Source: an uncultured Bacilli bacterium (lineage in GTDB: Bacteria; Bacillota_I; Bacilli_A; RF39; UBA660). Taken from it: a DNA stretch of 59,492 nucleotides. Below the pieces are notes generated by a model that ran no database searches, was not told the DNA's origin, and worked only from the letters and a program-made list of their open reading frames with translations. The stretch covers positions 1 through 59,492 of the forward strand of contig CALVUM010000003.1 in the NCBI GenBank assembly GCA_944363605.1. The letters are read 5' to 3'. The first letter of the stretch is position 1. Each line of letters opens with the position of its first letter. The position numbers were made by a program, and so were the translations under genes. Shown here one piece after another: positions 1 to 59,492 of this stretch.

Positions 1-34
1 ACATTAAAATTGTATAAAATCCAAATTATACATG

Positions 35-775
35 TTATTTACATATATCTAGTACATCATAAACAATACGCATTAAGTAAAGACCTTGTGGTGGCACAAC
101 ACTACATGTAATTTTTTGTGAAGAAGAAAGTGCCAAAGACACTTTATCTATAGAACAAGATTTTTTTCCAACATCTAAAAGTACTCCAACAATGTGCCTT
201 ACCATATATCGATAAAAACACGGTCCGGTTATATTAATAATTAAAAAATCCCCTTCTTTTTTTAGATCAATTCCCGTAATAACAGCATCATAAAAATCGC
301 GTTTTCCAGCTACAAAATTATGAAAATCATGTTTTCCCAAAAATAACTGAGCACATTGTTTCATCAAATCAAAATCTAAAGATTGATAATAACAATAAGC
401 ATAGTCCATATAAAAAGGATTTTTCTTGCCTAAATAAATTTTATACTGATAAGTTTTCAATATTACATTAAATCGCGCATGAAAACAGGGATCTACTTTT
501 TCTATTTGTTCAATCGCCACATAAGGCGAAAGCAAACGATTTAAAACATATTGTAATTTATTTGGAGAAATATCTAAATCCAAATCAAAATGGATACACT
601 GATCTAAAGCATGCACACCACAATCAGTCCTTCCTGCCCCATGAACAAGTATAGGTTTACCAGCCAATATTTTTAATGCTCTTTCTAATTCATTTTGAAC
701 TCCTTTACCATTATTCAAACGTTGAAAACCCCAAAATTTGCTTCCATCATAAGAAACCCTTGCTAAATATCTCAT
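35..775 (-). CDS. truA: tRNA pseudouridine(38-40) synthase TruA
   Basis: 246 aa; N-terminal YDGSKFWGFQ and catalytic GAGRTDCGVHA motif typical of TruA. Confidence 0.9.
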   Translation of the reverse strand: MRYLARVSYDGSKFWGFQRLNNGKGVQNELERALKILAGKPILVHGAGRTDCGVHALDQCIHFDLDLDISPNKLQYVLNRLLSPYVAIEQIEKVDPCFHARFNVILKTYQYKIYLGKKNPFYMDYAYCYYQSLDFDLMKQCAQLFLGKHDFHNFVAGKRDFYDAVITGIDLKKEGDFLIINITGPCFYRYMVRHIVGVLLDVGKKSCSIDKVSLALSSSQKITCSVVPPQGLYLMRIVYDVLDICK

Positions 776-1449
776 TGTACACCTCGATATATGGCCTTTA
801 AAGTCTCATTAAAAGTAATTTCATGATCCACTTTATGACCTTTTTTTTCTAAATATTTAATGAGTTCTACAGTAAAAGGCATCGCGACATATTTATAAAT
901 CTCATCGCTATAAAAGTCCTCTATATATTTATATTTGCCATTTTTAGTAAACAGATAAAAGCCCTTCACTGTTTCACAAACAAAATTCATATCATTCTCA
1001 ATTAAAATAACTTGAATATTTTTTTTATACATTAAGTTGCGCATTAACCGTTTAAAATATTCTTTCTCTGCATCTAATAAATCCTGAAAGAAAAACTCAC
1101 ATATAAGTACTCTAGATTGCCAAAGTAAAACTTTAGCTAACTGTACTTTCTTAGTTTCTTGCAAAGTCAAATGATTCATTAAAGCTCCTTGACGATCTAA
1201 TGAAAATTTTACAAGTTTTAAAGATTGTAAAATTTTTTCTTTACTTTTGTTTGTCTCTCTTTCTAAATAAGAAATAACCGAAATCTTTTTCTCTATTTTT
1301 TGATGCAAAACATATCCTGAATCCTCATTAGTAATTACATTTTGAATTTTAACTGGAAAATGAACAAGGATAGAAAACCGATCTTTTAATACAAACTGAC
1401 TCATTTTAATTTCCATAATGCTTTCTCCAATTCTTCTTTGCTCATACAC
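772..1449 (-). CDS. degenerate ABC/EcfA-like ATPase-fold protein (no Walker A seen)
   Basis: 225 aa; LTLQETKKVQLAKVL resembles a decayed ABC signature/Q-linker region, followed by a Walker-B-like hydrophobic run; position upstream of truA is where ecfA genes usually sit. Confidence 0.35.
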   Translation of the reverse strand: MYEQRRIGESIMEIKMSQFVLKDRFSILVHFPVKIQNVITNEDSGYVLHQKIEKKISVISYLERETNKSKEKILQSLKLVKFSLDRQGALMNHLTLQETKKVQLAKVLLWQSRVLICEFFFQDLLDAEKEYFKRLMRNLMYKKNIQVILIENDMNFVCETVKGFYLFTKNGKYKYIEDFYSDEIYKYVAMPFTVELIKYLEKKGHKVDHEITFNETLKAIYRGVQ

Positions 1450-2102
1450 AGATGATCAATTAATCCATATAATTCTAATTGTATACTCATATTAATATAA
1501 AAAGGAAGAGAAAATCCCAAACGCTTTAAATATTTTTCTTCCTGTAAAACAAGTAAGGTTTGGCCTTCAATAGCCATTTTATCTTGTTTGACAATCATTA
1601 AATAAGTAGAATATACCGTATCTTCAATTTGATTTGTCACATAAAAACATCCTATTTTTTTCTTGCGCATAAAAGAAAAAATATATGCCAATTCTTTAGC
1701 CGAAAAAATCCAATGTAAGTCTTCACAAAAAAGAAAATCCGGTTTTTCTAAAAGAGTTAAAACAAAAGCAAAACGATATTCTAAATGTGTTGAAACTTTC
1801 ATAATTTTTTGAACAAAACGTTTCCAAGTCACATCTAAGTGTAATGAAGCAATTTCTTCTTGCCAATTACTTGCATCTTTTTTTTGCAAAAGATAAAATA
1901 AAACTCGACCATTAGATTGAATTAAAGAAGAATTTTTAAAAAGTGTCTTTAATAGTAAAGATTTTCCTGAACCACTTTCACCAAGTAGACATACTGCTGA
2001 ATTTTTATCAAAATCACAAGCAAAATCTTCTAAAATAGTTCGACCAAATAAACGCAGATTAAAAGGCTCTATATGACAATACTTCTTTTCCATATACATC
2101 AC
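1401..2102 (-). CDS. ABC/EcfA-like ATPase with intact Walker A but degenerate signature and Walker B
   Basis: 233 aa; Walker A GESGSGKS; no LSGGQ; Walker-B position reads FLFCED; C-terminal LGFSLPF resembles the EcfA C-terminal helix. Confidence 0.45.
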   Translation of the reverse strand: MMYMEKKYCHIEPFNLRLFGRTILEDFACDFDKNSAVCLLGESGSGKSLLLKTLFKNSSLIQSNGRVLFYLLQKKDASNWQEEIASLHLDVTWKRFVQKIMKVSTHLEYRFAFVLTLLEKPDFLFCEDLHWIFSAKELAYIFSFMRKKKIGCFYVTNQIEDTVYSTYLMIVKQDKMAIEGQTLLVLQEEKYLKRLGFSLPFYINMSIQLELYGLIDHLCMSKEELEKALWKLK

Positions 2103-2149
2103 TACTGTCTATTTTAAAATAGAAAAAAAAGAAAAGAAAGGAAAACTTT

Positions 2150-2446
2150 CTAATCTTCTGTAATTTTAATAATAAATTCTCCTGGTAAACTATACATATA
2201 TTTCTCTCGAGCATAACGGGCGACATAATCATCATCATGAAGTTTGGTTACTTCACTCGTTAAACTTTCTTCTTCTGCTAACAAATTATTATAATAAGTA
2301 GTCAAACTAGATATTTGTGTCTTATTATCCATTATTTGTAACCAATCTTGAAAAATAGACACAAAAGAAAGACTAACAATGCCTAAAAAAATCACTGATA
2401 AAACCATAAATCTTTTACGAGCTTTCCGCGAACCCTTTTTTTTCAT
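2150..2446 (-). CDS. divIC: septum formation initiator DivIC/FtsB family
   Basis: Single TM plus coiled coil and C-terminal YVARYAREKYMYSLPGE motif; follows yabP-yabQ as in B. subtilis; start moved to the ATG at 2446, preceded by AGGAAGGG. Confidence 0.7.
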   Translation of the reverse strand: MKKKGSRKARKRFMVLSVIFLGIVSLSFVSIFQDWLQIMDNKTQISSLTTYYNNLLAEEESLTSEVTKLHDDDYVARYAREKYMYSLPGEFIIKITED

Positions 2447-2478
2447 TGCACCCTTCCTATCTACTAGAGATAAGTATA

Positions 2479-2793
2479 TCATTTACGAAAAATTTTTTCA
2501 ATTTTCTCGGGCAAAAAAAATTCTAACTTGACATGCCTATGTAAAATATCAAAAGTTACAAAACCAAAAAATACAAATAACAAAAAGTAAATATGTAATA
2601 CACCATCATTTAATAAATACATTAGATACACATAAAGTAAAACAATATTAATGACAAATAAAATGGTAGTTAAATACTTCATCACAAGCGAATAAGTCTC
2701 GGATATTTTAAAATGCCATCTCGTTAATATATGAAATCCAAACCCAAAAAGGAAAGATAATAAAAAAGAAAAAAGTTGAGTTATTTCATCCAT
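2479..2793 (-). CDS. yabQ: spore cortex biosynthesis membrane protein YabQ
   Basis: 104 aa polytopic membrane protein immediately downstream of and overlapping yabP; conserved yabP-yabQ-divIC order. Confidence 0.55.
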   Translation of the reverse strand: MDEITQLFSFLLSFLFGFGFHILTRWHFKISETYSLVMKYLTTILFVINIVLLYVYLMYLLNDGVLHIYFLLFVFFGFVTFDILHRHVKLEFFLPEKIEKIFRK

Positions 2794-3101
2794 TATTTAA
2801 AGAGCTTAGCCATAAAGCTTTCTTCTTTAGAAGCTTTTCCTTTAACATTATCCACATATTGATAACTCGTAATCTTTCCTTTAATTCGTACATTGCCATC
2901 ATGAGTATCTAATTTTAAAATTTCTAAGCCACTACCTTTTAATAAAAGCATGCCCATTGTTGTTTCTAATAAAAACTCTTCATGATCAAAACTATTGATT
3001 TTTTTAACACCTGTAATATAGATTTCACGCCGATCAATAATTTTTACTTCATGATTTGCTGGTACTAAAGGCACAACATTTTCTGTTTCCATTTTGATCA
3101 C
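2793..3101 (-). CDS. yabP: sporulation protein YabP
   Basis: 102 aa; ITGVKKINSFDHEEFLLETTMG matches the YabP core (ISGVKQVESFDNEEFLLET in B. subtilis, recalled). Confidence 0.8.
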   Translation of the reverse strand: MIKMETENVVPLVPANHEVKIIDRREIYITGVKKINSFDHEEFLLETTMGMLLLKGSGLEILKLDTHDGNVRIKGKITSYQYVDNVKGKASKEESFMAKLFK

Positions 3102-3153
3102 CTAGAAAAATATATGCCAAAAGTATTAAAAAAATTCTAGTCGCCTAGAATTT

Positions 3154-3423
3154 TTATTCTTCAGAATCCGGTTTATTATATTCTTCCAAGATTGCATCAG
3201 TAAACATAGCTCGTACATCAGGATTAATAGGATGACAAACATCTCTGTATTCACCTGTAGCTGTTTTTCTGCTTGGCATTGCAATAAATAACCCATTATC
3301 ACCTTCAATGATACGAATATCATGAATAGCAAAGGCATCATCAATTAAGACAGATGCAATACCTCTTAATCTTGAATTTTCTTTTGTGATCTTACGAACA
3401 CTTACAGATGTAATTTTCATCAT
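3154..3423 (-). CDS. spoVG: septation protein SpoVG
   Basis: 89 aa; MKITSVSVRKI...IEGDNGLFIAMPSRKT..GEYRDVCHPIN is the canonical SpoVG sequence pattern. Confidence 0.92.
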   Translation of the reverse strand: MMKITSVSVRKITKENSRLRGIASVLIDDAFAIHDIRIIEGDNGLFIAMPSRKTATGEYRDVCHPINPDVRAMFTDAILEEYNKPDSEE

Positions 3424-3491
3424 TTATTCTCCTTCTAAAGTCATCCAACTTATAAATATTGTATAGCATAAACACACAAAATTCAAGCTGT

Positions 3492-3704
3492 TTACGCCAA
3501 TTTAACAACAACATCGCCAATTATTACATCAGAATAATTAAAACTTTTCTGAGTTCCATTAATAAGTACCGTAAAAACATAAGGATAAACCCCTGTTACC
3601 GTACCATAATATTCAAAATTTTTATTTCGTAAACCATAAACTTGAACGGTCACATTTTTATTCATATAACTAGCGATTTTTTCTCGAACTATATCAAGAT
3701 TCAT
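3492..3704 (-). CDS. veg: Veg family protein
   Basis: 70 aa; YPYVFTV...SFNYSDVI resembles Veg (YPSVFVI...SFSYADIL); located between yabG and spoVG region as in Bacillus. Confidence 0.75.
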   Translation of the reverse strand: MNLDIVREKIASYMNKNVTVQVYGLRNKNFEYYGTVTGVYPYVFTVLINGTQKSFNYSDVIIGDVVVKLA

Positions 3705-3711
3705 AATCCTC

Positions 3712-4494
3712 CTATCTAGGAAATCCTACATACATCATACCATTACTGATTATGCCACCCATGCCATTTGCCCCATATTTAGTTTTAGCAAGCAAACTTA
3801 CTAAATCAATTTGTTTATTTCGTTCACTCATCGCAAGCACTGTTGCAATAATCGCTGGATCTAAAGCATGAATATTTACCCTTTTAGGTGAACTTGCAAA
3901 ATTAGCACCAGCTTTAATGAGTTCTTCATAATTACTTTGACATGCTCCAGCTATAATAACCAACTTCTCATGACTTTTCTCATACTTGCGAGCTTCCTTA
4001 ACAGCTTTAACAAAATTTTCAGTATTTTTATAATTTTTTAAATCCTTAACTCCACCTTTTTTAGGATAATAAGCGTCATGTCCCGTAATAATTACAATAT
4101 CAGGTTGATATTCTAAGAGTAAATTGCGAATTTGTTTAGAAACTTCCTTTTCATCAATTTTTTTTCCAACCGCCATTACCTTATTTTTTTTATAAAATTT
4201 TAAACATCTTTCTAAATACTCTTGATCGGCATCAATATGTAAAACCTTTCCTGGCAAATAAAAAAAATCTCCTCGCATGGAAGAATCATCTAATAAAAAC
4301 TCATCATCATCTTCCTCACGATCTTCATTCACGTATAGCATTAAATCTTCTAAAGGAGCATCTGCATATAATCTTACCTGAACTCCTTTTAAATAGGCTA
4401 CTTCACCACGGATATTCAAGATTTTAAATACAACATCATGATTATAACTAATACGTGTGACCAGATCACCTACTTGAAATACCATAATCTTCAC
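3712..4494 (-). CDS. yabG: sporulation-specific protease YabG
   Basis: 260 aa; GDLVTRISYNHDVVFKI, PGKVLHIDADQEYL, ITGHDAY, AGACQS, AGANFASSPKRVNIHALDP all match B. subtilis YabG blocks (recalled). Confidence 0.85.
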   Translation of the reverse strand: MKIMVFQVGDLVTRISYNHDVVFKILNIRGEVAYLKGVQVRLYADAPLEDLMLYVNEDREEDDDEFLLDDSSMRGDFFYLPGKVLHIDADQEYLERCLKFYKKNKVMAVGKKIDEKEVSKQIRNLLLEYQPDIVIITGHDAYYPKKGGVKDLKNYKNTENFVKAVKEARKYEKSHEKLVIIAGACQSNYEELIKAGANFASSPKRVNIHALDPAIIATVLAMSERNKQIDLVSLLAKTKYGANGMGGIISNGMMYVGFPR

Positions 4495-4573
4495 CTAAAA
4501 AACTATATGAAAAAAAGAAGAATTTATTCTTCTAAAAAAAACTCCAATCACACTTTCATAAAAGTATTCTAAA

Positions 4574-5347
4574 TTATAAACAACGAAAAATCGCCACAAA
4601 AGCTTCATAAGATAATTCTTCAGCTCGAGCGTTTTCTGACAAACCATATTTATTTAAAACTTGCAAAATTTTATTCCAGTCATACATTTTTAAATTATTT
4701 TTTAATGTTTTTCTCTTTTGAGCAAAAGCTTGTTTCAAAAACTCAAAAAATTTTAATTCATCAAGACATACTATATCCGTTTTTCGTATTAATTGTACTA
4801 CCGAACTAGTAACCTTAGGAGGTGGTGTAAAAGCTTGAGGAGCTACATCAAAAAGCACTTGAACTGTAAAAAAGTGTTGAAGAAAAACCGTAAAATACCC
4901 ATAATCCTTTGTTTTAGGTTTTGCACTAAAACGACTTGCCACTTCTTTTTGAACCAAAAGGGTCATTCCATTAATAGGTAAATTGCTCTCCATGATATGT
5001 TCAATTATCGGTGTAGTAATATAATAAGGTATATTTGCAATAACATAAATATTCTGATAATCTTTATGCAAATCACTTTGAATATCTCGTTTTAAAAAAT
5101 CATCAAAAATAATTTGCACATTTTCTTTTTGAAAAGGTAATAAGGTATTCTTTAATCTTTCATCAATTTCATAACAAAGTAAATCACTAGGCTTTTGTAC
5201 TAAAAATTTCGTTAAAGCCCCCATACCCGGTCCAATTTCAATAATAAGATCATTTCTCGTCACATCAAAACTAGATGCAATTCTCTGTAAAACACTTTCA
5301 TCTTTCAAAAAATTTTGTCCTAAACTTTTTTTTGCTCGAATATCCAT
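4574..5347 (-). CDS. rsmA: 16S rRNA (adenine1518/1519-N6)-dimethyltransferase RsmA/KsgA
   Basis: 257 aa; KKSLGQNFL start motif, EIGPGMGALT SAM motif, NIPY motif. Confidence 0.92.
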   Translation of the reverse strand: MDIRAKKSLGQNFLKDESVLQRIASSFDVTRNDLIIEIGPGMGALTKFLVQKPSDLLCYEIDERLKNTLLPFQKENVQIIFDDFLKRDIQSDLHKDYQNIYVIANIPYYITTPIIEHIMESNLPINGMTLLVQKEVASRFSAKPKTKDYGYFTVFLQHFFTVQVLFDVAPQAFTPPPKVTSSVVQLIRKTDIVCLDELKFFEFLKQAFAQKRKTLKNNLKMYDWNKILQVLNKYGLSENARAEELSYEAFVAIFRCL

Positions 5348-5413
5348 ACTATAATCGCTTCCTTAACAAAAATATATCATAAATAAAAAAACTTATCTAG
5401 ATTAGACAAGTCT

Positions 5414-5953
5414 TTAATCATTCCATCCGATACGAAGTACATCATAACTTTTTGTTTTACGACCCACATACTTAGAAGCAGCTTCCTCACTAGGCATTAA
5501 CAAATCCAAATCATTTCCTAAAACTCCACGGTCTAAAACAATAGCAACAATTGGATCTGAAGAAATACTAGGAAGCTCAAAGCGAACTACAGAACCACAT
5601 GGCAAATTACTTGAAGACGCGACTATTCTTACCGTTCCATACTCTTCATCTGGATAAGTAGTAGTTCCATCTTTAACATAATATTTAGAACAGGCTAAAT
5701 TGCCACTACACAAAGGACAATTTGCTCCATATCCCGTAATATCTCCAGTAAATGTATCTTTCGCACTATATAAATCATTCTGTAAATCTTCTTCTAATTT
5801 CAAAGCCATCGTCGATAAATTAATCACTCGATTACTTGCATTATTTGAAACTGTTGTCATTTCTTTTGAAGTACTAACATTTGCTATAAAGACAAATAAT
5901 ATCAATAAAATTAGTTGCACACTAAGACAGATATTTCTTTTTAATTTTACCAT
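5414..5953 (-). CDS. secreted 3D/RlpA-like (double-psi beta-barrel) domain protein
   Basis: N-terminal signal/anchor then TGYGANCPLCSG...VASSSNLPCGSVV...VAIVLDRG; same position as yabE in Bacillus; start moved to the ATG at 5953 after GAGGTG. Confidence 0.5.
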   Translation of the reverse strand: MVKLKRNICLSVQLILLILFVFIANVSTSKEMTTVSNNASNRVINLSTMALKLEEDLQNDLYSAKDTFTGDITGYGANCPLCSGNLACSKYYVKDGTTTYPDEEYGTVRIVASSSNLPCGSVVRFELPSISSDPIVAIVLDRGVLGNDLDLLMPSEEAASKYVGRKTKSYDVLRIGWND

Positions 5954-5989
5954 TAGGACACCTCGTCTTATATAGACATAATAGCACAC

Positions 5990-6745
5990 CTAATAAGAAA
6001 AGTCAAAAATAGCCTGAATATTTTCCTTAGTAACTTTTGCCAATTCTTCTAAAGAAATATTCAAATATTCACAAAGATAGTCAGCAATATTTCGTATATA
6101 CTTAGGCGAATTTTGGGTTCCCCGGTAAGGATGAGGGGTTAAATATGGACTATCTGTTTCTAAAACAATAGAAGAATAAATCTCTGGTAAGATTTCTTTT
6201 AAATGGCTATTCTTAAAAGTTACAACTCCATTAATTCCTATTTTATAGCCCATTTTAATATAAATCCGAGCTGTTTCTAAACTTCCTGAAAAAGAATGAA
6301 TAACACCTTTAACAGTAGGATACTTCTTTAATACCTCAATTGTATCTAAAGTCGCTTCTCTAGAGTGGATAACTACCGGCATATGATATTTCTCAGCAAT
6401 TTTCATTTGAGACTCAAACAACTCTATCTGAGCTTCCCTGTTCTCTTTACTATAATGATAATCTAAACCAATTTCCCCAATAGCAAGAATTTTGTTGTTC
6501 TTTATATGTTCCTCCAAAAAAAGGATATCTTCCCTTTTATAATTCAAAACTTCTTCAGGATGAATACCTAAACACCCATAAACACATTCATATTTTTTTA
6601 CAAGTTCTAAAACTTCTTCATTACTTTTACTACTACAACCCGCGACAAAAAAAGCCACAACTTGAGCTTCTTTTGCTTCATTTAAAATATTATCTATATT
6701 TTCATAATATTCTTTATATAAATGACAATGTGTATCAACGAACAT
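5990..6745 (-). CDS. tatD: TatD-family metal-dependent DNase/hydrolase (YabD)
   Basis: MFVDTHCHL, GEIGLDY, VIHSR, HSFSG, ETDSPYL motifs; start at the ATG at 6745 after AAGGAG. Confidence 0.88.
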   Translation of the reverse strand: MFVDTHCHLYKEYYENIDNILNEAKEAQVVAFFVAGCSSKSNEEVLELVKKYECVYGCLGIHPEEVLNYKREDILFLEEHIKNNKILAIGEIGLDYHYSKENREAQIELFESQMKIAEKYHMPVVIHSREATLDTIEVLKKYPTVKGVIHSFSGSLETARIYIKMGYKIGINGVVTFKNSHLKEILPEIYSSIVLETDSPYLTPHPYRGTQNSPKYIRNIADYLCEYLNISLEELAKVTKENIQAIFDFSY

Positions 6746-6765
6746 GCTATTCTCCTTTTGTACTT

Positions 6766-8298
6766 TCAATTTTCAGCAAGCTTCTTCGGAATATCCAACC
6801 TCATAAAAATAGGTACTGGTTCTAAAACATAATATTCTTCATTTTCTAAATATCCAACATCTAAATTATTTGAAGCAATTTGTCTTAAAATTTCAGCCGA
6901 AGTATCAGGTAAATAGGGAGATAAGAAAATTGCACAATTTCTTATTCCTTCAAGCAAATTATAAAGTACCGTCTCTAACCGTTCTTTTTTCTCCTCTTCC
7001 TTAGCTAAACTCCATGGCATAGTGTCATCAATATATTTATTACTTGCTCGTAATGTTTCAAAAATTTCATCAATAGCAAGACCAATTTCCAACTTTGCCA
7101 TCTTTTTCTCTACCCGTTCTTCTAAAGAATTGATACTCTCTATATAAGAACTATCTACTTCATGAGATACAAATCGATTTAAAACTTTGCCATCAAAATA
7201 TTTATTGGCCATCGATATAGTTCGATTTACTAAATTTCCTAAAATATTAGCCAAATCACTATTAATTCGTTCCATAATAAGCTCATAAGTAATCGTACCA
7301 TCACTTGCAAAAGGAATTTCATGTAAAACATAATAACGAATCGCATCAACACCAAATAAATTTACCAAATCATCCGCATACATAATATTTCCTTTACTCT
7401 TACTCATCTTATCATTATTCATAAGTAACCAAGGATGTCCAAATACTTGTTTAGGTAACGGTAAATCCAAAGCCATCAATAAAATAGGCCAATAAATCGT
7501 ATGAAAACGAATAATATCTTTTCCAACTAAATGTAAATCAGCTGGCCACCATTTTTTAAACTCATCAGTTTGGTTATCTACGTCATAACCAATATTAGTA
7601 ATATAATTAGATAATGCATCTATCCAAACATACACAATATGCTTATCATTAAAAGGTACTTTTATTCCCCAGTCAAAAGCTGTTCTAGAAACACACAAAT
7701 CTTGTAAACCTGGTTTTAAAAAATTATTTAACATTTCATTTTTCCGTGATTCTGGTTGAATAAATTCTGGATGAGTTTCAATATACTCAATTAATTTGTC
7801 CTGATATTTAGACATTTTAAAGAAATAAGATTCCTCACTTTTCTTGGAAACTTCTCTACCACAGTCTGGGCACTTTCCATCCACTAACTGCGTATCTGTC
7901 CAAAAAGATTCACAAGGTGTACAATACCATCCCTCATATTTATCTAAATAAATATCTCCTTTTTCATATAACTTTTGAAAAATGTGTTGAACAACCAATT
8001 TATGATGTTCGTCTGTCGTCCGAACAAATTTATCATAACTAGTATTCATAACATCCCAAATCCGTTTTATTTCCCGGGAAATATTATCCACATATTCTTG
8101 AGGACTTAACCCAGCATCTAAGGCTTTTTGAGCAATTTTTTCACCATGTTCATCAGTTCCCGTTTGAAAATATACATCAAATCCTTTTAATCTTTTATAA
8201 CGAGCAATTGCATCAGCCAAAACAATTTCATAAGTATTACCAATATGAGGCTTTCCCGAAGCATAAGCTATTGCTGTTGTAATATAATATTTTTCCAT
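6766..8298 (-). CDS. metG: methionine--tRNA ligase (short form)
   Basis: 510 aa; HIGN (HIGH) motif, CPDCG zinc knuckle, KMSKSKGN (KMSKS) motif. Confidence 0.95.
   Translation of the reverse strand: MEKYYITTAIAYASGKPHIGNTYEIVLADAIARYKRLKGFDVYFQTGTDEHGEKIAQKALDAGLSPQEYVDNISREIKRIWDVMNTSYDKFVRTTDEHHKLVVQHIFQKLYEKGDIYLDKYEGWYCTPCESFWTDTQLVDGKCPDCGREVSKKSEESYFFKMSKYQDKLIEYIETHPEFIQPESRKNEMLNNFLKPGLQDLCVSRTAFDWGIKVPFNDKHIVYVWIDALSNYITNIGYDVDNQTDEFKKWWPADLHLVGKDIIRFHTIYWPILLMALDLPLPKQVFGHPWLLMNNDKMSKSKGNIMYADDLVNLFGVDAIRYYVLHEIPFASDGTITYELIMERINSDLANILGNLVNRTISMANKYFDGKVLNRFVSHEVDSSYIESINSLEERVEKKMAKLEIGLAIDEIFETLRASNKYIDDTMPWSLAKEEEKKERLETVLYNLLEGIRNCAIFLSPYLPDTSAEILRQIASNNLDVGYLENEEYYVLEPVPIFMRLDIPKKLAEN
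8068..8083. other. Noc-binding-site-like palindrome TATTTCCCGGGAAATA (inside metG)
   Basis: Perfect 16-bp palindrome containing the 14-bp B. subtilis NBS consensus ATTTCCCGGGAAAT; encodes ..NISREIK.. of MetG. Confidence 0.75.
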
Positions 8299-8334
8299 AA
8301 ATCTCTTCCTTTCAAAAAATAGTAAAAAACATCA

Positions 8335-8356
8335 AATTATTTCCCGGGAAATAATT
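8335..8356. other. NBS-like palindrome (22 bp) in the metG leader
   Basis: AATTATTTCCCGGGAAATAATT, located between the T-box terminator U-run and the metG RBS. Confidence 0.75.
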
Positions 8357-8360
8357 AAAT

Positions 8361-8566
8361 AAAAAAATCATGAACATAAGGACGAGATTACACCCGTGGT
8401 ACCACCTTATTTCATGATTTTATCATGCACTTAATCGATAACGCCATAAAAGCGATTCAACTCCAGAGCCATCTTCTACAATAAACCTTTGTCTAATTTC
8501 AGCTACCTAGACTCTCTAAAAAAGGTTACATTATATACTCTTTCCTTCCCCGTTGATTAAGATTAT
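8361..8566 (-). promoter_or_regulatory. T-box leader (Met specifier) with terminator/antiterminator upstream of metG
   Basis: Minus-strand read shows AGAGAG...GGTAGCTGAAA stem I elements. A GAAGATGGC specifier loop has its ATG at 8470-8472. The T-box sequence GGTGGTACCACGGG lies at 8391-8406. It sits in the loop of a terminator stem (8366-8381 pairing with 8405-8420) followed by a U-run. Confidence 0.75.
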
Positions 8567-8573
8567 TTTAGCA

Positions 8574-8602
8574 TAGATTTTAAAAAAGTCAAATGAAAGA
8601 AA
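8574..8602 (-). promoter_or_regulatory. sigma-A-like promoter for the metG T-box leader
   Basis: Minus strand TTGACT (8597-8602), spacer of about 17 nt, then TAAAAT. Confidence 0.45.
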
Positions 8603-8608
8603 ATCAGT

Positions 8609-9121
8609 TTACAAAACATCAATTTTATGAATTAATAATTTAGCCAAAAATTGCAAAAATCTTTTTTGTTCATTAGAAAAAGTAGAATCATTTAAAAAGA
8701 CCATTAATCCTACAACATCGGTAGAAATAATAAGCGGACAAATATAATAATAATAGGGCTCAATTTCCTCTAAAAGACTCTCCTTAGTTAAAGACTCATA
8801 AACCTCTCTATTTTCAAGAAATTTACTTAATCTTGAATTTAACGAAATATGTTTATATTCATTTTGAAAAGAAGCAATAACCTCTTCTCGGTCAAACACA
8901 AGAATCTTATAATTCATAATTTCATTAGAAAATACACATAACTGATTTGCTAATTCCTGATAATTTAACAATCTCGAATGCTTTTGTAAACAAATACCAT
9001 TTGAAGAAACAAAAATTTCTAAATTTTCTCCATCACGAATTCCTAAACTCCTTCGAATTTCCTTTGGAATAACAATTCTGCCTAACTCATCAATTTTTCT
9101 GATCACACCAGTATCTTTCAC
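8609..9121 (-). CDS. spoVT: stage V sporulation transcription factor SpoVT (AbrB-type N-domain plus GAF-like C-domain)
   Basis: 170 aa; TGVIRKIDELGRIVIPKEIRRSLGIRDGENLEIF matches the SpoVT/AbrB swapped-hairpin domain; lies directly downstream of mfd as in B. subtilis. Confidence 0.85.
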   Translation of the reverse strand: MKDTGVIRKIDELGRIVIPKEIRRSLGIRDGENLEIFVSSNGICLQKHSRLLNYQELANQLCVFSNEIMNYKILVFDREEVIASFQNEYKHISLNSRLSKFLENREVYESLTKESLLEEIEPYYYYICPLIISTDVVGLMVFLNDSTFSNEQKRFLQFLAKLLIHKIDVL

Positions 9122-9171
9122 TTCTTAAATTCACTCCAATCTAAGAAATATTGTGTAGAATTTTTCAAAAA

Positions 9172-12100
9172 TTATACTTCTAAATCTAAAACAATTTTCT
9201 GAATTAATTTGACAACATCATAAATAAAATGTTGCTTCATATTAAGTATATTCAAAGAAATAGAAATTCTTTTATTTTCATATTTTAATTGAAACTTTGG
9301 GTTAATATTATACGCTTCCAAAAAAAGCTTATCTCCCTTAATTTTTGAAGAGATTTCTTCTGGTAAATAAATGGTAAGAAGCCTGTCTGTTTGGCGGACT
9401 TCTTTAATTTTCAGTTTATCGGCCAATTTTTCAAACCATTCTTCATACATATAAACTTCCATTTGTGGAGTAATTGTCCCAAAACGGTCAGTTAATTGAG
9501 CTTTTATCTTTTCTAGTTTTTCTTCGGAATCCACTTCATTAATCATTTGATGAATTTCAATTCGAACCGATTCATCTTCGACATAATCTGAAGTAATATG
9601 TGTCTCAACATTAATTAAAGAATCACTACGTTCATCCTCTTCTAGCACAACCTCTCCTTTTAGCCTTTTCATTTCCTCTTCAATCATTTTCATATAAAGA
9701 CTTATACCAACCGAATCAACAAATCCTGCCTGTTCACTACCTAAAATATCGCCAGCTCCTCTTATTGATAAATCACGCATGGCTATTTTATAGCCACTAC
9801 CAAGTTCCGTAAAATCCCGAATAGCCTGTAATCTTTTCACCGCAATATCATTAAGAGTTTTTTGTTTTTGATATAGAAAATAAGCATAGGCAATTCGGTT
9901 ACTTCGCCCGACACGTCCTCTTAACTGATAAAGTTGACTTAAGCCAAAATAATCAGCATTATATATAATCAAAGTATTGGCATTAGGAATATCAATTCCC
10001 GTTTCAATAATCGTTGTACTAAGCAAAATATCAAATTGATGACTCACAAAATCTTCCATAATCGTATCTAACTCTTGTTTATTCATCCGACCATGCGCAT
10101 ATCGTATTCGTGCTTCCGGAACCAAACGTTTCAATTTGAAAAGAATTTCTTCAATAGTCTCGATTCGATTATATAAAATAAATATTTGTCCATCACGGGC
10201 TAATTCTTTGTAAATCGCGTCTTTAATTAGCATGTCATTCTCAGCAATTACATAAGTTTGCACTGGATAACGATTTACTGGCGGTGTATCAATAATAGAT
10301 AAATCACGAAGCCCTGAAAGAGCCATTTTTAAAGTTCTAGGTATCGGAGTTGCCGACAAAGTTAAAACATTTACATCATTTTTATATTTTTTAATTTTTT
10401 CCTTATGAGTAACCCCAAATCGTTGTTCTTCGTCAACAATTAAAAGCCCCAGTCTCTTAAATTGAACATCATCACTTAATAAGCGATGTGTCCCAAAAAC
10501 CATATCGATCTTTCCTGATTTTAAATCCTCAAGAATCCTCTTCGTTTCTTTAGGTGTAGTAAACCGATTTAACAAAGCGATCTCAACAGGATAATCTTGA
10601 AATCTTGCTAAAGCCGATTCATATTGTTGTTTAGACAAAATAGTTGTTGGACATAAATAAAGAACCTGATAATTGTTACAAACTGTTTTAAACATTGCTC
10701 GAAAAGCTACTTCCGTTTTTCCAAAACCAACATCTCCACATAATAATCGATCCATTGGAACTGCATTATCTAAATCTTTTAATACATCGGCAATCGCGCG
10801 ATTTTGGTCCCTTGTTTCTTCATATTGAAAACTTCTTGCAAAAACTTCTTCCTCTGGATAATCAATATACGAAACGCCTTTTACTTGACTTCTTTTTGCA
10901 TATAACTCAATAAGCTCCTTAGAAATATCATGAATTCTTTTTTGAATAGACTGCTTTTTCTTTTGCCATGCCGTTGAACCAAGCTTATTAATTTGAGGTT
11001 TTAAACCATCTTTATCACTATATTTATAAATAGTTGATATTTTCTCAACTGGCACATAAACTTTATCATTACCTAAATAGGATATTTGAACATAATCTTT
11101 TTTAATACCATGATTTGTTAAAGTAACTACTCCATTATAAACACCAATTCCATGGGCTCGATGAACAACATAATCGCCTAAAGACAAAGAATCTAACCCA
11201 TGAATCTTTTTTCCAATTCGAATCGGATTTTTATAAACAACTTCTTGTTTAACTTCTTCAATATCAAATTCACTAATAACAACTAAATCATCCCAAATAA
11301 ACCCCTTATTCATTTTTCCTTGAATAATTTGGATTTGATTCGGAAGAACATGATCATCTTTTAAAATAATTGACCCATCAAAAAGTTCTTGAATCGACTT
11401 AATTTGATTACTTTTAGATAAAACAAAAACAACGGTTTTCTTTTGCCGAATATATTGCAAAACAGTCTCCTGTAATTTCGTAAAATCTCCTCGAAAATTC
11501 TCAATTTCTCTAGTAGTAAACCGAATAACCTGTTTTTTATTTAAAGAATTTGTTACTTGATTAAGAAAAATTTGTTTTCTTGGTTTCAAATCCTCTAAAA
11601 ACCAAAAATGCTTTTTACCAATTGTCTGTTCCTCTTCATTAAAATGCGTCATTTCTAAAAGAAGTTTTTGATAACTACTGTCTATTTGTTCAGCATCAAA
11701 AGTAATTAATGTAGTATCTCCTAAATAATCATATAAAGAACTAGGTTCCGTACTGATAATTTCTTCATTAGAAGAACATTGGATAGAAGAAACGTTTTCC
11801 AAAGATAACTGTGTATTTTCATCAAAAAAACGAATGGATTCGATCGTCTCACCAAAAAACTCAATTCGTACGGGATGTTCTTCTTGATGAAAAAAGACAT
11901 CGACAATAAATCCTCGAACAGCATATTCTCCTGTAGAAGTAACGATAGAATCTCGTTGATAACCTAAATTTTCTAAAATTTGAATAACTTTATCTCTAGA
12001 AATATCCATCGATACTTTTAATTCAATTTCTAAATTTTCTTGCTCTTTCTTATTAGGTAAAAAACGTAGATACCCCATTAAATTCGTAATAACAATATAT

Positions 12101-12390
12101 TGACCTTCTTTAAGTTTCTCTAAAGTCTCTAACCTTTTAAGTTTTAATTCTGGAGAAACAGCTAAAGCCATTGAAGTAAAAAAATCATCCATTGGAAATA
12201 ATAAAACTTGATCTGTAAGTGTTTCTAAAGAACGAAAAAGTTGATTTGCCAAATAAAGATTACTCGTTAAAACAAGAATATTTTTCTTTTCCTTTTTAAA
12301 AGCTTCTAACACGTAAAAAGCGGATAACTCATGCGTTAATCCCTCTATCGTAATTCCATCTTCAAAAGAAAATTTTTCAAAAAAATTCAT
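9172..12390 (-). CDS. mfd: transcription-repair coupling factor Mfd
   Basis: 1072 aa; CarD-like YVVHRAHGIG, helicase GDVGFGKTEV, DEEQRFG, TATPIPRT, C-terminal TRG region. Confidence 0.95.
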   Translation of the reverse strand: MNFFEKFSFEDGITIEGLTHELSAFYVLEAFKKEKKNILVLTSNLYLANQLFRSLETLTDQVLLFPMDDFFTSMALAVSPELKLKRLETLEKLKEGQYIVITNLMGYLRFLPNKKEQENLEIELKVSMDISRDKVIQILENLGYQRDSIVTSTGEYAVRGFIVDVFFHQEEHPVRIEFFGETIESIRFFDENTQLSLENVSSIQCSSNEEIISTEPSSLYDYLGDTTLITFDAEQIDSSYQKLLLEMTHFNEEEQTIGKKHFWFLEDLKPRKQIFLNQVTNSLNKKQVIRFTTREIENFRGDFTKLQETVLQYIRQKKTVVFVLSKSNQIKSIQELFDGSIILKDDHVLPNQIQIIQGKMNKGFIWDDLVVISEFDIEEVKQEVVYKNPIRIGKKIHGLDSLSLGDYVVHRAHGIGVYNGVVTLTNHGIKKDYVQISYLGNDKVYVPVEKISTIYKYSDKDGLKPQINKLGSTAWQKKKQSIQKRIHDISKELIELYAKRSQVKGVSYIDYPEEEVFARSFQYEETRDQNRAIADVLKDLDNAVPMDRLLCGDVGFGKTEVAFRAMFKTVCNNYQVLYLCPTTILSKQQYESALARFQDYPVEIALLNRFTTPKETKRILEDLKSGKIDMVFGTHRLLSDDVQFKRLGLLIVDEEQRFGVTHKEKIKKYKNDVNVLTLSATPIPRTLKMALSGLRDLSIIDTPPVNRYPVQTYVIAENDMLIKDAIYKELARDGQIFILYNRIETIEEILFKLKRLVPEARIRYAHGRMNKQELDTIMEDFVSHQFDILLSTTIIETGIDIPNANTLIIYNADYFGLSQLYQLRGRVGRSNRIAYAYFLYQKQKTLNDIAVKRLQAIRDFTELGSGYKIAMRDLSIRGAGDILGSEQAGFVDSVGISLYMKMIEEEMKRLKGEVVLEEDERSDSLINVETHITSDYVEDESVRIEIHQMINEVDSEEKLEKIKAQLTDRFGTITPQMEVYMYEEWFEKLADKLKIKEVRQTDRLLTIYLPEEISSKIKGDKLFLEAYNINPKFQLKYENKRISISLNILNMKQHFIYDVVKLIQKIVLDLEV

Positions 12391-12402
12391 CCAAACTCCC
12401 CC

Positions 12403-12948
12403 TTAATTAAATTTATTCATCGTTTTCTCTATCCCATAAGAAATAAAGTATTCAATAATTTCCTGATATAAAGAAGAACTGTCCTTTAATTGGTTAATTT
12501 CTTTTTTAGAAAATTTTCCCAATACATAATCAATAACCGACTCTCTCTTATCATGTGAAATACCAATTTTCAAACGACAAAAGCCTTCTGTCTGTAACGA
12601 AGAGATAATCGATTTAATTCCATTATGTCCGCCTGAAGAACTATTTATTTTAAGTTTATAAGTTCCAAAAGTCAAATCTAAGTCATCCTGAATTACCAAA
12701 ATGTCCTTAGGTAAGATATGATAATACTGGGCAATTTTATGAACCGCAATTCCACTTAAATTCATAAAAGTTAAAGGTTTAACAAACAAAACCTCTTCAT
12801 TACCCATTCTCATTTTTGAAACACATGCCTGAAACTTCTTTTCAACCTTAAAATCATGAATAAATGAATCTAAAATCATAAAACCAACATTATGTCGGGT
12901 ATTTTCATATTCACTACCTGGATTTCCTAAACCTACAACCATTTTCAT
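12403..12948 (-). CDS. pth: peptidyl-tRNA hydrolase
   Basis: 181 aa; VGLGNPG..Y..TRHNVGF and GGHNGIKS motifs. Confidence 0.92.
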   Translation of the reverse strand: MKMVVGLGNPGSEYENTRHNVGFMILDSFIHDFKVEKKFQACVSKMRMGNEEVLFVKPLTFMNLSGIAVHKIAQYYHILPKDILVIQDDLDLTFGTYKLKINSSSGGHNGIKSIISSLQTEGFCRLKIGISHDKRESVIDYVLGKFSKKEINQLKDSSSLYQEIIEYFISYGIEKTMNKFN

Positions 12949-12957
12949 TCAAATCCC

Positions 12958-13668
12958 TCAATTCTTAAACAAATTTTGATAAGTCTCTAGTCCGCCTATA
13001 CATATAGGTGGTGCAATTTTACAACCAAATTTCCCATTTTTCACTAAAGTTACTAAAACAATAATTGGAGCTTGCTCTATTTTAGAATGAACAAACTGTA
13101 TTCTTTTAATACCTAAACCATATTGATAAGCATAAACCATAATTTCATCTAACCGATCAGGAACATGAACTAAAAAGAATCTTCCTTTGTCTTTTAACAA
13201 ATAACTTGCCATCCCAATTAATTCTTTTAAATTGATAGTTATCTCATGTCTTGCAATACTTTTTAAAGAATTTTGATTCACAAAATCAGGATTATGATAT
13301 TTAAAATAAGGTGGATTAGACAAAACAACATCAAAATTATTTCCCGGGAAATAATTTCCCAATTCCAAAACACTATCTTCAATAATGGAAACAGCATCTT
13401 CCATATCATTTTCTCTAATAGAATCTCTAGCTAAATCCGCAATTTCTTTTTGAATCTCCACTCCAATAATTTCTTTATGGTATTTATAATGTAACAAAAT
13501 AGGTATAACACCATTTCCAGTACACAAATCAATTATTTTCTCATCACTCTTACGAATCGTTGCATATTCAGCAAGTAAAATAGAGTCTAACGAAAATTTA
13601 AAACCATCTTCATATTGATAAATTTTTAAATTTGGATAATCAAACAACCAATTAAGCTGCTTCTTCAT
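12958..13668 (-). CDS. SAM-dependent N6-adenine methyltransferase, TrmN6/YabB-like
   Basis: 236 aa; DLCTGNG SAM motif and NPPYF catalytic motif; follows yaaT as yabB does in Bacillus. Confidence 0.7.
   Translation of the reverse strand: MKKQLNWLFDYPNLKIYQYEDGFKFSLDSILLAEYATIRKSDEKIIDLCTGNGVIPILLHYKYHKEIIGVEIQKEIADLARDSIRENDMEDAVSIIEDSVLELGNYFPGNNFDVVLSNPPYFKYHNPDFVNQNSLKSIARHEITINLKELIGMASYLLKDKGRFFLVHVPDRLDEIMVYAYQYGLGIKRIQFVHSKIEQAPIIVLVTLVKNGKFGCKIAPPICIGGLETYQNLFKN
13334..13357. other. NBS-like palindrome (24 bp) inside the methyltransferase gene
   Basis: AAATTATTTCCCGGGAAATAATTT; encodes ..NYFPGNNF.. Confidence 0.75.
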
Positions 13669-14443
13669 TTTCTAAACAAATCTCCCGTAACTCATCATTA
13701 ACCAAAACTTTATATTTTCTATTTAAAATATCCACACTTTTAACCTTACCTTCACCATAAGGAGTAGAAACAGTTTCCCCAACACTAGGCATTCCTTGTC
13801 CTGCAAGAATATATTGCTCATCCTCATAAGCTAAACAACATAATAGTCTTCCACAAGCTCCATTAATTTTCGAAGGATTTAAAGCTAAATTCTGATTCTT
13901 AGCCATATTCATTGTAACGGATTCCAAATGAGTTAAATAATTTGCGCAACAAAGACCACGACCACAAACGCCAATTCCACCAACATGAAAAGCTTTATCA
14001 CGTGCACCGACTTGCCTTAATTCTATCCGGGTATGATAAATACTAGCTAACTTCTTAGCAAGTTCTCGAAAATCCACCCGTTCATCTGCAAAAAAGTTAA
14101 AAAGCAATTGCTTACGGTCAAAAGTAAATGAAGAATCAATAAAATTCATATTCAAATTTAGTTCTTTACTAAATTGACGTGCTTTTTTCAAAGCTTCATC
14201 TGCATCTTTTAAATTTTTTAAATATTGTTCATAATCTTTTTTTGTAGCAATTCGCAAAATATTTTTTAATTCATTCGTATATTTAAAAGAAGCTTCTTTA
14301 TCCATTTTATTAACTACTCTACCAAACTGCTCCCCTTTTTCTGTTTCAACAATTACTGTAACTCGATTTGGTATTCGTAAATGTTGACCATTAAAATAAT
14401 AAATTTTTCCTTTATCTTGAAAAACAACACCATATATATTCAA
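13652..14443 (-). CDS. ricT: PSP1-domain stage 0 sporulation protein YaaT/RicT
   Basis: 263 aa; PSP1 core with cysteine clusters GVCGRGLCC and GACGRLLCCL; follows holB. Confidence 0.85.
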   Translation of the reverse strand: MNIYGVVFQDKGKIYYFNGQHLRIPNRVTVIVETEKGEQFGRVVNKMDKEASFKYTNELKNILRIATKKDYEQYLKNLKDADEALKKARQFSKELNLNMNFIDSSFTFDRKQLLFNFFADERVDFRELAKKLASIYHTRIELRQVGARDKAFHVGGIGVCGRGLCCANYLTHLESVTMNMAKNQNLALNPSKINGACGRLLCCLAYEDEQYILAGQGMPSVGETVSTPYGEGKVKSVDILNRKYKVLVNDELREICLENEEAA

Positions 14444-14446
14444 AAT

Positions 14447-15301
14447 CTATTCACCTACCTCCAAAACAAATCGATCTAAAACTAGTGAGATGTTTAAATT
14501 ATAATTCAATTTATCTAAAATATCTAAAATTAATTGAATTTTTTGAAAAAAATAACTCGAATCCTTTTTTAATAAAAACTTAAACCTTTCAAACTCAGTA
14601 TCTAATTCTTCAATATTTAAAGAAACTTGATATAAATTTTCATAAATTCTTAATAAAGAATTAAATAACCAAAAAGCATCTTTTTTATCTTTTAATAAGG
14701 GTAAAAGAGTCTCACGATTATAAAGTAGTGCTTCATTATGAACTGTTTCAATTTCTAAAGCATAGGAAATAGCCATTTGAAAGTATTCTAATGGAATATC
14801 AGTAGTTGCATCATAATCATAATAATCTAAAAGAATTTGGCATCGACTTTTAATCGTATCAAGTACATTTTCTTTATTATTCGTAATAAAAAAACCAATT
14901 ATATATTCTTCTGGTTCCTCAAGGAATTTTAACATCGTATTAGCGCTAGCCGAATTTAAATATTCAGCATCCATTAGAATATACATATTATATTTAGAAA
15001 AAACCGGTTTCGTTTGAAAAGCTCTTTTTAATTCTACTATTTGTTCCTTTTTAATATTTTGACCATCAGGATAAATTGTCAGTAAACTCGGTAAAGAATG
15101 TGTTTCTATCAAATGACATAAATTACAATTTTTGCAATTTTCTTGATAATCATTTGGACAATTCAAAACTTTTAAAAAATGCAAAATTGTCTGATAACAT
15201 TTTTCTTTATCATTTGTTTCAATTAAAAATGCATGAGCTAATTTTTTCTCATGATAAGCATGAACAAGTTCTTGAAAAATTTTGTTATCCACATCTCTCA
15301 C
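14447..15301 (-). CDS. holB: DNA polymerase III delta-prime subunit
   Basis: 284 aa; HAFL clamp-loader N-terminus, cysteine module C-x2-C-x2-C, NTMLKFLEEP, SRCQ sensor motif. Confidence 0.8.
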   Translation of the reverse strand: MRDVDNKIFQELVHAYHEKKLAHAFLIETNDKEKCYQTILHFLKVLNCPNDYQENCKNCNLCHLIETHSLPSLLTIYPDGQNIKKEQIVELKRAFQTKPVFSKYNMYILMDAEYLNSASANTMLKFLEEPEEYIIGFFITNNKENVLDTIKSRCQILLDYYDYDATTDIPLEYFQMAISYALEIETVHNEALLYNRETLLPLLKDKKDAFWLFNSLLRIYENLYQVSLNIEELDTEFERFKFLLKKDSSYFFQKIQLILDILDKLNYNLNISLVLDRFVLEVGE

Positions 15302-15307
15302 CCAAGA

Positions 15308-15502
15308 TTATTTTACTATAAAATATAAAATAATTAAAGAAGAAAGACCAGGAACACCTAATAAACTAACCACTCCAACCGTAATGACATTTATTGGAAT
15401 ATATATTTGTAAAGAAGAAATAAAATAATTTAACCCATACAGCATTAAAAAAGCAAAAACAATTTTTTTAACTATTGTATATATTTTTTTTATCATAGGC
15501 AA
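15308..15502 (-). CDS. bofA: pro-sigma-K processing inhibitor BofA
   Basis: 64 aa membrane protein; IPINVITVGVVSLLGVPGLSSL matches BofA HVPINLVT...ILGIPGIAAL (recalled). Confidence 0.65.
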   Translation of the reverse strand: MPMIKKIYTIVKKIVFAFLMLYGLNYFISSLQIYIPINVITVGVVSLLGVPGLSSLIILYFIVK

Positions 15503-15554
15503 ATATCTCCTAGTAATACATATGAAAAAAATCGGATTTCATTCCGATTTTAGA

Positions 15555-16178
15555 TTATAATTTTTGAATTTCATTTGACAGATTAACAAATAGCTCATCA
15601 GTATAATATTGACGATCATATAAAATCCAACCATCACTTGGCTTTTGAACTTGAGGTAATATTTCACTAGCTAAAGGCTCTCCAAAATTTTGAACATCTG
15701 CTTTCGCATTTTCTAATGAAAATTCTACTCTTAATTCATAATCCTTCGCTTGCAAATCTGATTCAATTTTAAGAATTTGAGAACAGAATTTAGCTTCTTT
15801 ACTTTGTTGTGTAGCAAATTCTTCAATTAAAGAAATAAATTCTTCTTTAATAAGCATTCCAGAAGTTATCTCTTCAATAATTGCACAATTTTTTAGAGTT
15901 CCCTCTTTATTAAAAGATTTAGTAACCGGAGTAACTTCTTGTCCAAGATCTATTTTTTCTAACTCTTTAGCAATAATCATTTTTATAACTTTAAACATAT
16001 CTAAATCTAGTTTTGCTTCGCTATTAAGACCAATAGCTAAAATTATACATCCATAAATATGCTCAGCAAATGATTCTAATCTTTCATTGGTAATTCCAAC
16101 TTCTTTCCAACCTGTCCGAATACCATATTTTAATTTATTAGCCATTTGATAAAAATTAATTACATTCTTATATTCCAT
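15555..16178 (-). CDS. HD-domain phosphohydrolase (YfbR-like 5-prime-nucleotidase family)
   Basis: 207 aa; LKYGIRTGW...ESFAEHIYG pattern of the HD_3 family. Confidence 0.55.
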   Translation of the reverse strand: MEYKNVINFYQMANKLKYGIRTGWKEVGITNERLESFAEHIYGCIILAIGLNSEAKLDLDMFKVIKMIIAKELEKIDLGQEVTPVTKSFNKEGTLKNCAIIEEITSGMLIKEEFISLIEEFATQQSKEAKFCSQILKIESDLQAKDYELRVEFSLENAKADVQNFGEPLASEILPQVQKPSDGWILYDRQYYTDELFVNLSNEIQKL

Positions 16179-16241
16179 AAAAATTCATCTCCTTACATGT
16201 AAAATATATCATATAAAAATATAAAAGTAAAATTTTAATTA

Positions 16242-16847
16242 CTAATCCGATATAATTTTTCGGTCAAATAATGCTTTATCTAAAGTCATCATATCCAAAT
16301 ATTCAATTTCAGTACCCATTGGTATTCCATGAGAAAGACGACTAATAACAACATCTTTTTGTTCAAAAATAGCTTTAATGTATAAAGTTGTAGTCTCTCC
16401 TTCAATAGAACTTTTTAAAGCTAAAATAAGCTCAGGATGTGACAAATCTTCCACTCGTCGCATTAATGAAGATAAATTAATATCCTCTGCTCCAATATTT
16501 AACATGGGCGAAATAAGACCGTTTAAAACATGATAGACTCCCTTATAATTACCAGCTCGTTCAAAAGCAAAAGCGCTTCTATAATCTTCTACAACACAAA
16601 TCAAATTTTTGTCTCTAGAATCATCAGAACAAACCGAACATACTTCTTGATCCGTCAAATTTCCACAGATAGAACATGGGCGTAACTCTTTTTTTCCATT
16701 TAAAAGAGCTTCACGCATATTTTCTATATCTTCCATAGACATATCAAGAGTTGCTAAAGCCATTCTCTCAGCACTTTTTTTCCCAACACCTGGAAATTTT
16801 TGAAAAGAATCAACTAAATTTTCAAAGCTTTTTGGATATGCTCCCAT
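16242..16847 (-). CDS. recR: recombination protein RecR
   Basis: 201 aa; HhH FPGVGKKSAERMA, zinc finger CSICGN...CSVC, Toprim VVEDYRS. Confidence 0.95.
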   Translation of the reverse strand: MGAYPKSFENLVDSFQKFPGVGKKSAERMALATLDMSMEDIENMREALLNGKKELRPCSICGNLTDQEVCSVCSDDSRDKNLICVVEDYRSAFAFERAGNYKGVYHVLNGLISPMLNIGAEDINLSSLMRRVEDLSHPELILALKSSIEGETTTLYIKAIFEQKDVVISRLSHGIPMGTEIEYLDMMTLDKALFDRKIISD

Positions 16848-16848
16848 T

Positions 16849-17154
16849 TTACATCAAACCATCTAACATTCCAGCATATTGTCCCATTTTTGACTGAAAT
16901 TCTTTATCAATTTTTTGAATAGCATCCTTAGTCGCTAATACAATAAAATCCTCTAATAACTCAATGTCTGAAGCATCTAACCCATCTTTTTCAATTTTGC
17001 ATCGAACCATTTCCTTTTTTCCATTTAATGTAACTTCGACAAACTCATATTTCCCGGGAAATAATTGAGCATTAATTTCCTCTTTCTTTTTTTGTAAATC
17101 TCTCTGCATTTTTTGAGCTTGAGCCATTATATTTTGCATATTCATTGTAAACAC
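16849..17154 (-). CDS. ybaB: nucleoid-associated protein YbaB/EbfC
   Basis: 101 aa; between dnaX and recR; MQKMQ..LQKKKEE... pattern. Confidence 0.88.
   Translation of the reverse strand: MFTMNMQNIMAQAQKMQRDLQKKKEEINAQLFPGKYEFVEVTLNGKKEMVRCKIEKDGLDASDIELLEDFIVLATKDAIQKIDKEFQSKMGQYAGMLDGLM
17048..17063. other. NBS-like palindrome (16 bp) inside ybaB
   Basis: TATTTCCCGGGAAATA; encodes ..LFPGKY.. Confidence 0.75.
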
Positions 17155-17161
17155 TTTCCTT

Positions 17162-18805
17162 TCAAACCATTTCTATTTTATCACGATTAAATACATTTGT
17201 GGCAATTTCTTCAATTTCTGACTGCATTTTTGGTTTTAATTTCTCAATTTCTGATTCTGATATAAGTGTATAACTGCCACCATTTTTAATTTTCTGAGCA
17301 TATTCCTGTCTTTCTTTTTTCCACTCGACTTCACTTAATGAAGCAAAATAAATTGGAGAAGAAAAATAAGACTGTAACTCGTAAGACAACTGATCAGCAT
17401 TTTTATTTAACAAATATACTGTGCTTTCTAATTTCGAAGTTAAAATACAATACGTATCAGAAGCTGCGACTACTGTAGAATCTAAAATAAAAGATTTAAT
17501 ATTCGGACTTATTTTATCATTATCAATTGCTTTATTCCAAACATCTTGAAATATCTTTAAAGCTTCTTTTTTAGCTTCAGCAAAACAATTATTTACCCGA
17601 ATTTCAACCATTTTTTTGATATATTCTTCTTCTAAACTCTTTTCTTGAGTAACTTGAGGAATTTCTTTTTCAACTTTTTCCTCCATTTTAGGCTTTTCAT
17701 CTAAAGTTTGCTCCGCTTTTGTTCCCTTTTCTAAAATCTTATTCACATTTTCTACATAGTTATCCACATTCTTTGTATTTTTTTCTTCAAAATTATCTAA
17801 AAGAATCATTTCAATTAAAACAAAAGGATTAATATTAATATTTATCTTATTTAAACAGTCATTCAAAGCAAAAATAATTCCTTTAACTTGAGAATAAGTA
17901 AATTGGCCTATATAAGATCCAGAAGCAATAGAAACAGCAATACCAGATAATTCTTGAATAATTTTCTTAATAAAAACTTTATAATCAGAAGAAGTACTAG
18001 CTAACTCTTGCATAGACAAATGAACTAAAGAAATCTCACGATTTTCCACATTTTTAAGCAAATCTCGAATAAATTTCATCGAAATAGAACCATAATTAGT
18101 TAAAATACTTTCAATAGTAATCTCCTCTCCTAAAGAAGATAATTGATCAAGCAGACTTAATGCGTCGCGCATTCCTCCTTCAGACAAATAAGCTATTTCT
18201 GTAATAGCCTCTTCTGTAATTGATATGTTTTCTTGTTCACAAACATAACGAATTTGTTTAATCAAATCCTCAAGAGAAAACTTTTTAAAATTAAAACGTT
18301 GACAACGGGATAAAATCGTTATCGGAACACTTTCCACATTCGTAGTTGCCATAATAAAAATTGCATGAGCAGGAGGTTCTTCCAATGTTAACAACAAAGC
18401 ATTAAAAGCACTTGTGGTCATCATATGAACCTCATCAATAATATAAATTTTATATCTTCCTTCTGTTGGAGCGACTTTCACATTATTAATCAGTTCACGA
18501 ATGTCATCCACACCATTATTAGAAGCCGCATCAATTTCAATTATATCAGGGCTCTGTTCAAAAGATAAACATGCATTACACTTTCCACAAGCTTCTCCAT
18601 TTTCTAAATGTTCACAATTAATCGTTTTGGCAAAAACTTTTGCAGTACTTGTCTTACCAGTACCACGTGGCCCCGTAAATAAATAAGAATGAGCAATTTT
18701 ATTGTGGATAATAGCATTTTGAAGCATTTTAACAGTATATTCCTGCCCTACAATATTTTTAAAACATGTTGGTCGATATTTACGATATAAGACTTTATAT
18801 TCCAT
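17162..18805 (-). CDS. dnaX: DNA polymerase III subunit gamma/tau
   Basis: 547 aa; YRKYRP, GPRGTGKTS Walker A, zinc module C-x-C..GKCNAC, IIDEVHM, SRCQRF. Confidence 0.95.
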   Translation of the reverse strand: MEYKVLYRKYRPTCFKNIVGQEYTVKMLQNAIIHNKIAHSYLFTGPRGTGKTSTAKVFAKTINCEHLENGEACGKCNACLSFEQSPDIIEIDAASNNGVDDIRELINNVKVAPTEGRYKIYIIDEVHMMTTSAFNALLLTLEEPPAHAIFIMATTNVESVPITILSRCQRFNFKKFSLEDLIKQIRYVCEQENISITEEAITEIAYLSEGGMRDALSLLDQLSSLGEEITIESILTNYGSISMKFIRDLLKNVENREISLVHLSMQELASTSSDYKVFIKKIIQELSGIAVSIASGSYIGQFTYSQVKGIIFALNDCLNKINININPFVLIEMILLDNFEEKNTKNVDNYVENVNKILEKGTKAEQTLDEKPKMEEKVEKEIPQVTQEKSLEEEYIKKMVEIRVNNCFAEAKKEALKIFQDVWNKAIDNDKISPNIKSFILDSTVVAASDTYCILTSKLESTVYLLNKNADQLSYELQSYFSSPIYFASLSEVEWKKERQEYAQKIKNGGSYTLISESEIEKLKPKMQSEIEEIATNVFNRDKIEMV

Positions 18806-18870
18806 AAAAACCCCACTTTCATTATAAGATAAATATATTTTAAAATCTAATAAATATTATACCACAAAGA

Positions 18871-19287
18871 CTATCTTTTATCTTTAAAAAAATCACTTAA
18901 TAGTTCATGATACATTTGTTCGTTTTTAAGATCATTTATCTTTAAAAATTCACTATCAGAAAACTCTTTTTTAAAGGACAACTTATCTAATAAAAAATAA
19001 ATCTTTTTTATTCGTGACTGCTTAATAATTTCCATACACATTGAACAAGGTTTTAACGTAACATAAAGTTCACAGTCGGCTAAATTCCATCTATTAAGTA
19101 TTTTTGAAGCTTTTAAAATCACATTTATTTCGGCATGACCCAAAACATTATGTTCTAATTCTCTCGTATTATGTGCCTTTGCAAGAATTTTATCATTCTG
19201 AACAAGAATGGCTCCTATAGGAACATCATCTTGTTGATAACTCTCCTTTGCTTCCTCAATAGTTGCTAAAACAAATTCCTCTTTCAT
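18871..19287 (-). CDS. tadA: tRNA-specific adenosine deaminase TadA
   Basis: HAE(INVI) and PCSMC deaminase zinc motifs. Start moved from the GTG at 19311 to the ATG at 19287, which follows GGAGG. The longer ORF overlaps the SRP RNA 3-prime stem. Confidence 0.85.
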   Translation of the reverse strand: MKEEFVLATIEEAKESYQQDDVPIGAILVQNDKILAKAHNTRELEHNVLGHAEINVILKASKILNRWNLADCELYVTLKPCSMCMEIIKQSRIKKIYFLLDKLSFKKEFSDSEFLKINDLKNEQMYHELLSDFFKDKR

Positions 19288-19305
19288 TTTTCCTCCATAA
19301 AAAAA

Positions 19306-19377
19306 GTGCACACAAACAGGGATTGACGTGGCTGCTATCTTCCGATCCTGACCAGATTACAATATATTTGTTGCACG
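19306..19377 (-). ncRNA. ffs: small SRP RNA (scRNA/ffs), short Firmicute/Mollicute-like form
   Basis: The minus strand reads GTGCAACAAA...CTGGTCAGGATCGGAAGATAGCAGCCAC...TTTGTGTGCAC. The middle matches the domain IV consensus GGUCAGGUCCGGAAGGAAGCAGCC, the termini base-pair, and a T-run follows. Adjacent to tadA/dnaX as scr is in B. subtilis. Confidence 0.6.
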
Positions 19378-19423
19378 TATAAAGAATAACAAAAAAAACT
19401 TAAACTTGCAACAAAAATTACAA

Positions 19424-19439
19424 TGTTTCACGTGAAACA
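19424..19439. other. parS site 1 (TGTTTCACGTGAAACA)
   Basis: Perfect 16-mer; embedded in a 32-bp perfect palindrome at 19416-19447. Confidence 0.85.
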
Positions 19440-19536
19440 TTGTAATTAAAAAGTTATATATTATCAACATACGCATAATAAAAAAATTTTAATTAAATCT
19501 TCTTAAAAATATCTAAAAACAAAGTTATACACTATA

Positions 19537-19552
19537 TGTTTCACGTGAAACA
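19537..19552. other. parS site 2
   Basis: Perfect 16-mer; embedded in a 28-bp palindrome at 19531-19558. Confidence 0.85.
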
Positions 19553-19565
19553 TATAGTTACAAAC

Positions 19566-19587
19566 AATTATTTCCCGGGAAATAATT
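19566..19587. other. NBS-like palindrome (22 bp) inside the parS array
   Basis: AATTATTTCCCGGGAAATAATT; the 16-bp core starts 16 nt after parS site 2. Confidence 0.75.
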
Positions 19588-19793
19588 TTATATTTAATTT
19601 ATTTATGATTAATTTTTTGCTTTTATTAATCTAAATACGTTTTATAATAGATTTTAAAGACAATTAATTATTAAAAACAAACAAATAGTAATATTTAAAA
19701 AATTAAGATTTAACAACCTAGTATATAAAGTAAAATATACAAGATCCTAGTTTTTTTCATAAATTAAATGTATATATTTTTATAAAAATTCAA

Positions 19794-19809
19794 TGTTTCA
19801 CGTGAAACA
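19794..19809. other. parS site 3
   Basis: Perfect 16-mer; 18-bp palindrome at 19793-19810; followed by TTATCCACT (19812-19820). Confidence 0.85.
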
Positions 19810-19989
19810 TGTTATCCACTTGAAATAACAAAATATTAAATTTTAAAATATATTTGAAATAAAATGACAATAATAGCAAACATATACATTTTTTATTACA
19901 GTAATTCTAAAATATTTTATGAAATTAAATTAATTTTAATAATTTCTTTTAAAATAAAGATAAATATTAACTGAAAAATAGACTATCTA

Positions 19990-20005
19990 TGTTTCACGTG
20001 AAACA
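19990..20005. other. parS site 4
   Basis: Perfect 16-mer; 24-bp palindrome at 19986-20009. Confidence 0.85.
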
Positions 20006-20152
20006 TAGAGTTACGAACAATACTTTTAGAGAATTACCAATTTAAAAGTAGTTAGAAAAAAGTTGATTATTTTAAATTAATAAATTATTTTTTTTGAGAT
20101 TAAAAGAGTAATTATTAAAGCTATTTTACATTTTATAATAATTTAACAACAA

Positions 20153-20168
20153 TGTTTCACGTGAAACA
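20153..20168. other. parS site 5
   Basis: Perfect 16-mer; 26-bp palindrome at 20148-20173; overlapped by TTATTCACA (20172-20180). Confidence 0.85.
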
Positions 20169-20364
20169 TTGTTATTCACAACGTTGCATTATTAAAATAA
20201 GAAAAATTTTATAAATAAAAACGCTTTGAAGTGTTAGATCATAAGAGTAGTATCAAAATAATGAAAGAAGCAAAATTATAAACTTTTGAATTAATCAAAA
20301 TATCTATTAAAAACAACAAGTCATTTCTACAAATATTTAAAAAACAAAAAATTATCTTTATTTA

Positions 20365-20380
20365 TGTTTCACGTGAAACA
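20365..20380. other. parS site 6
   Basis: Perfect 16-mer; 20-bp palindrome at 20363-20382. Confidence 0.85.
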
Positions 20381-20425
20381 TAGGTTATAAACATTTAAAA
20401 AAATCACTTACAAAAAAAATAGCAA

Positions 20426-20441
20426 TGTTTCACGTGAAACA
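20426..20441. other. parS site 7
   Basis: Perfect 16-mer; 28-bp palindrome at 20420-20447; 17 bp from the gyrA stop codon. Confidence 0.85.
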
Positions 20442-20458
20442 TTGCTAAAATAATTTAA

Positions 20459-22903
20459 TTAACTATTTTCTTCAGCGGCAATAACTTCCTTTTCCTCATG
20501 ATCTACTATACTAATAGTAGCAACACTTTGATTCTCTTTTAAATTAATTAAACGAACACCTTGAGTTACTCGACCTAAAGTTGATACCTGATTTAAAGGT
20601 AAACGAATCAACATACCAGTATTTGTAATAATAACTACATCATTATTCTCCCCTACTAGCTTAAATGAAGCAATGGAGCCATTCTTATCGGTAATATTTA
20701 AAGCTTTTACACCTTTACTTCCTCTACTAGTCTCACGATATTCACGAACGTTTGTTTGTTTTCCGTAACCTTTCTCGGAAACAATTAGGATCTTATCATC
20801 ATCTGTTGCTATCTCAGCACCAATACAAACATTTCCGTCTAGATTAATTCCACGAACACCACTAGCTGTTCGTCCCATAACCCGAATCTCATTTTCATTA
20901 AATTTAACCATTCGTCCAGCACTAGAACCTAACAAAATCATATCGTTACCCTTAGTCTTACGAACACTAATTAACTCGTCATTCTCTCGTAAAGTAATAC
21001 ATATTTTACCATTAGTACGAATATTTTCAAATTCTTCTAATGAAGTTTTCTTAACAATACCTTTGCGAGTGGCAAATAATAAGAATTTAGATTCATCATC
21101 TTTCATAATCTTAATCATTGAATTAATCGACTCATCCTTATCAATTTGTAATAAGTTGATAACTGGAATTCCTTTAGATTGACGACTAAATTCTGGAATT
21201 TCATAGCCTTTTAAACGATAAACCTTTCCCTTATTTGTAAAGAATAAGACATAATCATGAGTTGATAAGTTAAGTAGATGCTCAACAAAATCCTCCTCAT
21301 TGGTTGCCATACCTTTTACTCCAACACCACCACGGTTTTGCGATTTAAAAGTATCAGTAGTTGTTCTCTTAATGTAACCTTTATTTGTTAAAGCGATCAT
21401 AACATTTTCCTCTGGAATTAACGATTCATCTTCAATAAATTCAATAGCTGTCATATCAATATTAGTACGACGCTCATCAGCGTATTTATCCTTAATTTCT
21501 AACAATTCCTCGCGAATAATAGCTAAAACCTTCTCATCGCTTGCTAAAATTGCTTTATATTCTTCGATTTTCTTCAATAAATCAGCTAATTCAGCTTCAA
21601 TTTTTTCACGTTCTAAACCTGTTAAACGACGTAAACGCATTTCAAGAATCGCTTCTGCTTGAATTTCATCCAACCCAAAACGATTAATTAAACGTTCCTT
21701 AGCAACATCATCTGTATCCGATTCACGAATAGTCTTAATAACCTCATCAATATGGTCTAAAGCGATCTTTAAGCCTTCTAAAATATGTACTCGAGCTTCT
21801 GCTTTTCCTAAATCAAATCGAGTTCTTCGAATAATAATTTCCCTTTGATAATCGATATATTTAGCAATAATATCTTTTAAAGGTAAAACAACTGGCGATT
21901 TTTGATCGATCATTAAAAAATTTATACCATAAGTTGTTTGTAACTGCGTATGCTTATATAAATTATTTAAAACGACATTAGCATTCGCATCTCTTTTTAA
22001 ATAAATGACTACTCGAACTGGATTTTCCAAATTCGATTCCTCATGTAAATCACTGATACCATCCAAAATCTTGTCGCGAACTAACTCACCAATTCGTGAC
22101 TGAAATTCAGCTTTATTAACCTGATATGGTAACTCAGTAACAATAATCCGCGATTTTCCATTATGCTCTTCAATTTCAACCTTACCACGAATCGTGATAC
22201 TGCCCCGACCCGTTTCATAAGCTTTTTTAATACCACTATTACCTAAAATAGTCGCACCCGTAGGAAAATCAGGACCTTTAATATACTGCATTAAACCCAC
22301 AGTATCAATTTCAGGATTATCAATATAAGCTACACAGCCATCAATAACCTCGCCCAAATTATGTGGAGGAATATTCGTAGCCATACCTACGGCAATTCCC
22401 ATCGTACCATTTACTAAAATGTTAGGGAATCTACTTGGTAAAATTTCTGGTTCTTTCTCAGTTTCATCAAAATTTGGCGTAAAATCAACAGTATCTTTAT
22501 TAATATCTCGTACCATTTCCAAAGACAATTTCGAAAGTCTTGCCTCCGTATAACGCATTGCAGCCGCGCCATCGCCATCCATATTACCAAAATTTCCATG
22601 TCCATCAACAAGCATATGCCGAAAACTAAAAGGTTGAGCCATCCGAACCATCGCATCATAAATTGAAGAGTCCCCATGTGGATGATATTTTCCCATTACA
22701 TCTCCGACAATACGAGCACTTTTACGATGCGGTTTATCAGGTGTATAACCAGATTCATACATAGAATACAAAATACGTCTATGAACCGGTTTTAAACCAT
22801 CTCTAAGATCTGGAAGAGCTCTGGCCATAATAACACTCATCGAATATCGAATAAAGGAATTTTCTACTTCATTAATAACATTATTTTCAACAATTCTATC
22901 CAT
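20459..22903 (-). CDS. gyrA: DNA gyrase subunit A
   Basis: 814 aa; [11 protein letters not shown], active-site AAMRYTE region, C-terminal beta-pinwheel repeats. Confidence 0.97.
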
Positions 22904-22915
22904 ATTCCAAACCTC

Positions 22916-25922
<3,007 letters not shown>

Positions 25923-26008
25923 ATTTTTGCCCCTTAATTTTTATTTATAGAAAAAATATAGGTATACTAATACTCCTATACCTACATACATTATAACACA
26001 AAATAACC

Positions 26009-26470
26009 CTACATAACAGTTTTTTTTGCAGTTTTTCGCCCTCTTAAAGCACTTTCTAACCGAGTTGCTCGAAGAACTTGATTATCAATAATTCCATAAG
26101 AGGTTTTAACCGCAATTTTTATTCCATTTTGAAAAACAATAAACATAATATCTCCATCACGGTAATAGGATTTAATATATTTTAACCGAATCCAATTACT
26201 ATTTTCTCTTGTATTAGAAGTTGGAAAAAAAATAATTTCTTTAGATTCTTCTACAATAATAGGTGCCTTATAATTAACACCTATCATTGACTCAGTTCCT
26301 TTTCGTCTTCCATCAAGTGAACTTCCAAAATATCGACAGCTATCTTCCATAATTTTATTAGAAGGTTGTTCAATGATATAATGATCATTAAGCTCATATA
26401 CCTCCGAATAATTCTTATCAATAGATAAAATTGCTAAAGTTTCATCATTAATTTCATACTGCGTCTGCAT
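26009..26470 (-). CDS. comK: competence transcription factor ComK family
   Basis: 153 aa; YEINDETLAIL, DSCRYFGSSLDGRRKGT, KAPIIVEE, IIFFPTSNTR, NW, FQNG...SYGIIDNQVLRATRL align block by block with B. subtilis ComK (recalled). Confidence 0.8.
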   Translation of the reverse strand: MQTQYEINDETLAILSIDKNYSEVYELNDHYIIEQPSNKIMEDSCRYFGSSLDGRRKGTESMIGVNYKAPIIVEESKEIIFFPTSNTRENSNWIRLKYIKSYYRDGDIMFIVFQNGIKIAVKTSYGIIDNQVLRATRLESALRGRKTAKKTVM

Positions 26471-26585
26471 AATTTTCCCCCATTCATATGAAAATTGGTC
26501 TTACCCTATCATATAAAGAAAAAGAAAAATGTCGAAAAAACAAAAAGGATCTACTTTTCCAAAAAAAAACTGCATTTTCACAGTT

Positions 26586-27704
26586 TTAATAGGTTTTTAT
26601 AGGTAAAATTAATTGAATTAAACTTTCATCTGTCAAAGACTTAAGTACAATTGGTTTCACATCGTTATTTAAAAGGATCAAAATATCTTCATCTTTAATC
26701 GTTTTTAAAGCATCCATCATATAACGGGCACTAAAAGAAATATCAATTGAAGATTTCTCATCTGTATCAATAGTAATTCTTTCCTCAGTCTTACCAATTT
26801 CCGAAGCATAAGAATTAATAATCATTTCTTTATTTTCTATTTTCATTTTAATAATATTTTTATCTTTACCTTGAGTTAATAAAGCAGCTCGATCAACGGC
26901 TCCCATAAACTCACTTTTTTTCGCTTGAACAATAATTTCAAATTCAGTTGGAATCAAATTAGATGTATTTGGATAACTACCAGATAAAATATTCGTTTGG
27001 AATTTTAAATTTTTATATTGAAATAATACTCGATTATTAAAGACATTCATATAAACTTCTTCATCATCAACCAAAATATGTTCTAATTCTGTAATATTTT
27101 TTCCAGGAATAACTATATTTACATCAGTATCTACAGGAGTTTCCAATTTAATATTTTTCTTCGCTAAACGATAAGAATCAGTCGCAATAACTTCAAATAA
27201 ATCTCCATTTATCTTCATATTTAAACCAGTTAAAATTGGTCTTAGTTCCTGAGTTGATATCGCAAAAGACGTTTGATTAATTAACTCTTTTAAAATATCT
27301 GCTTTTATAACAATTGGATCTTTATGAGTTATCAACTTAATAGCTGGATATTCACTAGGATCTAAACAATTTAAATTATATTGATTAAAATCAGAATAAA
27401 TTTTAATTTTTAAACTATCCATCATTTCAAAGTTAATAACATCACTAGGCATCTTTCTAATAATATCCAAAATATATTTACTACTTATAATAATAGTCCC
27501 AGTGCTTTCAATATTTCGAATTAATTTACTTTCAATAAAAGATTCAATTGTTAATTCACTATCACTAGCGGTTAACGTTAACCCCTCCTCTTTTAATTCA
27601 AATTTAATACCATTAAGTACAGGAATAACATTTTTTGTTGATATCCCTCTTACAACATTATTTAAATTTTCTAATAATACATTTTTTTCAATTGCAAATT
27701 TCAT
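26586..27704 (-). CDS. dnaN: DNA polymerase III beta sliding clamp
   Basis: 372 aa; MKF.I.K..L, three-domain clamp pattern, C-terminal LILPIKTY; directly downstream of dnaA. Confidence 0.95.
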   Translation of the reverse strand: MKFAIEKNVLLENLNNVVRGISTKNVIPVLNGIKFELKEEGLTLTASDSELTIESFIESKLIRNIESTGTIIISSKYILDIIRKMPSDVINFEMMDSLKIKIYSDFNQYNLNCLDPSEYPAIKLITHKDPIVIKADILKELINQTSFAISTQELRPILTGLNMKINGDLFEVIATDSYRLAKKNIKLETPVDTDVNIVIPGKNITELEHILVDDEEVYMNVFNNRVLFQYKNLKFQTNILSGSYPNTSNLIPTEFEIIVQAKKSEFMGAVDRAALLTQGKDKNIIKMKIENKEMIINSYASEIGKTEERITIDTDEKSSIDISFSARYMMDALKTIKDEDILILLNNDVKPIVLKSLTDESLIQLILPIKTY

Positions 27705-27752
27705 TTTCCTACCTCTTTCTTATTTATATTAATATATTCATATTATTAATGC

Positions 27753-27861
27753 TGTGGATAATGTGTATAACTTTTAAAATGTCTTTAAAATAAACAAAAA
27801 TTGTCGAATTTTCATGTTTATAACTTTCCACATCGTAAAAAGATATCCACATCATATTTTA
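27753..27861. promoter_or_regulatory. DnaA-box cluster in the dnaA-dnaN spacer (oriC part 2)
   Basis: Perfect box (TGTGGATAA, i.e. TTATCCACA) at 27753-27761, abutting TGTGTATAA at 27762-27770 (8/9). CTTTCCACA lies at 27834-27842 and ATATCCACA at 27853-27861. Confidence 0.8.
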
Positions 27862-29240
27862 TTTTGAATCTCTTTCAACTGTTGTTCTAATGCTGGATTC
27901 TTCTTTAAATCACTTATTATTTTATCACAAGCGTGGATAACTGTCGAATGATCCCTACCCCCAAATTCTAAACCAATTCGATTTAAATTTTCTTCCGTTA
28001 AAGTTCGCGATAAATACATCGCGATTTGCCTCGGATAAGCAATATTCACACTTCTTTTCTTTCCTTTTAAATCATCAACCGTGATTTTATAATAATCAGC
28101 AACGGCCTTTTGAATACTTTCAATACTACTTCTTGTATAAATATTATGATTCACAAAATCTGCTAAAGCTTCAATTGCAAAATTTAAATCAACTTTATCT
28201 GGAACGATCATCGCAGTATAAGCTAATAGCCTGTTTACCGCTCCTTCAAGAAATCGAACATCATTTTGACAATTATTCGCAATATATTCGATAACATTTT
28301 CATCAATTTTATTAACAATCGAAGTATTTTTTAATTTAGACCGAATAATTTTACATCGAAGTTCAAAATCTGGTGGATAAATATCAACAGGAAGCCCCCA
28401 CATGAACCGGCTTCTAAGCCTTTCTTCTAAAAGCTTTAAATCATCAGGACTCCGGTCCGAGCTAATAATTATTTGTTTATTTGCCTGATGTAAAGCATTA
28501 AAAGTATGAAAAAATTCTTGTTGAGTCTTCTCTGCTCCTACTAAATATTGAATATCATCAATAATTAAAACGTCCACTTCCCGATATTTCTTTTTAAAAT
28601 CAGCAGCAACCTGAATATTATTCCCCTTATTTTCGTTATTAATAATATTAATATAATCATCTTTAAACATTTCACTTGTCGTATATAAAACCTTTTTATT
28701 AGAATGTTTTGTAATATAATTACCTATCGCATGCATTAAATGAGTTTTCCCAAGCCCACTCTTACCATAGATAAATAAAGGGTTATGCACTTTTCCAGGT
28801 TGCTCAGCAACGATCATTCCCGCAGTTTTAGCTAAACGATTTGAATCCCCTACTATATAATTTTCAAAATTTAAATCCGAAATTAAATTGGATTCCCACT
28901 CTTGCTCTACAGAAATCGTTGGTGTATTTACTACTTGAACAAACTTATCCACAGTATCCACATTTTGGGGTTTTTCCTCTTCTTCATTTTGAATCTCTTC
29001 TTTTAATAAAAATTCAAATTCATAATTATGATTCGTTATTTTATAAAAAGCATCATCAATTAAAGTATAATAGTTTTGAGTTAAAATACGTTTATGAATT
29101 TCCATAGGTACTTGAATATAAACTTTATTGTTTTGAATTTTAATTAACTTCAAATCGTTAAACCAAGCATGAAAAGAAGCGGTATTGACTTCTGGATATA
29201 TTTCGTCTAATACAGATTGCCAAAGATCTTTTTCACCCAT
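27852..29240 (-). CDS. dnaA: chromosomal replication initiator DnaA
   Basis: GKSGLGKTHL Walker A, IDDIQ Walker B, C-terminal DNA-binding GGRDHSTVIHA; start moved to the ATG at 29240 after GGGGTGG. Confidence 0.97.
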   Translation of the reverse strand: MGEKDLWQSVLDEIYPEVNTASFHAWFNDLKLIKIQNNKVYIQVPMEIHKRILTQNYYTLIDDAFYKITNHNYEFEFLLKEEIQNEEEEKPQNVDTVDKFVQVVNTPTISVEQEWESNLISDLNFENYIVGDSNRLAKTAGMIVAEQPGKVHNPLFIYGKSGLGKTHLMHAIGNYITKHSNKKVLYTTSEMFKDDYINIINNENKGNNIQVAADFKKKYREVDVLIIDDIQYLVGAEKTQQEFFHTFNALHQANKQIIISSDRSPDDLKLLEERLRSRFMWGLPVDIYPPDFELRCKIIRSKLKNTSIVNKIDENVIEYIANNCQNDVRFLEGAVNRLLAYTAMIVPDKVDLNFAIEALADFVNHNIYTRSSIESIQKAVADYYKITVDDLKGKKRSVNIAYPRQIAMYLSRTLTEENLNRIGLEFGGRDHSTVIHACDKIISDLKKNPALEQQLKEIQNKI

Positions 29241-29289
29241 GAAACCACCCCGCTTTAACATTTATCAACATTATTCTACACTTTTTTCT

Positions 29290-29534
29290 TTCAATTTAAA
29301 AGACTAAAATGTATACTAACACACTATTCACAAGTTATCAACAAAATAAATATCGATAAATAAAAGAAAAAATATAGTTATCCACATTATGAACATTTTT
29401 ATTTTTTCATAAATGTGCATTAGTGAATAATGTGTAAAAAACTTATCCACAGCATGTGAATATGTTCATAACTAATAAAAAAAGTAGATTTATAAAGAAA
29501 AAATTCTTGAAAAGTAAGTGGATAGTTATACACA
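29290..29534. promoter_or_regulatory. DnaA-box cluster upstream of dnaA (oriC part 1)
   Basis: Perfect TTATCCACA at 29378-29386 and 29443-29451; TTATACACA at 29526-29534; several 7/9 boxes (TTATCAACA, CTATTCACA). Confidence 0.85.
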
Positions 29535-29557
29535 ATGCCTGAAACATTCAGTAATTG

Positions 29558-29587
29558 TTGACTTTTTCTAGTTTTTAATATTATAAT
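29558..29587 (+). promoter_or_regulatory. sigma-A-like promoter of rpmH
   Basis: TTGACT (29558-29563), 18-nt spacer, TATAAT (29582-29587). Confidence 0.55.
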
Positions 29588-29619
29588 AAGGGAGCTTTAG
29601 AAAAAAGGAGGGAAGAACT

Positions 29620-29742
29620 ATGGTAGGAACTTATCAACCAAACAAACGTAAAAAAGCTAAGAAACACGGATTTTTTGCACGAAAAGAAACAAACATTTTA
29701 AAAAATAGAAGAAAAAAAGGACGTAAAAAATTATGTAAGTAA
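29620..29742 (+). CDS. rpmH: 50S ribosomal protein L34 (not in the ORF track; 40 aa)
   Basis: Hand translation gives MVGTYQPNKRKKAKKHGFFARKETNILKNRRKKGRKKLCK. AGGAGGG RBS lies upstream; canonical position between oriC and rnpA. Confidence 0.9.
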   Translation: MVGTYQPNKRKKAKKHGFFARKETNILKNRRKKGRKKLCK

Positions 29743-29744
29743 AA

Positions 29745-29769
29745 CCACATCTTTTATGTGGCTTTTTTT
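29745..29769 (+). terminator. hairpin plus T-run after rpmH
   Basis: CCACAT/ATGTGG stem followed by seven Ts; probably an attenuating terminator before rnpA. Confidence 0.5.
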
Positions 29770-29791
29770 ATATATAGAAAGGAAGAGCACT

Positions 29792-30136
29792 TTGAAAAAA
29801 ATAGAAATGATTAAATCTCATCAAGAGTTTACTGAGATTATCAAAAAAGAAAAATATCTAAAAAATAAAAATTTCTCTATATATATAAGGAAAGGAAAAT
29901 ATTCATTTCCACATTATGGTATTGCCGTTTCCAAAAAACTAGGAAATGCCGTAGTAAGAAATAAATTAAAAAGAAGGATGAGGGTTATTTTAGACGAATG
30001 GAAAAAAGATTTGAAGTACAATGAAGATTATATTATAATAATGAAAGAAAGCGTGCGTGATTTAACTTTTCAAGAAATGCAAGAAAGCTTTCTAAATTTA
30101 ATGAAACAAAGGAGCAAATATGAAAAAACAAAATAA
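29792..30136 (+). CDS. rnpA: ribonuclease P protein component
   Basis: KKLGNAVVRNKLKRRMR RNR motif. The start probably lies at the TTG at 29792 (after AAAGGAAGAG) or the ATG at 29807. The track start at 29756 lies inside the rpmH terminator. Confidence 0.88.
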   Translation: MKKIEMIKSHQEFTEIIKKEKYLKNKNFSIYIRKGKYSFPHYGIAVSKKLGNAVVRNKLKRRMRVILDEWKKDLKYNEDYIIIMKESVRDLTFQEMQESFLNLMKQRSKYEKTK

Positions 30137-31148
30137 AATTTTAGCATTCGTTTTATTAGCAATGATTTTTTTAGCCAGTGGCTGTGGTTCGGACGACTAC
30201 TTAAAAGATGAAAATGGAAATATCCTAGTAAACGAAGTAACTGGTCAAAGTGTTCAAAAAAATATTTTATGTCAACCAGAGAAAGATTCCGAATTATATA
30301 AAATATATGAAAGTCATGCTGATCAAATGGAAACGCCGGTAAATGAGTTACCATCATGTAAAGATTTTAATTTATCATCAAATAAATATGATGGGTTATG
30401 GCAAGCAATACTAGTTAGACCTCTTGCATTTATCATCTTACAAGTTGGTTTCTTATTTAATAATTTTGGTATATCCGTAATGCTAGTCGGTTTACTAATC
30501 AGATTAATCATCATGCCATTATCAATTAAAAGCATGCGTCAATCAAACAACTTACAAAAAGCTCAACCAGAAATTGCGCGTATTGAAAAAAAATATGCGG
30601 GAAAAACAGATAGTGATTCTATGATGGCCAAAAGTCAAGAAACAATGATGGTTTATCAAAAATATAAAATAAATCCTGTTTCAGGCTGTTTAGTGGCTTT
30701 AATCCAAATTCCGTTGTTCTTCGCATTTTTAGCCGCGATAAACGAAGTTCCAGCTATATTTGAAGGAGAACTTTTTGGAATGCATTTAGGAATGACACCA
30801 TGGAAAGGATTAGCCGAAGGTCAATATATATACATTGTTTTGATTTTCTTAATCGTCGCGACAACCTATTTATCATTTAGAAATACAATGAAAAGTAATC
30901 AAAATAATGAAATGATGAAACAAATGAATTTCATGGTAATGTTTATGATAATAAGTATCTCCATAGCTTCATTTAGTTTGCCAACCGCAATAGCATTTTA
31001 CTGGATCGTTGTAAATGGTTTCTCAGTAGTTCAAAATTATATTATAAAAAGAATATTAGCCAAAGATCAAAAAGATCCAAAGGTTATAGATATTAAACAT
31101 AAAGAAAAGAATATAAAAGGAAAGAAATCAAAGAAAGAAGTGAAGTAA
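30120..31148 (+). CDS. yidC: membrane protein insertase YidC/OxaA-type lipoprotein
   Basis: 342 aa; lipobox LASGC, conserved MP..IKSM..Q, PE...I..KY, and basic C-terminal tail. Confidence 0.9.
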   Translation: MKKQNKILAFVLLAMIFLASGCGSDDYLKDENGNILVNEVTGQSVQKNILCQPEKDSELYKIYESHADQMETPVNELPSCKDFNLSSNKYDGLWQAILVRPLAFIILQVGFLFNNFGISVMLVGLLIRLIIMPLSIKSMRQSNNLQKAQPEIARIEKKYAGKTDSDSMMAKSQETMMVYQKYKINPVSGCLVALIQIPLFFAFLAAINEVPAIFEGELFGMHLGMTPWKGLAEGQYIYIVLIFLIVATTYLSFRNTMKSNQNNEMMKQMNFMVMFMIISISIASFSLPTAIAFYWIVVNGFSVVQNYIIKRILAKDQKDPKVIDIKHKEKNIKGKKSKKEVK

Positions 31149-31149
31149 A

Positions 31150-31746
31150 ATGCCAACAGTAGTAGAAGCAAAAACCTTAATTGAAGCAGTCGAAGAAGCA
31201 AAAAATCTTCTTCATACAGACAAGATTTTTTATACGACTGAAGAAAAAAAAGGTGGTCTTTTTAAAGGAAAAACTTATCAAGTTTCCGCAATACCTTATC
31301 CAGAACTTTTAGAAGAAATGAAAAAATATTTAACAGAAATTACTGAAGGATTAGGATTAGAAGTAAAATTTGAAACAAGTATCGATGAACAAATTTTCAA
31401 TATTACAATGTATTCAGATAATAATTCAATTCTAATTGGCAAAAATGGTCAAACTTTAAAAGCCTTAGAAACAATGGTTAAAGCAAAAATAAATGTTGAC
31501 TGGCATATTCATCCAAAAATAGTCTTGGATGTCGAAAATTACAAAGAAAAAAGAATTGCCACTTTAGAAAGACTTGCTATCCAAACGGCTAAAGAAGTAA
31601 GACAAACTAAAGTTGATGTAGTTTTAGAAGATATGAACTCCTATGAAAGAAGAATAATCCATAATAAATTAGCAAATTTTAAAGGGGTTTCAACAATAAG
31701 TGAAGGAGAAGAGCCACATCGTCATATAGTAATAAAAGCAGAGTAA
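31150..31746 (+). CDS. jag: RNA-binding protein Jag/KhpB (KH plus R3H)
   Basis: 198 aa; IGKNGQTL KH motif and R3H ERRIIHN motif; follows yidC. Confidence 0.88.
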   Translation: MPTVVEAKTLIEAVEEAKNLLHTDKIFYTTEEKKGGLFKGKTYQVSAIPYPELLEEMKKYLTEITEGLGLEVKFETSIDEQIFNITMYSDNNSILIGKNGQTLKALETMVKAKINVDWHIHPKIVLDVENYKEKRIATLERLAIQTAKEVRQTKVDVVLEDMNSYERRIIHNKLANFKGVSTISEGEEPHRHIVIKAE

Positions 31747-31759
31747 TCTGTTTTTTTTA

Positions 31760-31783
31760 TAATTATTTCCCGGGAAATAATTA
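31760..31783. other. NBS-like palindrome (24 bp) between jag and mnmE
   Basis: TAATTATTTCCCGGGAAATAATTA, in the intergenic region just after the jag stop codon and a T-run. Confidence 0.75.
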
Positions 31784-31836
31784 CTTTTACATCTTCCCAA
31801 AATAATGGTATAATACCCGCGAGTGGAAGTGATATT

Positions 31837-33192
31837 ATGGATAGAACAATAGCCGCGATTTCAACAAATAATATTGGAGTTGGTGCGATTAATATAATAA
31901 GGATAAGTGGAGAAGAAGCAATAGAAATAGTAAGTAAGATATTTACCAACAAAAAATTTCCAAAAGCTCCATCTCATACAATTCATTATGGTTTTATAAA
32001 AGACAATGAAAAAATCTTAGATGAAGTCTTAGTTATGTTAATGCGCGCTCCAAAAACGTATACTAAAGAAGATGTAGTAGAGATTAACTGTCATGGTGGT
32101 TCAATGACGGCAAATAAAATAGTAGAATTACTATATAAAAATGGCGCGGTTCCAGCGGAACCAGGTGAATTTACCAAAAGAGCATTTTTAAATGGCCGCA
32201 TAAATTTGCTAGAAGCAGAAAGTATTGAAGATCTACTAGAAGCCAAAAATGAAAATGCAAGAAAAATGGCTTTAAATGGGGTAAGTGGTAAAACGACAAA
32301 ACTTATCGAGTCCTTACGCGAAAAAATGGTAAGTTTACTTGCCAATATCGAGGTAAATATTGATTATCCAGAATACACGGATGAGCTACAAATAACGAAA
32401 GAAAATATCACGCCAGTGCTTACAGAAATAAAAGAAGAATTAAACAAAATTGTTGAAGAATCCCAAAATGGCAAAATTATTAAAAATGGTATTAATATAG
32501 CTATTATAGGTCGTCCAAATGTTGGGAAATCTTCACTTCTAAACGCCTTGCTAGAAGAAGATAAAGCAATAGTAACCGATATTTCTGGAACAACAAGAGA
32601 TATTGTTGAAGGAAGTATTATTTATCAGGGAATTTCTTTTAACTTTATTGATACAGCAGGAATAAGAGAAACAGAAGATATTGTGGAAAAAATTGGGGTA
32701 GAGAAGAGTAAACGTGTTCAAGCAACATCCGATTTAACAATTCTCGTTTTAAATAATAATGAAAAACTCACAAAAGAAGATGAAGAATTGCTAAAAACAA
32801 TCATCAATCAAAAAGCAATAATTTTTATTAATAAAACAGATTTAGAAAAAAAATTACCAGAATTATCAATAGAAAAACCAATTATTTATGGTTCAACAAA
32901 AGAAAGAAAAGGAATAGAAGAACTAAAAGAAGAAATCATTCAAATTTTTTCTTTAGAAGATGTAAGTCATAAAAATTTAGCCTGTTTATTCAATACAAGA
33001 CAAATAGCTTTAGCAAAACTTGCTCTTCAAAGTATTAACCATGTTATTAAAGAAAATAAAAAAGATATTCCTGTAGATATGCTAGCAATTGATATTAAAG
33101 AGGCTTGGGAAAATTTAGGAAAAATCATTGGCGAAGCATACGAAGAAGAACTAGTAGATAACATATTTAAAAGATTTTGCTTAGGAAAGTAG
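31837..33192 (+). CDS. mnmE: tRNA modification GTPase MnmE
   Basis: 451 aa; TIAAIST, GRPNVGKSS G1, DTAGIRE G3, NKTD G4, C-terminal FCLGK. Confidence 0.96.
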   Translation: MDRTIAAISTNNIGVGAINIIRISGEEAIEIVSKIFTNKKFPKAPSHTIHYGFIKDNEKILDEVLVMLMRAPKTYTKEDVVEINCHGGSMTANKIVELLYKNGAVPAEPGEFTKRAFLNGRINLLEAESIEDLLEAKNENARKMALNGVSGKTTKLIESLREKMVSLLANIEVNIDYPEYTDELQITKENITPVLTEIKEELNKIVEESQNGKIIKNGINIAIIGRPNVGKSSLLNALLEEDKAIVTDISGTTRDIVEGSIIYQGISFNFIDTAGIRETEDIVEKIGVEKSKRVQATSDLTILVLNNNEKLTKEDEELLKTIINQKAIIFINKTDLEKKLPELSIEKPIIYGSTKERKGIEELKEEIIQIFSLEDVSHKNLACLFNTRQIALAKLALQSINHVIKENKKDIPVDMLAIDIKEAWENLGKIIGEAYEEELVDNIFKRFCLGK

Positions 33193-33201
33193 GTGAGAAA
33201 A

Positions 33202-35067
33202 ATGGAATACGAAATTATAGTCGTAGGTGGCGGTCATGCCGGAATAGAAGCATCCCATATTTCAAGTTTTAAAGGACATAAAACACTTTTAATAACTATA
33301 AATAAAAAAAATATTGGGGACATGCCTTGTAATCCATCAATTGGTGGTACAGCAAAAGGAATTATTGTACGGGAAATCGATGCTTTAGGAGGATTAATGG
33401 GTCAAATCGCAGACGAATCACATTTTCAAATCAAAATGCTTAATAACTCGAAAGGACCAGCAGTTCGTTCCCTAAGAGCACAAGCAGATAAAATAACATA
33501 TCCTAAAAATATGCAAAAAACTTTAGAAAACATGCCGAATCTGGATATTTTAGAAGGAACTGTCGAAGACCTAATTATAGAAAACAAAAAAGTAAAAGGC
33601 GTAGTATTAGAAAACGGCGAAAAAATTTATGCCCAATCTGTAATTTTAACAACAGGAACATATCTAAAAGCAAATGTATTAATTGGAAGTGAAAATACAC
33701 CATCAGGTCCTCATGGCGAAAAAAGAAGTAATCATTTAAGTGATAATTTAAAAAAATATGGTTTTACAATACAAAGATTAAAAACAGGTACTCCTCAAAG
33801 AATTAAAGCAGATTCCATTGATTTTTCAAAAATGCAACCAGAATATGGGGATGACAAATATTGGACTTTTTCTTTTGATAAAAAACCATCTTATAAAATA
33901 AATGAACAACAAAAATGTTTTCTAATCTATACAAATGAAAACACCCATAAAGTGATTTTAGATAACTTAGATAAATCAGCGATGTATGGGGGATTCGTAA
34001 CAGGCATAGGACCAAGATATTGTCCAAGCATTGAAGATAAATTAGTAAGATTTAAGGATAAAGAACGTCATCAATTATTTTTAGAACCAGAAAGCCTTTA
34101 TTATGATGAATGGTACTTGCAAGGCTTTTCCACATCCATGCCAAGAGATATTCAAGAGCTTATGGTTCATAGTCTAAGTGGTTTAGAAAATGCAGTTATC
34201 TCAAAATATGCTTATGCTATAGAATATGATGCTATCGATCCACTACAAATCACGCCTTCTTTAGAATCAAAAGTAATCGAAGGTATTTTTACAGCAGGTC
34301 AAATTAATGGAACAAGTGGTTATGAAGAAGCAGCAGGTCAAGGCCTAATCGCAGGTATCAATGCTTCATTGAAACTAGAACAAAAAGAACCACTAATTTT
34401 AAAAAGAAATGATGCTTACATAGGTGTTTTAATTGATGATTTAATAACAAAAGGTACAGCTGAACCATATCGTATGTTAACATCGCGTGCGGAATTTCGC
34501 TTAATTCTCCGTCATGACAATGCGGATTTAAGATTAAGAGATTATGCTCATCAAGTTGGAAGTATTACAGAACAACAATATAAAAATTATCAAGAACGAT
34601 TACAAAAAATTCAAGAAGGCGAAAAATATTTACAAGAAACAAAATTAAAAATCACACCAGAAATTAAAGAAATATTTGCCAAAAATCAAAAAGAAATTCC
34701 AAATATAACAGATAGTTTATACAATTTATTAAAAAGACCCGAAATCACAATCGAATTTTTAGAAAAAATAATCGAAATCCCTATGGATAATCAAACAAAA
34801 GAAGAATTAGAAATTCAAATAAAATACGAAGGATATATAAAAAAAACGTATAAAGAAGTAGAAAAAATGAAAAAACTAGAAGAAAAAATGATTCCAAAAG
34901 ATATTGATTATCAAAAAGTCAAAAACTTAGCTTCTGAAGCACGTCAAAAATTAGAAAAAGTAAGACCAATATCTCTCGGACAAGCAGCAAGAATTAGTGG
35001 AGTAAATCCATCAGATATTTCTATTTTAAGTGTTTATTTAAAGAAAGAGTATGGAAAAGATGAATAA
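33202..35067 (+). CDS. mnmG: tRNA uridine 5-carboxymethylaminomethyl modification enzyme MnmG
   Basis: VVGGGHAG FAD motif, GPRYCPSIEDK, AGQINGTSGYEEAA; start at the ATG at 33202 after AGGTGAG. Confidence 0.96.
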   Translation: MEYEIIVVGGGHAGIEASHISSFKGHKTLLITINKKNIGDMPCNPSIGGTAKGIIVREIDALGGLMGQIADESHFQIKMLNNSKGPAVRSLRAQADKITYPKNMQKTLENMPNLDILEGTVEDLIIENKKVKGVVLENGEKIYAQSVILTTGTYLKANVLIGSENTPSGPHGEKRSNHLSDNLKKYGFTIQRLKTGTPQRIKADSIDFSKMQPEYGDDKYWTFSFDKKPSYKINEQQKCFLIYTNENTHKVILDNLDKSAMYGGFVTGIGPRYCPSIEDKLVRFKDKERHQLFLEPESLYYDEWYLQGFSTSMPRDIQELMVHSLSGLENAVISKYAYAIEYDAIDPLQITPSLESKVIEGIFTAGQINGTSGYEEAAGQGLIAGINASLKLEQKEPLILKRNDAYIGVLIDDLITKGTAEPYRMLTSRAEFRLILRHDNADLRLRDYAHQVGSITEQQYKNYQERLQKIQEGEKYLQETKLKITPEIKEIFAKNQKEIPNITDSLYNLLKRPEITIEFLEKIIEIPMDNQTKEELEIQIKYEGYIKKTYKEVEKMKKLEEKMIPKDIDYQKVKNLASEARQKLEKVRPISLGQAARISGVNPSDISILSVYLKKEYGKDE

Positions 35068-35764
35068 AGAAGAATTTTTAAAAGAAACTCAAAAATTAAA
35101 TATAAAAGTGACTGATACAATGCTTTTTCAATTAGAAACATATGCTGACTTTTTGTTAAAATATAATGAGCATACAAATCTCACAGCTATAAAAACCAAA
35201 GAAGAAGTTTATTTAAAACACTTTTATGATTCTTTAACCCTAATAAAAATTGAAAATTTAGAAGAAGGAAGCTTATTAGATGTCGGAACAGGTGCCGGTT
35301 TTCCAGGGTTAGTTTTAGCCATAGTTTTTCCAAATTTAAAAGTAACACTACTAGATAGTAATAACAAAAAAATTACCTTTTTAAAAGAATGTATTAAAAA
35401 GCTTAACTTAAAAAATGTCGAAACAGTGTATAGTAGAGCGGAAGATTATACTCGAGTCCATCGTGAAGAATATGACTTTGTCACATCAAGAGCAGTCGCA
35501 GATTTAAGAATCTTATTAGAATTAAATATTCCAGCTTTAAAAATAAAAGGGCATTTCCTAGTCATGAAAGGAAATGTAAATGAAGAATTAGAAAAAGCTA
35601 AGCAAACCATGAGGATATTATCTTCAAAAATTATGAAACAAGAAATTTTTGAACTTCCAAATCAAGGCGGTTTAAGAACACTTGTGAATATTGAAAAAGA
35701 AGAGTCTACTGATTTAAAATATCCAAGAACATATGACAAAATAAAAAAGAAAGAAATTAGTTAA
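35051..35764 (+). CDS. rsmG: 16S rRNA (guanine527-N7)-methyltransferase RsmG
   Basis: 237 aa; NLTAI, DVGTGAGFPG, SRAVA motifs; follows mnmG. Confidence 0.93.
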   Translation: MEKMNKEEFLKETQKLNIKVTDTMLFQLETYADFLLKYNEHTNLTAIKTKEEVYLKHFYDSLTLIKIENLEEGSLLDVGTGAGFPGLVLAIVFPNLKVTLLDSNNKKITFLKECIKKLNLKNVETVYSRAEDYTRVHREEYDFVTSRAVADLRILLELNIPALKIKGHFLVMKGNVNEELEKAKQTMRILSSKIMKQEIFELPNQGGLRTLVNIEKEESTDLKYPRTYDKIKKKEIS

Positions 35765-35766
35765 AA

Positions 35767-36243
35767 ATGTCTAAAGTAAGTAATATTTTAACAATGTTGG
35801 AACTTCTAAGTAGTGGAAGAAAATATAATATTCAAGAATTAGCTGAACAACTAGAGGTATCTAAGCGAATGATTCGCGTTTACAAAGAAGAATTAGAAAA
35901 ATCTGGAATTTATCTAGATAGTATTAAAGGACCACATGGCGGATACGTTTTAAATCAACAAATTCATGTACCAAGAAGATTTATTAATCAAGCCCCAATA
36001 TATATAGAAGGAAATGAAAAATTTAATAAATTAAGCCAAGCAATCAAAACAAGAAAAAAAGTCTTAATTGAATATTATCAAAAAGACTTTAAAAGTACCT
36101 CTAAAAGAATTATTGAACCATATGATTTATTGGTTTTAAATTATGAATGGGGTGTCGCAGCATATTGTGAATTAAAAAAAGAAATTCGTCATTTTTACTT
36201 AAATAGAATAAAAGAACTTCAAATTTTAGAAGAAAAATATTAA
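35767..36243 (+). CDS. short HTH plus WYL-domain transcriptional regulator
   Basis: 158 aa. The N-terminal winged HTH (ILTMLELLSSGRKYNIQELAEQLEVSKRMIRVYKEEL) is YafY/DeoR-like. The C-terminal KKVLIEYY...RIIEPYDLLVLNYEWGVAAYC...IRHFYLNRI matches the WYL domain pattern. Starts 2 nt after the rsmG stop. Confidence 0.65.
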   Translation: MSKVSNILTMLELLSSGRKYNIQELAEQLEVSKRMIRVYKEELEKSGIYLDSIKGPHGGYVLNQQIHVPRRFINQAPIYIEGNEKFNKLSQAIKTRKKVLIEYYQKDFKSTSKRIIEPYDLLVLNYEWGVAAYCELKKEIRHFYLNRIKELQILEEKY

Positions 36244-36301
36244 GTGACAGATATATTGCCACTTTTTTTGTTATATTCTTTTTGAAAGAAGGAAAGAGAA
36301 A

Positions 36302-37327
36302 ATGACAAACAATTTACATAAGTACACAGAACCAGCAGAGAAAAATTTTACAAAATTAGAAGAAAGAATAATGGAAATAAATCAGCCAGATAATGAAGCT
36401 TTAAAAAATTTTCAAAACTTATTTACAAAATTAGCAAAAGATAAAGAACCGGTTTTAATAATAGCCACAGGAGGTTCAAAAGTAGTTGCTTATTTTTTAA
36501 AAAACATTTTAGAAAAAAGACAAGTTATTACAGAAGTAATTGAACCAAGAGATTATTTTTATAAGCTAAATACTCAATGCTTTAAAAAATCAATCATTAT
36601 CTCCGCAAGTGGAAAAACAAATGGGCTAAATTCAATAATAAATAAAAGAAAACCAGAGTTAGGATATGAAAATTATTTTATTTGCCAAAAAAAACAAGAA
36701 AAGGAAAATACAACGGTAATTTCTTGGGGACAAAATATTTCATTTCAAGAAAAAAGCTTTATTTCTTTAAGTACATCTTTAGGTCCTATGGCACTAATAT
36801 TAACGGCAGAAGAAAATGAAAAAGGAAATACTGAAATAAATCAGTTAATTAAAACATTATTAAAACAAGCAGAAGAGAAAATAGCAAAAATAAAAGTTGA
36901 TTTTTCTCATTCAAAAATTTTATCCATATTAAGTGGTTATGATACAGAAGTAGAGGAAGCAATTTTAGAATCAAATTTAACAGAGAGTGGTTGCATCGCT
37001 CCAGTTATTCATGATAAAGGTTCTTTTTGTCATGGCAGAAGTAATTTACTTCTTTTGGATCCTAAAAGTCCAATTATTTATCTCCAACATGAAGAAAAAG
37101 AATTAGATAAAATACTAAGAAATATCCTTCAAGAAGAACATCCAAATATCTGTACATTAGACACTTTCGATTTAAATGAAAATCAACTATGGAAAACTTA
37201 TTATCTATCATTGCAAGCCTATTATTTATCCTTAAAGATTGCCAAAGCAAAACAAATGGATTTAACTATGCCAGAATATAATCCAAAATTAATAAAAACC
37301 TTATATCCATATAAAGGAGAGATGTAA
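36302..37327 (+). CDS. double SIS-like (sugar-phosphate isomerase/binding fold) protein, function unknown
   Basis: 341 aa; IIATGGSKVVAYFL and IIISASGKTNG resemble SIS motifs; the second half has ...ESNLTESGCIA...SFCHGRS, similar to the SIS/PGI-PMI C-terminal half. Confidence 0.45.
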   Translation: MTNNLHKYTEPAEKNFTKLEERIMEINQPDNEALKNFQNLFTKLAKDKEPVLIIATGGSKVVAYFLKNILEKRQVITEVIEPRDYFYKLNTQCFKKSIIISASGKTNGLNSIINKRKPELGYENYFICQKKQEKENTTVISWGQNISFQEKSFISLSTSLGPMALILTAEENEKGNTEINQLIKTLLKQAEEKIAKIKVDFSHSKILSILSGYDTEVEEAILESNLTESGCIAPVIHDKGSFCHGRSNLLLLDPKSPIIYLQHEEKELDKILRNILQEEHPNICTLDTFDLNENQLWKTYYLSLQAYYLSLKIAKAKQMDLTMPEYNPKLIKTLYPYKGEM

Positions 37328-37328
37328 T

Positions 37329-37940
37329 ATGAATTTGTGTTTTGTGTCACATAATGATAAAAAGAATAATGAAATGAAAACATTTTTTAAAGAAAAATAT
37401 GCTACAGATATAGAAATTTATTGTTGTGAATTAGACGAAAAAGAAATAAGTGATGCGGATGTTATATCAAGAGAAAAAGCAATTCAAGCCTATAATCTTG
37501 TTAATAAACCTGTCTTTGTTATAGATAGTGCTTTTTATATTGAAGTTTTTGGTACTTTTCCAGGAACACTAGTAAGAAGAGCAAATATATCTGAAGATCT
37601 TGATTTCACCTTAAAATTAATGCAGAATATTAAAAATAGAAATTGTTGCTTTGTCGACTGCTTAACTTTTTTTGATGGAACAGAGTTCTATCAATTTTAT
37701 GGTTATTCAAAAGGAACATTAGCCTATGAACCAAGAGGAAAACTAGACGAATATTCTCGTTCTAAGTTGTGGCAAATCTTTATTCCCCAAAACTCTACCA
37801 AAACAATGGCTGAGATGACTTATAAAGAAAGAGTAGAGAGAAAAGATAATCACACATCTGCTAAAGCTCAATTTATGAAATGGTACACAGAAGAATACCA
37901 AACAAACTTAAAGCTTAATAAAAAATCAAAAAATTTTTAA
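37329..37940 (+). CDS. divergent Ham1/ITPase (RdgB)-family NTP pyrophosphatase-like protein
   Basis: 203 aa. Collinear with RdgB blocks: FVSHNDKK (ATGNxGK), REKAIQA...PVFVIDSAFYIEVFGTFPG (A..KA...P.l.DDSGL.V.AL.G.PG), PRG, KTMAEMTYKER (KT.AEL..EEK). Several catalytic-block residues are replaced. Confidence 0.5.
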   Translation: MNLCFVSHNDKKNNEMKTFFKEKYATDIEIYCCELDEKEISDADVISREKAIQAYNLVNKPVFVIDSAFYIEVFGTFPGTLVRRANISEDLDFTLKLMQNIKNRNCCFVDCLTFFDGTEFYQFYGYSKGTLAYEPRGKLDEYSRSKLWQIFIPQNSTKTMAEMTYKERVERKDNHTSAKAQFMKWYTEEYQTNLKLNKKSKNF

Positions 37941-37947
37941 ATACAGG

Positions 37948-37976
37948 TTGTCAATTTTTGGAATTATTGGTAAAAT
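37948..37976 (+). promoter_or_regulatory. sigma-A-like promoter of the noc-like gene
   Basis: TTGTCA (37948-37953), 17-nt spacer, TAAAAT (37971-37976); RBS AAGGGG lies 8-9 nt before the GTG at 38015. Confidence 0.5.
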
Positions 37977-38014
37977 GATATATAGATAAAATAGGCGGTA
38001 AGGGGCTGATTTTT

Positions 38015-39238
38015 GTGAATACAGAACAAAAGGTACTACAAGTAGCTATTGAAGATATAATACCTAACCGATTTCAACCACGTTTAGCATTTGATGAAGA
38101 AGGATTAAAAGAATTATCTGAATCAATTAAACAGCATGGAATTATTCAACCTTTAGTACTAAGAAGATTAGGGAATAAATATGAAATTATTGCTGGGGAA
38201 AGAAGATTTAAAGCGGCAACAATGGCTGGATTAAGACAAGTGCCTGCAATTATTTCCGATATTGATGATAATAAAAGTGCTGAAATTGCTTTAGTTGAAA
38301 ATATTCAAAGAAGAAATCTGACGCCTATCGAAGAAGCAAAATCTTACAAGAATCTTTTAGATCGAGGCTATATGACCCAAGAACAATTAGCAGAAAAAAT
38401 GGGAGTTAGCCAAAGTTCTATTGCCAACAAACTACGTCTTTTAAATCTAGCACCTGAGGTACAAGATGCTCTTTTACAAGAAAAAATAAGTGAAAGACAT
38501 GCCAGGAGTTTATTAGTTTTGCCTAAAGATGAACAAGCAGACTGGCTTCAAAAAATACTAACTAAACGTCTCACTGTTCGTCAATTAGATTTAGAAATAA
38601 AAAAATCAAAAGGCGAAGTAAATGAAGATGTTCCTTTAGTAAATATTTCCCCAGATGTAGATAAAATAATTAACAATGCTAGTGATATAAATCAAAAAGA
38701 ATCAACGAGAGAGGAAAAAAATATGGAATTTGAACAAAAAGATAATATTTCTGAGATAAAAGTAGAAGAACCAAAAAATATTCCGAATAAATTTTTTAAC
38801 TTTTTAGAAGATGAAGCTGCAAACATGCAAATGATTGAAACACCAACGCCTATTCAAAATAATAGTTCAATGAATGAAATTGAAGTTTTAGATGATTTAG
38901 GATCTTCATCTCCAGAAACTTCTAATAATTTACAACAAGAAGAAACCATTATGCCGTTTTTATTTTCAAACTCTCAAGTTCAAGAAAATAATAAAATAGA
39001 AGAAATAGAAGAAAAAACAACTGAAAAAATTGTGGATCCAATGGATTCAGTTATTAAATTAGATCCAAACTATCAACAAATGGTTGAAGAAGAAAAAGGA
39101 ATAGATTTAAAATCAGCCATTAACGAAGTCCGTGAATTAATTGAAAATATGAAAAAACAAGGATTTCAAATTTCTTTAGATGAGATAGATTTAAATGAAA
39201 ATTATCAAATGACAATTAATATTAAAAAAAATGATTAA
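38015..39238 (+). CDS. noc: ParB/Noc-family CTPase-type DNA-binding protein with Noc-type specificity residues and a long acidic insert
   Basis: 407 aa. IIPNRFQPR and GERRFKAA form the ParB N-domain/CTP motif. The HTH SQSSIANKLRLLNL...KISERHARSL matches B. subtilis Noc (GQSTIANKLRLLKL...KITERHARAL) rather than Spo0J (SRPHIANHLRLLTL...LSMGHGRTL). The C-terminus SAINEVRELIENMKKQGFQISLDEIDLNENYQMTINIKK resembles the Noc C-terminus. Sits at the canonical position after rsmG. Confidence 0.8.
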   Translation: MNTEQKVLQVAIEDIIPNRFQPRLAFDEEGLKELSESIKQHGIIQPLVLRRLGNKYEIIAGERRFKAATMAGLRQVPAIISDIDDNKSAEIALVENIQRRNLTPIEEAKSYKNLLDRGYMTQEQLAEKMGVSQSSIANKLRLLNLAPEVQDALLQEKISERHARSLLVLPKDEQADWLQKILTKRLTVRQLDLEIKKSKGEVNEDVPLVNISPDVDKIINNASDINQKESTREEKNMEFEQKDNISEIKVEEPKNIPNKFFNFLEDEAANMQMIETPTPIQNNSSMNEIEVLDDLGSSSPETSNNLQQEETIMPFLFSNSQVQENNKIEEIEEKTTEKIVDPMDSVIKLDPNYQQMVEEEKGIDLKSAINEVRELIENMKKQGFQISLDEIDLNENYQMTINIKKND

Positions 39239-39254
39239 GGAGAAAATAAAATTC

Positions 39255-39476
39255 TTAATCATTTTTTTTACTTTCAATAATTATATTCAAATTAAATTCT
39301 TGGGCTATTTTTAATAAAAGTTCCACATCATAATTTCTCTGTCCATATTCGTAAAGTTGGATAGCATTTCTACTTCTTTTAATTTTCTCACCAAAAGCCT
39401 TTTGAGTTAGTCCTGTATATTCACGGATAAATTTAATTAAATCATTGGCTTTATAATTATTAGCTTTAATTTTCAC
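39255..39476 (-). CDS. XRE-family HTH transcriptional regulator
   Basis: 73 aa; LIKFIREYTGLTQKAFGEKIKRSRNAIQLYEYGQR is a classic HTH_3 pattern. Confidence 0.75.
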   Translation of the reverse strand: MKIKANNYKANDLIKFIREYTGLTQKAFGEKIKRSRNAIQLYEYGQRNYDVELLLKIAQEFNLNIIIESKKND

Positions 39477-39566
39477 AAAAAATCACCTCTTGAAAAGCAT
39501 ACAAAACGTTGGTATAATTTTTTAAAGAAAGCACACAAAATGTGGCTTTAATGATAGGGAGTTGAT

Positions 39567-41522
39567 ATGAATATGAGTAAAAGAAAAAAAGTGTATTTTA
39601 TTTTGGGATTATTAGGAGTAATAAGTTTAATAGGAATAAGCTATGCGTTATGGACAGTTACATTAAGTCAACAAAGTGAAAATAAAATTGCCACGAGTTG
39701 TCTAAATATTGAAATTTTAAAAGAAAGTGAAGAAATTGTTTTAGAAAATGCTTTTCCTATAACAGATGAAGAAGGAATGAAAACAACACCTTATACATTT
39801 ACGATAAAAAATACCTGTGATACATTCATTGATTATGAAGTGTCTTTGGCAATGTCAAATGCAACGACTTTAAATAGTAAGTATGTAGCAGTTGTTCTAG
39901 ATTATAATGAAATCAAAGCATTAGATACCTATGAAAGTACAACTATCGATGGATATAAAGAAGGAAGAATACTTCAAAAAGGAAGTTTATCTGGGGGAGA
40001 TGAAGTAACCTATAATTTAAGACTATGGCTAGACGAAGATATAACAACAAATGATCCTGTATTTAATACAAAATTTCAAGGAAAAATCCACATAACAGCA
40101 ACAATCGGAAGTTATAGTCCAGTAGAACAAGGATTTACAAAATTAGCCGATGCCATATTAGTAAATGAATATCAAAGTACCGATGTGGAAAGTGCAAAAG
40201 CAAGAATACAAAGTAAACAAGTTCCAGATTTTAGTAAAACAGCTCCGATCACGATATGGAATGAAATTCATAGTGAAAATTTAACTACAAAAACGTTAAC
40301 AACAGCTAGTGAAACTTTATTAGAAAGCGAAGAAGCAACCAAAGAAGTAGTATACCCAATGTTATTTAAAAATTATACTTTTGATACAGAAACGGGTATG
40401 TATGGTTTAACTGATGGAATAGTTGTAGATCCTACTGAAATAAATGATTATGATACAACAGATTATTATGTATGTGGAACTGATATTACTAGAAATGCAA
40501 ATAAAGAAATCATTTTGACTAATACTTCCTCTTGTTCAACAATGTATACAATAAAATCCGTAGTGAATAAAAAGGAAGGAACAACGACATTGAATGGAAT
40601 AGAAACACCATTAACAATACATAGTCTATCAGTCTATCCATATACTCAAATAGAAAGAGAAAGTGATAAATCCGATAAAGGATTATATGTCATGACAGAT
40701 GATTATGGGGAAAGCTATTATTTTCGAGGAAATGTAAAAAATAACTATGTATATTTTGCTGATGTTTATTGGAGAATCATTAGAATCAATGGCGATGGAA
40801 GTATAAGAATTCTATATGCTGGTCGTACAAAAGATGCAACAAATGATGAATTAAGTATAGGAAAATCCGCATTTAATCTTGAAAAATCAAGCCCAGCATA
40901 TGTCGGATATATGTATGGAAATATAATTAATGATAGTTATGAACAAAACATGTCAAATGAAGTAGATAGTACAATTAAAACAATAGTAGATGCATGGTAT
41001 GAAGAAAATATAGTATCCAGAGGATTGAGTGAATATATAGCCGATCCAGGATTTTGTAATGATCGTGAACTACTAATTGGAACAGGAATAGATTCAAGTG
41101 CTTTTAGTCAATTTAAAGGATATGAAAGATTATCAAATTTTACTCCTAGTTTGCAATGTCAAAATATAACTAGAGATTTATTTACCACAAGTACATCAAA
41201 TACTGGAAATAAAGCATTGAGATTTCCAATAGGGTTAATAACAAATGATGAATTAATAATAGCAGGTTTAAAAATTACTACTTTAAATCACTTAAATTAT
41301 TTATATAGCGGAACTAATTATTGGACAATGACTCCAAATAGCTATGATGTCAGTATTGGTTCAGCAGGTGTTAGAAGAGTGTATAGCGATGGTGGAATAT
41401 ATAATGGAGCAGTTAATTCACCATTAAATAATGTACGGCCAGTTATCAACTTAAAGCCAAATGTAGAAATTTCTGACGGCATCGGAACAGCAGAAAACCC
41501 ATTTATGATAAAAACAGTATAA
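39567..41522 (+). CDS. large secreted or membrane-anchored protein of unknown function
   Basis: 651 aa; basic N-terminus plus hydrophobic segment (KRKKVYFILGLLGVISLIGISYALW); Thr/Asn-rich extracellular body; C-terminal YWTMTP...VRPVINLK...GTAENPF motif; divergent from the XRE gene. Confidence 0.4.
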   Translation: MNMSKRKKVYFILGLLGVISLIGISYALWTVTLSQQSENKIATSCLNIEILKESEEIVLENAFPITDEEGMKTTPYTFTIKNTCDTFIDYEVSLAMSNATTLNSKYVAVVLDYNEIKALDTYESTTIDGYKEGRILQKGSLSGGDEVTYNLRLWLDEDITTNDPVFNTKFQGKIHITATIGSYSPVEQGFTKLADAILVNEYQSTDVESAKARIQSKQVPDFSKTAPITIWNEIHSENLTTKTLTTASETLLESEEATKEVVYPMLFKNYTFDTETGMYGLTDGIVVDPTEINDYDTTDYYVCGTDITRNANKEIILTNTSSCSTMYTIKSVVNKKEGTTTLNGIETPLTIHSLSVYPYTQIERESDKSDKGLYVMTDDYGESYYFRGNVKNNYVYFADVYWRIIRINGDGSIRILYAGRTKDATNDELSIGKSAFNLEKSSPAYVGYMYGNIINDSYEQNMSNEVDSTIKTIVDAWYEENIVSRGLSEYIADPGFCNDRELLIGTGIDSSAFSQFKGYERLSNFTPSLQCQNITRDLFTTSTSNTGNKALRFPIGLITNDELIIAGLKITTLNHLNYLYSGTNYWTMTPNSYDVSIGSAGVRRVYSDGGIYNGAVNSPLNNVRPVINLKPNVEISDGIGTAENPFMIKTV

Positions 41523-41555
41523 CAAATAAGAATAAATGAAATTTTTAAAGACATG

Positions 41556-41587
41556 AGTACTAATGCAAAAATATTAGTACTTTTTTT
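41556..41587. terminator. bidirectional rho-independent terminator
   Basis: 9-bp stem AGTACTAAT/ATTAGTACT followed by a T-run; lies between convergent genes 39567-41522 (+) and the PBP gene (-). Confidence 0.75.
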
Positions 41588-41600
41588 GCAATAAAATTTA

Positions 41601-43547
41601 TTATTCTTCATCTTTATTGACTGCATTAGAAAGCACATCAGTACCTTTAACATAATATAAAACTGTACTATTTGTGCCTTCTAAATCTTCTTTTCCAGTT
41701 ATCCCATTTCGAATTAATCCAATAACATTTTGCGGTTTTTCATACCAAATTGTCTCATGTCCTTCTAAATAAGCTTCCATAGTATCTAACCAAATATTCT
41801 TAGAATAATAGCTAGCAGTACTATCAATTTCTGTCGCATCATCATGCCCAATCCAAACCATCATTAAAAGTTCAGGATTATAACCAGCTACCCAAGAATC
41901 AGTATTTGTAGTTCCAGTTTTTAAAGCGTATTTGCGACTCATCTTCGCGGCCAAAGATAAAGCAGTAGGGGTTGTGTAATCCGTATAAGCAGAATTTGTA
42001 GTGCTTGTTAACATTTCATTTAAAATATAAACGCTATTACTATTTAAAACATAATTTTGTTTATCCTTATGTTGATATAGTACATTTCCATTTAAATCTT
42101 CCACTCGTTCAATGAAATAAAGTTCTTTTTGATTCCCACCATTGGCAAGCGTTGTATATCCAGTCGCAAAATCCATCATATTAAGTTCACTTGTTCCAAG
42201 CGCCAAAGAAGGATTTCCAGCCATATCTTCTTTAATACCTGCCAAATGAGCTGTATCTACCAAAACATCTGTACCTAAAAACAAGTGTGTTTTTACAGCA
42301 TAAACATTATCAGAAAAAGCAATAGCCGCGGCCATTGTGATATCTTCATTCGCATAGATATCATTATAATTGTTTGGTGAATAACTTTGATCATTGGAAA
42401 AATAAAACGTCGTCTTTTCACTTTTAAAAGTCGAAGAAGAAACTAATCCATTTTCTAAAGCAGCATAATATAAAAACGGTTTCATTGTACTTCCAACTTG
42501 TCGTTTACTTTGAGTTGCTCTATTATACTGACTTTTCGCATAATTAAGTCCCCCAGTTAAAGCTAAAACGCCACCTGTTTCTGGATTAATCATTACACTA
42601 GCAACTTGTAAATCATCTTGATTACCCATATATTTTAAAATATTTTCTTCCATCTTCGTTTGAGCATCCATATCAAAAGTAGTATAAATCTTTAACCCAC
42701 CTGAATCAATTAAAGAAGTAGGAATCGTTTTAATATTTGCAAGTTCTTCTAAAACGGCATCTTGATAATAAAGAATCGTTTGTGAATTATTCTGAGTTCT
42801 TTTTCCATAAATAGGAATCTCTTCTTGAAAAAGATTATTATATTCTTCTTCAGTAATATATCCATTATTAACCATTGTTAAAGCAACCGTCCAAGCTCGA
42901 TTAATACATGCTTCATAATCACTGACCGGATTATAAATACTCGGCCCTTTAGGAATACCAGCTAACATAAGAGCTTCCTCAAGAGTCAAATCTTTACTAC
43001 TTTTATTAAAATAATAACGACTTGCGTCCTCTATCCCATAATTTCCTTCTCCGTAATTAATCGTATTTAAATATCCTTCTAAAATTTCATCCTTACTATA
43101 ATGCACTTCCAGTTCCACAGTCAAAAAAGCTTCTTCAATTTTTCTAGCCCAAGTTTGATCAAAAGTTAAAAACATATTCTTAATATATTGTTGACTAATT
43201 GTTGAAGCTCCAATTCTCGTATTATTCTTAATATTGGATAATAAAGCTTTTCCAATTCGTAAAAAATCAAAACCATGATGCGTATAAAAATTTTTATCTT
43301 CCACACTAATGACGGCATTAATTAAATTAGGAGAAATATCCTCTAAACTAATCCAGTCATTGGACCCACTTCCTTGATAAATTAAATTACTTTCATAATC
43401 ATATATAAAAACTTTTCCCATATTTTTAAGTTCAAGTTTAGGAGAAAAGAAAGCATAAGCATAAATCCCCGTCAAACAAATAAGTCCACTTATTAGAAAA
43501 AATACAAATAATTTACATAAAAATTTCATTTTTTTCATGAAAAACAC
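41601..43547 (-). CDS. class A penicillin-binding protein (glycosyltransferase plus transpeptidase)
   Basis: 648 aa; GT51 motifs EDKNFYTHHGFD and GASTISQQ; transpeptidase STMKPF, SDN, KTGTT. Confidence 0.92.
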   Translation of the reverse strand: MFFMKKMKFLCKLFVFFLISGLICLTGIYAYAFFSPKLELKNMGKVFIYDYESNLIYQGSGSNDWISLEDISPNLINAVISVEDKNFYTHHGFDFLRIGKALLSNIKNNTRIGASTISQQYIKNMFLTFDQTWARKIEEAFLTVELEVHYSKDEILEGYLNTINYGEGNYGIEDASRYYFNKSSKDLTLEEALMLAGIPKGPSIYNPVSDYEACINRAWTVALTMVNNGYITEEEYNNLFQEEIPIYGKRTQNNSQTILYYQDAVLEELANIKTIPTSLIDSGGLKIYTTFDMDAQTKMEENILKYMGNQDDLQVASVMINPETGGVLALTGGLNYAKSQYNRATQSKRQVGSTMKPFLYYAALENGLVSSSTFKSEKTTFYFSNDQSYSPNNYNDIYANEDITMAAAIAFSDNVYAVKTHLFLGTDVLVDTAHLAGIKEDMAGNPSLALGTSELNMMDFATGYTTLANGGNQKELYFIERVEDLNGNVLYQHKDKQNYVLNSNSVYILNEMLTSTTNSAYTDYTTPTALSLAAKMSRKYALKTGTTNTDSWVAGYNPELLMMVWIGHDDATEIDSTASYYSKNIWLDTMEAYLEGHETIWYEKPQNVIGLIRNGITGKEDLEGTNSTVLYYVKGTDVLSNAVNKDEE

Positions 43548-43732
43548 CTAAATGTATTATGAAACAAAAAGAAAAAAATATAAGCCAAATTTTTTTTAAA
43601 ATAAAAAGTCTCTTAAAATAATGAAAAAAGTTTTCAAAATAACAAAAAAATTCTCATATAACAGATGTTAAAAATAATTCTTTTTTTTCTTTTCTTTCCA
43701 TGTTATAATGAAGCGGTTAAGTGAGGTGACTC

Positions 43733-44092
43733 ATGAAATATCGATTAAATATTTCCCTAAAAAATGGAAAAAAAGAAGTAATTAGAGAAGTAAATATCCC
43801 AGGAACAATGGAAAATGATATTTTATCTTTTCAAATAAAGGATATGAACCATACCTTAGATTTTAATACGAAAACATTCTTAAGAGAAAATGATGACTAT
43901 GCCTTTTTATTAGATATTGAAAATCAAAAAAGTCAAATTCTTTTAAAAAAAGAACAATATACCTTGCAAGTTTTAGTAGAGTATGCTAATCTATTGACGA
44001 ATAAAAATGAGATTCAATTATCCTATTTTATTGAAACAGAAGACCATGAAAATGTTTTAACAATAGAATTAGGGGAAGGAAGAGAAAAGTGA
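43733..44092 (+). CDS. DUF1934 (YwiB-like) beta-barrel protein
   Basis: 119 aa, overlapping the argS start; this family typically precedes argS in Firmicutes. Confidence 0.55.
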   Translation: MKYRLNISLKNGKKEVIREVNIPGTMENDILSFQIKDMNHTLDFNTKTFLRENDDYAFLLDIENQKSQILLKKEQYTLQVLVEYANLLTNKNEIQLSYFIETEDHENVLTIELGEGREK

Positions 44093-45786
44093 TAATAGAA
44101 TATATAGAAGAAAAACTGCAAAAAGTTCTAGATAGTTTAGACTTTGACATTAAAGCTAAAGTTGTTGTTTCTAACCGAAGAGAACTATGTGATTATCAAT
44201 TTGATGGCTGTTTTGCATACGCTAAAACCCTTCATAAAGCTCCTTTTGAAATTAGTGAAGAAATTGTTCATAAATATCAAGAACTTTATCCTAATGATGA
44301 AGATTTTTCTCAAGTGGCATCGGCAAAACCAGGATTCATTAATTTCACTCTAAGTAACACATTTATAAACCGCTATTTAGAAGAAATGAATTCAAAAGAA
44401 AAATTCAATATCAAAATGCCAGCAAAAAAGAAAATCATAATTGATTATGGCGGACCTAATATAGCTAAACCACTTCACGTCGGGCATTTAAGAAGCGCTA
44501 TTGTCGGGGAATCAATAAAAAGAATTTTAAAGTATTTTGGGCATAAAGTAATTGGCGATGTCCACTTAGGTGATTATGGCCTCCAAATAGGTCAGGTTAT
44601 ATATGGTTTACAACAAGCAAATATTCCAATTGAAAAAATCACAATTGAAATATTAGAAGATATTTACCCAAAAATGAGTGCCTTATGTAAAGAAGAGGAA
44701 CAAGTAAAAGAAAAATGTGCTGAAATTACCAAAAATCTTCAAGATGGCAATGAAGAATACCAAAAATATTTTCAAAAAATTCGTGAAATTTCTGGTCAAG
44801 ATATTTTAAAAATTTACGATTATCTAGATGTTCATTTTGATCTATGGTACGGAGAATCTGATGCGTATCCTTATATAGATAAAGTAACTGAAGAATTAAA
44901 GAAAAAAAATTTATTAATGACAAGTAATGGAGCTAAGATTATTGATGTAGCAAAAAAAGAAGATGAATTAGAAATTCCACCAATGATTTACCAAAAAAGT
45001 AATGGAGCTTACCTTTATGGAACCACTGATTTAGGAACTATTTATGAAAGAATTGAAGATTTCAATCCAGATAATATCATCTACATAACAGATATGCGTC
45101 AAAGTCTTCACTTTAAACAATTATTTCGAGTATGTGAAAAACTCGGGTTTACCCAAAAAATAACCTTTGAACATTTGGGATTCGGAACCGTAAATGGTTC
45201 TGATGGCAAACCTTTTAAAACAAGAGCAGGAAGCGTCCCAAAATTAGATTCATTATTTAAAGAAACAAAAAACGTTTTCTTAAATTCCAATTCGAAAAAT
45301 CAAGATATGAGTGAAGAAGATTTAGATATTCTAGTAAATGCGATCATTAAATTTGCGGATTTACAAAATAATCGTGAAAAAGACTACATTTTTGATTTAA
45401 ACAAATTTTCTGAAGTGGTTGGTAAAACAGGTCCCTATATTCTTTATACCTATTTACGAATCGAAAGTATTTTAGAAAAAGAAACAGCAAACATAAAACT
45501 TGATCAAAAAGAAATATTTAATAAAGAAGATCGAAATTTAAGAATAAAGTTATTAGATTTGGAAAATACTTTAAAGTATAGCTATAGCACAAGATTACCA
45601 TCAATACTTGCCAATTACTTATATGAATTATGCGTGAATATGAACGCTTTTTATGAAAAGAATCATATAAATAATCTAGAAGACCAAAAAAAGAAAGAAA
45701 GTTGGTTATTCGTGCTTAATTTAGGAAATAAAGTTATTAAAGAAATGTTGACTTTATTAAGTATTAAAATACCTAAAAAAATGTAA
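44089..45786 (+). CDS. argS: arginine--tRNA ligase
   Basis: 565 aa; GPNIAKPLHVGHLR (HIGH-type motif), class I core, C-terminal anticodon-binding domain ending ..PKKM. Confidence 0.93.
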   Translation: MIIEYIEEKLQKVLDSLDFDIKAKVVVSNRRELCDYQFDGCFAYAKTLHKAPFEISEEIVHKYQELYPNDEDFSQVASAKPGFINFTLSNTFINRYLEEMNSKEKFNIKMPAKKKIIIDYGGPNIAKPLHVGHLRSAIVGESIKRILKYFGHKVIGDVHLGDYGLQIGQVIYGLQQANIPIEKITIEILEDIYPKMSALCKEEEQVKEKCAEITKNLQDGNEEYQKYFQKIREISGQDILKIYDYLDVHFDLWYGESDAYPYIDKVTEELKKKNLLMTSNGAKIIDVAKKEDELEIPPMIYQKSNGAYLYGTTDLGTIYERIEDFNPDNIIYITDMRQSLHFKQLFRVCEKLGFTQKITFEHLGFGTVNGSDGKPFKTRAGSVPKLDSLFKETKNVFLNSNSKNQDMSEEDLDILVNAIIKFADLQNNREKDYIFDLNKFSEVVGKTGPYILYTYLRIESILEKETANIKLDQKEIFNKEDRNLRIKLLDLENTLKYSYSTRLPSILANYLYELCVNMNAFYEKNHINNLEDQKKKESWLFVLNLGNKVIKEMLTLLSIKIPKKM

Positions 45787-45798
45787 GGAGAGAGAAAA

Positions 45799-46221
45799 AT
45801 GAAATTAAAAGATATACCAAAAGAAGAATTAGAATTAATGGGATACGATGATATCGCGTATATTATCTTAGAAGAATCTAAAAAGAAAATGAAAATTACG
45901 GATTTATTTCAAAAAATTTGTGATGCTTTAGGCTTATCAGAACAAGAATATGAAGCCCATATCGCAGACTTTTTTGAAATTTTAACTACAGACAAAAAAT
46001 TTGTAATGTTAGAAGATGGATACTGGGATCTTCGTACTCGTCATAGTGAAAAACTTGTTATCGAAGAAGATGATGAAGAATACGAAGAAGTAATCGAAGA
46101 AGAACCTGTAATAGAGGAAGAAGAAAACGATACATTCTACGATGAAGATAGTGATGATGACACAACCGACGATGATTTAAAAGATCTAGTAATTATTGAT
46201 GATGACGAAGAAAATTTATAG
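45799..46221 (+). CDS. rpoE: DNA-directed RNA polymerase delta subunit
   Basis: 140 aa; HARE-HTH N-domain (MGYDDIAYIILEE...F..L..D.RF....G.WDLR) and poly-acidic C-terminal tail. Confidence 0.85.
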   Translation: MKLKDIPKEELELMGYDDIAYIILEESKKKMKITDLFQKICDALGLSEQEYEAHIADFFEILTTDKKFVMLEDGYWDLRTRHSEKLVIEEDDEEYEEVIEEEPVIEEEENDTFYDEDSDDDTTDDDLKDLVIIDDDEENL

Positions 46222-46260
46222 CTTCCTTTCTATATTTAAATAAAAAATCAATGAAAGGAA

Positions 46261-47322
46261 ATGAATATGAAAGAAAAATTAGAAAGTATCAAAAAAAGAT
46301 ATGAAGAAATAACAGCTCTTTTAATGGATCCAGAAATTATGAATGATTTTAACAAAATTAAATCCTTATCAAAAGAACAAAGTGATTTAAAAGAAATTGT
46401 GGATAAATATGAAGAGTATGAAATAGCTGAGAAACATTTAAAAGAAGCCAAAGAAGTAGTAAATGATCCAGAATTAAGAGAAATGGCTGAATTAGAAATT
46501 GCGGAAAACACAGAAAAGTTAGAAAAAATAAATCACGAACTAGAGATTTTATTAATCCCTAAAGACAAAAATGATGGCAAAAATATTATCATGGAAATTC
46601 GAGGTGCTGCTGGTGGTGATGAAGCAAATATTTTTGCTGGGGATTTACTAAGAATGTATACTTATTATGCCGAAAAACAAGGGTGGAAGCTCGAAATTGA
46701 CCACCAAATAGAAGGAACATCAGGAGGATTTTCTCAAGTAGAGTGTACAATAAAAGGTGAAAATGTTTACAGTAAATTAAAATATGAAAGTGGCGCCCAC
46801 CGCGTTCAAAGAGTTCCAGTTACCGAAACACAGGGAAGAGTACATACCTCAACCGCGACAGTTTTAGTCATGCCAGAAGTAGAGGATGTAGATATCGATA
46901 TCAAAGAAAGTGATTTAAAAATTGATGTTTATCATTCAAGTGGTGCTGGTGGACAATCTGTAAATACAGCAAATTCTGCCGTTCGAATTACCCATTTACC
47001 TACAAATACGGTTGTAACTTGTCAAAATGAACGAAGCCAATTAAAAAATAAAGATAAAGCTATGAAACTTCTAAAAATAAAATTATACGATCAAATGCAA
47101 ATGGCTAAAGAACAAGAAGTAGGAAGTACGAGAAAAAGCAAAATTGGTACAGGCGACCGATCAGAAAAAATAAGAACCTACAATTATCCTCAAAATCGTG
47201 TAACAGATCATCGAATTAATTTCTCAATTATGAGTTTAGATCGTGTGATGGATGGCGATTTAGAACCAATTATTGATGCATTAATTACTGAAGACTTAAA
47301 AAGAAAATTAGCAGGCGAATAA
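46261..47322 (+). CDS. prfA: peptide chain release factor 1
   Basis: 353 aa; PVT tripeptide (PVTETQGR) and GGQ motif (SGAGGQSVN). Confidence 0.96.
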   Translation: MNMKEKLESIKKRYEEITALLMDPEIMNDFNKIKSLSKEQSDLKEIVDKYEEYEIAEKHLKEAKEVVNDPELREMAELEIAENTEKLEKINHELEILLIPKDKNDGKNIIMEIRGAAGGDEANIFAGDLLRMYTYYAEKQGWKLEIDHQIEGTSGGFSQVECTIKGENVYSKLKYESGAHRVQRVPVTETQGRVHTSTATVLVMPEVEDVDIDIKESDLKIDVYHSSGAGGQSVNTANSAVRITHLPTNTVVTCQNERSQLKNKDKAMKLLKIKLYDQMQMAKEQEVGSTRKSKIGTGDRSEKIRTYNYPQNRVTDHRINFSIMSLDRVMDGDLEPIIDALITEDLKRKLAGE

Positions 47323-47368
47323 CCTGCGTTTTATCATTTAATTAAAATATAGAAAGAATATATCAATT

Positions 47369-48097
47369 ATGAAACCAGATTTTATTACAGAAATTGATTG
47401 GCAAATTTTAAAAGCAAAATATCCAAATAATTTAGAAGAAGTTATCAACAAATTAAATCAGCATTATCCTGTTCAATATTTAATTGGGGATGTAGAATTT
47501 TTAAATACCAAAATACTCGTTGATGAGCGTGTTTTAATTCCACGCTTTGAAACAGAATACCTAGTTGATATTCTTATCAAAAAAATTCAAAATTCTTCTC
47601 TTAAAAATCCCAAAATAGTAGATTTAGGAACCGGAAGTGGTTGCATCGCCATCGCTTTAAAAAAGAATCTGAATTGTTCAGTAACTGGGGTAGATATTTC
47701 TGAATCAGCAATTGAGTTAGCTAAGTTAAACGCAGAGAAGAATCACGTCGAAATTAATTTTAAAATAAACGATATGTTAAAAGAAAATTATGAAGGATAT
47801 GATGTAATCGTTAGTAACCCGCCATATGTGAAAGAAAGAGAAGAAGTAGGAGCAGAAACAAAATTTGAACCTCAAAATGCCTTATTTGCCAAAAATGATG
47901 GGCTATTCTTTTATGAAGAAATCTTAAAAAAAGTGAGTGAACTATCGATAAAACCAAAAATCGTTGCTTTTGAAATAGGAATGACTCAAAAAGAAGACAT
48001 AATTTCTCTTGCTTCCAAATACATTCCATCCGCGAAAATTACAGCTAAAAAAGATTTAACAAACCGAGATCGTTATATATTTATAGAATTTGAATAA
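47369..48097 (+). CDS. prmC: release factor glutamine methyltransferase PrmC/HemK
   Basis: 242 aa; DLGTGSGCIA SAM motif, NPPY catalytic motif; follows prfA. Confidence 0.9.
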   Translation: MKPDFITEIDWQILKAKYPNNLEEVINKLNQHYPVQYLIGDVEFLNTKILVDERVLIPRFETEYLVDILIKKIQNSSLKNPKIVDLGTGSGCIAIALKKNLNCSVTGVDISESAIELAKLNAEKNHVEINFKINDMLKENYEGYDVIVSNPPYVKEREEVGAETKFEPQNALFAKNDGLFFYEEILKKVSELSIKPKIVAFEIGMTQKEDIISLASKYIPSAKITAKKDLTNRDRYIFIEFE

Positions 48098-48136
48098 AAA
48101 AGAAAAAACTTTCCCATAAATAAAATAGGTGAAAAA

Positions 48137-48643
48137 ATGAAAAAAATAATTCCTATTTTATTTGTCTTTTTCTTAGTATATGGTTATGCCAATAAAGAAG
48201 AAATATTAATACCTTCAGATGCGATCCGTTTCCGGGTAATTGCCAATAGTGATGACAAGCTCGATCAAGAACTAAAAATGGAAGTTAAACAAGCAATTGA
48301 AGAAGAAGTAAATAAATTAATGGTTGATGCAAAAAATAGTGAAGAAGCAAAACTTTTAATTGAAAATAATTTAGAAAAAATTGAACAAATAGTAAATCAG
48401 TACACGAAAGACAATAACGTTTCTTTTGGAATTAACTATTTTCCAGAGAAAGAATATCATGGAGTAACATATCCAAGTGGTAATTATGAATCTTTAGTTA
48501 TAACTTTAGGAAATGGAATTGGCAGTAACTGGTGGTGTGTGATGTTCCCGCCATTATGTTTATTAGAAGCTAAAAATGAAAATACAGAAGAAATAAACTA
48601 TAAATTATATGTTCAAGAAATAATTGAGAAATATACCTCATAA
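48137..48643 (+). CDS. spoIIR: stage II sporulation protein R
   Basis: 168 aa; signal peptide, IRFRVIANSD motif, NWWCVMFPPLC motif. Confidence 0.88.
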   Translation: MKKIIPILFVFFLVYGYANKEEILIPSDAIRFRVIANSDDKLDQELKMEVKQAIEEEVNKLMVDAKNSEEAKLLIENNLEKIEQIVNQYTKDNNVSFGINYFPEKEYHGVTYPSGNYESLVITLGNGIGSNWWCVMFPPLCLLEAKNENTEEINYKLYVQEIIEKYTS

Positions 48644-48654
48644 AAAGAAGCCTT

Positions 48655-48682
48655 TCCCCATAAAATGTAATGGGGATTTTTT
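48655..48682 (+). terminator. hairpin plus T-run after spoIIR
   Basis: TCCCCAT/ATGGGGA stem and six Ts ending at the ATG of the next gene; the GGGGA arm doubles as that gene's RBS. Confidence 0.6.
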
Positions 48683-49222
48683 ATGAAAGAAATACTAAAT
48701 ATATTACTTATTGGAGTCGCCTTGAGTATGGATACATTTTCTCTTTCTCTAGGTGTTGGAACCTATAAACTTACTAAAAGAAAATGCTTTCAACTTGCAT
48801 TTTTAGTTGGAATCATGCATTTTATCATGCCCTTATTAGGCAATATCTTAGGGGATAAAATCATGCATTTTTTTGAATTAAATAGCAATTTATTTTTAGG
48901 ATGTATCCTGTTGTTCATTGCTATTAATTTGCTTATTGACATGTTAAAAAAAGAAGAAGATACCACAATTGATTTATCCTTTATAGGCATGTTTCTATTT
49001 GCTTTTGGAGTTTCAATAGATGCATTTTCTACAGGACTAGCTTTAACAGCGATTACTCAAAATAAAATATTAGCTATGTTAATCTTTTCTTTAACAAGTT
49101 TTACATTTACTTGGGTAGGATTAAATATTGGTAATTTTGTCTCTAGTAAATTAGGAAATAAAGCGACCATATTAGGTTTTCTTCTTTTAGTAGTTTTAGG
49201 AATCTTTCATATATGTAAATAA
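48683..49222 (+). CDS. mntP: MntP/YtaF-family (DUF204) manganese efflux-type membrane protein
   Basis: 179 aa; two repeats with ALSMDTFS and GVSIDAFS motifs; about six TM segments; same neighbourhood as ywlD in B. subtilis. Confidence 0.7.
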   Translation: MKEILNILLIGVALSMDTFSLSLGVGTYKLTKRKCFQLAFLVGIMHFIMPLLGNILGDKIMHFFELNSNLFLGCILLFIAINLLIDMLKKEEDTTIDLSFIGMFLFAFGVSIDAFSTGLALTAITQNKILAMLIFSLTSFTFTWVGLNIGNFVSSKLGNKATILGFLLLVVLGIFHICK

Positions 49223-49289
49223 AAGGAAAAAAACTTTAAAAATAAAAGAAATTTTGATATAGTAGTAAAGAAAAAAAGGACGGGATATC

Positions 49290-50543
49290 ATGCAAAAAAT
49301 TGTCATTCAAGGAGAACATTCATTAAGTGGAACAATTACAATATCAGGTGCCAAAAATAGTGCAGTCGCCTTAATTCCAGCCGCCATTTTATGTGATGAA
49401 GAATCGACAATTTATAGTGTCCCAAACATCTCAGACCGTGATGCTTTAATAAAAATAATTGAAAAATTAAATGGGCAAGTAATCATTCATGAAGATAGTT
49501 TAAGTATTAATTCTCAAAATATCAAAAATGTCTTTATTCCTGAAGAATTATCATCAAAACTTAGAGCATCATACTATTTTATGGGAGCACTTCTTGGCAA
49601 GAACAAATATGTGGAAATCGCTTTACCTGGGGGATGCAAAATAGGAAACCGAAAAATTGACTTTCATTTAAAAGGCTTTAAAGCATTAGGCGCGACTATC
49701 ATCGAAGAAGATAATAAATATATTATCAAAGCAGATAAATTAATAGGAAATAAAATTTATTTTGATTTTGCCAGTGTAGGAGCTACAATAAATGTTATGT
49801 TAGCTGCGGTTAAAGCCGAAGGAACAACAATAATAAATAATGCTGCGAAGGAACCAGAAATAGTCAACGTCGCGACATTTCTAAACAACATGGGTGCAAA
49901 AATTCGTGGAGCTGGAACAAGTAAAATTACAATTGAAGGAGTTAAATATTTACACAAAGCTATGATTGAAGTAATTCCTGATCGAATTGAAGCAGGAACC
50001 TATATCATTATGGGCGCTTTATTAGGAAAAGACTTACGTATCAAAAATGTGATTAAGGAACATTTAACCTCACTATTAAGTAAATTACAAGAAATTGGGG
50101 TAAAAATAGAAGCGAGAGAAAACGATTTAATTATTAATAAAGGAGAAAATCTCTTGCCTTTAAATATTACAACCTTAATTTATCCCGGTTTTCCAACAGA
50201 TTTAGCTCAGCCTATGACCGTATTAATGACTCAATGTGAAGGAGTAAGCATTTTAGAAGAAACCATTTATACGAATCGAATGGGACAAATACCATACTTA
50301 AATTCAATGGGTGCGGATATTAAAGTAGAAAATCAAATTGCTCAAATTAAAGGAAAAACTCCACTTTTCGGAAATGATGTAGTAGCAAGTGATTTACGCG
50401 CGGGTGCTTCACTCATAATCGCGGGATTAATAGCTAAAGGAACAACCCAAATCAGTGATATTGAACATATTTTAAGAGGATACGAACACATAGTAGAAAA
50501 ATTAACAAATGTGGGTGCCAATATTCAAATTATTGAGGAATAA
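49290..50543 (+). CDS. murA: UDP-N-acetylglucosamine 1-carboxyvinyltransferase
   Basis: 417 aa; SGAKNSAVA, active-site PGGCKIGNR, FPTDLQ-like FPTDLAQ. Confidence 0.95.
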   Translation: MQKIVIQGEHSLSGTITISGAKNSAVALIPAAILCDEESTIYSVPNISDRDALIKIIEKLNGQVIIHEDSLSINSQNIKNVFIPEELSSKLRASYYFMGALLGKNKYVEIALPGGCKIGNRKIDFHLKGFKALGATIIEEDNKYIIKADKLIGNKIYFDFASVGATINVMLAAVKAEGTTIINNAAKEPEIVNVATFLNNMGAKIRGAGTSKITIEGVKYLHKAMIEVIPDRIEAGTYIIMGALLGKDLRIKNVIKEHLTSLLSKLQEIGVKIEARENDLIINKGENLLPLNITTLIYPGFPTDLAQPMTVLMTQCEGVSILEETIYTNRMGQIPYLNSMGADIKVENQIAQIKGKTPLFGNDVVASDLRAGASLIIAGLIAKGTTQISDIEHILRGYEHIVEKLTNVGANIQIIEE

Positions 50544-50545
50544 TC

Positions 50546-51019
50546 ATGGAATACATAGTAAAAATACATCGTGAGACTCTAAAGCAAATAATCGATTTTT
50601 CAAATCAAAATTCATTATTGGAATGTGGTGGGTATTTAATTGGCCAAAAAAGAAAAAATGAAAATCAAACGATTTTTATAATAACTGCAGCTTTTCTAGA
50701 TCAAAATCAAGGAACGCAAAATCGCTACCATTTTTTTGATTTTACTAGAAAATCGATAGAAGAATATTGTCAAAAGCATTTAAAAAATTCTAAAGTTATA
50801 GGAAATTTTCATTCACATGGAGAATATCCAGCAATTTTTTCTAGAGAAGATAAGATTATGGAGGAAAAATCTCCTGAAGAATTCTGCCATTTAATTTATA
50901 GTCCTAAATATCAAGAATTAAATGGAGAAGTTCATGTAATAGGAAATAAAACAGAAAAACCACGCATTACTTTTTTTGGCAAAAACATCGAAGTGAATCA
51001 TCATATATCCAGAAAATAA
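50546..51019 (+). CDS. stand-alone JAB/MPN (JAMM) metalloprotease-domain protein
   Basis: 157 aa; full JAMM signature: E26 (LECGGY), then H89-S-H91-x7-S99-x2-D102 (FHSHGEYPAIFSRED); starts 2 nt after the murA stop. Confidence 0.7.
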   Translation: MEYIVKIHRETLKQIIDFSNQNSLLECGGYLIGQKRKNENQTIFIITAAFLDQNQGTQNRYHFFDFTRKSIEEYCQKHLKNSKVIGNFHSHGEYPAIFSREDKIMEEKSPEEFCHLIYSPKYQELNGEVHVIGNKTEKPRITFFGKNIEVNHHISRK

Positions 51020-51031
51020 AAAACAAAAAGG

Positions 51032-51052
51032 ATACAGTTATAAACACTGTAT
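51032..51052. terminator. bidirectional terminator hairpin
   Basis: ATACAGT/ACTGTAT stem with an A-run upstream and a T-rich tract downstream, between convergent genes. Confidence 0.6.
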
Positions 51053-51056
51053 TCTT

Positions 51057-51482
51057 TTATATTTTATGAATCATATGTAAATTATTAAAAAAAGGAATCA
51101 CTTCATTTTTGAAAAACTCTTCATATGTTTCATAAGCTTCTCGCTTAGTTAAAATTAAAGAAATTAAAGAATCAATATAAATAAAACCTATATCTTTATA
51201 CCAACAAATCTCTTCTTGCAATTTTTCCTCTTCAACATATGGTGTCGATAAAACTATGGAATTTGCTCGTACAAAATATTCATAAAGTAAAGTTTTGGGG
51301 TTATGATAGCAATTAGGCAACTGCATTTCTAAAGCTTCCTTATATAAATTCTCAATACTATTAAAATGAGAAAAATATTTATCTACCAACGGATTTATAT
51401 AAGGATGAGAAAATTCATGAAATAAACAGATAGCAAACTGTTCTCTTCTAATAAAATAACGACCAACTTGATAATTTATCAA
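51057..51482 (-). CDS. HEXXH zinc-metallopeptidase-motif protein fragment (possibly the C-terminal part of a split gene)
   Basis: 141 aa beginning at a TTG; LFHEFSHPYINP contains HEXXH; overlaps the stop of the upstream ORF by 4 nt. Confidence 0.4.
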   Translation of the reverse strand: MINYQVGRYFIRREQFAICLFHEFSHPYINPLVDKYFSHFNSIENLYKEALEMQLPNCYHNPKTLLYEYFVRANSIVLSTPYVEEEKLQEEICWYKDIGFIYIDSLISLILTKREAYETYEEFFKNEVIPFFNNLHMIHKI

Positions 51483-52036
51483 CGAACATAAAAAAGCTCA
51501 CTTTCTTTAGAAAAGCCAAACCCTCCAATTAATAAACTAGAAAAAACGATATAATATGTAAAATTGGAAATATTATAAAAGTTTTCTAAAGTAGAAATAT
51601 CAATTTGAAACGAATTTTCTTCTAAAATAGATTTGCAAATCGAATGAAAAGTTGAACGATAGCTTTCAAAAAAAGCCTCTAGATTTTCATTTACATAAAG
51701 AGTATGCACCAAATTTCCAAAATCTTTCTCGCTTTTCCCAGCAAAAGCTTCTGTAATAGGAACATCCCTATCTAGATTCATATCATTATCAAAATAAAGA
51801 AAAAGTTTAGAATAAACATCACAGTCTGTAATATAATCTAAAAAATCTAGAATTTCTGGATATTTCTCAATATGAAGTTTTTGGATAAACTTTTTAGCAT
51901 ATTCACTATTCGGATCTTTAATCCAATAAAAAAATTCTTTCTTTTCCGGATTTAATTTAATATAAGCTAAACAAAGTCCAGATAAAATTTCGAACCGCTT
52001 ATCTATTTGCCAAATAAAATTTTGCATCAGAACCAC
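51479..52036 (-). CDS. hypothetical protein (possibly the N-terminal part of the same HEXXH protein)
   Basis: 185 aa, no recognised motif; ends in a +1 overlap with ORF 51057-51482. Confidence 0.3.
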   Translation of the reverse strand: MVLMQNFIWQIDKRFEILSGLCLAYIKLNPEKKEFFYWIKDPNSEYAKKFIQKLHIEKYPEILDFLDYITDCDVYSKLFLYFDNDMNLDRDVPITEAFAGKSEKDFGNLVHTLYVNENLEAFFESYRSTFHSICKSILEENSFQIDISTLENFYNISNFTYYIVFSSLLIGGFGFSKESELFYVR

Positions 52037-52134
52037 CTAAAACCATTATATCAAAATATACATAAAAAAAATCTTTTTTCAAAGAAAAGTACTTTGTTAT
52101 CGTTTTTTTCATAAAATTTTACTAGGAGTCGATT

Positions 52135-52806
52135 ATGAAAAAAATAATAATTTTAACAATTCTAATAGGTACAGCTTTAACGTTTCTAATTTATAAAAAT
52201 TTTTATCATGAAGATATGAACATTGTCGCTTTAGGTGATGGAATAGCCTTAGGAGAGACAGCGTATGATGTACAAGGATATAGCTATAACGATTATTTAA
52301 GAGATTATTATGAGGAAAATAGCATAGTAAAAGAATACATAATAGAATTTGCAGATATTGAAGAAACAACCAAAACCCTTCTCTTAAAATTACAAAATAA
52401 TTATACATTAGAAAGCACGAACACATCAATTACTCAAGCCATATCCAAAGCGAAAATTTTAACAATTTCTCTTGGCATGTATGAATTAAACAGCAAAAGT
52501 GAGTTATCCACAAAAGTAATTGAAGAATACTTAACAAATATGGAAAAAATTGCAAAAATGATTTATATCTATAACAAAAAAAGTCTTTTCTTAATAGGTA
52601 TCTATCCAACTGAAAAAATATCCAAAGAACAAGCATCTTATATAAATGAAAGATTAAAAACAATATCCAAAACTTATCATTTTACTTTTATTGATATTGA
52701 AGAAATTTCAAATAATCAAAATTACTTTTTTAGAACAAAGAACTACTACATAAATTATAAGGCTCATCGCTTAATAAGTGAAAAAATAATAGATAGCATC
52801 TCCTAA
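52135..52806 (+). CDS. membrane-anchored SGNH/GDSL-like fold protein with Gly in place of the nucleophile Ser
   Basis: 223 aa; N-terminal TM segment, then IVALGDGIALGE where GDSL hydrolases carry GDS. Confidence 0.3.
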   Translation: MKKIIILTILIGTALTFLIYKNFYHEDMNIVALGDGIALGETAYDVQGYSYNDYLRDYYEENSIVKEYIIEFADIEETTKTLLLKLQNNYTLESTNTSITQAISKAKILTISLGMYELNSKSELSTKVIEEYLTNMEKIAKMIYIYNKKSLFLIGIYPTEKISKEQASYINERLKTISKTYHFTFIDIEEISNNQNYFFRTKNYYINYKAHRLISEKIIDSIS

Positions 52807-52926
52807 AAAACTTAATAAAACGGCTTATCTTAATTTTTTCTTGCCTCTTAAAAAATATATGATATAATACTAAAGAAAGAAATTTCTATGTCAAAAAATT
52901 GACATGGCGAAAGGAGATTAGTTGTT

Positions 52927-53139
52927 ATGAAAGCAAATATTCATCCAGAAATGAAAGAAGTAACTGTTACTTGTGCTTGTGGAGCATCTTTTAAAACAAT
53001 GTCTACAAAAGATCATATTGAAGTGGAAGTATGCTCAGAATGTCATCCTTTTTATACAGGAAAACAAGGAAAAGCAACCAAAGCTGGTAAAATTGAAAAA
53101 TTTAATCGTAAATATAACATAAAAGAAGAAGAAAAATAA
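52927..53139 (+). CDS. rpmE: 50S ribosomal protein L31 (zinc-binding type A)
   Basis: 70 aa; MKANIHPE..., CxC...[12 protein letters not shown]. Confidence 0.95.
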
Positions 53140-53200
53140 AGAGTTCTTCTTTTTTTTGTATCTAAAAAATTATATAATAAAATATAAGGAGCGTGACAAA

Positions 53201-53653
53201 ATGAAATTATTCATGGGAGCAGATCATCGAGGAAAAGAACTTGAAAATTACCTTTATCAAAGTCTAAAAGAAGCAGGTATCGATGTCGAAATGTCCATCA
53301 TAAAAAATAATGAAGAAGATGATTATCCAGATTTTGCTTTTGATGTATGCAAGAATGTTTTAAAAGAAGAAGGAAACCTAGGTATTCTAATATGTGGAAA
53401 TGGAATAGGAATTTCAATCGCGGCAAATAAAGTAAAAGGCATTCGTTGTGCAAGAGTAGTTAGTGAAGAAGATGCTCATCACGCGAAAAATCATAATGGA
53501 GCAAACGTTATAGCTTTTGGTGGAATAAGTAAAGAAGATGCCTTAAATATTATCAAGACTTTTTTAAACACCAAGAACGCTAATGAAGAAAGACATATTA
53601 GAAGAATCAAAAAAATAATAGATTATGAAAATGGAGCATATAATGAATTATAA
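53201..53653 (+). CDS. rpiB: ribose-5-phosphate isomerase B
   Basis: MKLFMGADHRG, ILICGNGIGISIAANK, RCA; start at the ATG at 53201 after AAGGAG. Confidence 0.9.
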   Translation: MKLFMGADHRGKELENYLYQSLKEAGIDVEMSIIKNNEEDDYPDFAFDVCKNVLKEEGNLGILICGNGIGISIAANKVKGIRCARVVSEEDAHHAKNHNGANVIAFGGISKEDALNIIKTFLNTKNANEERHIRRIKKIIDYENGAYNEL

Positions 53654-53822
53654 AATCTATTTATATATCTTTTTTTCCATGTTATCTGCTTTTGCTCTTT
53701 CTGGGATAAATTTTGAAAAAATCATTCGCAAAAATCGTATTTGGGAAACAAGAATATTAGTTTTATTACTAAGTTTAGTGATGGGGTATCTTGTAACAAA
53801 TTTTGTTTTAGAATTTTTATAA
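53625..53822 (+). CDS. small two-TM membrane protein (DUF1146/YwzB-like)
   Basis: 65 aa, hydrophobic, located upstream of spoIID as ywzB is in Bacillus. Confidence 0.4.
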   Translation: MKMEHIMNYKIYLYIFFSMLSAFALSGINFEKIIRKNRIWETRILVLLLSLVMGYLVTNFVLEFL

Positions 53823-53832
53823 GGAGCCGATT

Positions 53833-54753
53833 ATGAAAAATAAAATTTTGTTAGCCGTAGTATGTATACTGACGGCTATTTTGATTATTGTCAATTCATC
53901 AATAAAAAAAGTAACAGAGCCAATCCCACCTATAGAAGGAAAAGAGCCAATAATAATTCGTTTATTAGATGAAACAACGGGCGAGATAACAAATATAAAT
54001 TTAGAAGACTATATAATTGGTGTAGTTGCAGCAGAGATGCCAGCAAGCTTTGAAATAGAAGCCTTAAAAGCGCAAGCAATCGCGGCTCGTACATTTGCTA
54101 TGTATAAAAAAGAGACAAGAAATTTAGATTACGATTTAATAAAAGGTGTAAAAGATCAAGCGTATAAAGATAATAAAACACTTTTAACCCAATGGAATAT
54201 TAATTTCTTTACAAATTATTTAAAAATTCGTCAAGCTGTAGAAGAAACACAAGGCCAAGTTCTCACATATAACGGTGAAATTATCAATGCTTTCTATTTC
54301 TCAATGAGCAATGGTTATACAGAGAACTGTGAACTAGTATTTGCTCAAGATCTACCCTATTTAAATAGTGTTTCATCCAAGTGGGATAATGAAAGTTTGA
54401 ATAACTATAGTTACACAACAACCTTTTCCAAACAAGACTTTTGTGAGTCTCTAGAAATAACTTGTGATACAATTGAAATTCAAAATATCACAAGAAGCGA
54501 TTCAAATCGAATTTTAACTATCACAATTAATAATCAAGATTTTAAAGGAACTGTAATTCGTTCAAAACTAGGTTTACGTTCAACAGATTTTGATATTACA
54601 ATTAATGAAAAAGATATATCAATTACAACACGAGGGTATGGACATGGAGTTGGCATGAGTCAGTATGGCGCGAATGGTATGGCTAAAGAAGGGTACGCTT
54701 ATGAAGAAATCGTAAAATATTATTACCAAAATACAGAAATTACAAATTTATAG
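53833..54753 (+). CDS. spoIID: stage II sporulation protein D (lytic transglycosylase)
   Basis: 306 aa; VVAAEMP..F..EALKAQAIAARTF, FYFSMSNGYTE, GYGHGVGMSQYGA motifs. Confidence 0.92.
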   Translation: MKNKILLAVVCILTAILIIVNSSIKKVTEPIPPIEGKEPIIIRLLDETTGEITNINLEDYIIGVVAAEMPASFEIEALKAQAIAARTFAMYKKETRNLDYDLIKGVKDQAYKDNKTLLTQWNINFFTNYLKIRQAVEETQGQVLTYNGEIINAFYFSMSNGYTENCELVFAQDLPYLNSVSSKWDNESLNNYSYTTTFSKQDFCESLEITCDTIEIQNITRSDSNRILTITINNQDFKGTVIRSKLGLRSTDFDITINEKDISITTRGYGHGVGMSQYGANGMAKEGYAYEEIVKYYYQNTEITNL

Positions 54754-54803
54754 GTATAAAAAAATAAGTTCCACCCAAAATAAAATCGAGGAGGAACAAA
54801 GGA

Positions 54804-55457
54804 ATGAAAAAAAGAAAATTAAAAGGTTATGTATTACCAACAATTTATTTTGTTATTCTAGGAATAATGGTCGTAAGTATTACTTTCTTAAGTCAAAGCC
54901 TATTAGAAAAGCAACAACAGAATGATGAGGATTACAAATATAGTACAAGTGTGTTTGAAGAAAGTGAGAATGATCCAACAAATTCTGAAGGAAATACAAC
55001 AAATGAAATAAAAATTGTAAGACCTTATACGAGTGACAAAGTAACGGTAACTAAAGAGTTCTATAATAAAGATGAAAGTGTTGAAAATCAAGAAAAAGCA
55101 TTGATTTTTTATGAGAATACTTACATGCCAAATACTGGAATTCTTTATGGAAGTGACGAAAAATTTGATGTAATAGCGATTCTTAACGGAACAGTAAAAG
55201 AAATCAAAGAAGATGAAATTTTAGGACAGATGATTACTATCGAATGTGATAATAAAATTACAGCAGTTTATTATACATTAGGAGAAATAAAAGTGAGTGA
55301 AGGACAGCAAATAACTCAAAATCAAGTTATTGCAACTTCAGGAACAAGTAACATCGATTCTTCAAAAGCTGAATCTTTATTATTTGAAATTTATATTGAT
55401 GGTGTTTTAACAAATCCTAATAATTTATTTGATAAAAACATTTCCGAAATAAATTAA
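54804..55457 (+). CDS. degenerate LytM/M23-domain sporulation protein (SpoIIQ-like)
   Basis: 217 aa; N-terminal TM segment; C-terminal M23-like ...TAVYYTLGEIKVSEGQQITQNQVIATSG... lacking the usual His ligands; follows spoIID as spoIIQ does in clostridia. Confidence 0.55.
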   Translation: MKKRKLKGYVLPTIYFVILGIMVVSITFLSQSLLEKQQQNDEDYKYSTSVFEESENDPTNSEGNTTNEIKIVRPYTSDKVTVTKEFYNKDESVENQEKALIFYENTYMPNTGILYGSDEKFDVIAILNGTVKEIKEDEILGQMITIECDNKITAVYYTLGEIKVSEGQQITQNQVIATSGTSNIDSSKAESLLFEIYIDGVLTNPNNLFDKNISEIN

Positions 55458-55480
55458 TCCCTACTGGGATTTTTTTCAAA

Positions 55481-56053
55481 ATGATTACCATTTATTTATA
55501 CGAAAACACTATTCAATATAAAGAAAATGAACAAATTAAAAAAACTGTTTTTCCTAAAGAATCAATGGCTTATGGAAAAATAAAAAATATTAACCTATTT
55601 GAACAAACATTATATAAATTTATTAATAAAGAAAAATGGATAACATTTTTAAAAACTAAAAAAATTCAGTTAATAATTCCTGGGGATTATGAGAATGTTG
55701 ATAAAGAAATTCTATTAACGATTTTAAATAATCTTGGATTAACACATATTACATGTTATGATGAAAAAAATCTTTATCCGATCAATAAAAATCAAATTTA
55801 TATAAATGTTCATAATAATTATTTATTATTAACCAAAAAAAAATCTAAAAAAAACATAACTATAAATTATCCATTTTATATTTTTAATGGGTTTAAAAAC
55901 ACTTTAAATTATATACTTAAAAAGTATAAGAATAATTATTTTTATCTATATGGAAGTAATGAACAAATTCCAACATTTGTAATAAAACTTCAAAATAAAA
56001 AAGTATATTATTATCAAAATTACAAAAATTATATAATTTCTAAAATACCTTGA
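55481..56053 (+). CDS. hypothetical protein, Asn/Lys/Tyr/Ile-rich
   Basis: 190-aa ORF with no recognisable motif. Confidence 0.3.
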   Translation: MITIYLYENTIQYKENEQIKKTVFPKESMAYGKIKNINLFEQTLYKFINKEKWITFLKTKKIQLIIPGDYENVDKEILLTILNNLGLTHITCYDEKNLYPINKNQIYINVHNNYLLLTKKKSKKNITINYPFYIFNGFKNTLNYILKKYKNNYFYLYGSNEQIPTFVIKLQNKKVYYYQNYKNYIISKIP

Positions 56054-56128
56054 TTTAGGTATTTCTTTTTTAAGCAAAAATATGGTATAATTGCTTACAG
56101 TAAACAGCAAAAGAAAAGAGTGTTTGAA

Positions 56129-56830
56129 ATGATAAAATTTATAGTGGTAGAAGACAACAAAACAATTCAAGAAAAGATTAAAAAATTATTAGTAAAAATA
56201 AGTATTAGCCTTAATCAAGATTATGAAGCTAAATATTTTGAAAAATATAATAAAGAGCTTCAACAAGAAATTAATGACCAGACACAAAGAAAAGTGTATA
56301 TTATGGATATTGAATTAGAAAACAGCATTAGTGGTATTGAAGTGGCTCAAAAAATAAGAGAAAATGATTGGGATAGCGAAATCATTTTTGTGACTAGTCA
56401 TGATAAAATGTTTGAAACTGTTCATAGAAATATACTTGAAGTATTTGATTTTATTGAAAAATTTCTAGATATGGATAAAAGATTAGAAGAAGATATTTTA
56501 AAAATAATAAATAAAAAATACGATAAGAAAATTCTAAAAATTAATGGAAATAATGTTGAATTAGAATTACATATGAAAAACATTTTATATATAGAAAAAG
56601 AAGATAAAAAGTGTATAATTCATGCATGCGATAATGAGTTTAAAACAAGTTTAACATTAGAAAAATTATTGGAACTACTAGATGAACGTTTTGTTAGAAC
56701 TCATAAAAGTTGTATTGCTAATAAAGATAGAATGGTAGAAAGAAACTATTCAAAAGGTTATTTCATATTAGATACAGGCGAAAAAGTAGAATTACTTTCA
56801 AAAAAATATAAGAAAGAGATTGAAAAATGA
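56129..56830 (+). CDS. LytTR-family response regulator (AgrA-like)
   Basis: Receiver domain (IVVEDN...MDIEL) plus C-terminal LytTR domain (...IHACDNEF......FVRTHKSCIAN); likely start at the ATG at 56129. Confidence 0.85.
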   Translation: MIKFIVVEDNKTIQEKIKKLLVKISISLNQDYEAKYFEKYNKELQQEINDQTQRKVYIMDIELENSISGIEVAQKIRENDWDSEIIFVTSHDKMFETVHRNILEVFDFIEKFLDMDKRLEEDILKIINKKYDKKILKINGNNVELELHMKNILYIEKEDKKCIIHACDNEFKTSLTLEKLLELLDERFVRTHKSCIANKDRMVERNYSKGYFILDTGEKVELLSKKYKKEIEK

Positions 56831-58080
56831 TACTTGAAATTATAATCTTAACTCTTCTTCAAATATCAATGATTGTTGCTGTTGAAGCATTTTCAGATCA
56901 AAAAATAAAAAACATAAAGTTATTGATTATAAGCATAATAATTTATGATTTGCTATATTATTATCTGCTTAAATATATTCCGGCAGAATTAAATACTATA
57001 GTTTCAATTTTATATACAACAATTCTTATTAAAATTCTACTTAAATTAAACAATAAAAATTTATTATTCTATATGATTATTATATGGATTTTAGGTATTA
57101 TGGTAGATATAGGAACAATGCTAGCTATGAATTTTACAAATGTGACTTCTAGGATAACAGATTTAAATAAAGATTTTTTTAAATCAATAAGTACAATAAT
57201 TATGATTACTTTTTATTTCGTATGTGCGCACAGTAAATACATAAAATCTAAAATATTAAAATTAAAAAGGTTTACTCAAAAAATAAACATTTCTTACTAT
57301 GTTTTTATAGCCTTATTAATCATATATTTTACTCTGGGCGCAGTGTGTTTAAATGAAATGAATAATATAGAAAGCATAATTTTTATTTTGTTTATAGCCA
57401 TAACCTGTTTTATTATCTTCATAATATTTATAGTACAGCAATTTCAAATAATTTCACTTAAGGAAAGTGTACATTTATTAGATAAAAATAGTGAATTCTA
57501 CATTAAATTGATAGATGAATATCGCATTTTAAAACATAATTTAATTGGAAATTTAAATGGTGTAAAAACAGTTGGAAATAAGAAAACAAAAATTTTAATT
57601 GATGATTTAATTAAAGAATATAGCTCTATTTTAAAATTGCCTAAAAATTTTAAGGAAATTCCAACAGGAATTAGTGGATTAATTTATGAAAAAATTTATT
57701 CAACAAATAATAAAGAACTAAAGATAAAAATTGAAAATAAATTAAAACATAATATCATAGAAGTGCTTACTGCAAGAAAATATAATCTTATTTGTGAAGC
57801 ATTAAGTGTGACATTAGATAATGCGTTAGAAGCAACAATAAAAAGCAAAGAAAAAATAATATATTTAGAATTTATAGAAGATGAAGAAAATATATATTTT
57901 AAAATAATTAACACATTTACTGGAAATATCGACATAGACAAATTAGGTACAAAAAATTATACATCAAAGAAATATGGTCATGGTTTAGGATTATTTTCTA
58001 TTTTAATAAAAAAGGATATTACTTTGGCAACTTCTATAAAAGATAATAAATTTATAAATGTAGTTACAGTACAAAAATGA
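56827..58080 (+). CDS. AgrC-like membrane histidine kinase (GHKL, HPK10 type)
   Basis: 417 aa; about six N-terminal TM segments, H-box-like RILKHNLIGNL, N-box LDNALEA, G-box GHGLGL; ATGA overlap with the regulator stop. Confidence 0.85.
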   Translation: MILEIIILTLLQISMIVAVEAFSDQKIKNIKLLIISIIIYDLLYYYLLKYIPAELNTIVSILYTTILIKILLKLNNKNLLFYMIIIWILGIMVDIGTMLAMNFTNVTSRITDLNKDFFKSISTIIMITFYFVCAHSKYIKSKILKLKRFTQKINISYYVFIALLIIYFTLGAVCLNEMNNIESIIFILFIAITCFIIFIIFIVQQFQIISLKESVHLLDKNSEFYIKLIDEYRILKHNLIGNLNGVKTVGNKKTKILIDDLIKEYSSILKLPKNFKEIPTGISGLIYEKIYSTNNKELKIKIENKLKHNIIEVLTARKYNLICEALSVTLDNALEATIKSKEKIIYLEFIEDEENIYFKIINTFTGNIDIDKLGTKNYTSKKYGHGLGLFSILIKKDITLATSIKDNKFINVVTVQK

Positions 58081-58133
58081 TAAAATCTTAGAATATTAAA
58101 TAAAGTTTTATTTCTAAAAAATAGTCATAAAAA

Positions 58134-58163
58134 AACTCTCAAATTATTAAAATGAGAGTTTTT
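58134..58163. terminator. bidirectional rho-independent terminator
   Basis: AACTCTCA/TGAGAGTT stem flanked by an A-run and a T-run, between the kinase (+) and the agrD-like peptide gene (-). Confidence 0.75.
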
Positions 58164-58164
58164 C

Positions 58165-58278
58165 TTATAATAAATCTTTATCTGCTATAGGTTCATCCCA
58201 AAAGAACATTAAGCAAGCAGATGAAATTGATCTTGAAAAAAGATTTGCAATTCCAGATAACATATCTACGAAAAACAT
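58165..58278 (-). CDS. agrD: AgrD-like autoinducing peptide precursor (37 aa; not in the ORF track)
   Basis: Hand translation gives MFFVDMLSGIANLFSRSISSACLMFFWDEPIADKDLL. It has an amphipathic N-leader, Cys22 plus four residues (CLMFF), then an acidic DEP tail. AGGAAG RBS upstream; lies directly downstream of agrB. Confidence 0.75.
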   Translation of the reverse strand: MFFVDMLSGIANLFSRSISSACLMFFWDEPIADKDLL

Positions 58279-58322
58279 AGTACACTTCCTTTCTAGTAAT
58301 TTGTTTAAATTTATATAAAAGT

Positions 58323-58961
58323 TTAAACCATAGTTTTTTGAAAATTTTTATAATTATTAAATGTAGTACCAGTTATTTTATAAGTCAAAGGATTTATAGA
58401 AATACTTTCCATTAATAATGCATATATTATTGTATTGTTCAAAAGAACGTGAAAATCATAAATATACAAAACTAAATAAACTAATAAAAGAAATATGGAT
58501 AAAACTTTTGCTCTAACCCTTTTTTCTTTATGAATCAACGGTCTTGCAGGGGTATCTGCTGGAGCAAAAAGTAAAAATGAAAGAAAACCAAATATCCAAA
58601 TAATTACAGCAACTGAATTAGGTATTACAAGATATTTAATTAATAAACAACCACCTAAATATACAGGTAAAGTTGTTATCCAACATTGTAAACTTGTTTT
58701 AGCATGAAGTCCAAAACCGTAGAGTCGCATCGTAGAATATACAAAAGATAATAATAATAGTTCCAAAAACAAATTAAATAAAAGAGCTAGTATAAATAAT
58801 ACAATTGTTTTTGTTATGAAATTATAAAATGCTTCTAATCCATAACGCATCTTTTTTTCTTCTATAGTGCTAAGTTTTCTCTTTGATTTAATTAATTGTA
58901 TTGATTTTTCTATAAATCTTTTTTTCACACTACCACTACCCAACAGAAACAAGGATATCAT
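58323..58961 (-). CDS. agrB: AgrB-family propeptide-processing membrane protease
   Basis: 212 aa polytopic protein; RLYGFGLHAKTSLQCW contains the conserved AgrB His and Cys. Confidence 0.85.
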   Translation of the reverse strand: MISLFLLGSGSVKKRFIEKSIQLIKSKRKLSTIEEKKMRYGLEAFYNFITKTIVLFILALLFNLFLELLLLSFVYSTMRLYGFGLHAKTSLQCWITTLPVYLGGCLLIKYLVIPNSVAVIIWIFGFLSFLLFAPADTPARPLIHKEKRVRAKVLSIFLLLVYLVLYIYDFHVLLNNTIIYALLMESISINPLTYKITGTTFNNYKNFQKTMV

Positions 58962-59258
58962 AAAATGAAGAAAAAGATACGGTTTAAGATATTAAACGTT
59001 TAGTAATAAAAGTAAGATATAAAATTTACTACATTACCCTTCAAAAAAGTCATCTTACTGCCAAAAATGAGCATTTTGAGAAAAACTATAGATAGTTTAA
59101 AATGAAAAGCGTATAATCAACTTTATCGTGGTTTATGTGTTAAATTAAACAATTGGCCAATGCTGCAGAATTTGTCGATCAATTTTAATTGTAGTTTATA
59201 CATAGTCATGATAAAGTAGTACCAGAAGTAAAAAGTAATAGGAAGGGAGTGAACTTTG

Positions 59259-59474
59259 ATGTTAAGAGGAACTGTAAAATGGTTCAACAATACGAAAGGG
59301 TACGGATTTATCGAATATGGTGATTTAGAAGATATTTTTGTACATTATTCAGCAATAAGAAAAGACGGGTATAAGACATTAAAAGAAGGAAATATTGTTG
59401 ATTTTAAATTGATTGAAACTGCAAAAGGACTACAAGCTATCGATGTTGAAGAAGTATTATATACGGTTAATTAA
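59259..59474 (+). CDS. cspA: cold-shock protein CspA family
   Basis: [15 protein letters not shown] (RNP1) and VFVHYSAI (RNP2); preceded by about 290 nt of untranslated leader. Confidence 0.93.
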
Positions 59475-59492
59475 CACATAAGCTACTAAAAC

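Follow-up and report, generated by a model that had tools for sequence, protein, structure and literature searches.

Six Noc-type binding sites surrounding the replication origin in an uncultured Bacilli bacterium and a Noc-like protein as their presumed reader

Noc is a key example of a ParB duplicate that changed both the DNA it recognizes and its task, which became nucleoid occlusion by membrane tethering. The locus examined here (the window, meaning the whole stretch of 59,492 nt that was analyzed) raises the question of what Noc-type sites do when six of them are packed into 24 kb: do they belong to a chromosome-wide occlusion system, or do they serve the replication origin that lies among them? 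The palindrome TATTTCCCGGGAAATA occurs in the window exactly six times with no mismatches, and the core starts given by the first-pass annotation (8068, 8338, 13338, 17048, 19569, and 31764) were all recovered. A scan of the whole window at up to two mismatches yielded no additional copies. The sites and their neighbors are as follows.

8068..8083: NBS copy 1, 16-bp palindrome, inside metG (codons about 72 to 77, read NISREIK)
8335..8356 (core 8338-8353): NBS copy 2, 22-bp perfect palindrome, in the metG leader, with the T-box riboswitch on one side and the start of metG (8298) on the other
8375-8559, minus strand: T-box riboswitch, upstream neighbor of copy 2 in the metG leader
12958-13668, minus strand: TrmN-like methyltransferase gene, host of copy 3
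13334..13357 (core 13338-13353): NBS copy 3, 24-bp perfect palindrome, read YFPGNN
16849-17154, minus strand: ybaB/ebfC, host of copy 4
17048..17063: NBS copy 4, 16-bp palindrome, read LFPGKY
19566..19587 (core 19569-19584): NBS copy 5, 22-bp palindrome, inside the parS array
31760..31783 (core 31764-31779): NBS copy 6, 24-bp palindrome, about 2 kb right of oriC within the jag-mnmE spacer

Sequence identity marks all six palindromes as Noc-type binding sites (NBS). The 16-mer TATTTCCCGGGAAATA is the central 16 bp of GGATATTTCCCGGGAAATATCC, the NBS duplex used in the Noc-DNA crystal structure (PMC7383237), and every copy contains the 14-bp palindrome ATTTCCCGGGAAAT, in agreement with the first-pass annotation, which had placed the 14-bp Bacillus subtilis site inside the 16-mer. 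As also described there, the intergenic and methyltransferase copies extend as perfect palindromes to 22 bp (copies 2 and 5) or 24 bp (copies 3 and 6), while copies 1 and 4 end at 16 bp. Shuffled sequence contained a mean of 0.05 copies of TATTTCCCGGGAAATA (maximum, 1). Restriction-modification targeting CCCGGG might leave a superficially similar picture as a by-product, and so might a short repeat of the mobile or REP-like kind: type II enzymes recognize CCCGGG, and all six CCCGGG in the window fall inside the motif, as the earlier claim of shared flanks implied. Yet base composition predicts just 0.79 CCCGGG (once or less, as anticipated), so that CCCGGG avoidance needs no explaining, and 10 further bases outside the hexamer are fixed in every copy. 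Past 24 bp the flanks are unrelated (60-nt flank identity of 0.30, versus 0.32 for random window pairs), no target-site duplications were found around the six copies, and the copies of different species occupy orthologous codons despite saturated synonymous sites, unlike a mobile repeat. We regard this explanation as extremely improbable and effectively refuted.

The three genic copies allow selection on DNA to be separated from selection on protein. They are read at different offsets (modulo 3)—2 in metG (NISREIK), 0 in the methyltransferase gene (NYFPGNNF), and 1 in ybaB (LFPGKY)—as had been proposed. Among 80 related genomes, 48 of 78 relatives had an exact NBS at the orthologous place for the methyltransferase copy, as did 26 of 77 for the ybaB copy and 19 of 57 for the metG copy. 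Mismatches at the methyltransferase copy were bimodal: 48 relatives had none, 1 had one, and the remainder had 4 to 11. Relatives without an NBS at the orthologous place encoded a different peptide in every case. The rare GC-rich codons TTC and CCG are fixed at the genic sites, whereas third positions elsewhere were 51 to 65% identical (51% for the methyltransferase copy), indicating saturation of synonymous sites. From this all-or-none recurrence at orthologous codons, together with the rare codons and the saturated synonymous background, sequence comparison indicates that the genic NBS are kept by selection acting on DNA, bearing out the view that DNA and not a peptide motif is conserved. 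The check suggested by the first-pass annotation, whether relatives keep the genic copies at synonymous positions, thus gave a positive result. The pair formed by copies 1 and 2, about 250 to 270 bp apart, also recurs in relatives (e.g., 16077/16328 in L009 and 16042/16300 in L033).

The genic copies also bear on whether the palindromes might act in RNA as hairpins, terminators, or leader structures. The three intergenic copies could form hairpins of 9 to 11 bp, and one of them follows the T-box in the metG leader. However, three copies lie in coding sequence in three frames, no T-tract follows the copies, a terminator scan picked the T-box terminator (8397-8380) and not an NBS, and no Rfam family covers the palindromes, whose sequence is strand symmetric and identical everywhere. 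An RNA-level role has a negligible probability in our judgment and is effectively refuted by the genic copies.

What surrounds the sites is the origin region itself:

19424..20441: parS array of seven perfect TGTTTCACGTGAAACA, effectively 18 bp (A...T), located within the SRP-RNA/tadA-gyrA spacer
27753..29534: replication origin, with DnaA-box clusters (27753-27851 and 29262-29534) on both sides of dnaA (27852-29261, minus strand)

The GC skew changes sign at about 29 to 30 kb. Copy 5 begins 16 nt past the parS at 19537-19552, exactly as the first-pass annotation had noted, and DnaA-box-like 9-mers adjoin three of the seven parS (19461, 19812, and 20172). A perfect DnaA box, TTATCCACA, abuts copy 1 at 8084-8092. 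The parS array is kept in relatives, with up to 14 to 17 copies at two or fewer mismatches, and there NBS are interleaved with parS in arrays, frequently with a DnaA box in between. Pairs of parS and NBS with start-to-start distances of 22 to 36 bp were found at 20 loci. The module parS-TGTGGATAA-NBS occurs in L107, L112, L152, L165, and L172, with up to five repeats in L112 and four in L107, and L145 has five parS-NBS pairs with a near-consensus DnaA box. Of the parS, 27% have a DnaA box within 11 bp, and of the NBS, 14% do, compared to 1.8% expected, although these enrichments, like that in spacing, are inflated by the non-independence of array copies and of orthologous sites.

The two palindromes are nonetheless distinct. 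NBS differ from parS TGTTNCACGTGAAACA at 4 of 16 positions, and no NBS in the window lies within three mismatches of parS. A parS identity of the NBS was rejected on this distance, on the presence of separate perfect parS, and on the Q173 type of the presumed reader described below.

How far the sites extend from oriC was surveyed in metagenome contigs, none of them a complete genome of the lineage. A total of 107 of 120 metagenome stretches bearing the 22-mer (89%) carried origin-region genes, and a few matches on long contigs (L104 and L185) lay outside origin contexts. No further 22-mer was found in 2.92 Mb of DNA more than 25 kb from an origin hit (23 contigs, each 100 kb or longer). The NBS in their 22-bp form thus appear confined to about 25 kb on either side of oriC, the survey being limited to this form, which makes up 39% of the 16-mers. 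Consistent with this distribution, NBS were absent from positions 1 to 8 kb and 31.8 to 59.5 kb of the window, from the 10 kb past its left end (L091), from right-arm loci (L081 to L084), and from parAB loci. At least 13 metagenome loci (e.g., L099, L131, L143, L164, L168 to L170, and L210) carry the jag-mnmE spacer NBS, which is absent from L081 to L084. The 22-bp form was therefore not found scattered over most of the chromosome and absent from the terminus. The high density reported by the first-pass annotation held over these 24 kb (1 site per 4 kb) and not genome-wide. Since it reflects an origin-restricted cluster, the dispersed, terminus-depleted map expected there is probably not the actual one. 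By comparison, the B. subtilis chromosome has about 70 Noc sites (PMC4331003).

A candidate reader is encoded about 6 kb from the NBS:

38015..39238, plus strand: Noc-like gene of the ParB/Noc family, 407 aa, presumed NBS reader

The predicted protein contains a CTP-binding-type N-terminal domain with ParB boxes (GERRFKAA and VENIQRRNL, including ENIQRR), an HTH region, and, after a linker of ~150 aa with invariant islands (PNKFFNFLEDEAANM, IEVLDD, MPFLF, and IVDPMDSVIKLDPNY), a C-terminal dimerization domain. AF2 modeled the N-terminal and DNA-binding domains confidently. The HTH region (SQSSIANKLRLLNL...ERHAR) gives Q, K, N, and R as specificity residues, invariant in 14 family members, where the Noc reference has Q173, K179, K184, and R201. 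Three of the four are identical to Noc (Q173, K179, and R201), and position 184 is N instead of K; recognition of NBS is set by Q173 and R201, and a K at either 179 or 184 is enough (Jalal 2020, PMC7383237). The best NCBIfam model was Noc (TIGR04285) at 281.8 bits, below the cutoff of 315. The best PDB matches were Noc 7NG0/7NFU (194 bits), with Thermus Spo0J only modestly lower (176 bits). In relatives the gene directly follows rsmG, the arrangement known for noc, while in the window three genes lie in between, and it has no adjacent soj-spo0J.

Another reader—canonical ParB, DnaA, or an unrelated regulator—would make the proximity of the Noc-like gene a coincidence. The frequent adjacency of NBS to parS and DnaA boxes would fit such a reader, which we nevertheless consider quite improbable. 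The ParB of the lineage carries R at position 173, a parS-type residue, the four differences between NBS and parS are exactly the positions read by Q173 and R201 (Jalal 2020), both of which are invariant across the Noc-like family, and the DnaA box is a distinct 9-mer. Relatives have a canonical ParA/ParB in addition to the Noc-like protein, the ParB being of the R173 type with an LGKGL N-terminus, encoded elsewhere in the gene order ftsH-parA-parB-mscS-DUF951-ychF; neither was found in the window or the adjoining 10 kb.

If the Noc-like protein is the reader, one alternative would be classical nucleoid occlusion by an ordinary Noc, in which the six sites would be the origin-proximal part of a chromosome-wide set lacking only at the terminus, and membrane tethering would block the Z-ring as in B. 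subtilis and Staphylococcus aureus. The core motif is identical to the NBS of both species, Noc is the top NCBIfam family match, known NBS sets already favor the chromosome's origin-proximal half or two-thirds, and the view of this species' genome spans about 70 kb. However, the N-terminal amphipathic helix, which shows high conservation among the examined Noc homologues and is required for function in B. subtilis (PMC4331003), is absent. The membrane-targeting helix of Noc occupies about residues 1 to 10, whereas the protein here begins five residues before the conserved core, its alignment with Noc 7NFU starts at chain residue 26, and the ORF contains no upstream start codon, 38015 being the first possible start. 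This N-terminus is common to the family. In favor of an ordinary Noc, a conserved, amphipathic internal linker helix (residues 259 to 270) could in principle stand in for the missing one; it has an acidic polar face and low pLDDT and may serve either membrane or partner binding. The lack of 22-mer NBS in the distal 2.92 Mb and the concentration of matches at the origin also speak against this account, as does the interleaving of NBS with parS, which to our knowledge is unknown for Noc. Taken together, we consider an ordinary Noc unlikely. The Noc reading of the first-pass annotation stands as far as the NBS-specificity residues (Q, K, and R) are concerned but not as a canonical Noc, given the missing helix and the subcutoff score.

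It is fairly probable, in our assessment, that in this lineage of low-GC gut Bacilli the NBS serve the Noc-like CTPase in an origin-domain system and not chromosome-wide nucleoid occlusion. The six NBS would be nucleation or loading sites for this ParB-family protein. If it behaves like its characterized relatives, it would form a CTP-dependent clamp that spreads several kilobases from each site, and with sites 0.3 to 12 kb apart the clamps could coat roughly 40 to 45 kb, including oriC, dnaA, and the parS array. Considering the lack of a membrane helix and of a ParA-interacting N-terminus, along with the conserved linker motifs, we propose that it may act beside ParB-parS to organize, position, or regulate the replication origin, with partners bound through the linker motifs possibly mediating this role. 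Conserved sites confined to the origin, their frequent pairing with parS, and an anchorless presumed reader suggest that the system probably organizes or controls the origin instead of shielding the whole chromosome. A more specific version can be put forward only tentatively: the Noc paralogue without a membrane helix and canonical ParB might load on interleaved NBS and parS, in many cases separated by a DnaA box, as a composite two-clamp module for centromere function and origin control restricted to oriC. Such a module might be either an ancestral origin-bound Noc, preceding anchor and dispersal, or a derived system coupling origin segregation, replication initiation, and division.

The system shares with Noc-NBS of B. 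subtilis and S. aureus (Wu 2009; Adams 2015, PMC4331003; Pang 2017, PMC5540599; Jalal 2020/2021, PMC7383237, PMC8429893) the identical 16-bp site, a putative ParB/Noc-family reader with CTP-binding boxes and Q173, K179, and R201, a gene downstream of rsmG, and multiple, origin-biased chromosomal sites. It differs in the absent N-terminal helix, the NCBIfam score, the 150-aa linker with conserved motifs, the lack of adjacent soj-spo0J, and the pairing of sites with parS and DnaA boxes. Known NBS number ~70 spread across two-thirds of a 4.2-Mb chromosome or, in another set, 41 loci up to 700 kb away on either side, in contrast to about 25 kb on either side of oriC here (22-bp form). Like ParB-parS (ParABS), it has clusters of origin-proximal 16-bp palindromes and a protein from the same family of CTP-dependent clamps (clamp loading being predicted here), and NBS arrays in relatives resemble parS arrays. 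The presumed Q173-type reader, however, has no ParA-stimulating LG(R/K)GL N-terminus. Spo0J and Noc of B. subtilis, likewise two ParB-family paralogues, reportedly act together, but their sites are not physically interleaved, and those of Noc are dispersed. RacA-ram of B. subtilis sporulation and RicO-ricS of S. aureus offer a functional analogy, with short palindromes around oriC that organize or position the origin; ricS sites are intermingled with parS, and interplay with ParB spreading has been proposed (bioRxiv 10.64898/2026.03.06.710092). Their folds and motifs are unrelated, and a membrane or pole anchor has been demonstrated in those systems, in contrast to the present one.

Judged by sequence, the sites are real NBS and the system is a new variation on the Noc/ParB theme. 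NBS and the Q/K/R residues, which make up the new specificity, occur here in the absence of the membrane helix, and the sites stay origin bound, physically linked with parS and in many cases with DnaA boxes. This separates two Noc innovations in an existing lineage and makes the order of Noc evolution testable. It may also point to an undescribed organization of the origin by two ParB-family clamps in widespread uncultured gut bacteria. The NCBI name of one homologue (P0097), merely "ParB/RepB/Spo0J family," hides a putative NBS reader.

The 16-mer TATTTCCCGGGAAATA, the Noc-binding site (NBS), matches the window exactly six times with 0 mismatches (copies 1 to 6 at 8068, 8338, 13338, 17048, 19569, and 31764), and allowing as many as 2 mismatches adds no others anywhere in the window; in dinucleotide-preserving shuffles the mean was 0.05 copies. 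All six positions reported in the first-pass annotation were recovered, as was its observation that every CCCGGG lies within a 16-mer (0.79 hexamers expected in the 59.5-kb window at 29% G+C). The identity of the sites and their statistical excess are established. Perfect palindromes measure 16, 22, 24, 16, 22, and 24 bp at copies 1 to 6, which reproduces the 22- to 24-bp palindromes described at four copies, and the extended consensus is AAT-TATTTCCCGGGAAATA-ATT (the 22-bp form). The copies span 8.1 to 31.8 kb, with none detected by the 16-mer scan at 1 to 8 kb or 31.8 to 59.5 kb. Three lie within genes at three different offsets, and the differing frames ascribed to them hold:

Noc-binding sites inside genes, with the peptide encoded across each
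metG, NISREIK
TrmN-like methyltransferase gene, NYFPGNNF
ybaB, LFPGKY

Neither a restriction-modification system nor a mobile-repeat family, the alternatives raised when the motif was first described, was borne out. A mobile repeat was rejected because flanks past 24 bp show no relationship and target-site duplications are lacking, and a restriction-modification footprint because the CCCGGG expectation is only 0.79. RNA-level readings, with the palindromes acting as hairpins or terminators, were also discarded, as the terminator scan did not pick the NBS and Rfam matches in the window are confined to a T-box, the SRP RNA, and an L31 leader. The T-box leader lies upstream of metG (8375 to 8559, minus; terminator at 8397 to 8380). 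NBS copy 2 (8335 to 8356) sits in the metG leader between this terminator and the metG start, so its occupancy could affect metG expression.

Conservation was assessed in 80 RicT-anchored loci from relatives, one genome per species, with RicT identity of 60 to 88% and the window's own species not among them. CCCGGG and NBS counts are equal in nearly every locus. Exact NBS occur at the orthologous codons of the methyltransferase gene in 48/78 relatives, of ybaB in 26/77, and of metG in 19/57, so the proposed test at synonymous positions was positive. The methyltransferase site is all-or-none: 48 genes have 0 mismatches, 1 has 1, none have 2 to 3, and the remainder have 4 to 11. Genes with the NBS encode YFPGNN at this point, and those lacking it encode unrelated peptides (YILPES and others); the DNA site therefore dictates the protein sequence rather than the reverse. 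All 48 NBS-bearing genes use the GC-rich codons TTC and CCG, although their third-codon positions elsewhere show 51% pairwise identity and 0.4% are invariant. Selection acts on the DNA and not on a peptide, as had been claimed from the frames.

The sole ParB-family ORF of the window (38015 to 39238) encodes a 407-aa Noc-like protein. Its gene lies immediately 3′ of rsmG in relatives, and noc in Bacillus likewise directly follows rsmG; no soj-spo0J follows the Noc-like gene in relatives. The top NCBIfam model is Noc (TIGR04285; 281.8 bits, under the curated cutoff of 315), and the top PDB matches are Geobacillus Noc (7NG0/7NFU; 194 bits, versus 176 bits for Thermus Spo0J). According to Jalal et al., Q173, K179, K184, and R201 switch ParB from parS to NBS, with one K being enough; the Noc-like protein carries Q, K, N, and R at these positions, invariant in 14 family members with identity down to 71%. 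The 16-mer is the core of the NBS duplex crystallized with Noc (GGATATTTCCCGGGAAATATCC; PMC7383237) and matches the NBS core reported as common to Bacillus subtilis and Staphylococcus aureus (PMC5540599). A co-encoded presumed reader with matching residues is established, and we consider it very probable that the Noc-like protein uses the NBS as its sites.

Noc is reported to have an N-terminal amphipathic helix that is highly conserved in the homologues examined; without it the protein neither binds membranes nor functions (PMC4331003, PMC8429893). It is absent from the Noc-like protein, which starts five residues ahead of the conserved core; the ORF has no start codon farther upstream, and the N-terminus is the same in homologues. 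The ParA-stimulating N-terminal peptide of ParB is also missing. An acidic linker of ~150 residues (about 200 to 360) joins the DNA-binding and C-terminal domains; it is mostly disordered in an AF2 model that is informative for the folded domains alone and low-confidence in the linker. Four linker islands, PNKFFNFLEDEAANM, IEVLDD, MPFLF, and IVDPMDSVIKLDPNY, are invariant and are candidate partner-binding motifs; PNKFFNFLEDEAANM is predicted by AF2 to form a short amphipathic helix (259 to 270) with an acidic polar face.

The window straddles oriC, as indicated by a switch in GC skew sign at about 29 to 30 kb, by dnaA with its flanking DnaA-box clusters, and by the rightward gene run rnpA-yidC-jag-mnmE-mnmG-rsmG. 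The NBS at 19569 lies 16 nt from a parS, the ParB centromere site, inside an array of seven, as first described.

Features near the origin
27852 to 29261, minus strand, dnaA, with DnaA-box clusters on both flanks
19424 to 20441, seven perfect parS in the 1-kb spacer from SRP RNA/tadA to gyrA
19290 to 19387, minus strand, small SRP RNA, overlapping by 22 nt the 5′ end of the longest tadA ORF (18871 to 19311, minus strand)

The GTG start of tadA at 19311 is probably over-extended. All 159 parS sites have A as the flanking base, which makes parS effectively the 18-bp ATGTTTCACGTGAAACAT. Among loci and contig stretches from relatives or metagenomes (L-numbers), L033 (5207 to 5729) and L054 (1 to 447) carry 12 to 14 parS in tight tandem with a 40- to 41-bp period, and L060 (2468 to 5567) has 17 when up to 2 mismatches are allowed. 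In 20 loci, parS and NBS form pairs with start-to-start distances of 22 to 36 bp; the window is one of the 20, at 32 bp. The gyrA-upstream spacer of several metagenome contigs repeats the unit A-TGTTTCACGTGAAACA-T-TGTGGATAA-aat-TATTTCCCGGGAAATA-att, in the order parS, perfect DnaA box (TGTGGATAA), NBS. There are five units or pairs in L112 (among seven NBS), four in L107, and two each in L152 and L172; L145 has five parS-NBS pairs with a near-consensus DnaA box. In some relatives (L107, L112, L152, L165, and L172), each repeat unit has a perfect TGTGGATAA between its parS and its NBS. NBS copy 1 of the window has a perfect DnaA box immediately beside it (8084 to 8092), and DnaA-box-like 9-mers follow parS at 19812 to 19820 and 20172 to 20180. 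In a set of 201 loci, 27% of parS and 14% of NBS have a DnaA box (up to 1 mismatch) no more than 11 bp away, versus 1.8% expected; in these and the spacing counts many copies are orthologous or tandem duplicates and hence not independent. The adjacency of NBS to parS and DnaA boxes in relatives is established, and these sequences suggest that the spacer ahead of gyrA doubles as a DnaA-box cluster.

In public metagenome contigs, the 22-bp form was found in 120 stretches, 107 of which include one or more genes of the origin segment from metG to noc. Among the 13 others, several are stretches of just 1 to 2.7 kb, the parS-NBS arrays L145 and L172 included, or share a contig with origin genes that are no more than about 25 kb away; two long-contig matches (L104 and L185) are in non-origin contexts. 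No further 22-mer was found in 2.92 Mb more than 25 kb from an origin hit (23 contigs, each 100 kb or longer and together 4.13 Mb), a scan that otherwise-flanked distal sites could escape, given that the full form makes up just 39% of 16-mers in relatives' loci. The 10-kb extension left of the window (L091) holds neither NBS nor parAB. No NBS was present in parAB loci of relatives or in the Ca. Ventrenecus-like right-arm loci L081 to L084, where the jag-mnmE copy, present in many more distant relatives, is absent. This origin restriction of the 22-bp form is established, and restriction of NBS as a whole, read from contigs rather than complete genomes, is likely. In comparison, B. subtilis has ~70 NBS across most of its 4.2-Mb chromosome (PMC4331003), and S. 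aureus has 41 NBS loci, none farther than 700 kb from the origin on either side (PMC5540599). Individual NBS come and go, and the cluster remains at the origin. The recF-gyrB junction is another recurring NBS position in more distant relatives (L102, L109, L113, L149, L150, L197, L203, L208, L215, and L217); the window has none there.

Motif regexes and a Noc-like-family HMM run over all stop-to-stop ORFs returned no second ParB and no ParA in the window. Relatives encode a canonical ParA and a 295-aa ParB in the order ftsH-parA-parB-mscS-DUF951-ychF, not beside rsmG/noc; this ParB has an N-terminal LGKGL motif and an R173-type helix, GKSRSYVTN.

parA and parB loci of relatives
L085, 2130 to 3792, canonical parA-parB
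L088, 9226 to 10891, canonical parA-parB
L089 and L090, canonical parA-parB
L060, 20304 to 20780, parA fragment at the contig end, about 10 kb from ricT

A search from the L060 fragment mostly matched partial genes on short contigs; the contexts of L086 and L087 are unrelated. With canonical ParB in relatives in addition to the Noc-like protein, the lineage has two ParB-family proteins and two cognate sites, and the seven perfect parS argue that the window's own species has its ParB on another contig.

The Noc-like protein, a putative CTPase, would nucleate at NBS, close as a CTP clamp, and spread along DNA. With S. aureus Noc covering 8 to 10 kb per site (PMC5540599), similar spreading from six NBS 0.3 to 12 kb apart would produce an unbroken domain that takes in oriC and the ParB-parS complex. 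Such a domain more likely organizes or positions the origin or controls initiation than mediates nucleoid occlusion across the whole chromosome, and it probably acts through partners of the linker motifs; our confidence in any specific function is low. There is precedent in S. aureus Noc, which controls initiation (PMC5540599), and in RicO-ricS, an origin-clustered anchoring system proposed to interplay with ParB (bioRxiv 10.64898/2026.03.06.710092). The NBS and the protein family are already known; what is new is the combination of a helix-less, long-linker Noc paralogue with origin-confined NBS interleaved with parS and DnaA boxes, of which we found no description in the literature searched.

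The window is an entire MAG contig from an uncultured gut bacterium of low G+C content within the Bacilli, with Candidatus Ventrenecus and "Coprobacillus sp. CAG:605" as relatives. Several records of these organisms are labeled "Tenericutes" despite penicillin-binding protein (PBP) and sporulation genes, the presence of which indicates a walled and probably endospore-forming lineage.

Lineage and right-end features
2150 to 3423, 8609 to 9121, 48137 to 48643, and 53833 to 54753 (also L084 and L091), sporulation genes yabP, spoVG, spoVT-like, spoIIR, and spoIID, and class A PBP
56120 to 58961, right end of the window (also L095 to L098), agr-like module of LytTR response regulator, HATPase_c_5 kinase, small ORF, and AgrB

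In a walk from the terminal proteins, all public contigs on the right side, from independent assemblies, break about 300 bp past agrB, and this shared breakpoint suggests a repeat or variable region beyond it.

Follow-up and report, generated by a model that had tools for sequence, protein, structure and literature searches.

A replication origin lies within the analyzed DNA, a 59.5-kb window from an uncultured Bacilli bacterium: the GC skew changes sign at about 29.3 kb, a cluster of DnaA boxes (oriC, 29262–29534) lies upstream of dnaA, and a second cluster (27753–27851) is found between dnaA and dnaN. Leftward from the origin, the minus strand carries dnaA, dnaN, comK, recF, gyrB, gyrA, the array described below, ffs, tadA, dnaX, ybaB and recR, in this order; rightward follow rnpA, yidC, jag, mnmE, mnmG, rsmG, three other genes and a ParB-family gene. 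The window also encodes the sporulation genes yabG, spoVT, yabP, spoVG, spoIIR and spoIID, which identify the organism as a low-GC spore-former.

The array occupies a 1,071-bp spacer bounded by the gyrA stop codon (gyrA, 20459–22903, minus strand, the upstream flank) and by the small SRP RNA gene ffs (19290–19387, minus strand, the downstream flank, with a putative -35 box TTGCAA at 19406–19411). An exact search of the window retrieved the 18-mer ATGTTTCACGTGAAACAT seven times, at 19423–19440, 19536–19553, 19793–19810, 19989–20006, 20152–20169, 20364–20381 and 20425–20442 (sites 1 to 7), with core spacings of 113, 257, 196, 163, 212 and 61 bp. All seven are perfect matches to the chromosomal parS consensus TGTTNCACGTGAAACA, a 16-bp palindrome. 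The 59.5-kb window holds no further copy of the 18-mer, the runner-up match to the 16-bp core carries 3 mismatches, and the 18-mer was absent from 100 dinucleotide-preserving shuffles (expected by chance, 0). The spacer has a GC content of 17.9%, or 15.5% once the sites are removed, against 28.8% for the whole window, and its longest ORF measures 39 aa. The original prediction had described seven perfect copies restricted to an AT-rich, ORF-free spacer near gyrA, with a core equal to the Firmicute parS consensus, at about 9 kb from oriC. The recomputed counts, core positions, spacings and flanks all agree with this description, and the distance to the origin is 8.8–10 kb when measured to the DnaA-box clusters and the skew switch.

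Other contents of the spacer were considered. An Rfam scan, even at E ≤ 1, matched ffs as the sole family, and with ORFs of at most 39 aa a hidden non-coding RNA or small ORF was dropped, as was promoter enrichment (10 promoter-like sites against 15.9 expected). Tandem similarity was not detected in the window array; its sites are thus not recent copies. The inter-site spacers can be aligned neither with one another nor with those of the nearest relatives, while 126 of 126 site positions are identical, which points to selection acting on the sites themselves.

The array also contains five DnaA-box-like 9-mers, against about 2.3 expected. Boxes of this kind adjoin sites 2, 3, 5 and 6; site 3 is followed by the DnaA-box-like TTATCCACT and site 5 by a perfect DnaA box, TTATTCACA, at 20172–20180. 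Among the related genomes introduced below, such boxes adjoin 29 of 156 parS sites (about 7 expected) and are confined to part of the clade. With an excess this weak and lineage-restricted, a DnaA-titration cluster was not kept as an explanation of the array.

To follow the locus across relatives, a comparison of the gyrA–ffs region that the original prediction had proposed, a GyrA-based scan of species-representative genomes was used. It yielded 35 clade loci (GyrA identity 64–89%, GC 22–31%), all from uncultured gut MAGs labelled “Bacilli”, “Firmicutes CAG:582”, “Tenericutes” or “Erysipelotrichaceae”, together with a comparison set of 45 more distant loci, mostly Lachnospiraceae. Loci were examined over ±10 kb, and sites with up to 2 mismatches were counted as near-parS. 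Every one of the 35 clade loci carries parS or near-parS sites, one to eight each, all in the 2 kb that follow gyrA on its downstream side; elsewhere within the ±10 kb, no parS was found. The 45 non-clade loci have no parS save for one 2-mismatch match (L047). The sites are likewise absent from about 640 kb of clade DNA surrounding the noc-type gene. Over the roughly 1.3 Mb of origin-proximal clade sequence covered, no parS was seen outside the array.

The gene order gyrA–array–ffs–tadA–dnaX is conserved in the clade. In five loci (L025, L032, L030, L020 and L007), the array has partly or wholly moved to the tadA–dnaX spacer, which indicates that what is conserved is the chromosomal location rather than one given spacer. 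Where clade sites deviate from the consensus, most changes hit positions that the B. subtilis consensus already leaves degenerate, namely 5/12 (T>C or A) and 1/16. Site spacings across the clade peak at 100–110 bp; helical phasing of the sites was dropped as an explanation (Rayleigh test, 119 spacings, p > 0.15). Taken together, the identity to the consensus, the proximity to the origin, the non-coding position, the conservation and the pattern of tolerated variation argue strongly for a predicted function of the array as a ParB-loading centromere.

Besides parS, the window contains six perfect copies of ATTTCCCGGGAAAT, the Noc-binding site (NBS) of Bacillus, against 0.28 expected. One lies inside the array at 19570–19583, 32 bp from site 2 (centre to centre), and is embedded in an 18-bp palindrome, TTATTTCCCGGGAAATAA; the other five are dispersed (8069–8082, 8339–8352, 13339–13352, 17049–17062 and 31765–31778). 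In the clade, NBS density amounts to 1.50 per kb within arrays versus 0.047 per kb elsewhere, at least one NBS is located within the array in 17 of 36 loci, and between species the array spacers share only NBS. In six relatives (L021, L025, L022, L026, L032 and L030), parS and NBS alternate at approximately 1:1 within tandem units; the unit measures 126 bp in L021 and 82 bp in L025, where seven NBS are combined with eight parS. The two site classes differ in distribution, parS being restricted to the array and NBS occurring also in dispersed positions, and both are kept perfect. We met no description of such parS/NBS interleaving in the literature searched.

True tandem repeats, found in L021, L025 and L023 (in the last, a 107–109 bp unit in 5.2 copies with 91% identity), are young in some relatives, and the arrays coincide with contig ends. 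Both features would suit a relic left by the centromere of an integrated plasmid or phage, or else neutral tandem repetition devoid of current function. We nevertheless consider such a remnant extremely improbable. The flanking core genes stand in conserved synteny with no mobile-element genes nearby, none of the 35 species-level relatives lacks the array, and the window sites have remained perfect while the spacers have diverged past alignment. In addition, a collection of viral contigs contained no parS-N(5–35)-NBS pair, and the idea that composite parS–NBS pairs are a mobile-element feature was dropped for this reason. As for the contig ends, at least nine MAG contigs terminate inside or right after the array, which fits assembly breaks induced by repeats.

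The palindromes of the window sites often exceed the 18-mer. The arms run at least 3 bp past it in five of the seven sites, with flanks that are all different (p ~ 5e-6): site 1 reaches 19416–19447 (32 bp), sites 2, 4 and 5 are extended by 5, 3 and 4 bp on each side, and site 7 spans 20420–20447, while site 3 has no extension. The same property is seen in 44 of 98 clade sites and is visible in Clostridia arrays as well. Selection for hairpin or cruciform formation may lie behind it, or else the mode in which new copies originate.

On the minus strand, i.e., in the sense of gyrA and ffs, four of the seven sites form terminator-like hairpins, versus 0.4 expected in shuffles, with stems of -11.6 to -15.7 kcal/mol. 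Site 7, 11 nt past the gyrA stop, forms a 12-bp stem (-15.6 kcal/mol, z -4.8) followed by U8. Site 1 forms a 14-bp stem (-15.2 kcal/mol) with a U5 tract behind it, 4 nt ahead of the -35 box of ffs; L004 and L006 keep this layout of site 1 and a TTGCA promoter element. Both combine a GC-containing hairpin, a U-tract and an upstream gene on the same strand, as in intrinsic terminators. Judged by these features, site 7 is likely the intrinsic terminator of gyrA, and the end sites plausibly double as gyrA terminator and ffs insulator. As a side function of the array, the end palindromes would fold in RNA as hairpins with U-tracts, site 7 ending gyrA transcription and site 1 insulating the ffs promoter.

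Such an abundance of hairpins, along with arm extensions that differ from site to site in the manner of covariation, could be taken to mean that the palindromes are terminators, processing hairpins or REP-like repeats and that their match to parS is incidental. This is, in our judgment, very unlikely as an account of the whole array, given that the invariant portion is exactly the 16-bp parS consensus and that variation in the 35 genomes tracks ParB recognition instead of stem stability; T>C at position 5, for example, occurs without a compensating change in the opposite arm. Moreover, U-tracts are present at sites 1 and 7 only, the sites co-occur with NBS, a second ParB-family motif, and no copies exist elsewhere, unlike REP elements.

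The sole ParB-family gene of the window (38015–39238, plus strand) encodes a Noc-type CTPase/HTH protein of 407 aa with ParB_N and HTH_ParB domains. Its position after rsmG is the ancestral place of noc/soj/spo0J. The top NCBIfam model is Noc (TIGR04285), with 281.8 bits, under the cut-off of 315, while the generic ParB model scores 179.9; the best relatives of solved structure are those of Geobacillus Noc (7NG0 and 7NFU). In Noc, the specificity residues have been defined as QKKR, and in ParB as R..G (PMC7383237). Alignments to the solved structures place Q173, K179, N184 and R201 at these positions in the window protein. The Q, K and R are kept in all clade orthologues with a readable HTH motif, and position 184 is occupied by N, T, S, G, Q or A across the clade, versus K in classical Noc; a single lysine at 179 or 184 is enough for NBS binding (PMC7383237). 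On the basis of Q173, K179 and R201, the protein is predicted to bind NBS sites rather than parS. The ORF begins about 4 residues before the Noc alignment, and the N-terminal amphipathic membrane-targeting helix is absent, about 20 N-terminal residues of the Geobacillus and B. subtilis Noc chains being missing. A low-complexity linker insertion of about 150 aa, longer in some orthologues, contains a conserved PNKFFNFLEDEAANMN motif. The Noc-type residues of this gene had been overlooked in the original prediction, together with the NBS inside the array and the terminator-like end sites.

A cognate parS reader was sought around the origin. In the window, neither a canonical ParB (R173/G201 type) nor ParA/Soj was detected by Pfam (60 ORFs of at least 80 aa) or tblastn, and neither is encoded in the 10 kb past its left end; on the right, the contigs stop about 0.3 kb past the window. 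Searches by tblastn with Spo0J and Soj within ±10 kb of gyrA in the 35 relatives revealed no second ParB-family gene and no Soj, and the ±10 kb around the noc-type gene, inspected in 61 clade contigs, contained no canonical ParB and no ParA/Soj. In total, about 40 kb left and 30 kb right of oriC are free of ParA and canonical ParB. A ParB-family protein that reads the 18-mer, the lack of which the original prediction had named as a refutation, was not located in the DNA covered by these searches. A low-GC contig (L150) with soj-spo0J and seven parS was considered as the missing soj-spo0J locus of the clade; it was excluded, its relatives being labelled Clostridia, its flanking bases being different and NBS being absent.

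Since the window and every clade locus examined show a single origin-proximal ParB-family gene, it is conceivable that this protein, the only one of its family in the lineage, reads both site types and that Spo0J and ParA do not exist there; the array would then be an origin-organizing centre run by one protein. Its ancestral position after rsmG, the physical interleaving of parS and NBS in relatives and the departure of residue 184 from the classical lysine would all be in line with a single reader. The specificity data count against it: in a deep mutational scan, parS-specific variants invariably had R173, and variants with dual specificity mostly had T or S at 201 (PMC7383237), while the clade keeps Q173 and R201. 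Each site class is also kept perfect with a distribution of its own, the pattern of two separate readers. We therefore regard a single protein serving both sites as unlikely. Since perfect, location-restricted arrays would hardly persist in many species without a reader, we infer that a canonical Spo0J-type ParB is encoded elsewhere in the genome.

We consider it probable that the spacer is an origin-proximal centromere, at which a canonical ParB would load at the seven parS sites and the Noc-type paralogue would join via NBS. All functional steps are extrapolated from homologous systems such as those of B. subtilis and Caulobacter. A ParB dimer would bind each parS, close to a CTP-bound clamp and slide onto the adjacent DNA. 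Seven gates within 1 kb would multiply the loading rate, and would give rise to a single, dense nucleoprotein complex of ParB at about 9 kb from oriC, expected to recruit SMC-ScpAB and thereby to organize and segregate the origin region. ParA is perhaps uninvolved, since no gene for it was seen close to the origin. The embedded NBS, and the NBS present at 1:1 in relatives, would draw the 38015–39238 protein to the same spot, and the two ParB-family CTPases would assemble on one platform.

Several published observations bear on this proposed centromere. In vitro, B. subtilis ParB condensed DNA with 7, 13 and 26 parS copies and not with 1, 2 or 4; the authors conclude that clamps load faster when parS copies are more numerous, and that sliding is obstructed by bound proteins (PMC8299390). 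By this copy-number effect, seven gates beside oriC should build a strong partition complex and SMC-loading site. Noc, for its part, nucleates at NBS and spreads in a CTP-dependent manner (PMC8429893), and Spo0J and Noc act together in B. subtilis upon an early replication block (PMC6852036). The Noc-type protein may cooperate with ParB at the array. A more specific arrangement can be imagined, in which this spore-forming lineage has rebuilt its origin-organizing machinery around a composite locus: the interleaved sites would co-load ParB and the helix-less Noc-type CTPase, or one protein would read both, and nucleoid occlusion or origin anchoring would be linked, independently of ParA, with origin segregation and the loading of SMC. 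We put this forward tentatively, as a rather doubtful extension. If both proteins load on the same kilobase, each would be a roadblock or a partner for the sliding clamps of the other, and such a composite locus, if true, would be the first natural case of two diverged ParB-family clamps sharing a loading platform.

In B. subtilis, parS sites are distributed across a wide domain around the origin, the majority of them within genes; here, seven sites are packed in one 1-kb spacer that is not beside soj-spo0J. The 16-bp core is identical in both, the sites are origin-proximal, the same positions tolerate variation, and the same mechanism of CTP-gated clamp loading, spreading and SMC recruitment would be expected (PMC7333895, PMC8299390). 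The likeness to the Noc–NBS system of Bacillus and Staphylococcus consists in perfect ATTTCCCGGGAAAT sites and a paralogue with Q173, K179 and R201 (PMC8429893, PMC7383237, PMC4331003). In contrast to that system, where the NBS of B. subtilis are scattered round the chromosome and not described as interleaved with parS, the window protein has no membrane helix, scores below the NCBIfam Noc cut-off and bears the linker insertion. Because no ParA is encoded nearby, the system may also resemble the ParA-less ParB–parS systems of S. pneumoniae and S. aureus, for which, as presumably here, SMC loading is the expected main role (PMC7333895, PMC7022226); those differ in having about 4–5 separate sites and an identified parB gene.

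The F plasmid centromere sopC is composed of 12 tandem iterons of 43 bp. Plasmid iteron centromeres share with the clade loci the packing of many identical ParB sites, and three relatives (L023, L021 and L025) are truly tandem; the window array differs from a plasmid-type iteron centromere in being non-tandem, on a core-syntenic chromosome and without adjacent parAB. The original prediction had held that a dense intergenic array looks more plasmid-like than chromosomal, a view not supported by the core synteny or by arrays of other bacteria. In Myxococcus xanthus, a cluster of 22 parS within 3 kb precedes parA by about 4 kb (PMC3899335); it is likewise chromosomal and origin-proximal and of equal density (about 7 sites per kb), although it is located by parAB in a GC-rich, ParA-dependent proteobacterium and is devoid of Noc sites. 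Gut Clostridia MAGs of an unrelated low-GC lineage (L150, L170 and L172) encode soj-spo0J–[parS array]–cvpA loci, in which 3–7 perfect or near-perfect parS with symmetric flanks occupy an AT-rich, ORF-poor spacer of 0.6–1.8 kb; unlike the window array, these lie directly beside canonical soj-spo0J and have no NBS. With similar arrays in M. xanthus and at the Clostridia soj-spo0J loci, dense chromosomal parS arrays are neither exceptional nor specifically plasmid-like. Origin-proximal clustering of parS is in itself well known, with copy numbers from 1 to more than 20 (PMC7333895).

The locus is set apart by a combination: an array uncoupled from parAB, a fixed gyrA–dnaX locus, mixing with Noc sites, and a helix-less Noc-type protein encoded by the sole origin-proximal ParB-family gene. 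Variation in parS copy number and the drivers of parS clustering have been listed as open questions (PMC7333895). The lineage offers a natural series on both, from one to eight sites, all at one syntenic locus uncoupled from parAB; some arrays have diverged spacers and others are fresh tandem repeats, and the composition varies between parS alone and parS alternating with Noc sites. On a practical level, the origin region of MAGs can be recognized by the arrays, which also account for contigs repeatedly breaking off shortly after gyrA.

A motif search of the window for the Noc-binding site (NBS) recovered six perfect copies of ATTTCCCGGGAAAT (8069-8082, 8339-8352, 13339-13352, 17049-17062, 19570-19583 and 31765-31778), where 0.28 copies would be expected across the 59 kb. 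The copies are mostly embedded in TTATTTCCCGGGAAATAA, and their frequency near the origin is approximately one per 10 kb, with the majority being intragenic. In six of the related gyrA loci (L021, L025, L022, L026, L032 and L030), the parS array is organized in tandem units that each carry one parS and one NBS, with a unit length of 126 bp in L021 (10107-10557) and of 82 bp in L025 (13110-13749). Centre-to-centre distances between parS and NBS in these units fall into two groups, one of about 23-38 bp and the other of about 55-58 bp.

The N-terminal helix that targets classical Noc to the membrane is missing from the Noc-type protein (window 38015-39238, + strand; orthologues in L082-L142, clade contigs around this gene). 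The protein carries a low-complexity linker, which measures about 150 aa in the window and exceeds this length in some orthologues, and within which the motif PNKFFNFLEDEAANMN is conserved; this motif may represent a relocated amphipathic or partner-binding peptide. Just downstream, separated from the noc-type gene by a small, oppositely oriented HTH gene, lies a gene for a 651-aa protein (39567-41522) with a transmembrane or pilin-like segment at its N-terminus, for which searches of Pfam and NCBIfam returned zero matches.

The palindromic arms of the parS sites extend beyond the 18-mer in five of the seven window sites (19416-19447, 19531-19558, 19986-20009, 20148-20173 and 20420-20447) and in 44 of 98 clade sites, the flanks being non-conserved yet complementary. 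Such complementarity resembles a covariation signal. In the related locus L018, a parS near the contig end (~13294) is centred in an inverted repeat with arms of 64 bp on each side of the 14-bp core, which could be either a genuine long palindrome or an assembly artefact. Window sites 2, 3, 5 and 6 are each directly adjoined by a DnaA-box-like 9-mer (19525-19533, 19812-19820, 20172-20180 and 20385-20393), one of them perfect (TTATTCACA). Across the clade, 29 of 156 parS sites adjoin such a 9-mer, compared with about 7 expected, and the association is restricted to some lineages.

Many MAG contigs terminate inside the array, 0.2-1 kb downstream of gyrA (L002, L003, L008, L013, L017, L022, L012, L019 and L018), and its repeats appear to interrupt short-read assemblies at the origin region. 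Dense intergenic parS arrays recur in AT-rich gut Firmicutes, since an unrelated lineage of low-GC gut Clostridia carries 3-7 parS in an ORF-poor spacer between soj-spo0J and cvpA, directly after soj-spo0J (L150 4533-5744, L170 6970-8628 and L172 7041-7392); the NBS is absent from these three arrays.

Elsewhere in the window, a comK homologue (26009-26470) is located between dnaN and recF in an otherwise canonical dnaA-dnaN-recF-gyrB-gyrA block. An agr-like quorum-sensing cluster (56120-58961) encodes a LytTR response regulator, a GHKL histidine kinase and AgrB, and in related contigs a 37-aa ORF adjoins agrB.

Follow-up and report, generated by a model that had tools for sequence, protein, structure and literature searches.

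A probable Noc variant with a short N-terminus and an interleaved parS/NBS array in an uncultured lineage of gut Bacilli

Described ParB-family systems and the present locus

The canonical Firmicute gene order is mnmE-mnmG-rsmG-noc-soj-spo0J. In Bacillus and Staphylococcus, the sites of Noc are scattered round the chromosome but absent near the terminus, and a CTP-switched N-terminal helix ties the DNA to the membrane and holds the division ring away from the nucleoid. Every Noc protein examined had a conserved N-terminal helix and alpha-2, which were required for function (PMC4331003, PMC8429893), and the N-terminus could be replaced by a heterologous amphipathic helix (PMC4331003). In a scan of 160,000 variants, R173 (Caulobacter ParB numbering) was kept in every parS-specific variant (Jalal et al., 2020; PMC7383237). 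The same work showed that Q173 reads the adenine and R201 the cytosine of the Noc-binding site (NBS), which is the signature of NBS-specific variants, that a single lysine at either 179 or 184 suffices for NBS reading, and that position 201 is mostly T or S in dual-specificity variants (PMC7383237). Moreover, ParB-parS operates without ParA in S. aureus and S. pneumoniae (PMC12479847), and Streptococcaceae have a dislocated ORI gene cluster (PMC8136486), which is a precedent for a relocated ParB.

The protein described here is encoded in a window of 59,492 nucleotides (the whole stretch of DNA that was analyzed). Like Noc (B. subtilis YyaA, Geobacillus thermoleovorans Noc, TIGR04285), it has a ParB_N and HTH_ParB core with the PNRFQPR, GERR, and ENxQR motifs, NBS-reading residues of the Q173/K179/R201 type, an ERHAR motif, and a Noc-type C-terminal domain; the identical 16-bp NBS is present in the genome, and the gene lies downstream of rsmG. 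Unlike Noc, it has neither the N-terminal amphipathic helix nor alpha-2, it contains a long, acidic, disordered linker with a [KR]FF motif, and it scores below the TIGR04285 cutoff. In addition, K184 is replaced by N/S/T/A and K171 often by V/I/L, an origin-proximal array shared with parS holds a massive concentration of the sites, and no soj-spo0J follows the gene. With ParB/Spo0J (B. subtilis, T. thermophilus Spo0J, Caulobacter ParB) it shares the fold, the CTP-clamp motifs, and the location of its sites in an origin-proximal, centromere-like array, but Q replaces R at 173 and R replaces G at 201, and it lacks the LG(R/K)GL peptide, the ParB-type C-terminal domain, and an adjacent parA.

The ParA-less systems of S. 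aureus and S. pneumoniae are likewise found in Firmicutes with a broken ancestral ORI cluster and a lost Soj. Their ParB is mainly an SMC loader, and S. aureus also keeps Noc. However, a canonical ParB gene is known in these species and their parS sites are dispersed near the origin, whereas in the present lineage parS is arrayed with NBS and no ParB was found in the surveyed origin-region DNA. The clostridial noc-like-soj-spo0J triad (L045-L054) also includes a QK(K)R paralogue whose N-terminus is short and lacks the canonical membrane helix, and whose C-terminal domain is of the Noc type. But the clostridial proteins have only about 260-290 aa, without a long linker or FF motif, and their gene has soj and a canonical spo0J as neighbors in an operon flanked by parS.

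A Noc-type protein at the ancestral noc position

The features of the window are listed in Table 1. Downstream of the ParB-family gene there is a convergent XRE gene and then a 651-aa protein without a Pfam match, for which the label of a surface protein in the earlier note is putative. The gene order given in that note on this DNA (rsmG, a three-gene insert, the ParB-family gene, an opposed XRE gene) was confirmed. The insert was considered as a defense system and rejected, as it matched only a generic WYL domain.

TABLE 1 Positions of the sites, genes, and protein regions in the window.
Feature	Position	Strand	Remarks
Perfect NBS (TATTTCCCGGGAAATA)	8068..8083		DnaA box TTATCCACA directly after
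Perfect NBS	8338..8353
Perfect NBS	13338..13353
Perfect NBS	17048..17063		within ybaB coding sequence
Array of seven perfect parS (TGTTTCACGTGAAACA) and one NBS	19424..20441		NBS at 19569-19584; between gyrA and SRP RNA/tadA
Perfect NBS	31764..31779		jag-mnmE spacer
rsmG	35051..35764	+	ancestral upstream neighbor of noc; Pfam GidB in relatives
Three-gene insert	35767..37940	+	WYL regulator, unknown protein, Ham1-like; lineage-specific, absent in L081-L086
Promoter-like site	37948..37976	+	TTGTCA-17-TAAAAT, TG-extended; consensus match only; end overlaps in-frame TGA
Ribosome-binding site GGTAAGGGG	37997..38005	+	9 nt 5' of GTG start; read directly
Putative Noc-variant gene	38015..39238	+	407 aa, GTG start, stop codon 39236-39238
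ParB_N (CTP-binding) domain, residues 6-98	38030..38308	+	Pfam; motifs PNRFQPR, GERRFK, ENIQRR
HTH_ParB DNA-binding domain, residues 101-199	38315..38611	+	Pfam; carries Q133, K139, N144, R161
Acidic linker, residues 200-340	38612..39034	+	predicted disordered; 141-residue slice, net charge -21; no family match
Linker motif PNKFFNFLEDEAANM, residues 257-271	38783..38827	+	family consensus [NG][KR]FFN[FL]LE[DE]E; residues 260-270 predicted helical
Noc-type C-terminal dimerization domain, residues 341-407	39035..39235	+	TIGR04285 match

The earlier note had allowed for an upstream in-frame start that restores an N-terminal helix. No such start is possible, because an in-frame TGA, read directly at 37976-37978 and 13 codons 5' of the GTG start, rules out any upstream extension of the open reading frame. 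The GTG start is also supported by the start MNTEQK, which is conserved among the homologues. The longer gene calls of some homologues are mere translations of the ribosome-binding-site region.

The top NCBIfam model was TIGR04285 (nucleoid_noc) with 281.8 bits, which is below the curated cutoff of 315, and the closest solved structures were Noc (7ng0/7nfu, 5e-56) followed by Spo0J (1vz0, 1e-50). Residues 330-407 alone matched positions 185-255 of TIGR04285 (E 1.5e-5), the Noc model being the best and only meaningful match, and a ParB-type C-terminal domain is absent. The CTP-binding motifs GERRxR and ENxQR are present as GERRFK and ENIQRR, the third Arg of GERRxR being replaced by Lys. NCBI gives the name 'nucleoid occlusion protein' to a distant member of the family. 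The identity of the core was 52% to Geobacillus Noc and 45-51% to ParB/Spo0J proteins, with some ParBs at 48-51%, and in a neighbor-joining tree of the core the family was neither firmly grouped with Bacillus Noc nor resolved toward ParB, so that the Noc identity is based on the signature residues, the C-terminal domain, and the sites. Taken with the Noc structures and the nucleoid_noc model, these features bear out the earlier assignment of the protein to the Noc type rather than the ParB type.

Both their positions and an alignment with Noc and ParB showed that Q133, K139, N144, and R161, the four residues read in the earlier note, are indeed the equivalents of Caulobacter 173/179/184/201. 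The combination QKNR was invariant across 43 GTDB loci, and Q-K-x-R was found in about 135 of the 150 representative clusters; in 12 of 150 representatives the recognition helix was rewritten, with R201 kept and position 173 varying. The position equivalent to K184 is N in this protein and N/S/T/A in the family, and the conserved DNA-contact Lys171 is Val (GVSQS), often V/I/L in the family. Recognition of parS goes with R173 and a small residue (G/S/T/C) at 201, where the protein has Q133 and R161. It does carry NBS-type residues (Q173, K179 and/or K184, R201) in Q133, K139, and R161, with N144 in place of K184. Since Q173, R201, and one lysine at 179 or 184 make an NBS-specific reader, QKNR is predicted from the sequence to read NBS and not parS. 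Neither QKNR nor QKAR is among the variants in the accessible part of the supplementary files of Jalal et al. (2020), so the prediction follows the rules given in the main text.

The N-terminus (MNTEQKVLQV) is as short as the earlier note had said, and even shorter than its figure of 17 residues: the block IPNRFQPR begins at residue 16 and is preceded by 15 residues. With this length and the upstream TGA, the protein has indeed neither the membrane helix of Noc (about residues 1-10, with alpha-2) nor the ParA-stimulating peptide LG(R/K)GL of ParB, which is found as GLGKGL in Spo0J of L045-L054. In the family, a median of 16 residues precedes PNRFQPR (150 cluster representatives), and [KR][FL]F was found in the first 16 residues of none of 415 proteins, all of which lack the canonical membrane helix. 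At least 150 clusters (50% identity) follow the same plan: the N-terminus is short, the specificity residues are Q-K-x-R, a long, acidic, disordered linker has 140 to more than 300 residues, and the C-terminal domain is of the Noc type. Apart from Clostridium sp. CAG:628, all known members of the lineage are MAGs listed as uncultured Bacilli or 'Tenericutes'.

Within the otherwise variable linker, the alignment of homologues revealed one invariant motif, which was present in 44 of 90 full-length representatives compared with 1.9 expected from shuffled linkers; it is missing in some sublineages, such as the 387-aa CAG:628 type. AlphaFold2 placed a helix at residues 260-270 with disorder on either side, at a low pLDDT of about 50 at the motif. 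Acidic residues come after the motif and the whole protein has a net charge of -25, which is unfavorable for binding to an anionic membrane.

NBS and parS sites and the search for a second ParB

The parS array reported by the earlier note was recovered as seven perfect sites at 19424-20441, compared with 0.09 expected. The window also contains six perfect NBS 16-mers (0.44 expected at up to 3 mismatches), and the cognate palindromes of Noc are thus present in this genome and also in relatives. A perfect NBS was found 4-8 kb 5' of the gene in eight GTDB relatives, and the NBS of the jag-mnmE spacer recurs in CAG:628-type genomes, relatives as distant as 'Clostridium sp. CAG:628'.

The two palindromes were interleaved in at least 120 metagenome contigs, with 390 parS and 286 NBS, and the parS copies include symmetric variants that preserve the palindrome. 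The array lies between gyrA and tadA-dnaX-recR in 116 of 120 metagenome loci, and at the same position in L043 and the window. Within origin-proximal DNA, NBS was concentrated in the parS array: its density was 2.8 per kb within arrays vs 0.01-0.08 per kb outside, an enrichment that carries an ascertainment bias because the loci were chosen for at least one adjacent parS-NBS pair. The parS-NBS offsets peaked at about 27 and about 36 bp, counted over non-independent copies. The DnaA box was enriched in the spacers between parS and NBS but occurred in only 14 of 176 distinct spacers, and was rejected as an obligatory spacer element.

No KGGxGK Walker A motif was found by regular expression in the six frames of the window, the Soj HMM gave nothing at E<=1 in the window, and no hidden ParA or ParB was found by regular expression and HMM among the window ORFs of at least 40 aa, apart from the Noc-variant gene. 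The 10 kb past the left end of the contig (L060) contained no ParA and no ParB; on the right side every assembly breaks about 300 bp past the end of the window. In about 1.06 Mb of noc-centered and strain loci, the Soj and Spo0J HMMs detected only the single Noc-variant gene, and in 0.72 Mb of array-centered loci there was no match at all. The loci of the relatives, like the window, yielded no ParA with a Walker A motif. This survey covers about 1.8 Mb of related DNA in total, that is, the origin-proximal 50-70 kb or so of each genome. In S. aureus, parB is located beside rpsF-ssb-rpsR; no ParB was found there in L032, the sole locus with that block. None of the relatives examined had soj-spo0J at the ancestral place. 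The sole ParB-family gene at this position and the lack of ParA, which the earlier note had seen in one window, are therefore true across the examined loci of the lineage.

The proposed loading zone, the probable readers of the palindromes, and the linker motif

We consider it fairly probable that the gene at 38015-39238 is the Noc of its lineage on a variant plan, an estimate that covers the whole explanation, including loading at the array and a separate ParB. As judged from the family, dimers of the Noc variant would nucleate at TATTTCCCGGGAAATA and, once CTP is bound, form closed clamps that slide and spread, and this would build a nucleoprotein complex. Because NBS is packed with parS between gyrA and tadA beside oriC, the main predicted loading zone is the origin-proximal centromere region with its interleaved sites. 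The suggestion of the earlier note that a re-purposed Noc acts at the centromere gains partial and unexpected support from the lineage-wide interleaving, although the route would be NBS and not parS. The parS sites would be read by a separate ParB, possibly ParA-less as in S. aureus. No ParB was detected in the surveyed DNA, and we infer that it is encoded outside the ancestral rsmG-noc-soj-spo0J cluster, which lost soj-spo0J in this lineage.

A very large lineage of uncultured gut Bacilli has kept a predicted NBS reader, dropped the N-terminal helix, inserted an acidic linker with a short motif, and set NBS beside parS, often with a DnaA box adjoining, in the origin array. If the inference holds, Noc acts here at the centromere or origin beside ParB and not chromosome-wide. 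The lineage would offer a natural system for studying two paralogous CTP clamps that share one loading zone, the movement of effector peptides within ParB-family proteins, and the possibly ancient origin of the link between Noc and the initiation of replication in S. aureus. Since the ancestral cluster is without soj-spo0J lineage-wide, the location or loss of ParB becomes a sharply defined question.

A canonical ParB encoded elsewhere is probable, more so than one protein for both palindromes. It seems improbable that the lineage has no canonical ParB and that the parS/NBS/DnaA-box array is organized by the Noc variant alone, reading both palindromes or acting with a non-ParB reader of parS, while the linker motif connects the origin with the membrane, with the divisome, or with DnaA; if true, a re-purposed Noc would here underlie a centromere that has neither ParA nor ParB. 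In one form, the variant itself would nucleate on both palindromes as a ParA-less, single-protein origin organizer. Its gene is the sole ParB-family gene in about 1.8 Mb of origin-region DNA of the lineage, soj-spo0J is gone from the ancestral place in all relatives examined, parS and NBS stand side by side within the same arrays, and two DNA-contact positions are unlike canonical Noc (K171 to V, K184 to N). However, the survey spans only the origin-proximal 50-70 kb per genome, all parS-specific variants of the published scan have R173, and Q173 with R201 is the NBS-specific signature, dual binders being mostly T/S at 201 (PMC7383237). Furthermore, one reader needs only one type of site, whereas parS and NBS are each kept perfect in distant relatives, which argues for two readers. 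The second of the two readings in the earlier note, that one protein services both palindromes, is thus disfavored, and we regard it as the least probable of the explanations weighed here. Nor is a ParA-less system undescribed, as that note had supposed, given S. aureus and S. pneumoniae (PMC12479847). In the other form, parS would be a decaying relic or have an unrelated or highly diverged protein as its reader, and the Noc variant would read NBS only. The absence of ParB from all surveyed DNA agrees with this, as do the 12 of 150 representatives with a rewritten recognition helix, which indicate that specificity drifts in the family; yet these helices keep R201 and vary at 173, unlike a conserved parS reader. 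Relics would decay, but the parS sites are perfect and multiple (seven in the window, 390 in 120 loci), and we know of no reader of the parS 16-mer other than ParB. This form is only marginally more credible, and still very improbable.

That the protein is an ordinary Noc, acting in nucleoid occlusion chromosome-wide as in B. subtilis with the internal motif in place of the N-terminal helix and the origin array incidental, is unlikely, though it deserves more weight than the readings without ParB. B. subtilis has roughly 70 NBS sites per 4.2 Mb, and the density outside the arrays is similar at its lower end (0.01-0.02 per kb). The hydrophobic moment of the motif is 0.45-0.60, comparable to 0.43 for the B. 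subtilis Noc helix, and a heterologous amphipathic helix can replace the Noc N-terminus (PMC4331003). On the other hand, NBS is 150- to 300-fold denser in the parS arrays, whose position is conserved across the lineage; the motif is acidic, the linker strongly acidic, and some sublineages lack the motif. For a Noc variant that loads mainly at the origin array beside a separate ParB, the linker motif probably supplies the effector contact. It might be a docking site for a partner protein, or a relocated weak membrane anchor: B. subtilis Noc has RFFGLGEKE, to be compared with KFFNFLEDE here.

Identity of the Noc variant and its predicted DNA specificity

The ORF at 38015-39238 (+) is genuine and starts with GTG, with GGTAAGGGG upstream. 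An in-frame TGA lies 13 codons 5' of this start (see the table) and an N-terminal extension is therefore impossible, which upholds the earlier note in that no upstream start restores an N-terminal helix. The top NCBIfam model for the protein was TIGR04285 (nucleoid_noc) with 281.8 bits, below the cutoff of 315. The closest solved structures were those of Noc (7ng0/7nfu, 5e-56), followed by Spo0J (1vz0, 1e-50). The C-terminal 78 residues, searched alone, matched positions 185-255 of the Noc model (E 1.5e-5), and the linker, searched separately, gave no family match. The Noc-type assignment claimed earlier is supported by the specificity residues, the C-terminal domain and the structures, but two features that define Noc are missing, namely the helix at the N-terminus and a score above the curated cutoff, and the protein is therefore a new Noc variant and not a plain member. 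As the earlier note had stated, the four specificity positions are occupied by Q133, K139, N144 and R161, and no second ParB-family ORF or Walker-A ParA was found anywhere in the window. The window is an entire NCBI contig of 59,492 nt (28.8% G+C), and the source organism is a spore-former, with SpoIIR, SpoIID, SpoVG, YabP and a Peptidase_U57 (YabG-type) protease.

In the NBS, adenine 1 is read by Q173 and cytosine 6 by R201 (Caulobacter ParB numbering), and a single Lys at 179 or 184 suffices to license NBS reading (Jalal et al., 2020, PMC7383237). Among 160,000 variants, R173 was kept in every parS-specific one, and most dual-specificity variants carried T or S at 201 (PMC7383237). Because of these rules, Q-K-N-R is predicted to be NBS-specific, by extrapolation from the Caulobacter ParB scaffold; the exact variant is absent from the accessible portion of the supplementary lists of Jalal et al. 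(2020). The NBS copies of relatives were either perfect or missing, and the one in the jag-mnmE spacer is shared even by genomes with a divergent Noc variant (only ~40-50% identity to that of the window), among them Clostridium sp. CAG:628. This pattern agrees with the predicted specificity.

Features of the window and of the Noc variant
Feature	Position	Strand	Remark
T-box leader	8375-8559	-	ahead of class-I tRNA-synthetase gene (tRNA-synt_1/1g matches)
Six perfect NBS 16-mers	8068, 8338, 13338, 17048, 19569, 31764		
DnaA boxes near parS/NBS	8084-8092, 19811-19818, 20172-20180		
SRP RNA	19290-19387	-	directly adjoins parS array
Seven perfect parS	19424-20441		
ComK-family gene	26009-26470	-	between dnaN and recF
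WYL-domain regulator, 341-aa protein without family match, Ham1-like NTP pyrophosphatase	35767-37940		between rsmG and Noc-variant gene
Promoter-like site, TG-extended	37948-37976		upstream of Noc-variant gene
In-frame TGA	37976-37978		
ParB_N (Pfam)	residues 6-98		window protein
HTH_ParB (Pfam)	residues 101-199		window protein
L31 ribosomal leader	52886-52916	+	
agr-like locus (AgrB, histidine kinase, LytTR regulator)	~56120-58961		

Family architecture and the linker motif

Forty-three GTDB species representatives were retrieved, a set that lies apart from the window's own genome; they came from uncultured Bacilli or 'Tenericutes' MAGs (chicken, rabbit, mouse, human and ruminant gut) and Candidatus Ventrenecus. 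A single orthologue was present at each GTDB locus, always with QKNR. When 1.84 billion cluster representatives were searched exhaustively with HMMER, at least 150 clusters at ≤50% identity emerged, all with one common plan: a start at a median of 16 residues ahead of PNRFQPR (150 representatives), specificity residues Q-K-x-R (QKNR in 100 clusters, x otherwise chiefly S, T or A), a Noc-type C-terminal domain and a length mainly of 340-690 aa. The Noc variant is a member of a large undescribed architectural family.

The N-terminal amphipathic helix is reported to be common to all Noc proteins examined, and its F5, F8, F9, K2 and R7 are required for membrane binding and function (PMC4331003; PMC8429893). 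Whereas Noc has this helix, the family carries a long acidic linker in its place, and [KR][FL]F occurred in the first 16 residues of 0 of 415 family sequences. The linker of the window protein has a net charge of -21 over a 141-residue slice and is predicted by AlphaFold2 to be disordered, with a lone low-confidence helix at residues 260-270. Short conserved islands are found in the family linker, the strongest being PNKFFNFLEDEAANM (residues 257-271 of the window protein), which is invariant across orthologues of 71-90% identity with unalignable flanks. Of 90 full-length representatives, 44 had the core [KR][FY]F in the linker, compared with 1.9 expected from shuffled linkers, and the consensus is [NG][KR]FFN[FL]LE[DE]E; some sublineages lack the motif. 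KFFNFLEDE is similar to RFFGLGEKE at the N-terminus of B. subtilis Noc, and the hydrophobic moments are also similar (0.45-0.60 and 0.43, respectively), but the linker motif is acidic and the B. subtilis helix is basic. The motif may be a membrane anchor that has moved into the linker, or a peptide that docks a partner.

A rewritten recognition helix, for example GISVSSLRSKLALLNL, was seen in 12 of the 150 family representatives (including the proteins P0176, P0202, P0203, P0231, P0247, P0155 and P0233), with V, E or L at position 173 and the rest of the architecture, including KFFNxLEDE, retained. This suggests that some sublineages or paralogues have a changed DNA specificity.

Mixed parS-NBS arrays next to gyrA

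The numbers of parS and NBS in the window both far exceed chance. The array is parS-rich, with seven parS and one NBS, and the next 11 kb holds four further NBS. The T-box leader and the tRNA-synthetase start codon flank the NBS at 8338.

JGI metagenomes were scanned for parS followed by NBS within 5-35 nt, and at least 120 contigs (L087-L206) matched, nearly all of 19-31% G+C. The 120 contigs listed carry 390 perfect parS and 286 perfect NBS, usually alternating, and one contig has five parS with an NBS 28 bp after each. The array is flanked by gyrA and by tadA-(SRP RNA)-dnaX-(ybaB)-recR in 116 of these 120, exactly the position occupied in the window, and L043, a distant GTDB member, has at least three parS there. 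The NBS density was 2.8 per kb inside the arrays, a value inflated by the choice of loci for one adjacent parS-NBS pair, compared with 0.08 on the tadA side, 0.02 on the gyrA side and 0.01 around the noc gene. The excess persists when one NBS per locus is subtracted. The origin-centred role proposed earlier is partly supported by the packing of NBS with parS, in an unexpected form, with reading predicted to occur via NBS.

Inside the mixed arrays the strict DnaA box TTATCCACA reaches eight times its density in the flanks. These boxes tend to adjoin parS or NBS at fixed offsets (-10/+17 from the parS start and -12/+19 from the NBS start), and just 14 of the 176 distinct parS-NBS spacers contain one. 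In the window, TTATCCACA immediately follows the NBS at 8068.

The start-to-start offsets of neighbouring parS and NBS in L087-L206, where copies are not independent, are bimodal (~25-29 and ~35-38 bp, almost none at 31-32 bp), which could reflect helical phasing or inherited repeat units. The seven window parS have palindromic extensions of 8, 6, 1, 4, 5, 2 and 6 bp past the 16-mer, the longest giving a 32-bp perfect palindrome; an extension of ≥4 bp has a probability of ~0.008 at random positions. The extensions vary between copies, and such covarying rather than conserved flanks suggest that the sites could form hairpins or cruciforms, or that the copies arose by a process that generates palindromes. 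In two contigs, L145 and L200, Bacteroidota-like genes (38-48% G+C) adjoin the AT-rich array-tadA-dnaX segment, and both look like chimeric assemblies.

Missing soj-spo0J and the reader of parS

The clostridial outgroups retain noc-like (QKKR)-soj-spo0J (R..G) with flanking parS, whereas in the window lineage the Noc variant comes after rsmG, with unrelated genes next. Distant members lack the three-gene insert, and their Noc variant adjoins rsmG on its 3' side; defence-system models gave only generic WYL matches on this insert. With HMMs of Soj and Spo0J from the outgroups, no Soj was found at E ≤ 1 in ~1.06 Mb of noc-centred and strain loci, where the Noc-variant gene was the only ParB-family match per locus, and neither HMM matched in a further 0.72 Mb of array-centred loci. 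In L032, a rearranged genome, rpsF-ssb-rpsR precedes the Noc-variant gene, again with no ParB. In L043 the Noc-variant gene is immediately upstream of dnaA, a position that resembles that of parB in streptococci.

From the lone Noc-type reader beside a parS array, the earlier note had raised either a canonical ParB elsewhere or one protein servicing both palindromes. The latter conflicts with the predicted NBS specificity of QKNR and with the perfect state in which each palindrome is kept, and a dual reader appears highly improbable. The two palindromes are each perfect across a deep lineage, and one locus carries a symmetric parS variant, TGTTCCACGTGGAACA, in which the palindrome is preserved; this argues for two dimeric readers. 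Most simply, parS is quite probably read by a ParB of the canonical type whose gene lies outside the origin cluster. Precedents are the lack of ParA in S. aureus and S. pneumoniae (PMC12479847) and the dislocated ORI cluster of Streptococcaceae (PMC8136486). Another type of parS reader, or none, would fit the empty HMM searches of these loci but sits poorly with the preserved parS palindrome, and is given a slight chance.

The Noc variant would nucleate at NBS, both in the array and at the scattered sites, and from there clamp and spread in a CTP-dependent manner; its clamps may coexist with ParB clamps loaded at neighbouring parS. The linker motif would provide the effector contact. We speculate that the complex has a role in tethering or marking the origin region, or in modulating DnaA at the boxes alongside. 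Such a role would echo S. aureus Noc, which restrains replication initiation (PMC5540599; PMC12479847).

The order in L043 at 9986-21611 is noc-SDR-dnaA-dnaN-recF-gyrB-gyrA-parS array, and the ComK-family gene has the same placement in distant relatives as in the window. Independent assemblies carrying the terminal agrB-like gene all break ~300 bp beyond it (window ~58961-59492), which suggests a repeat, e.g., an rRNA operon or insertion sequence, past the right end.
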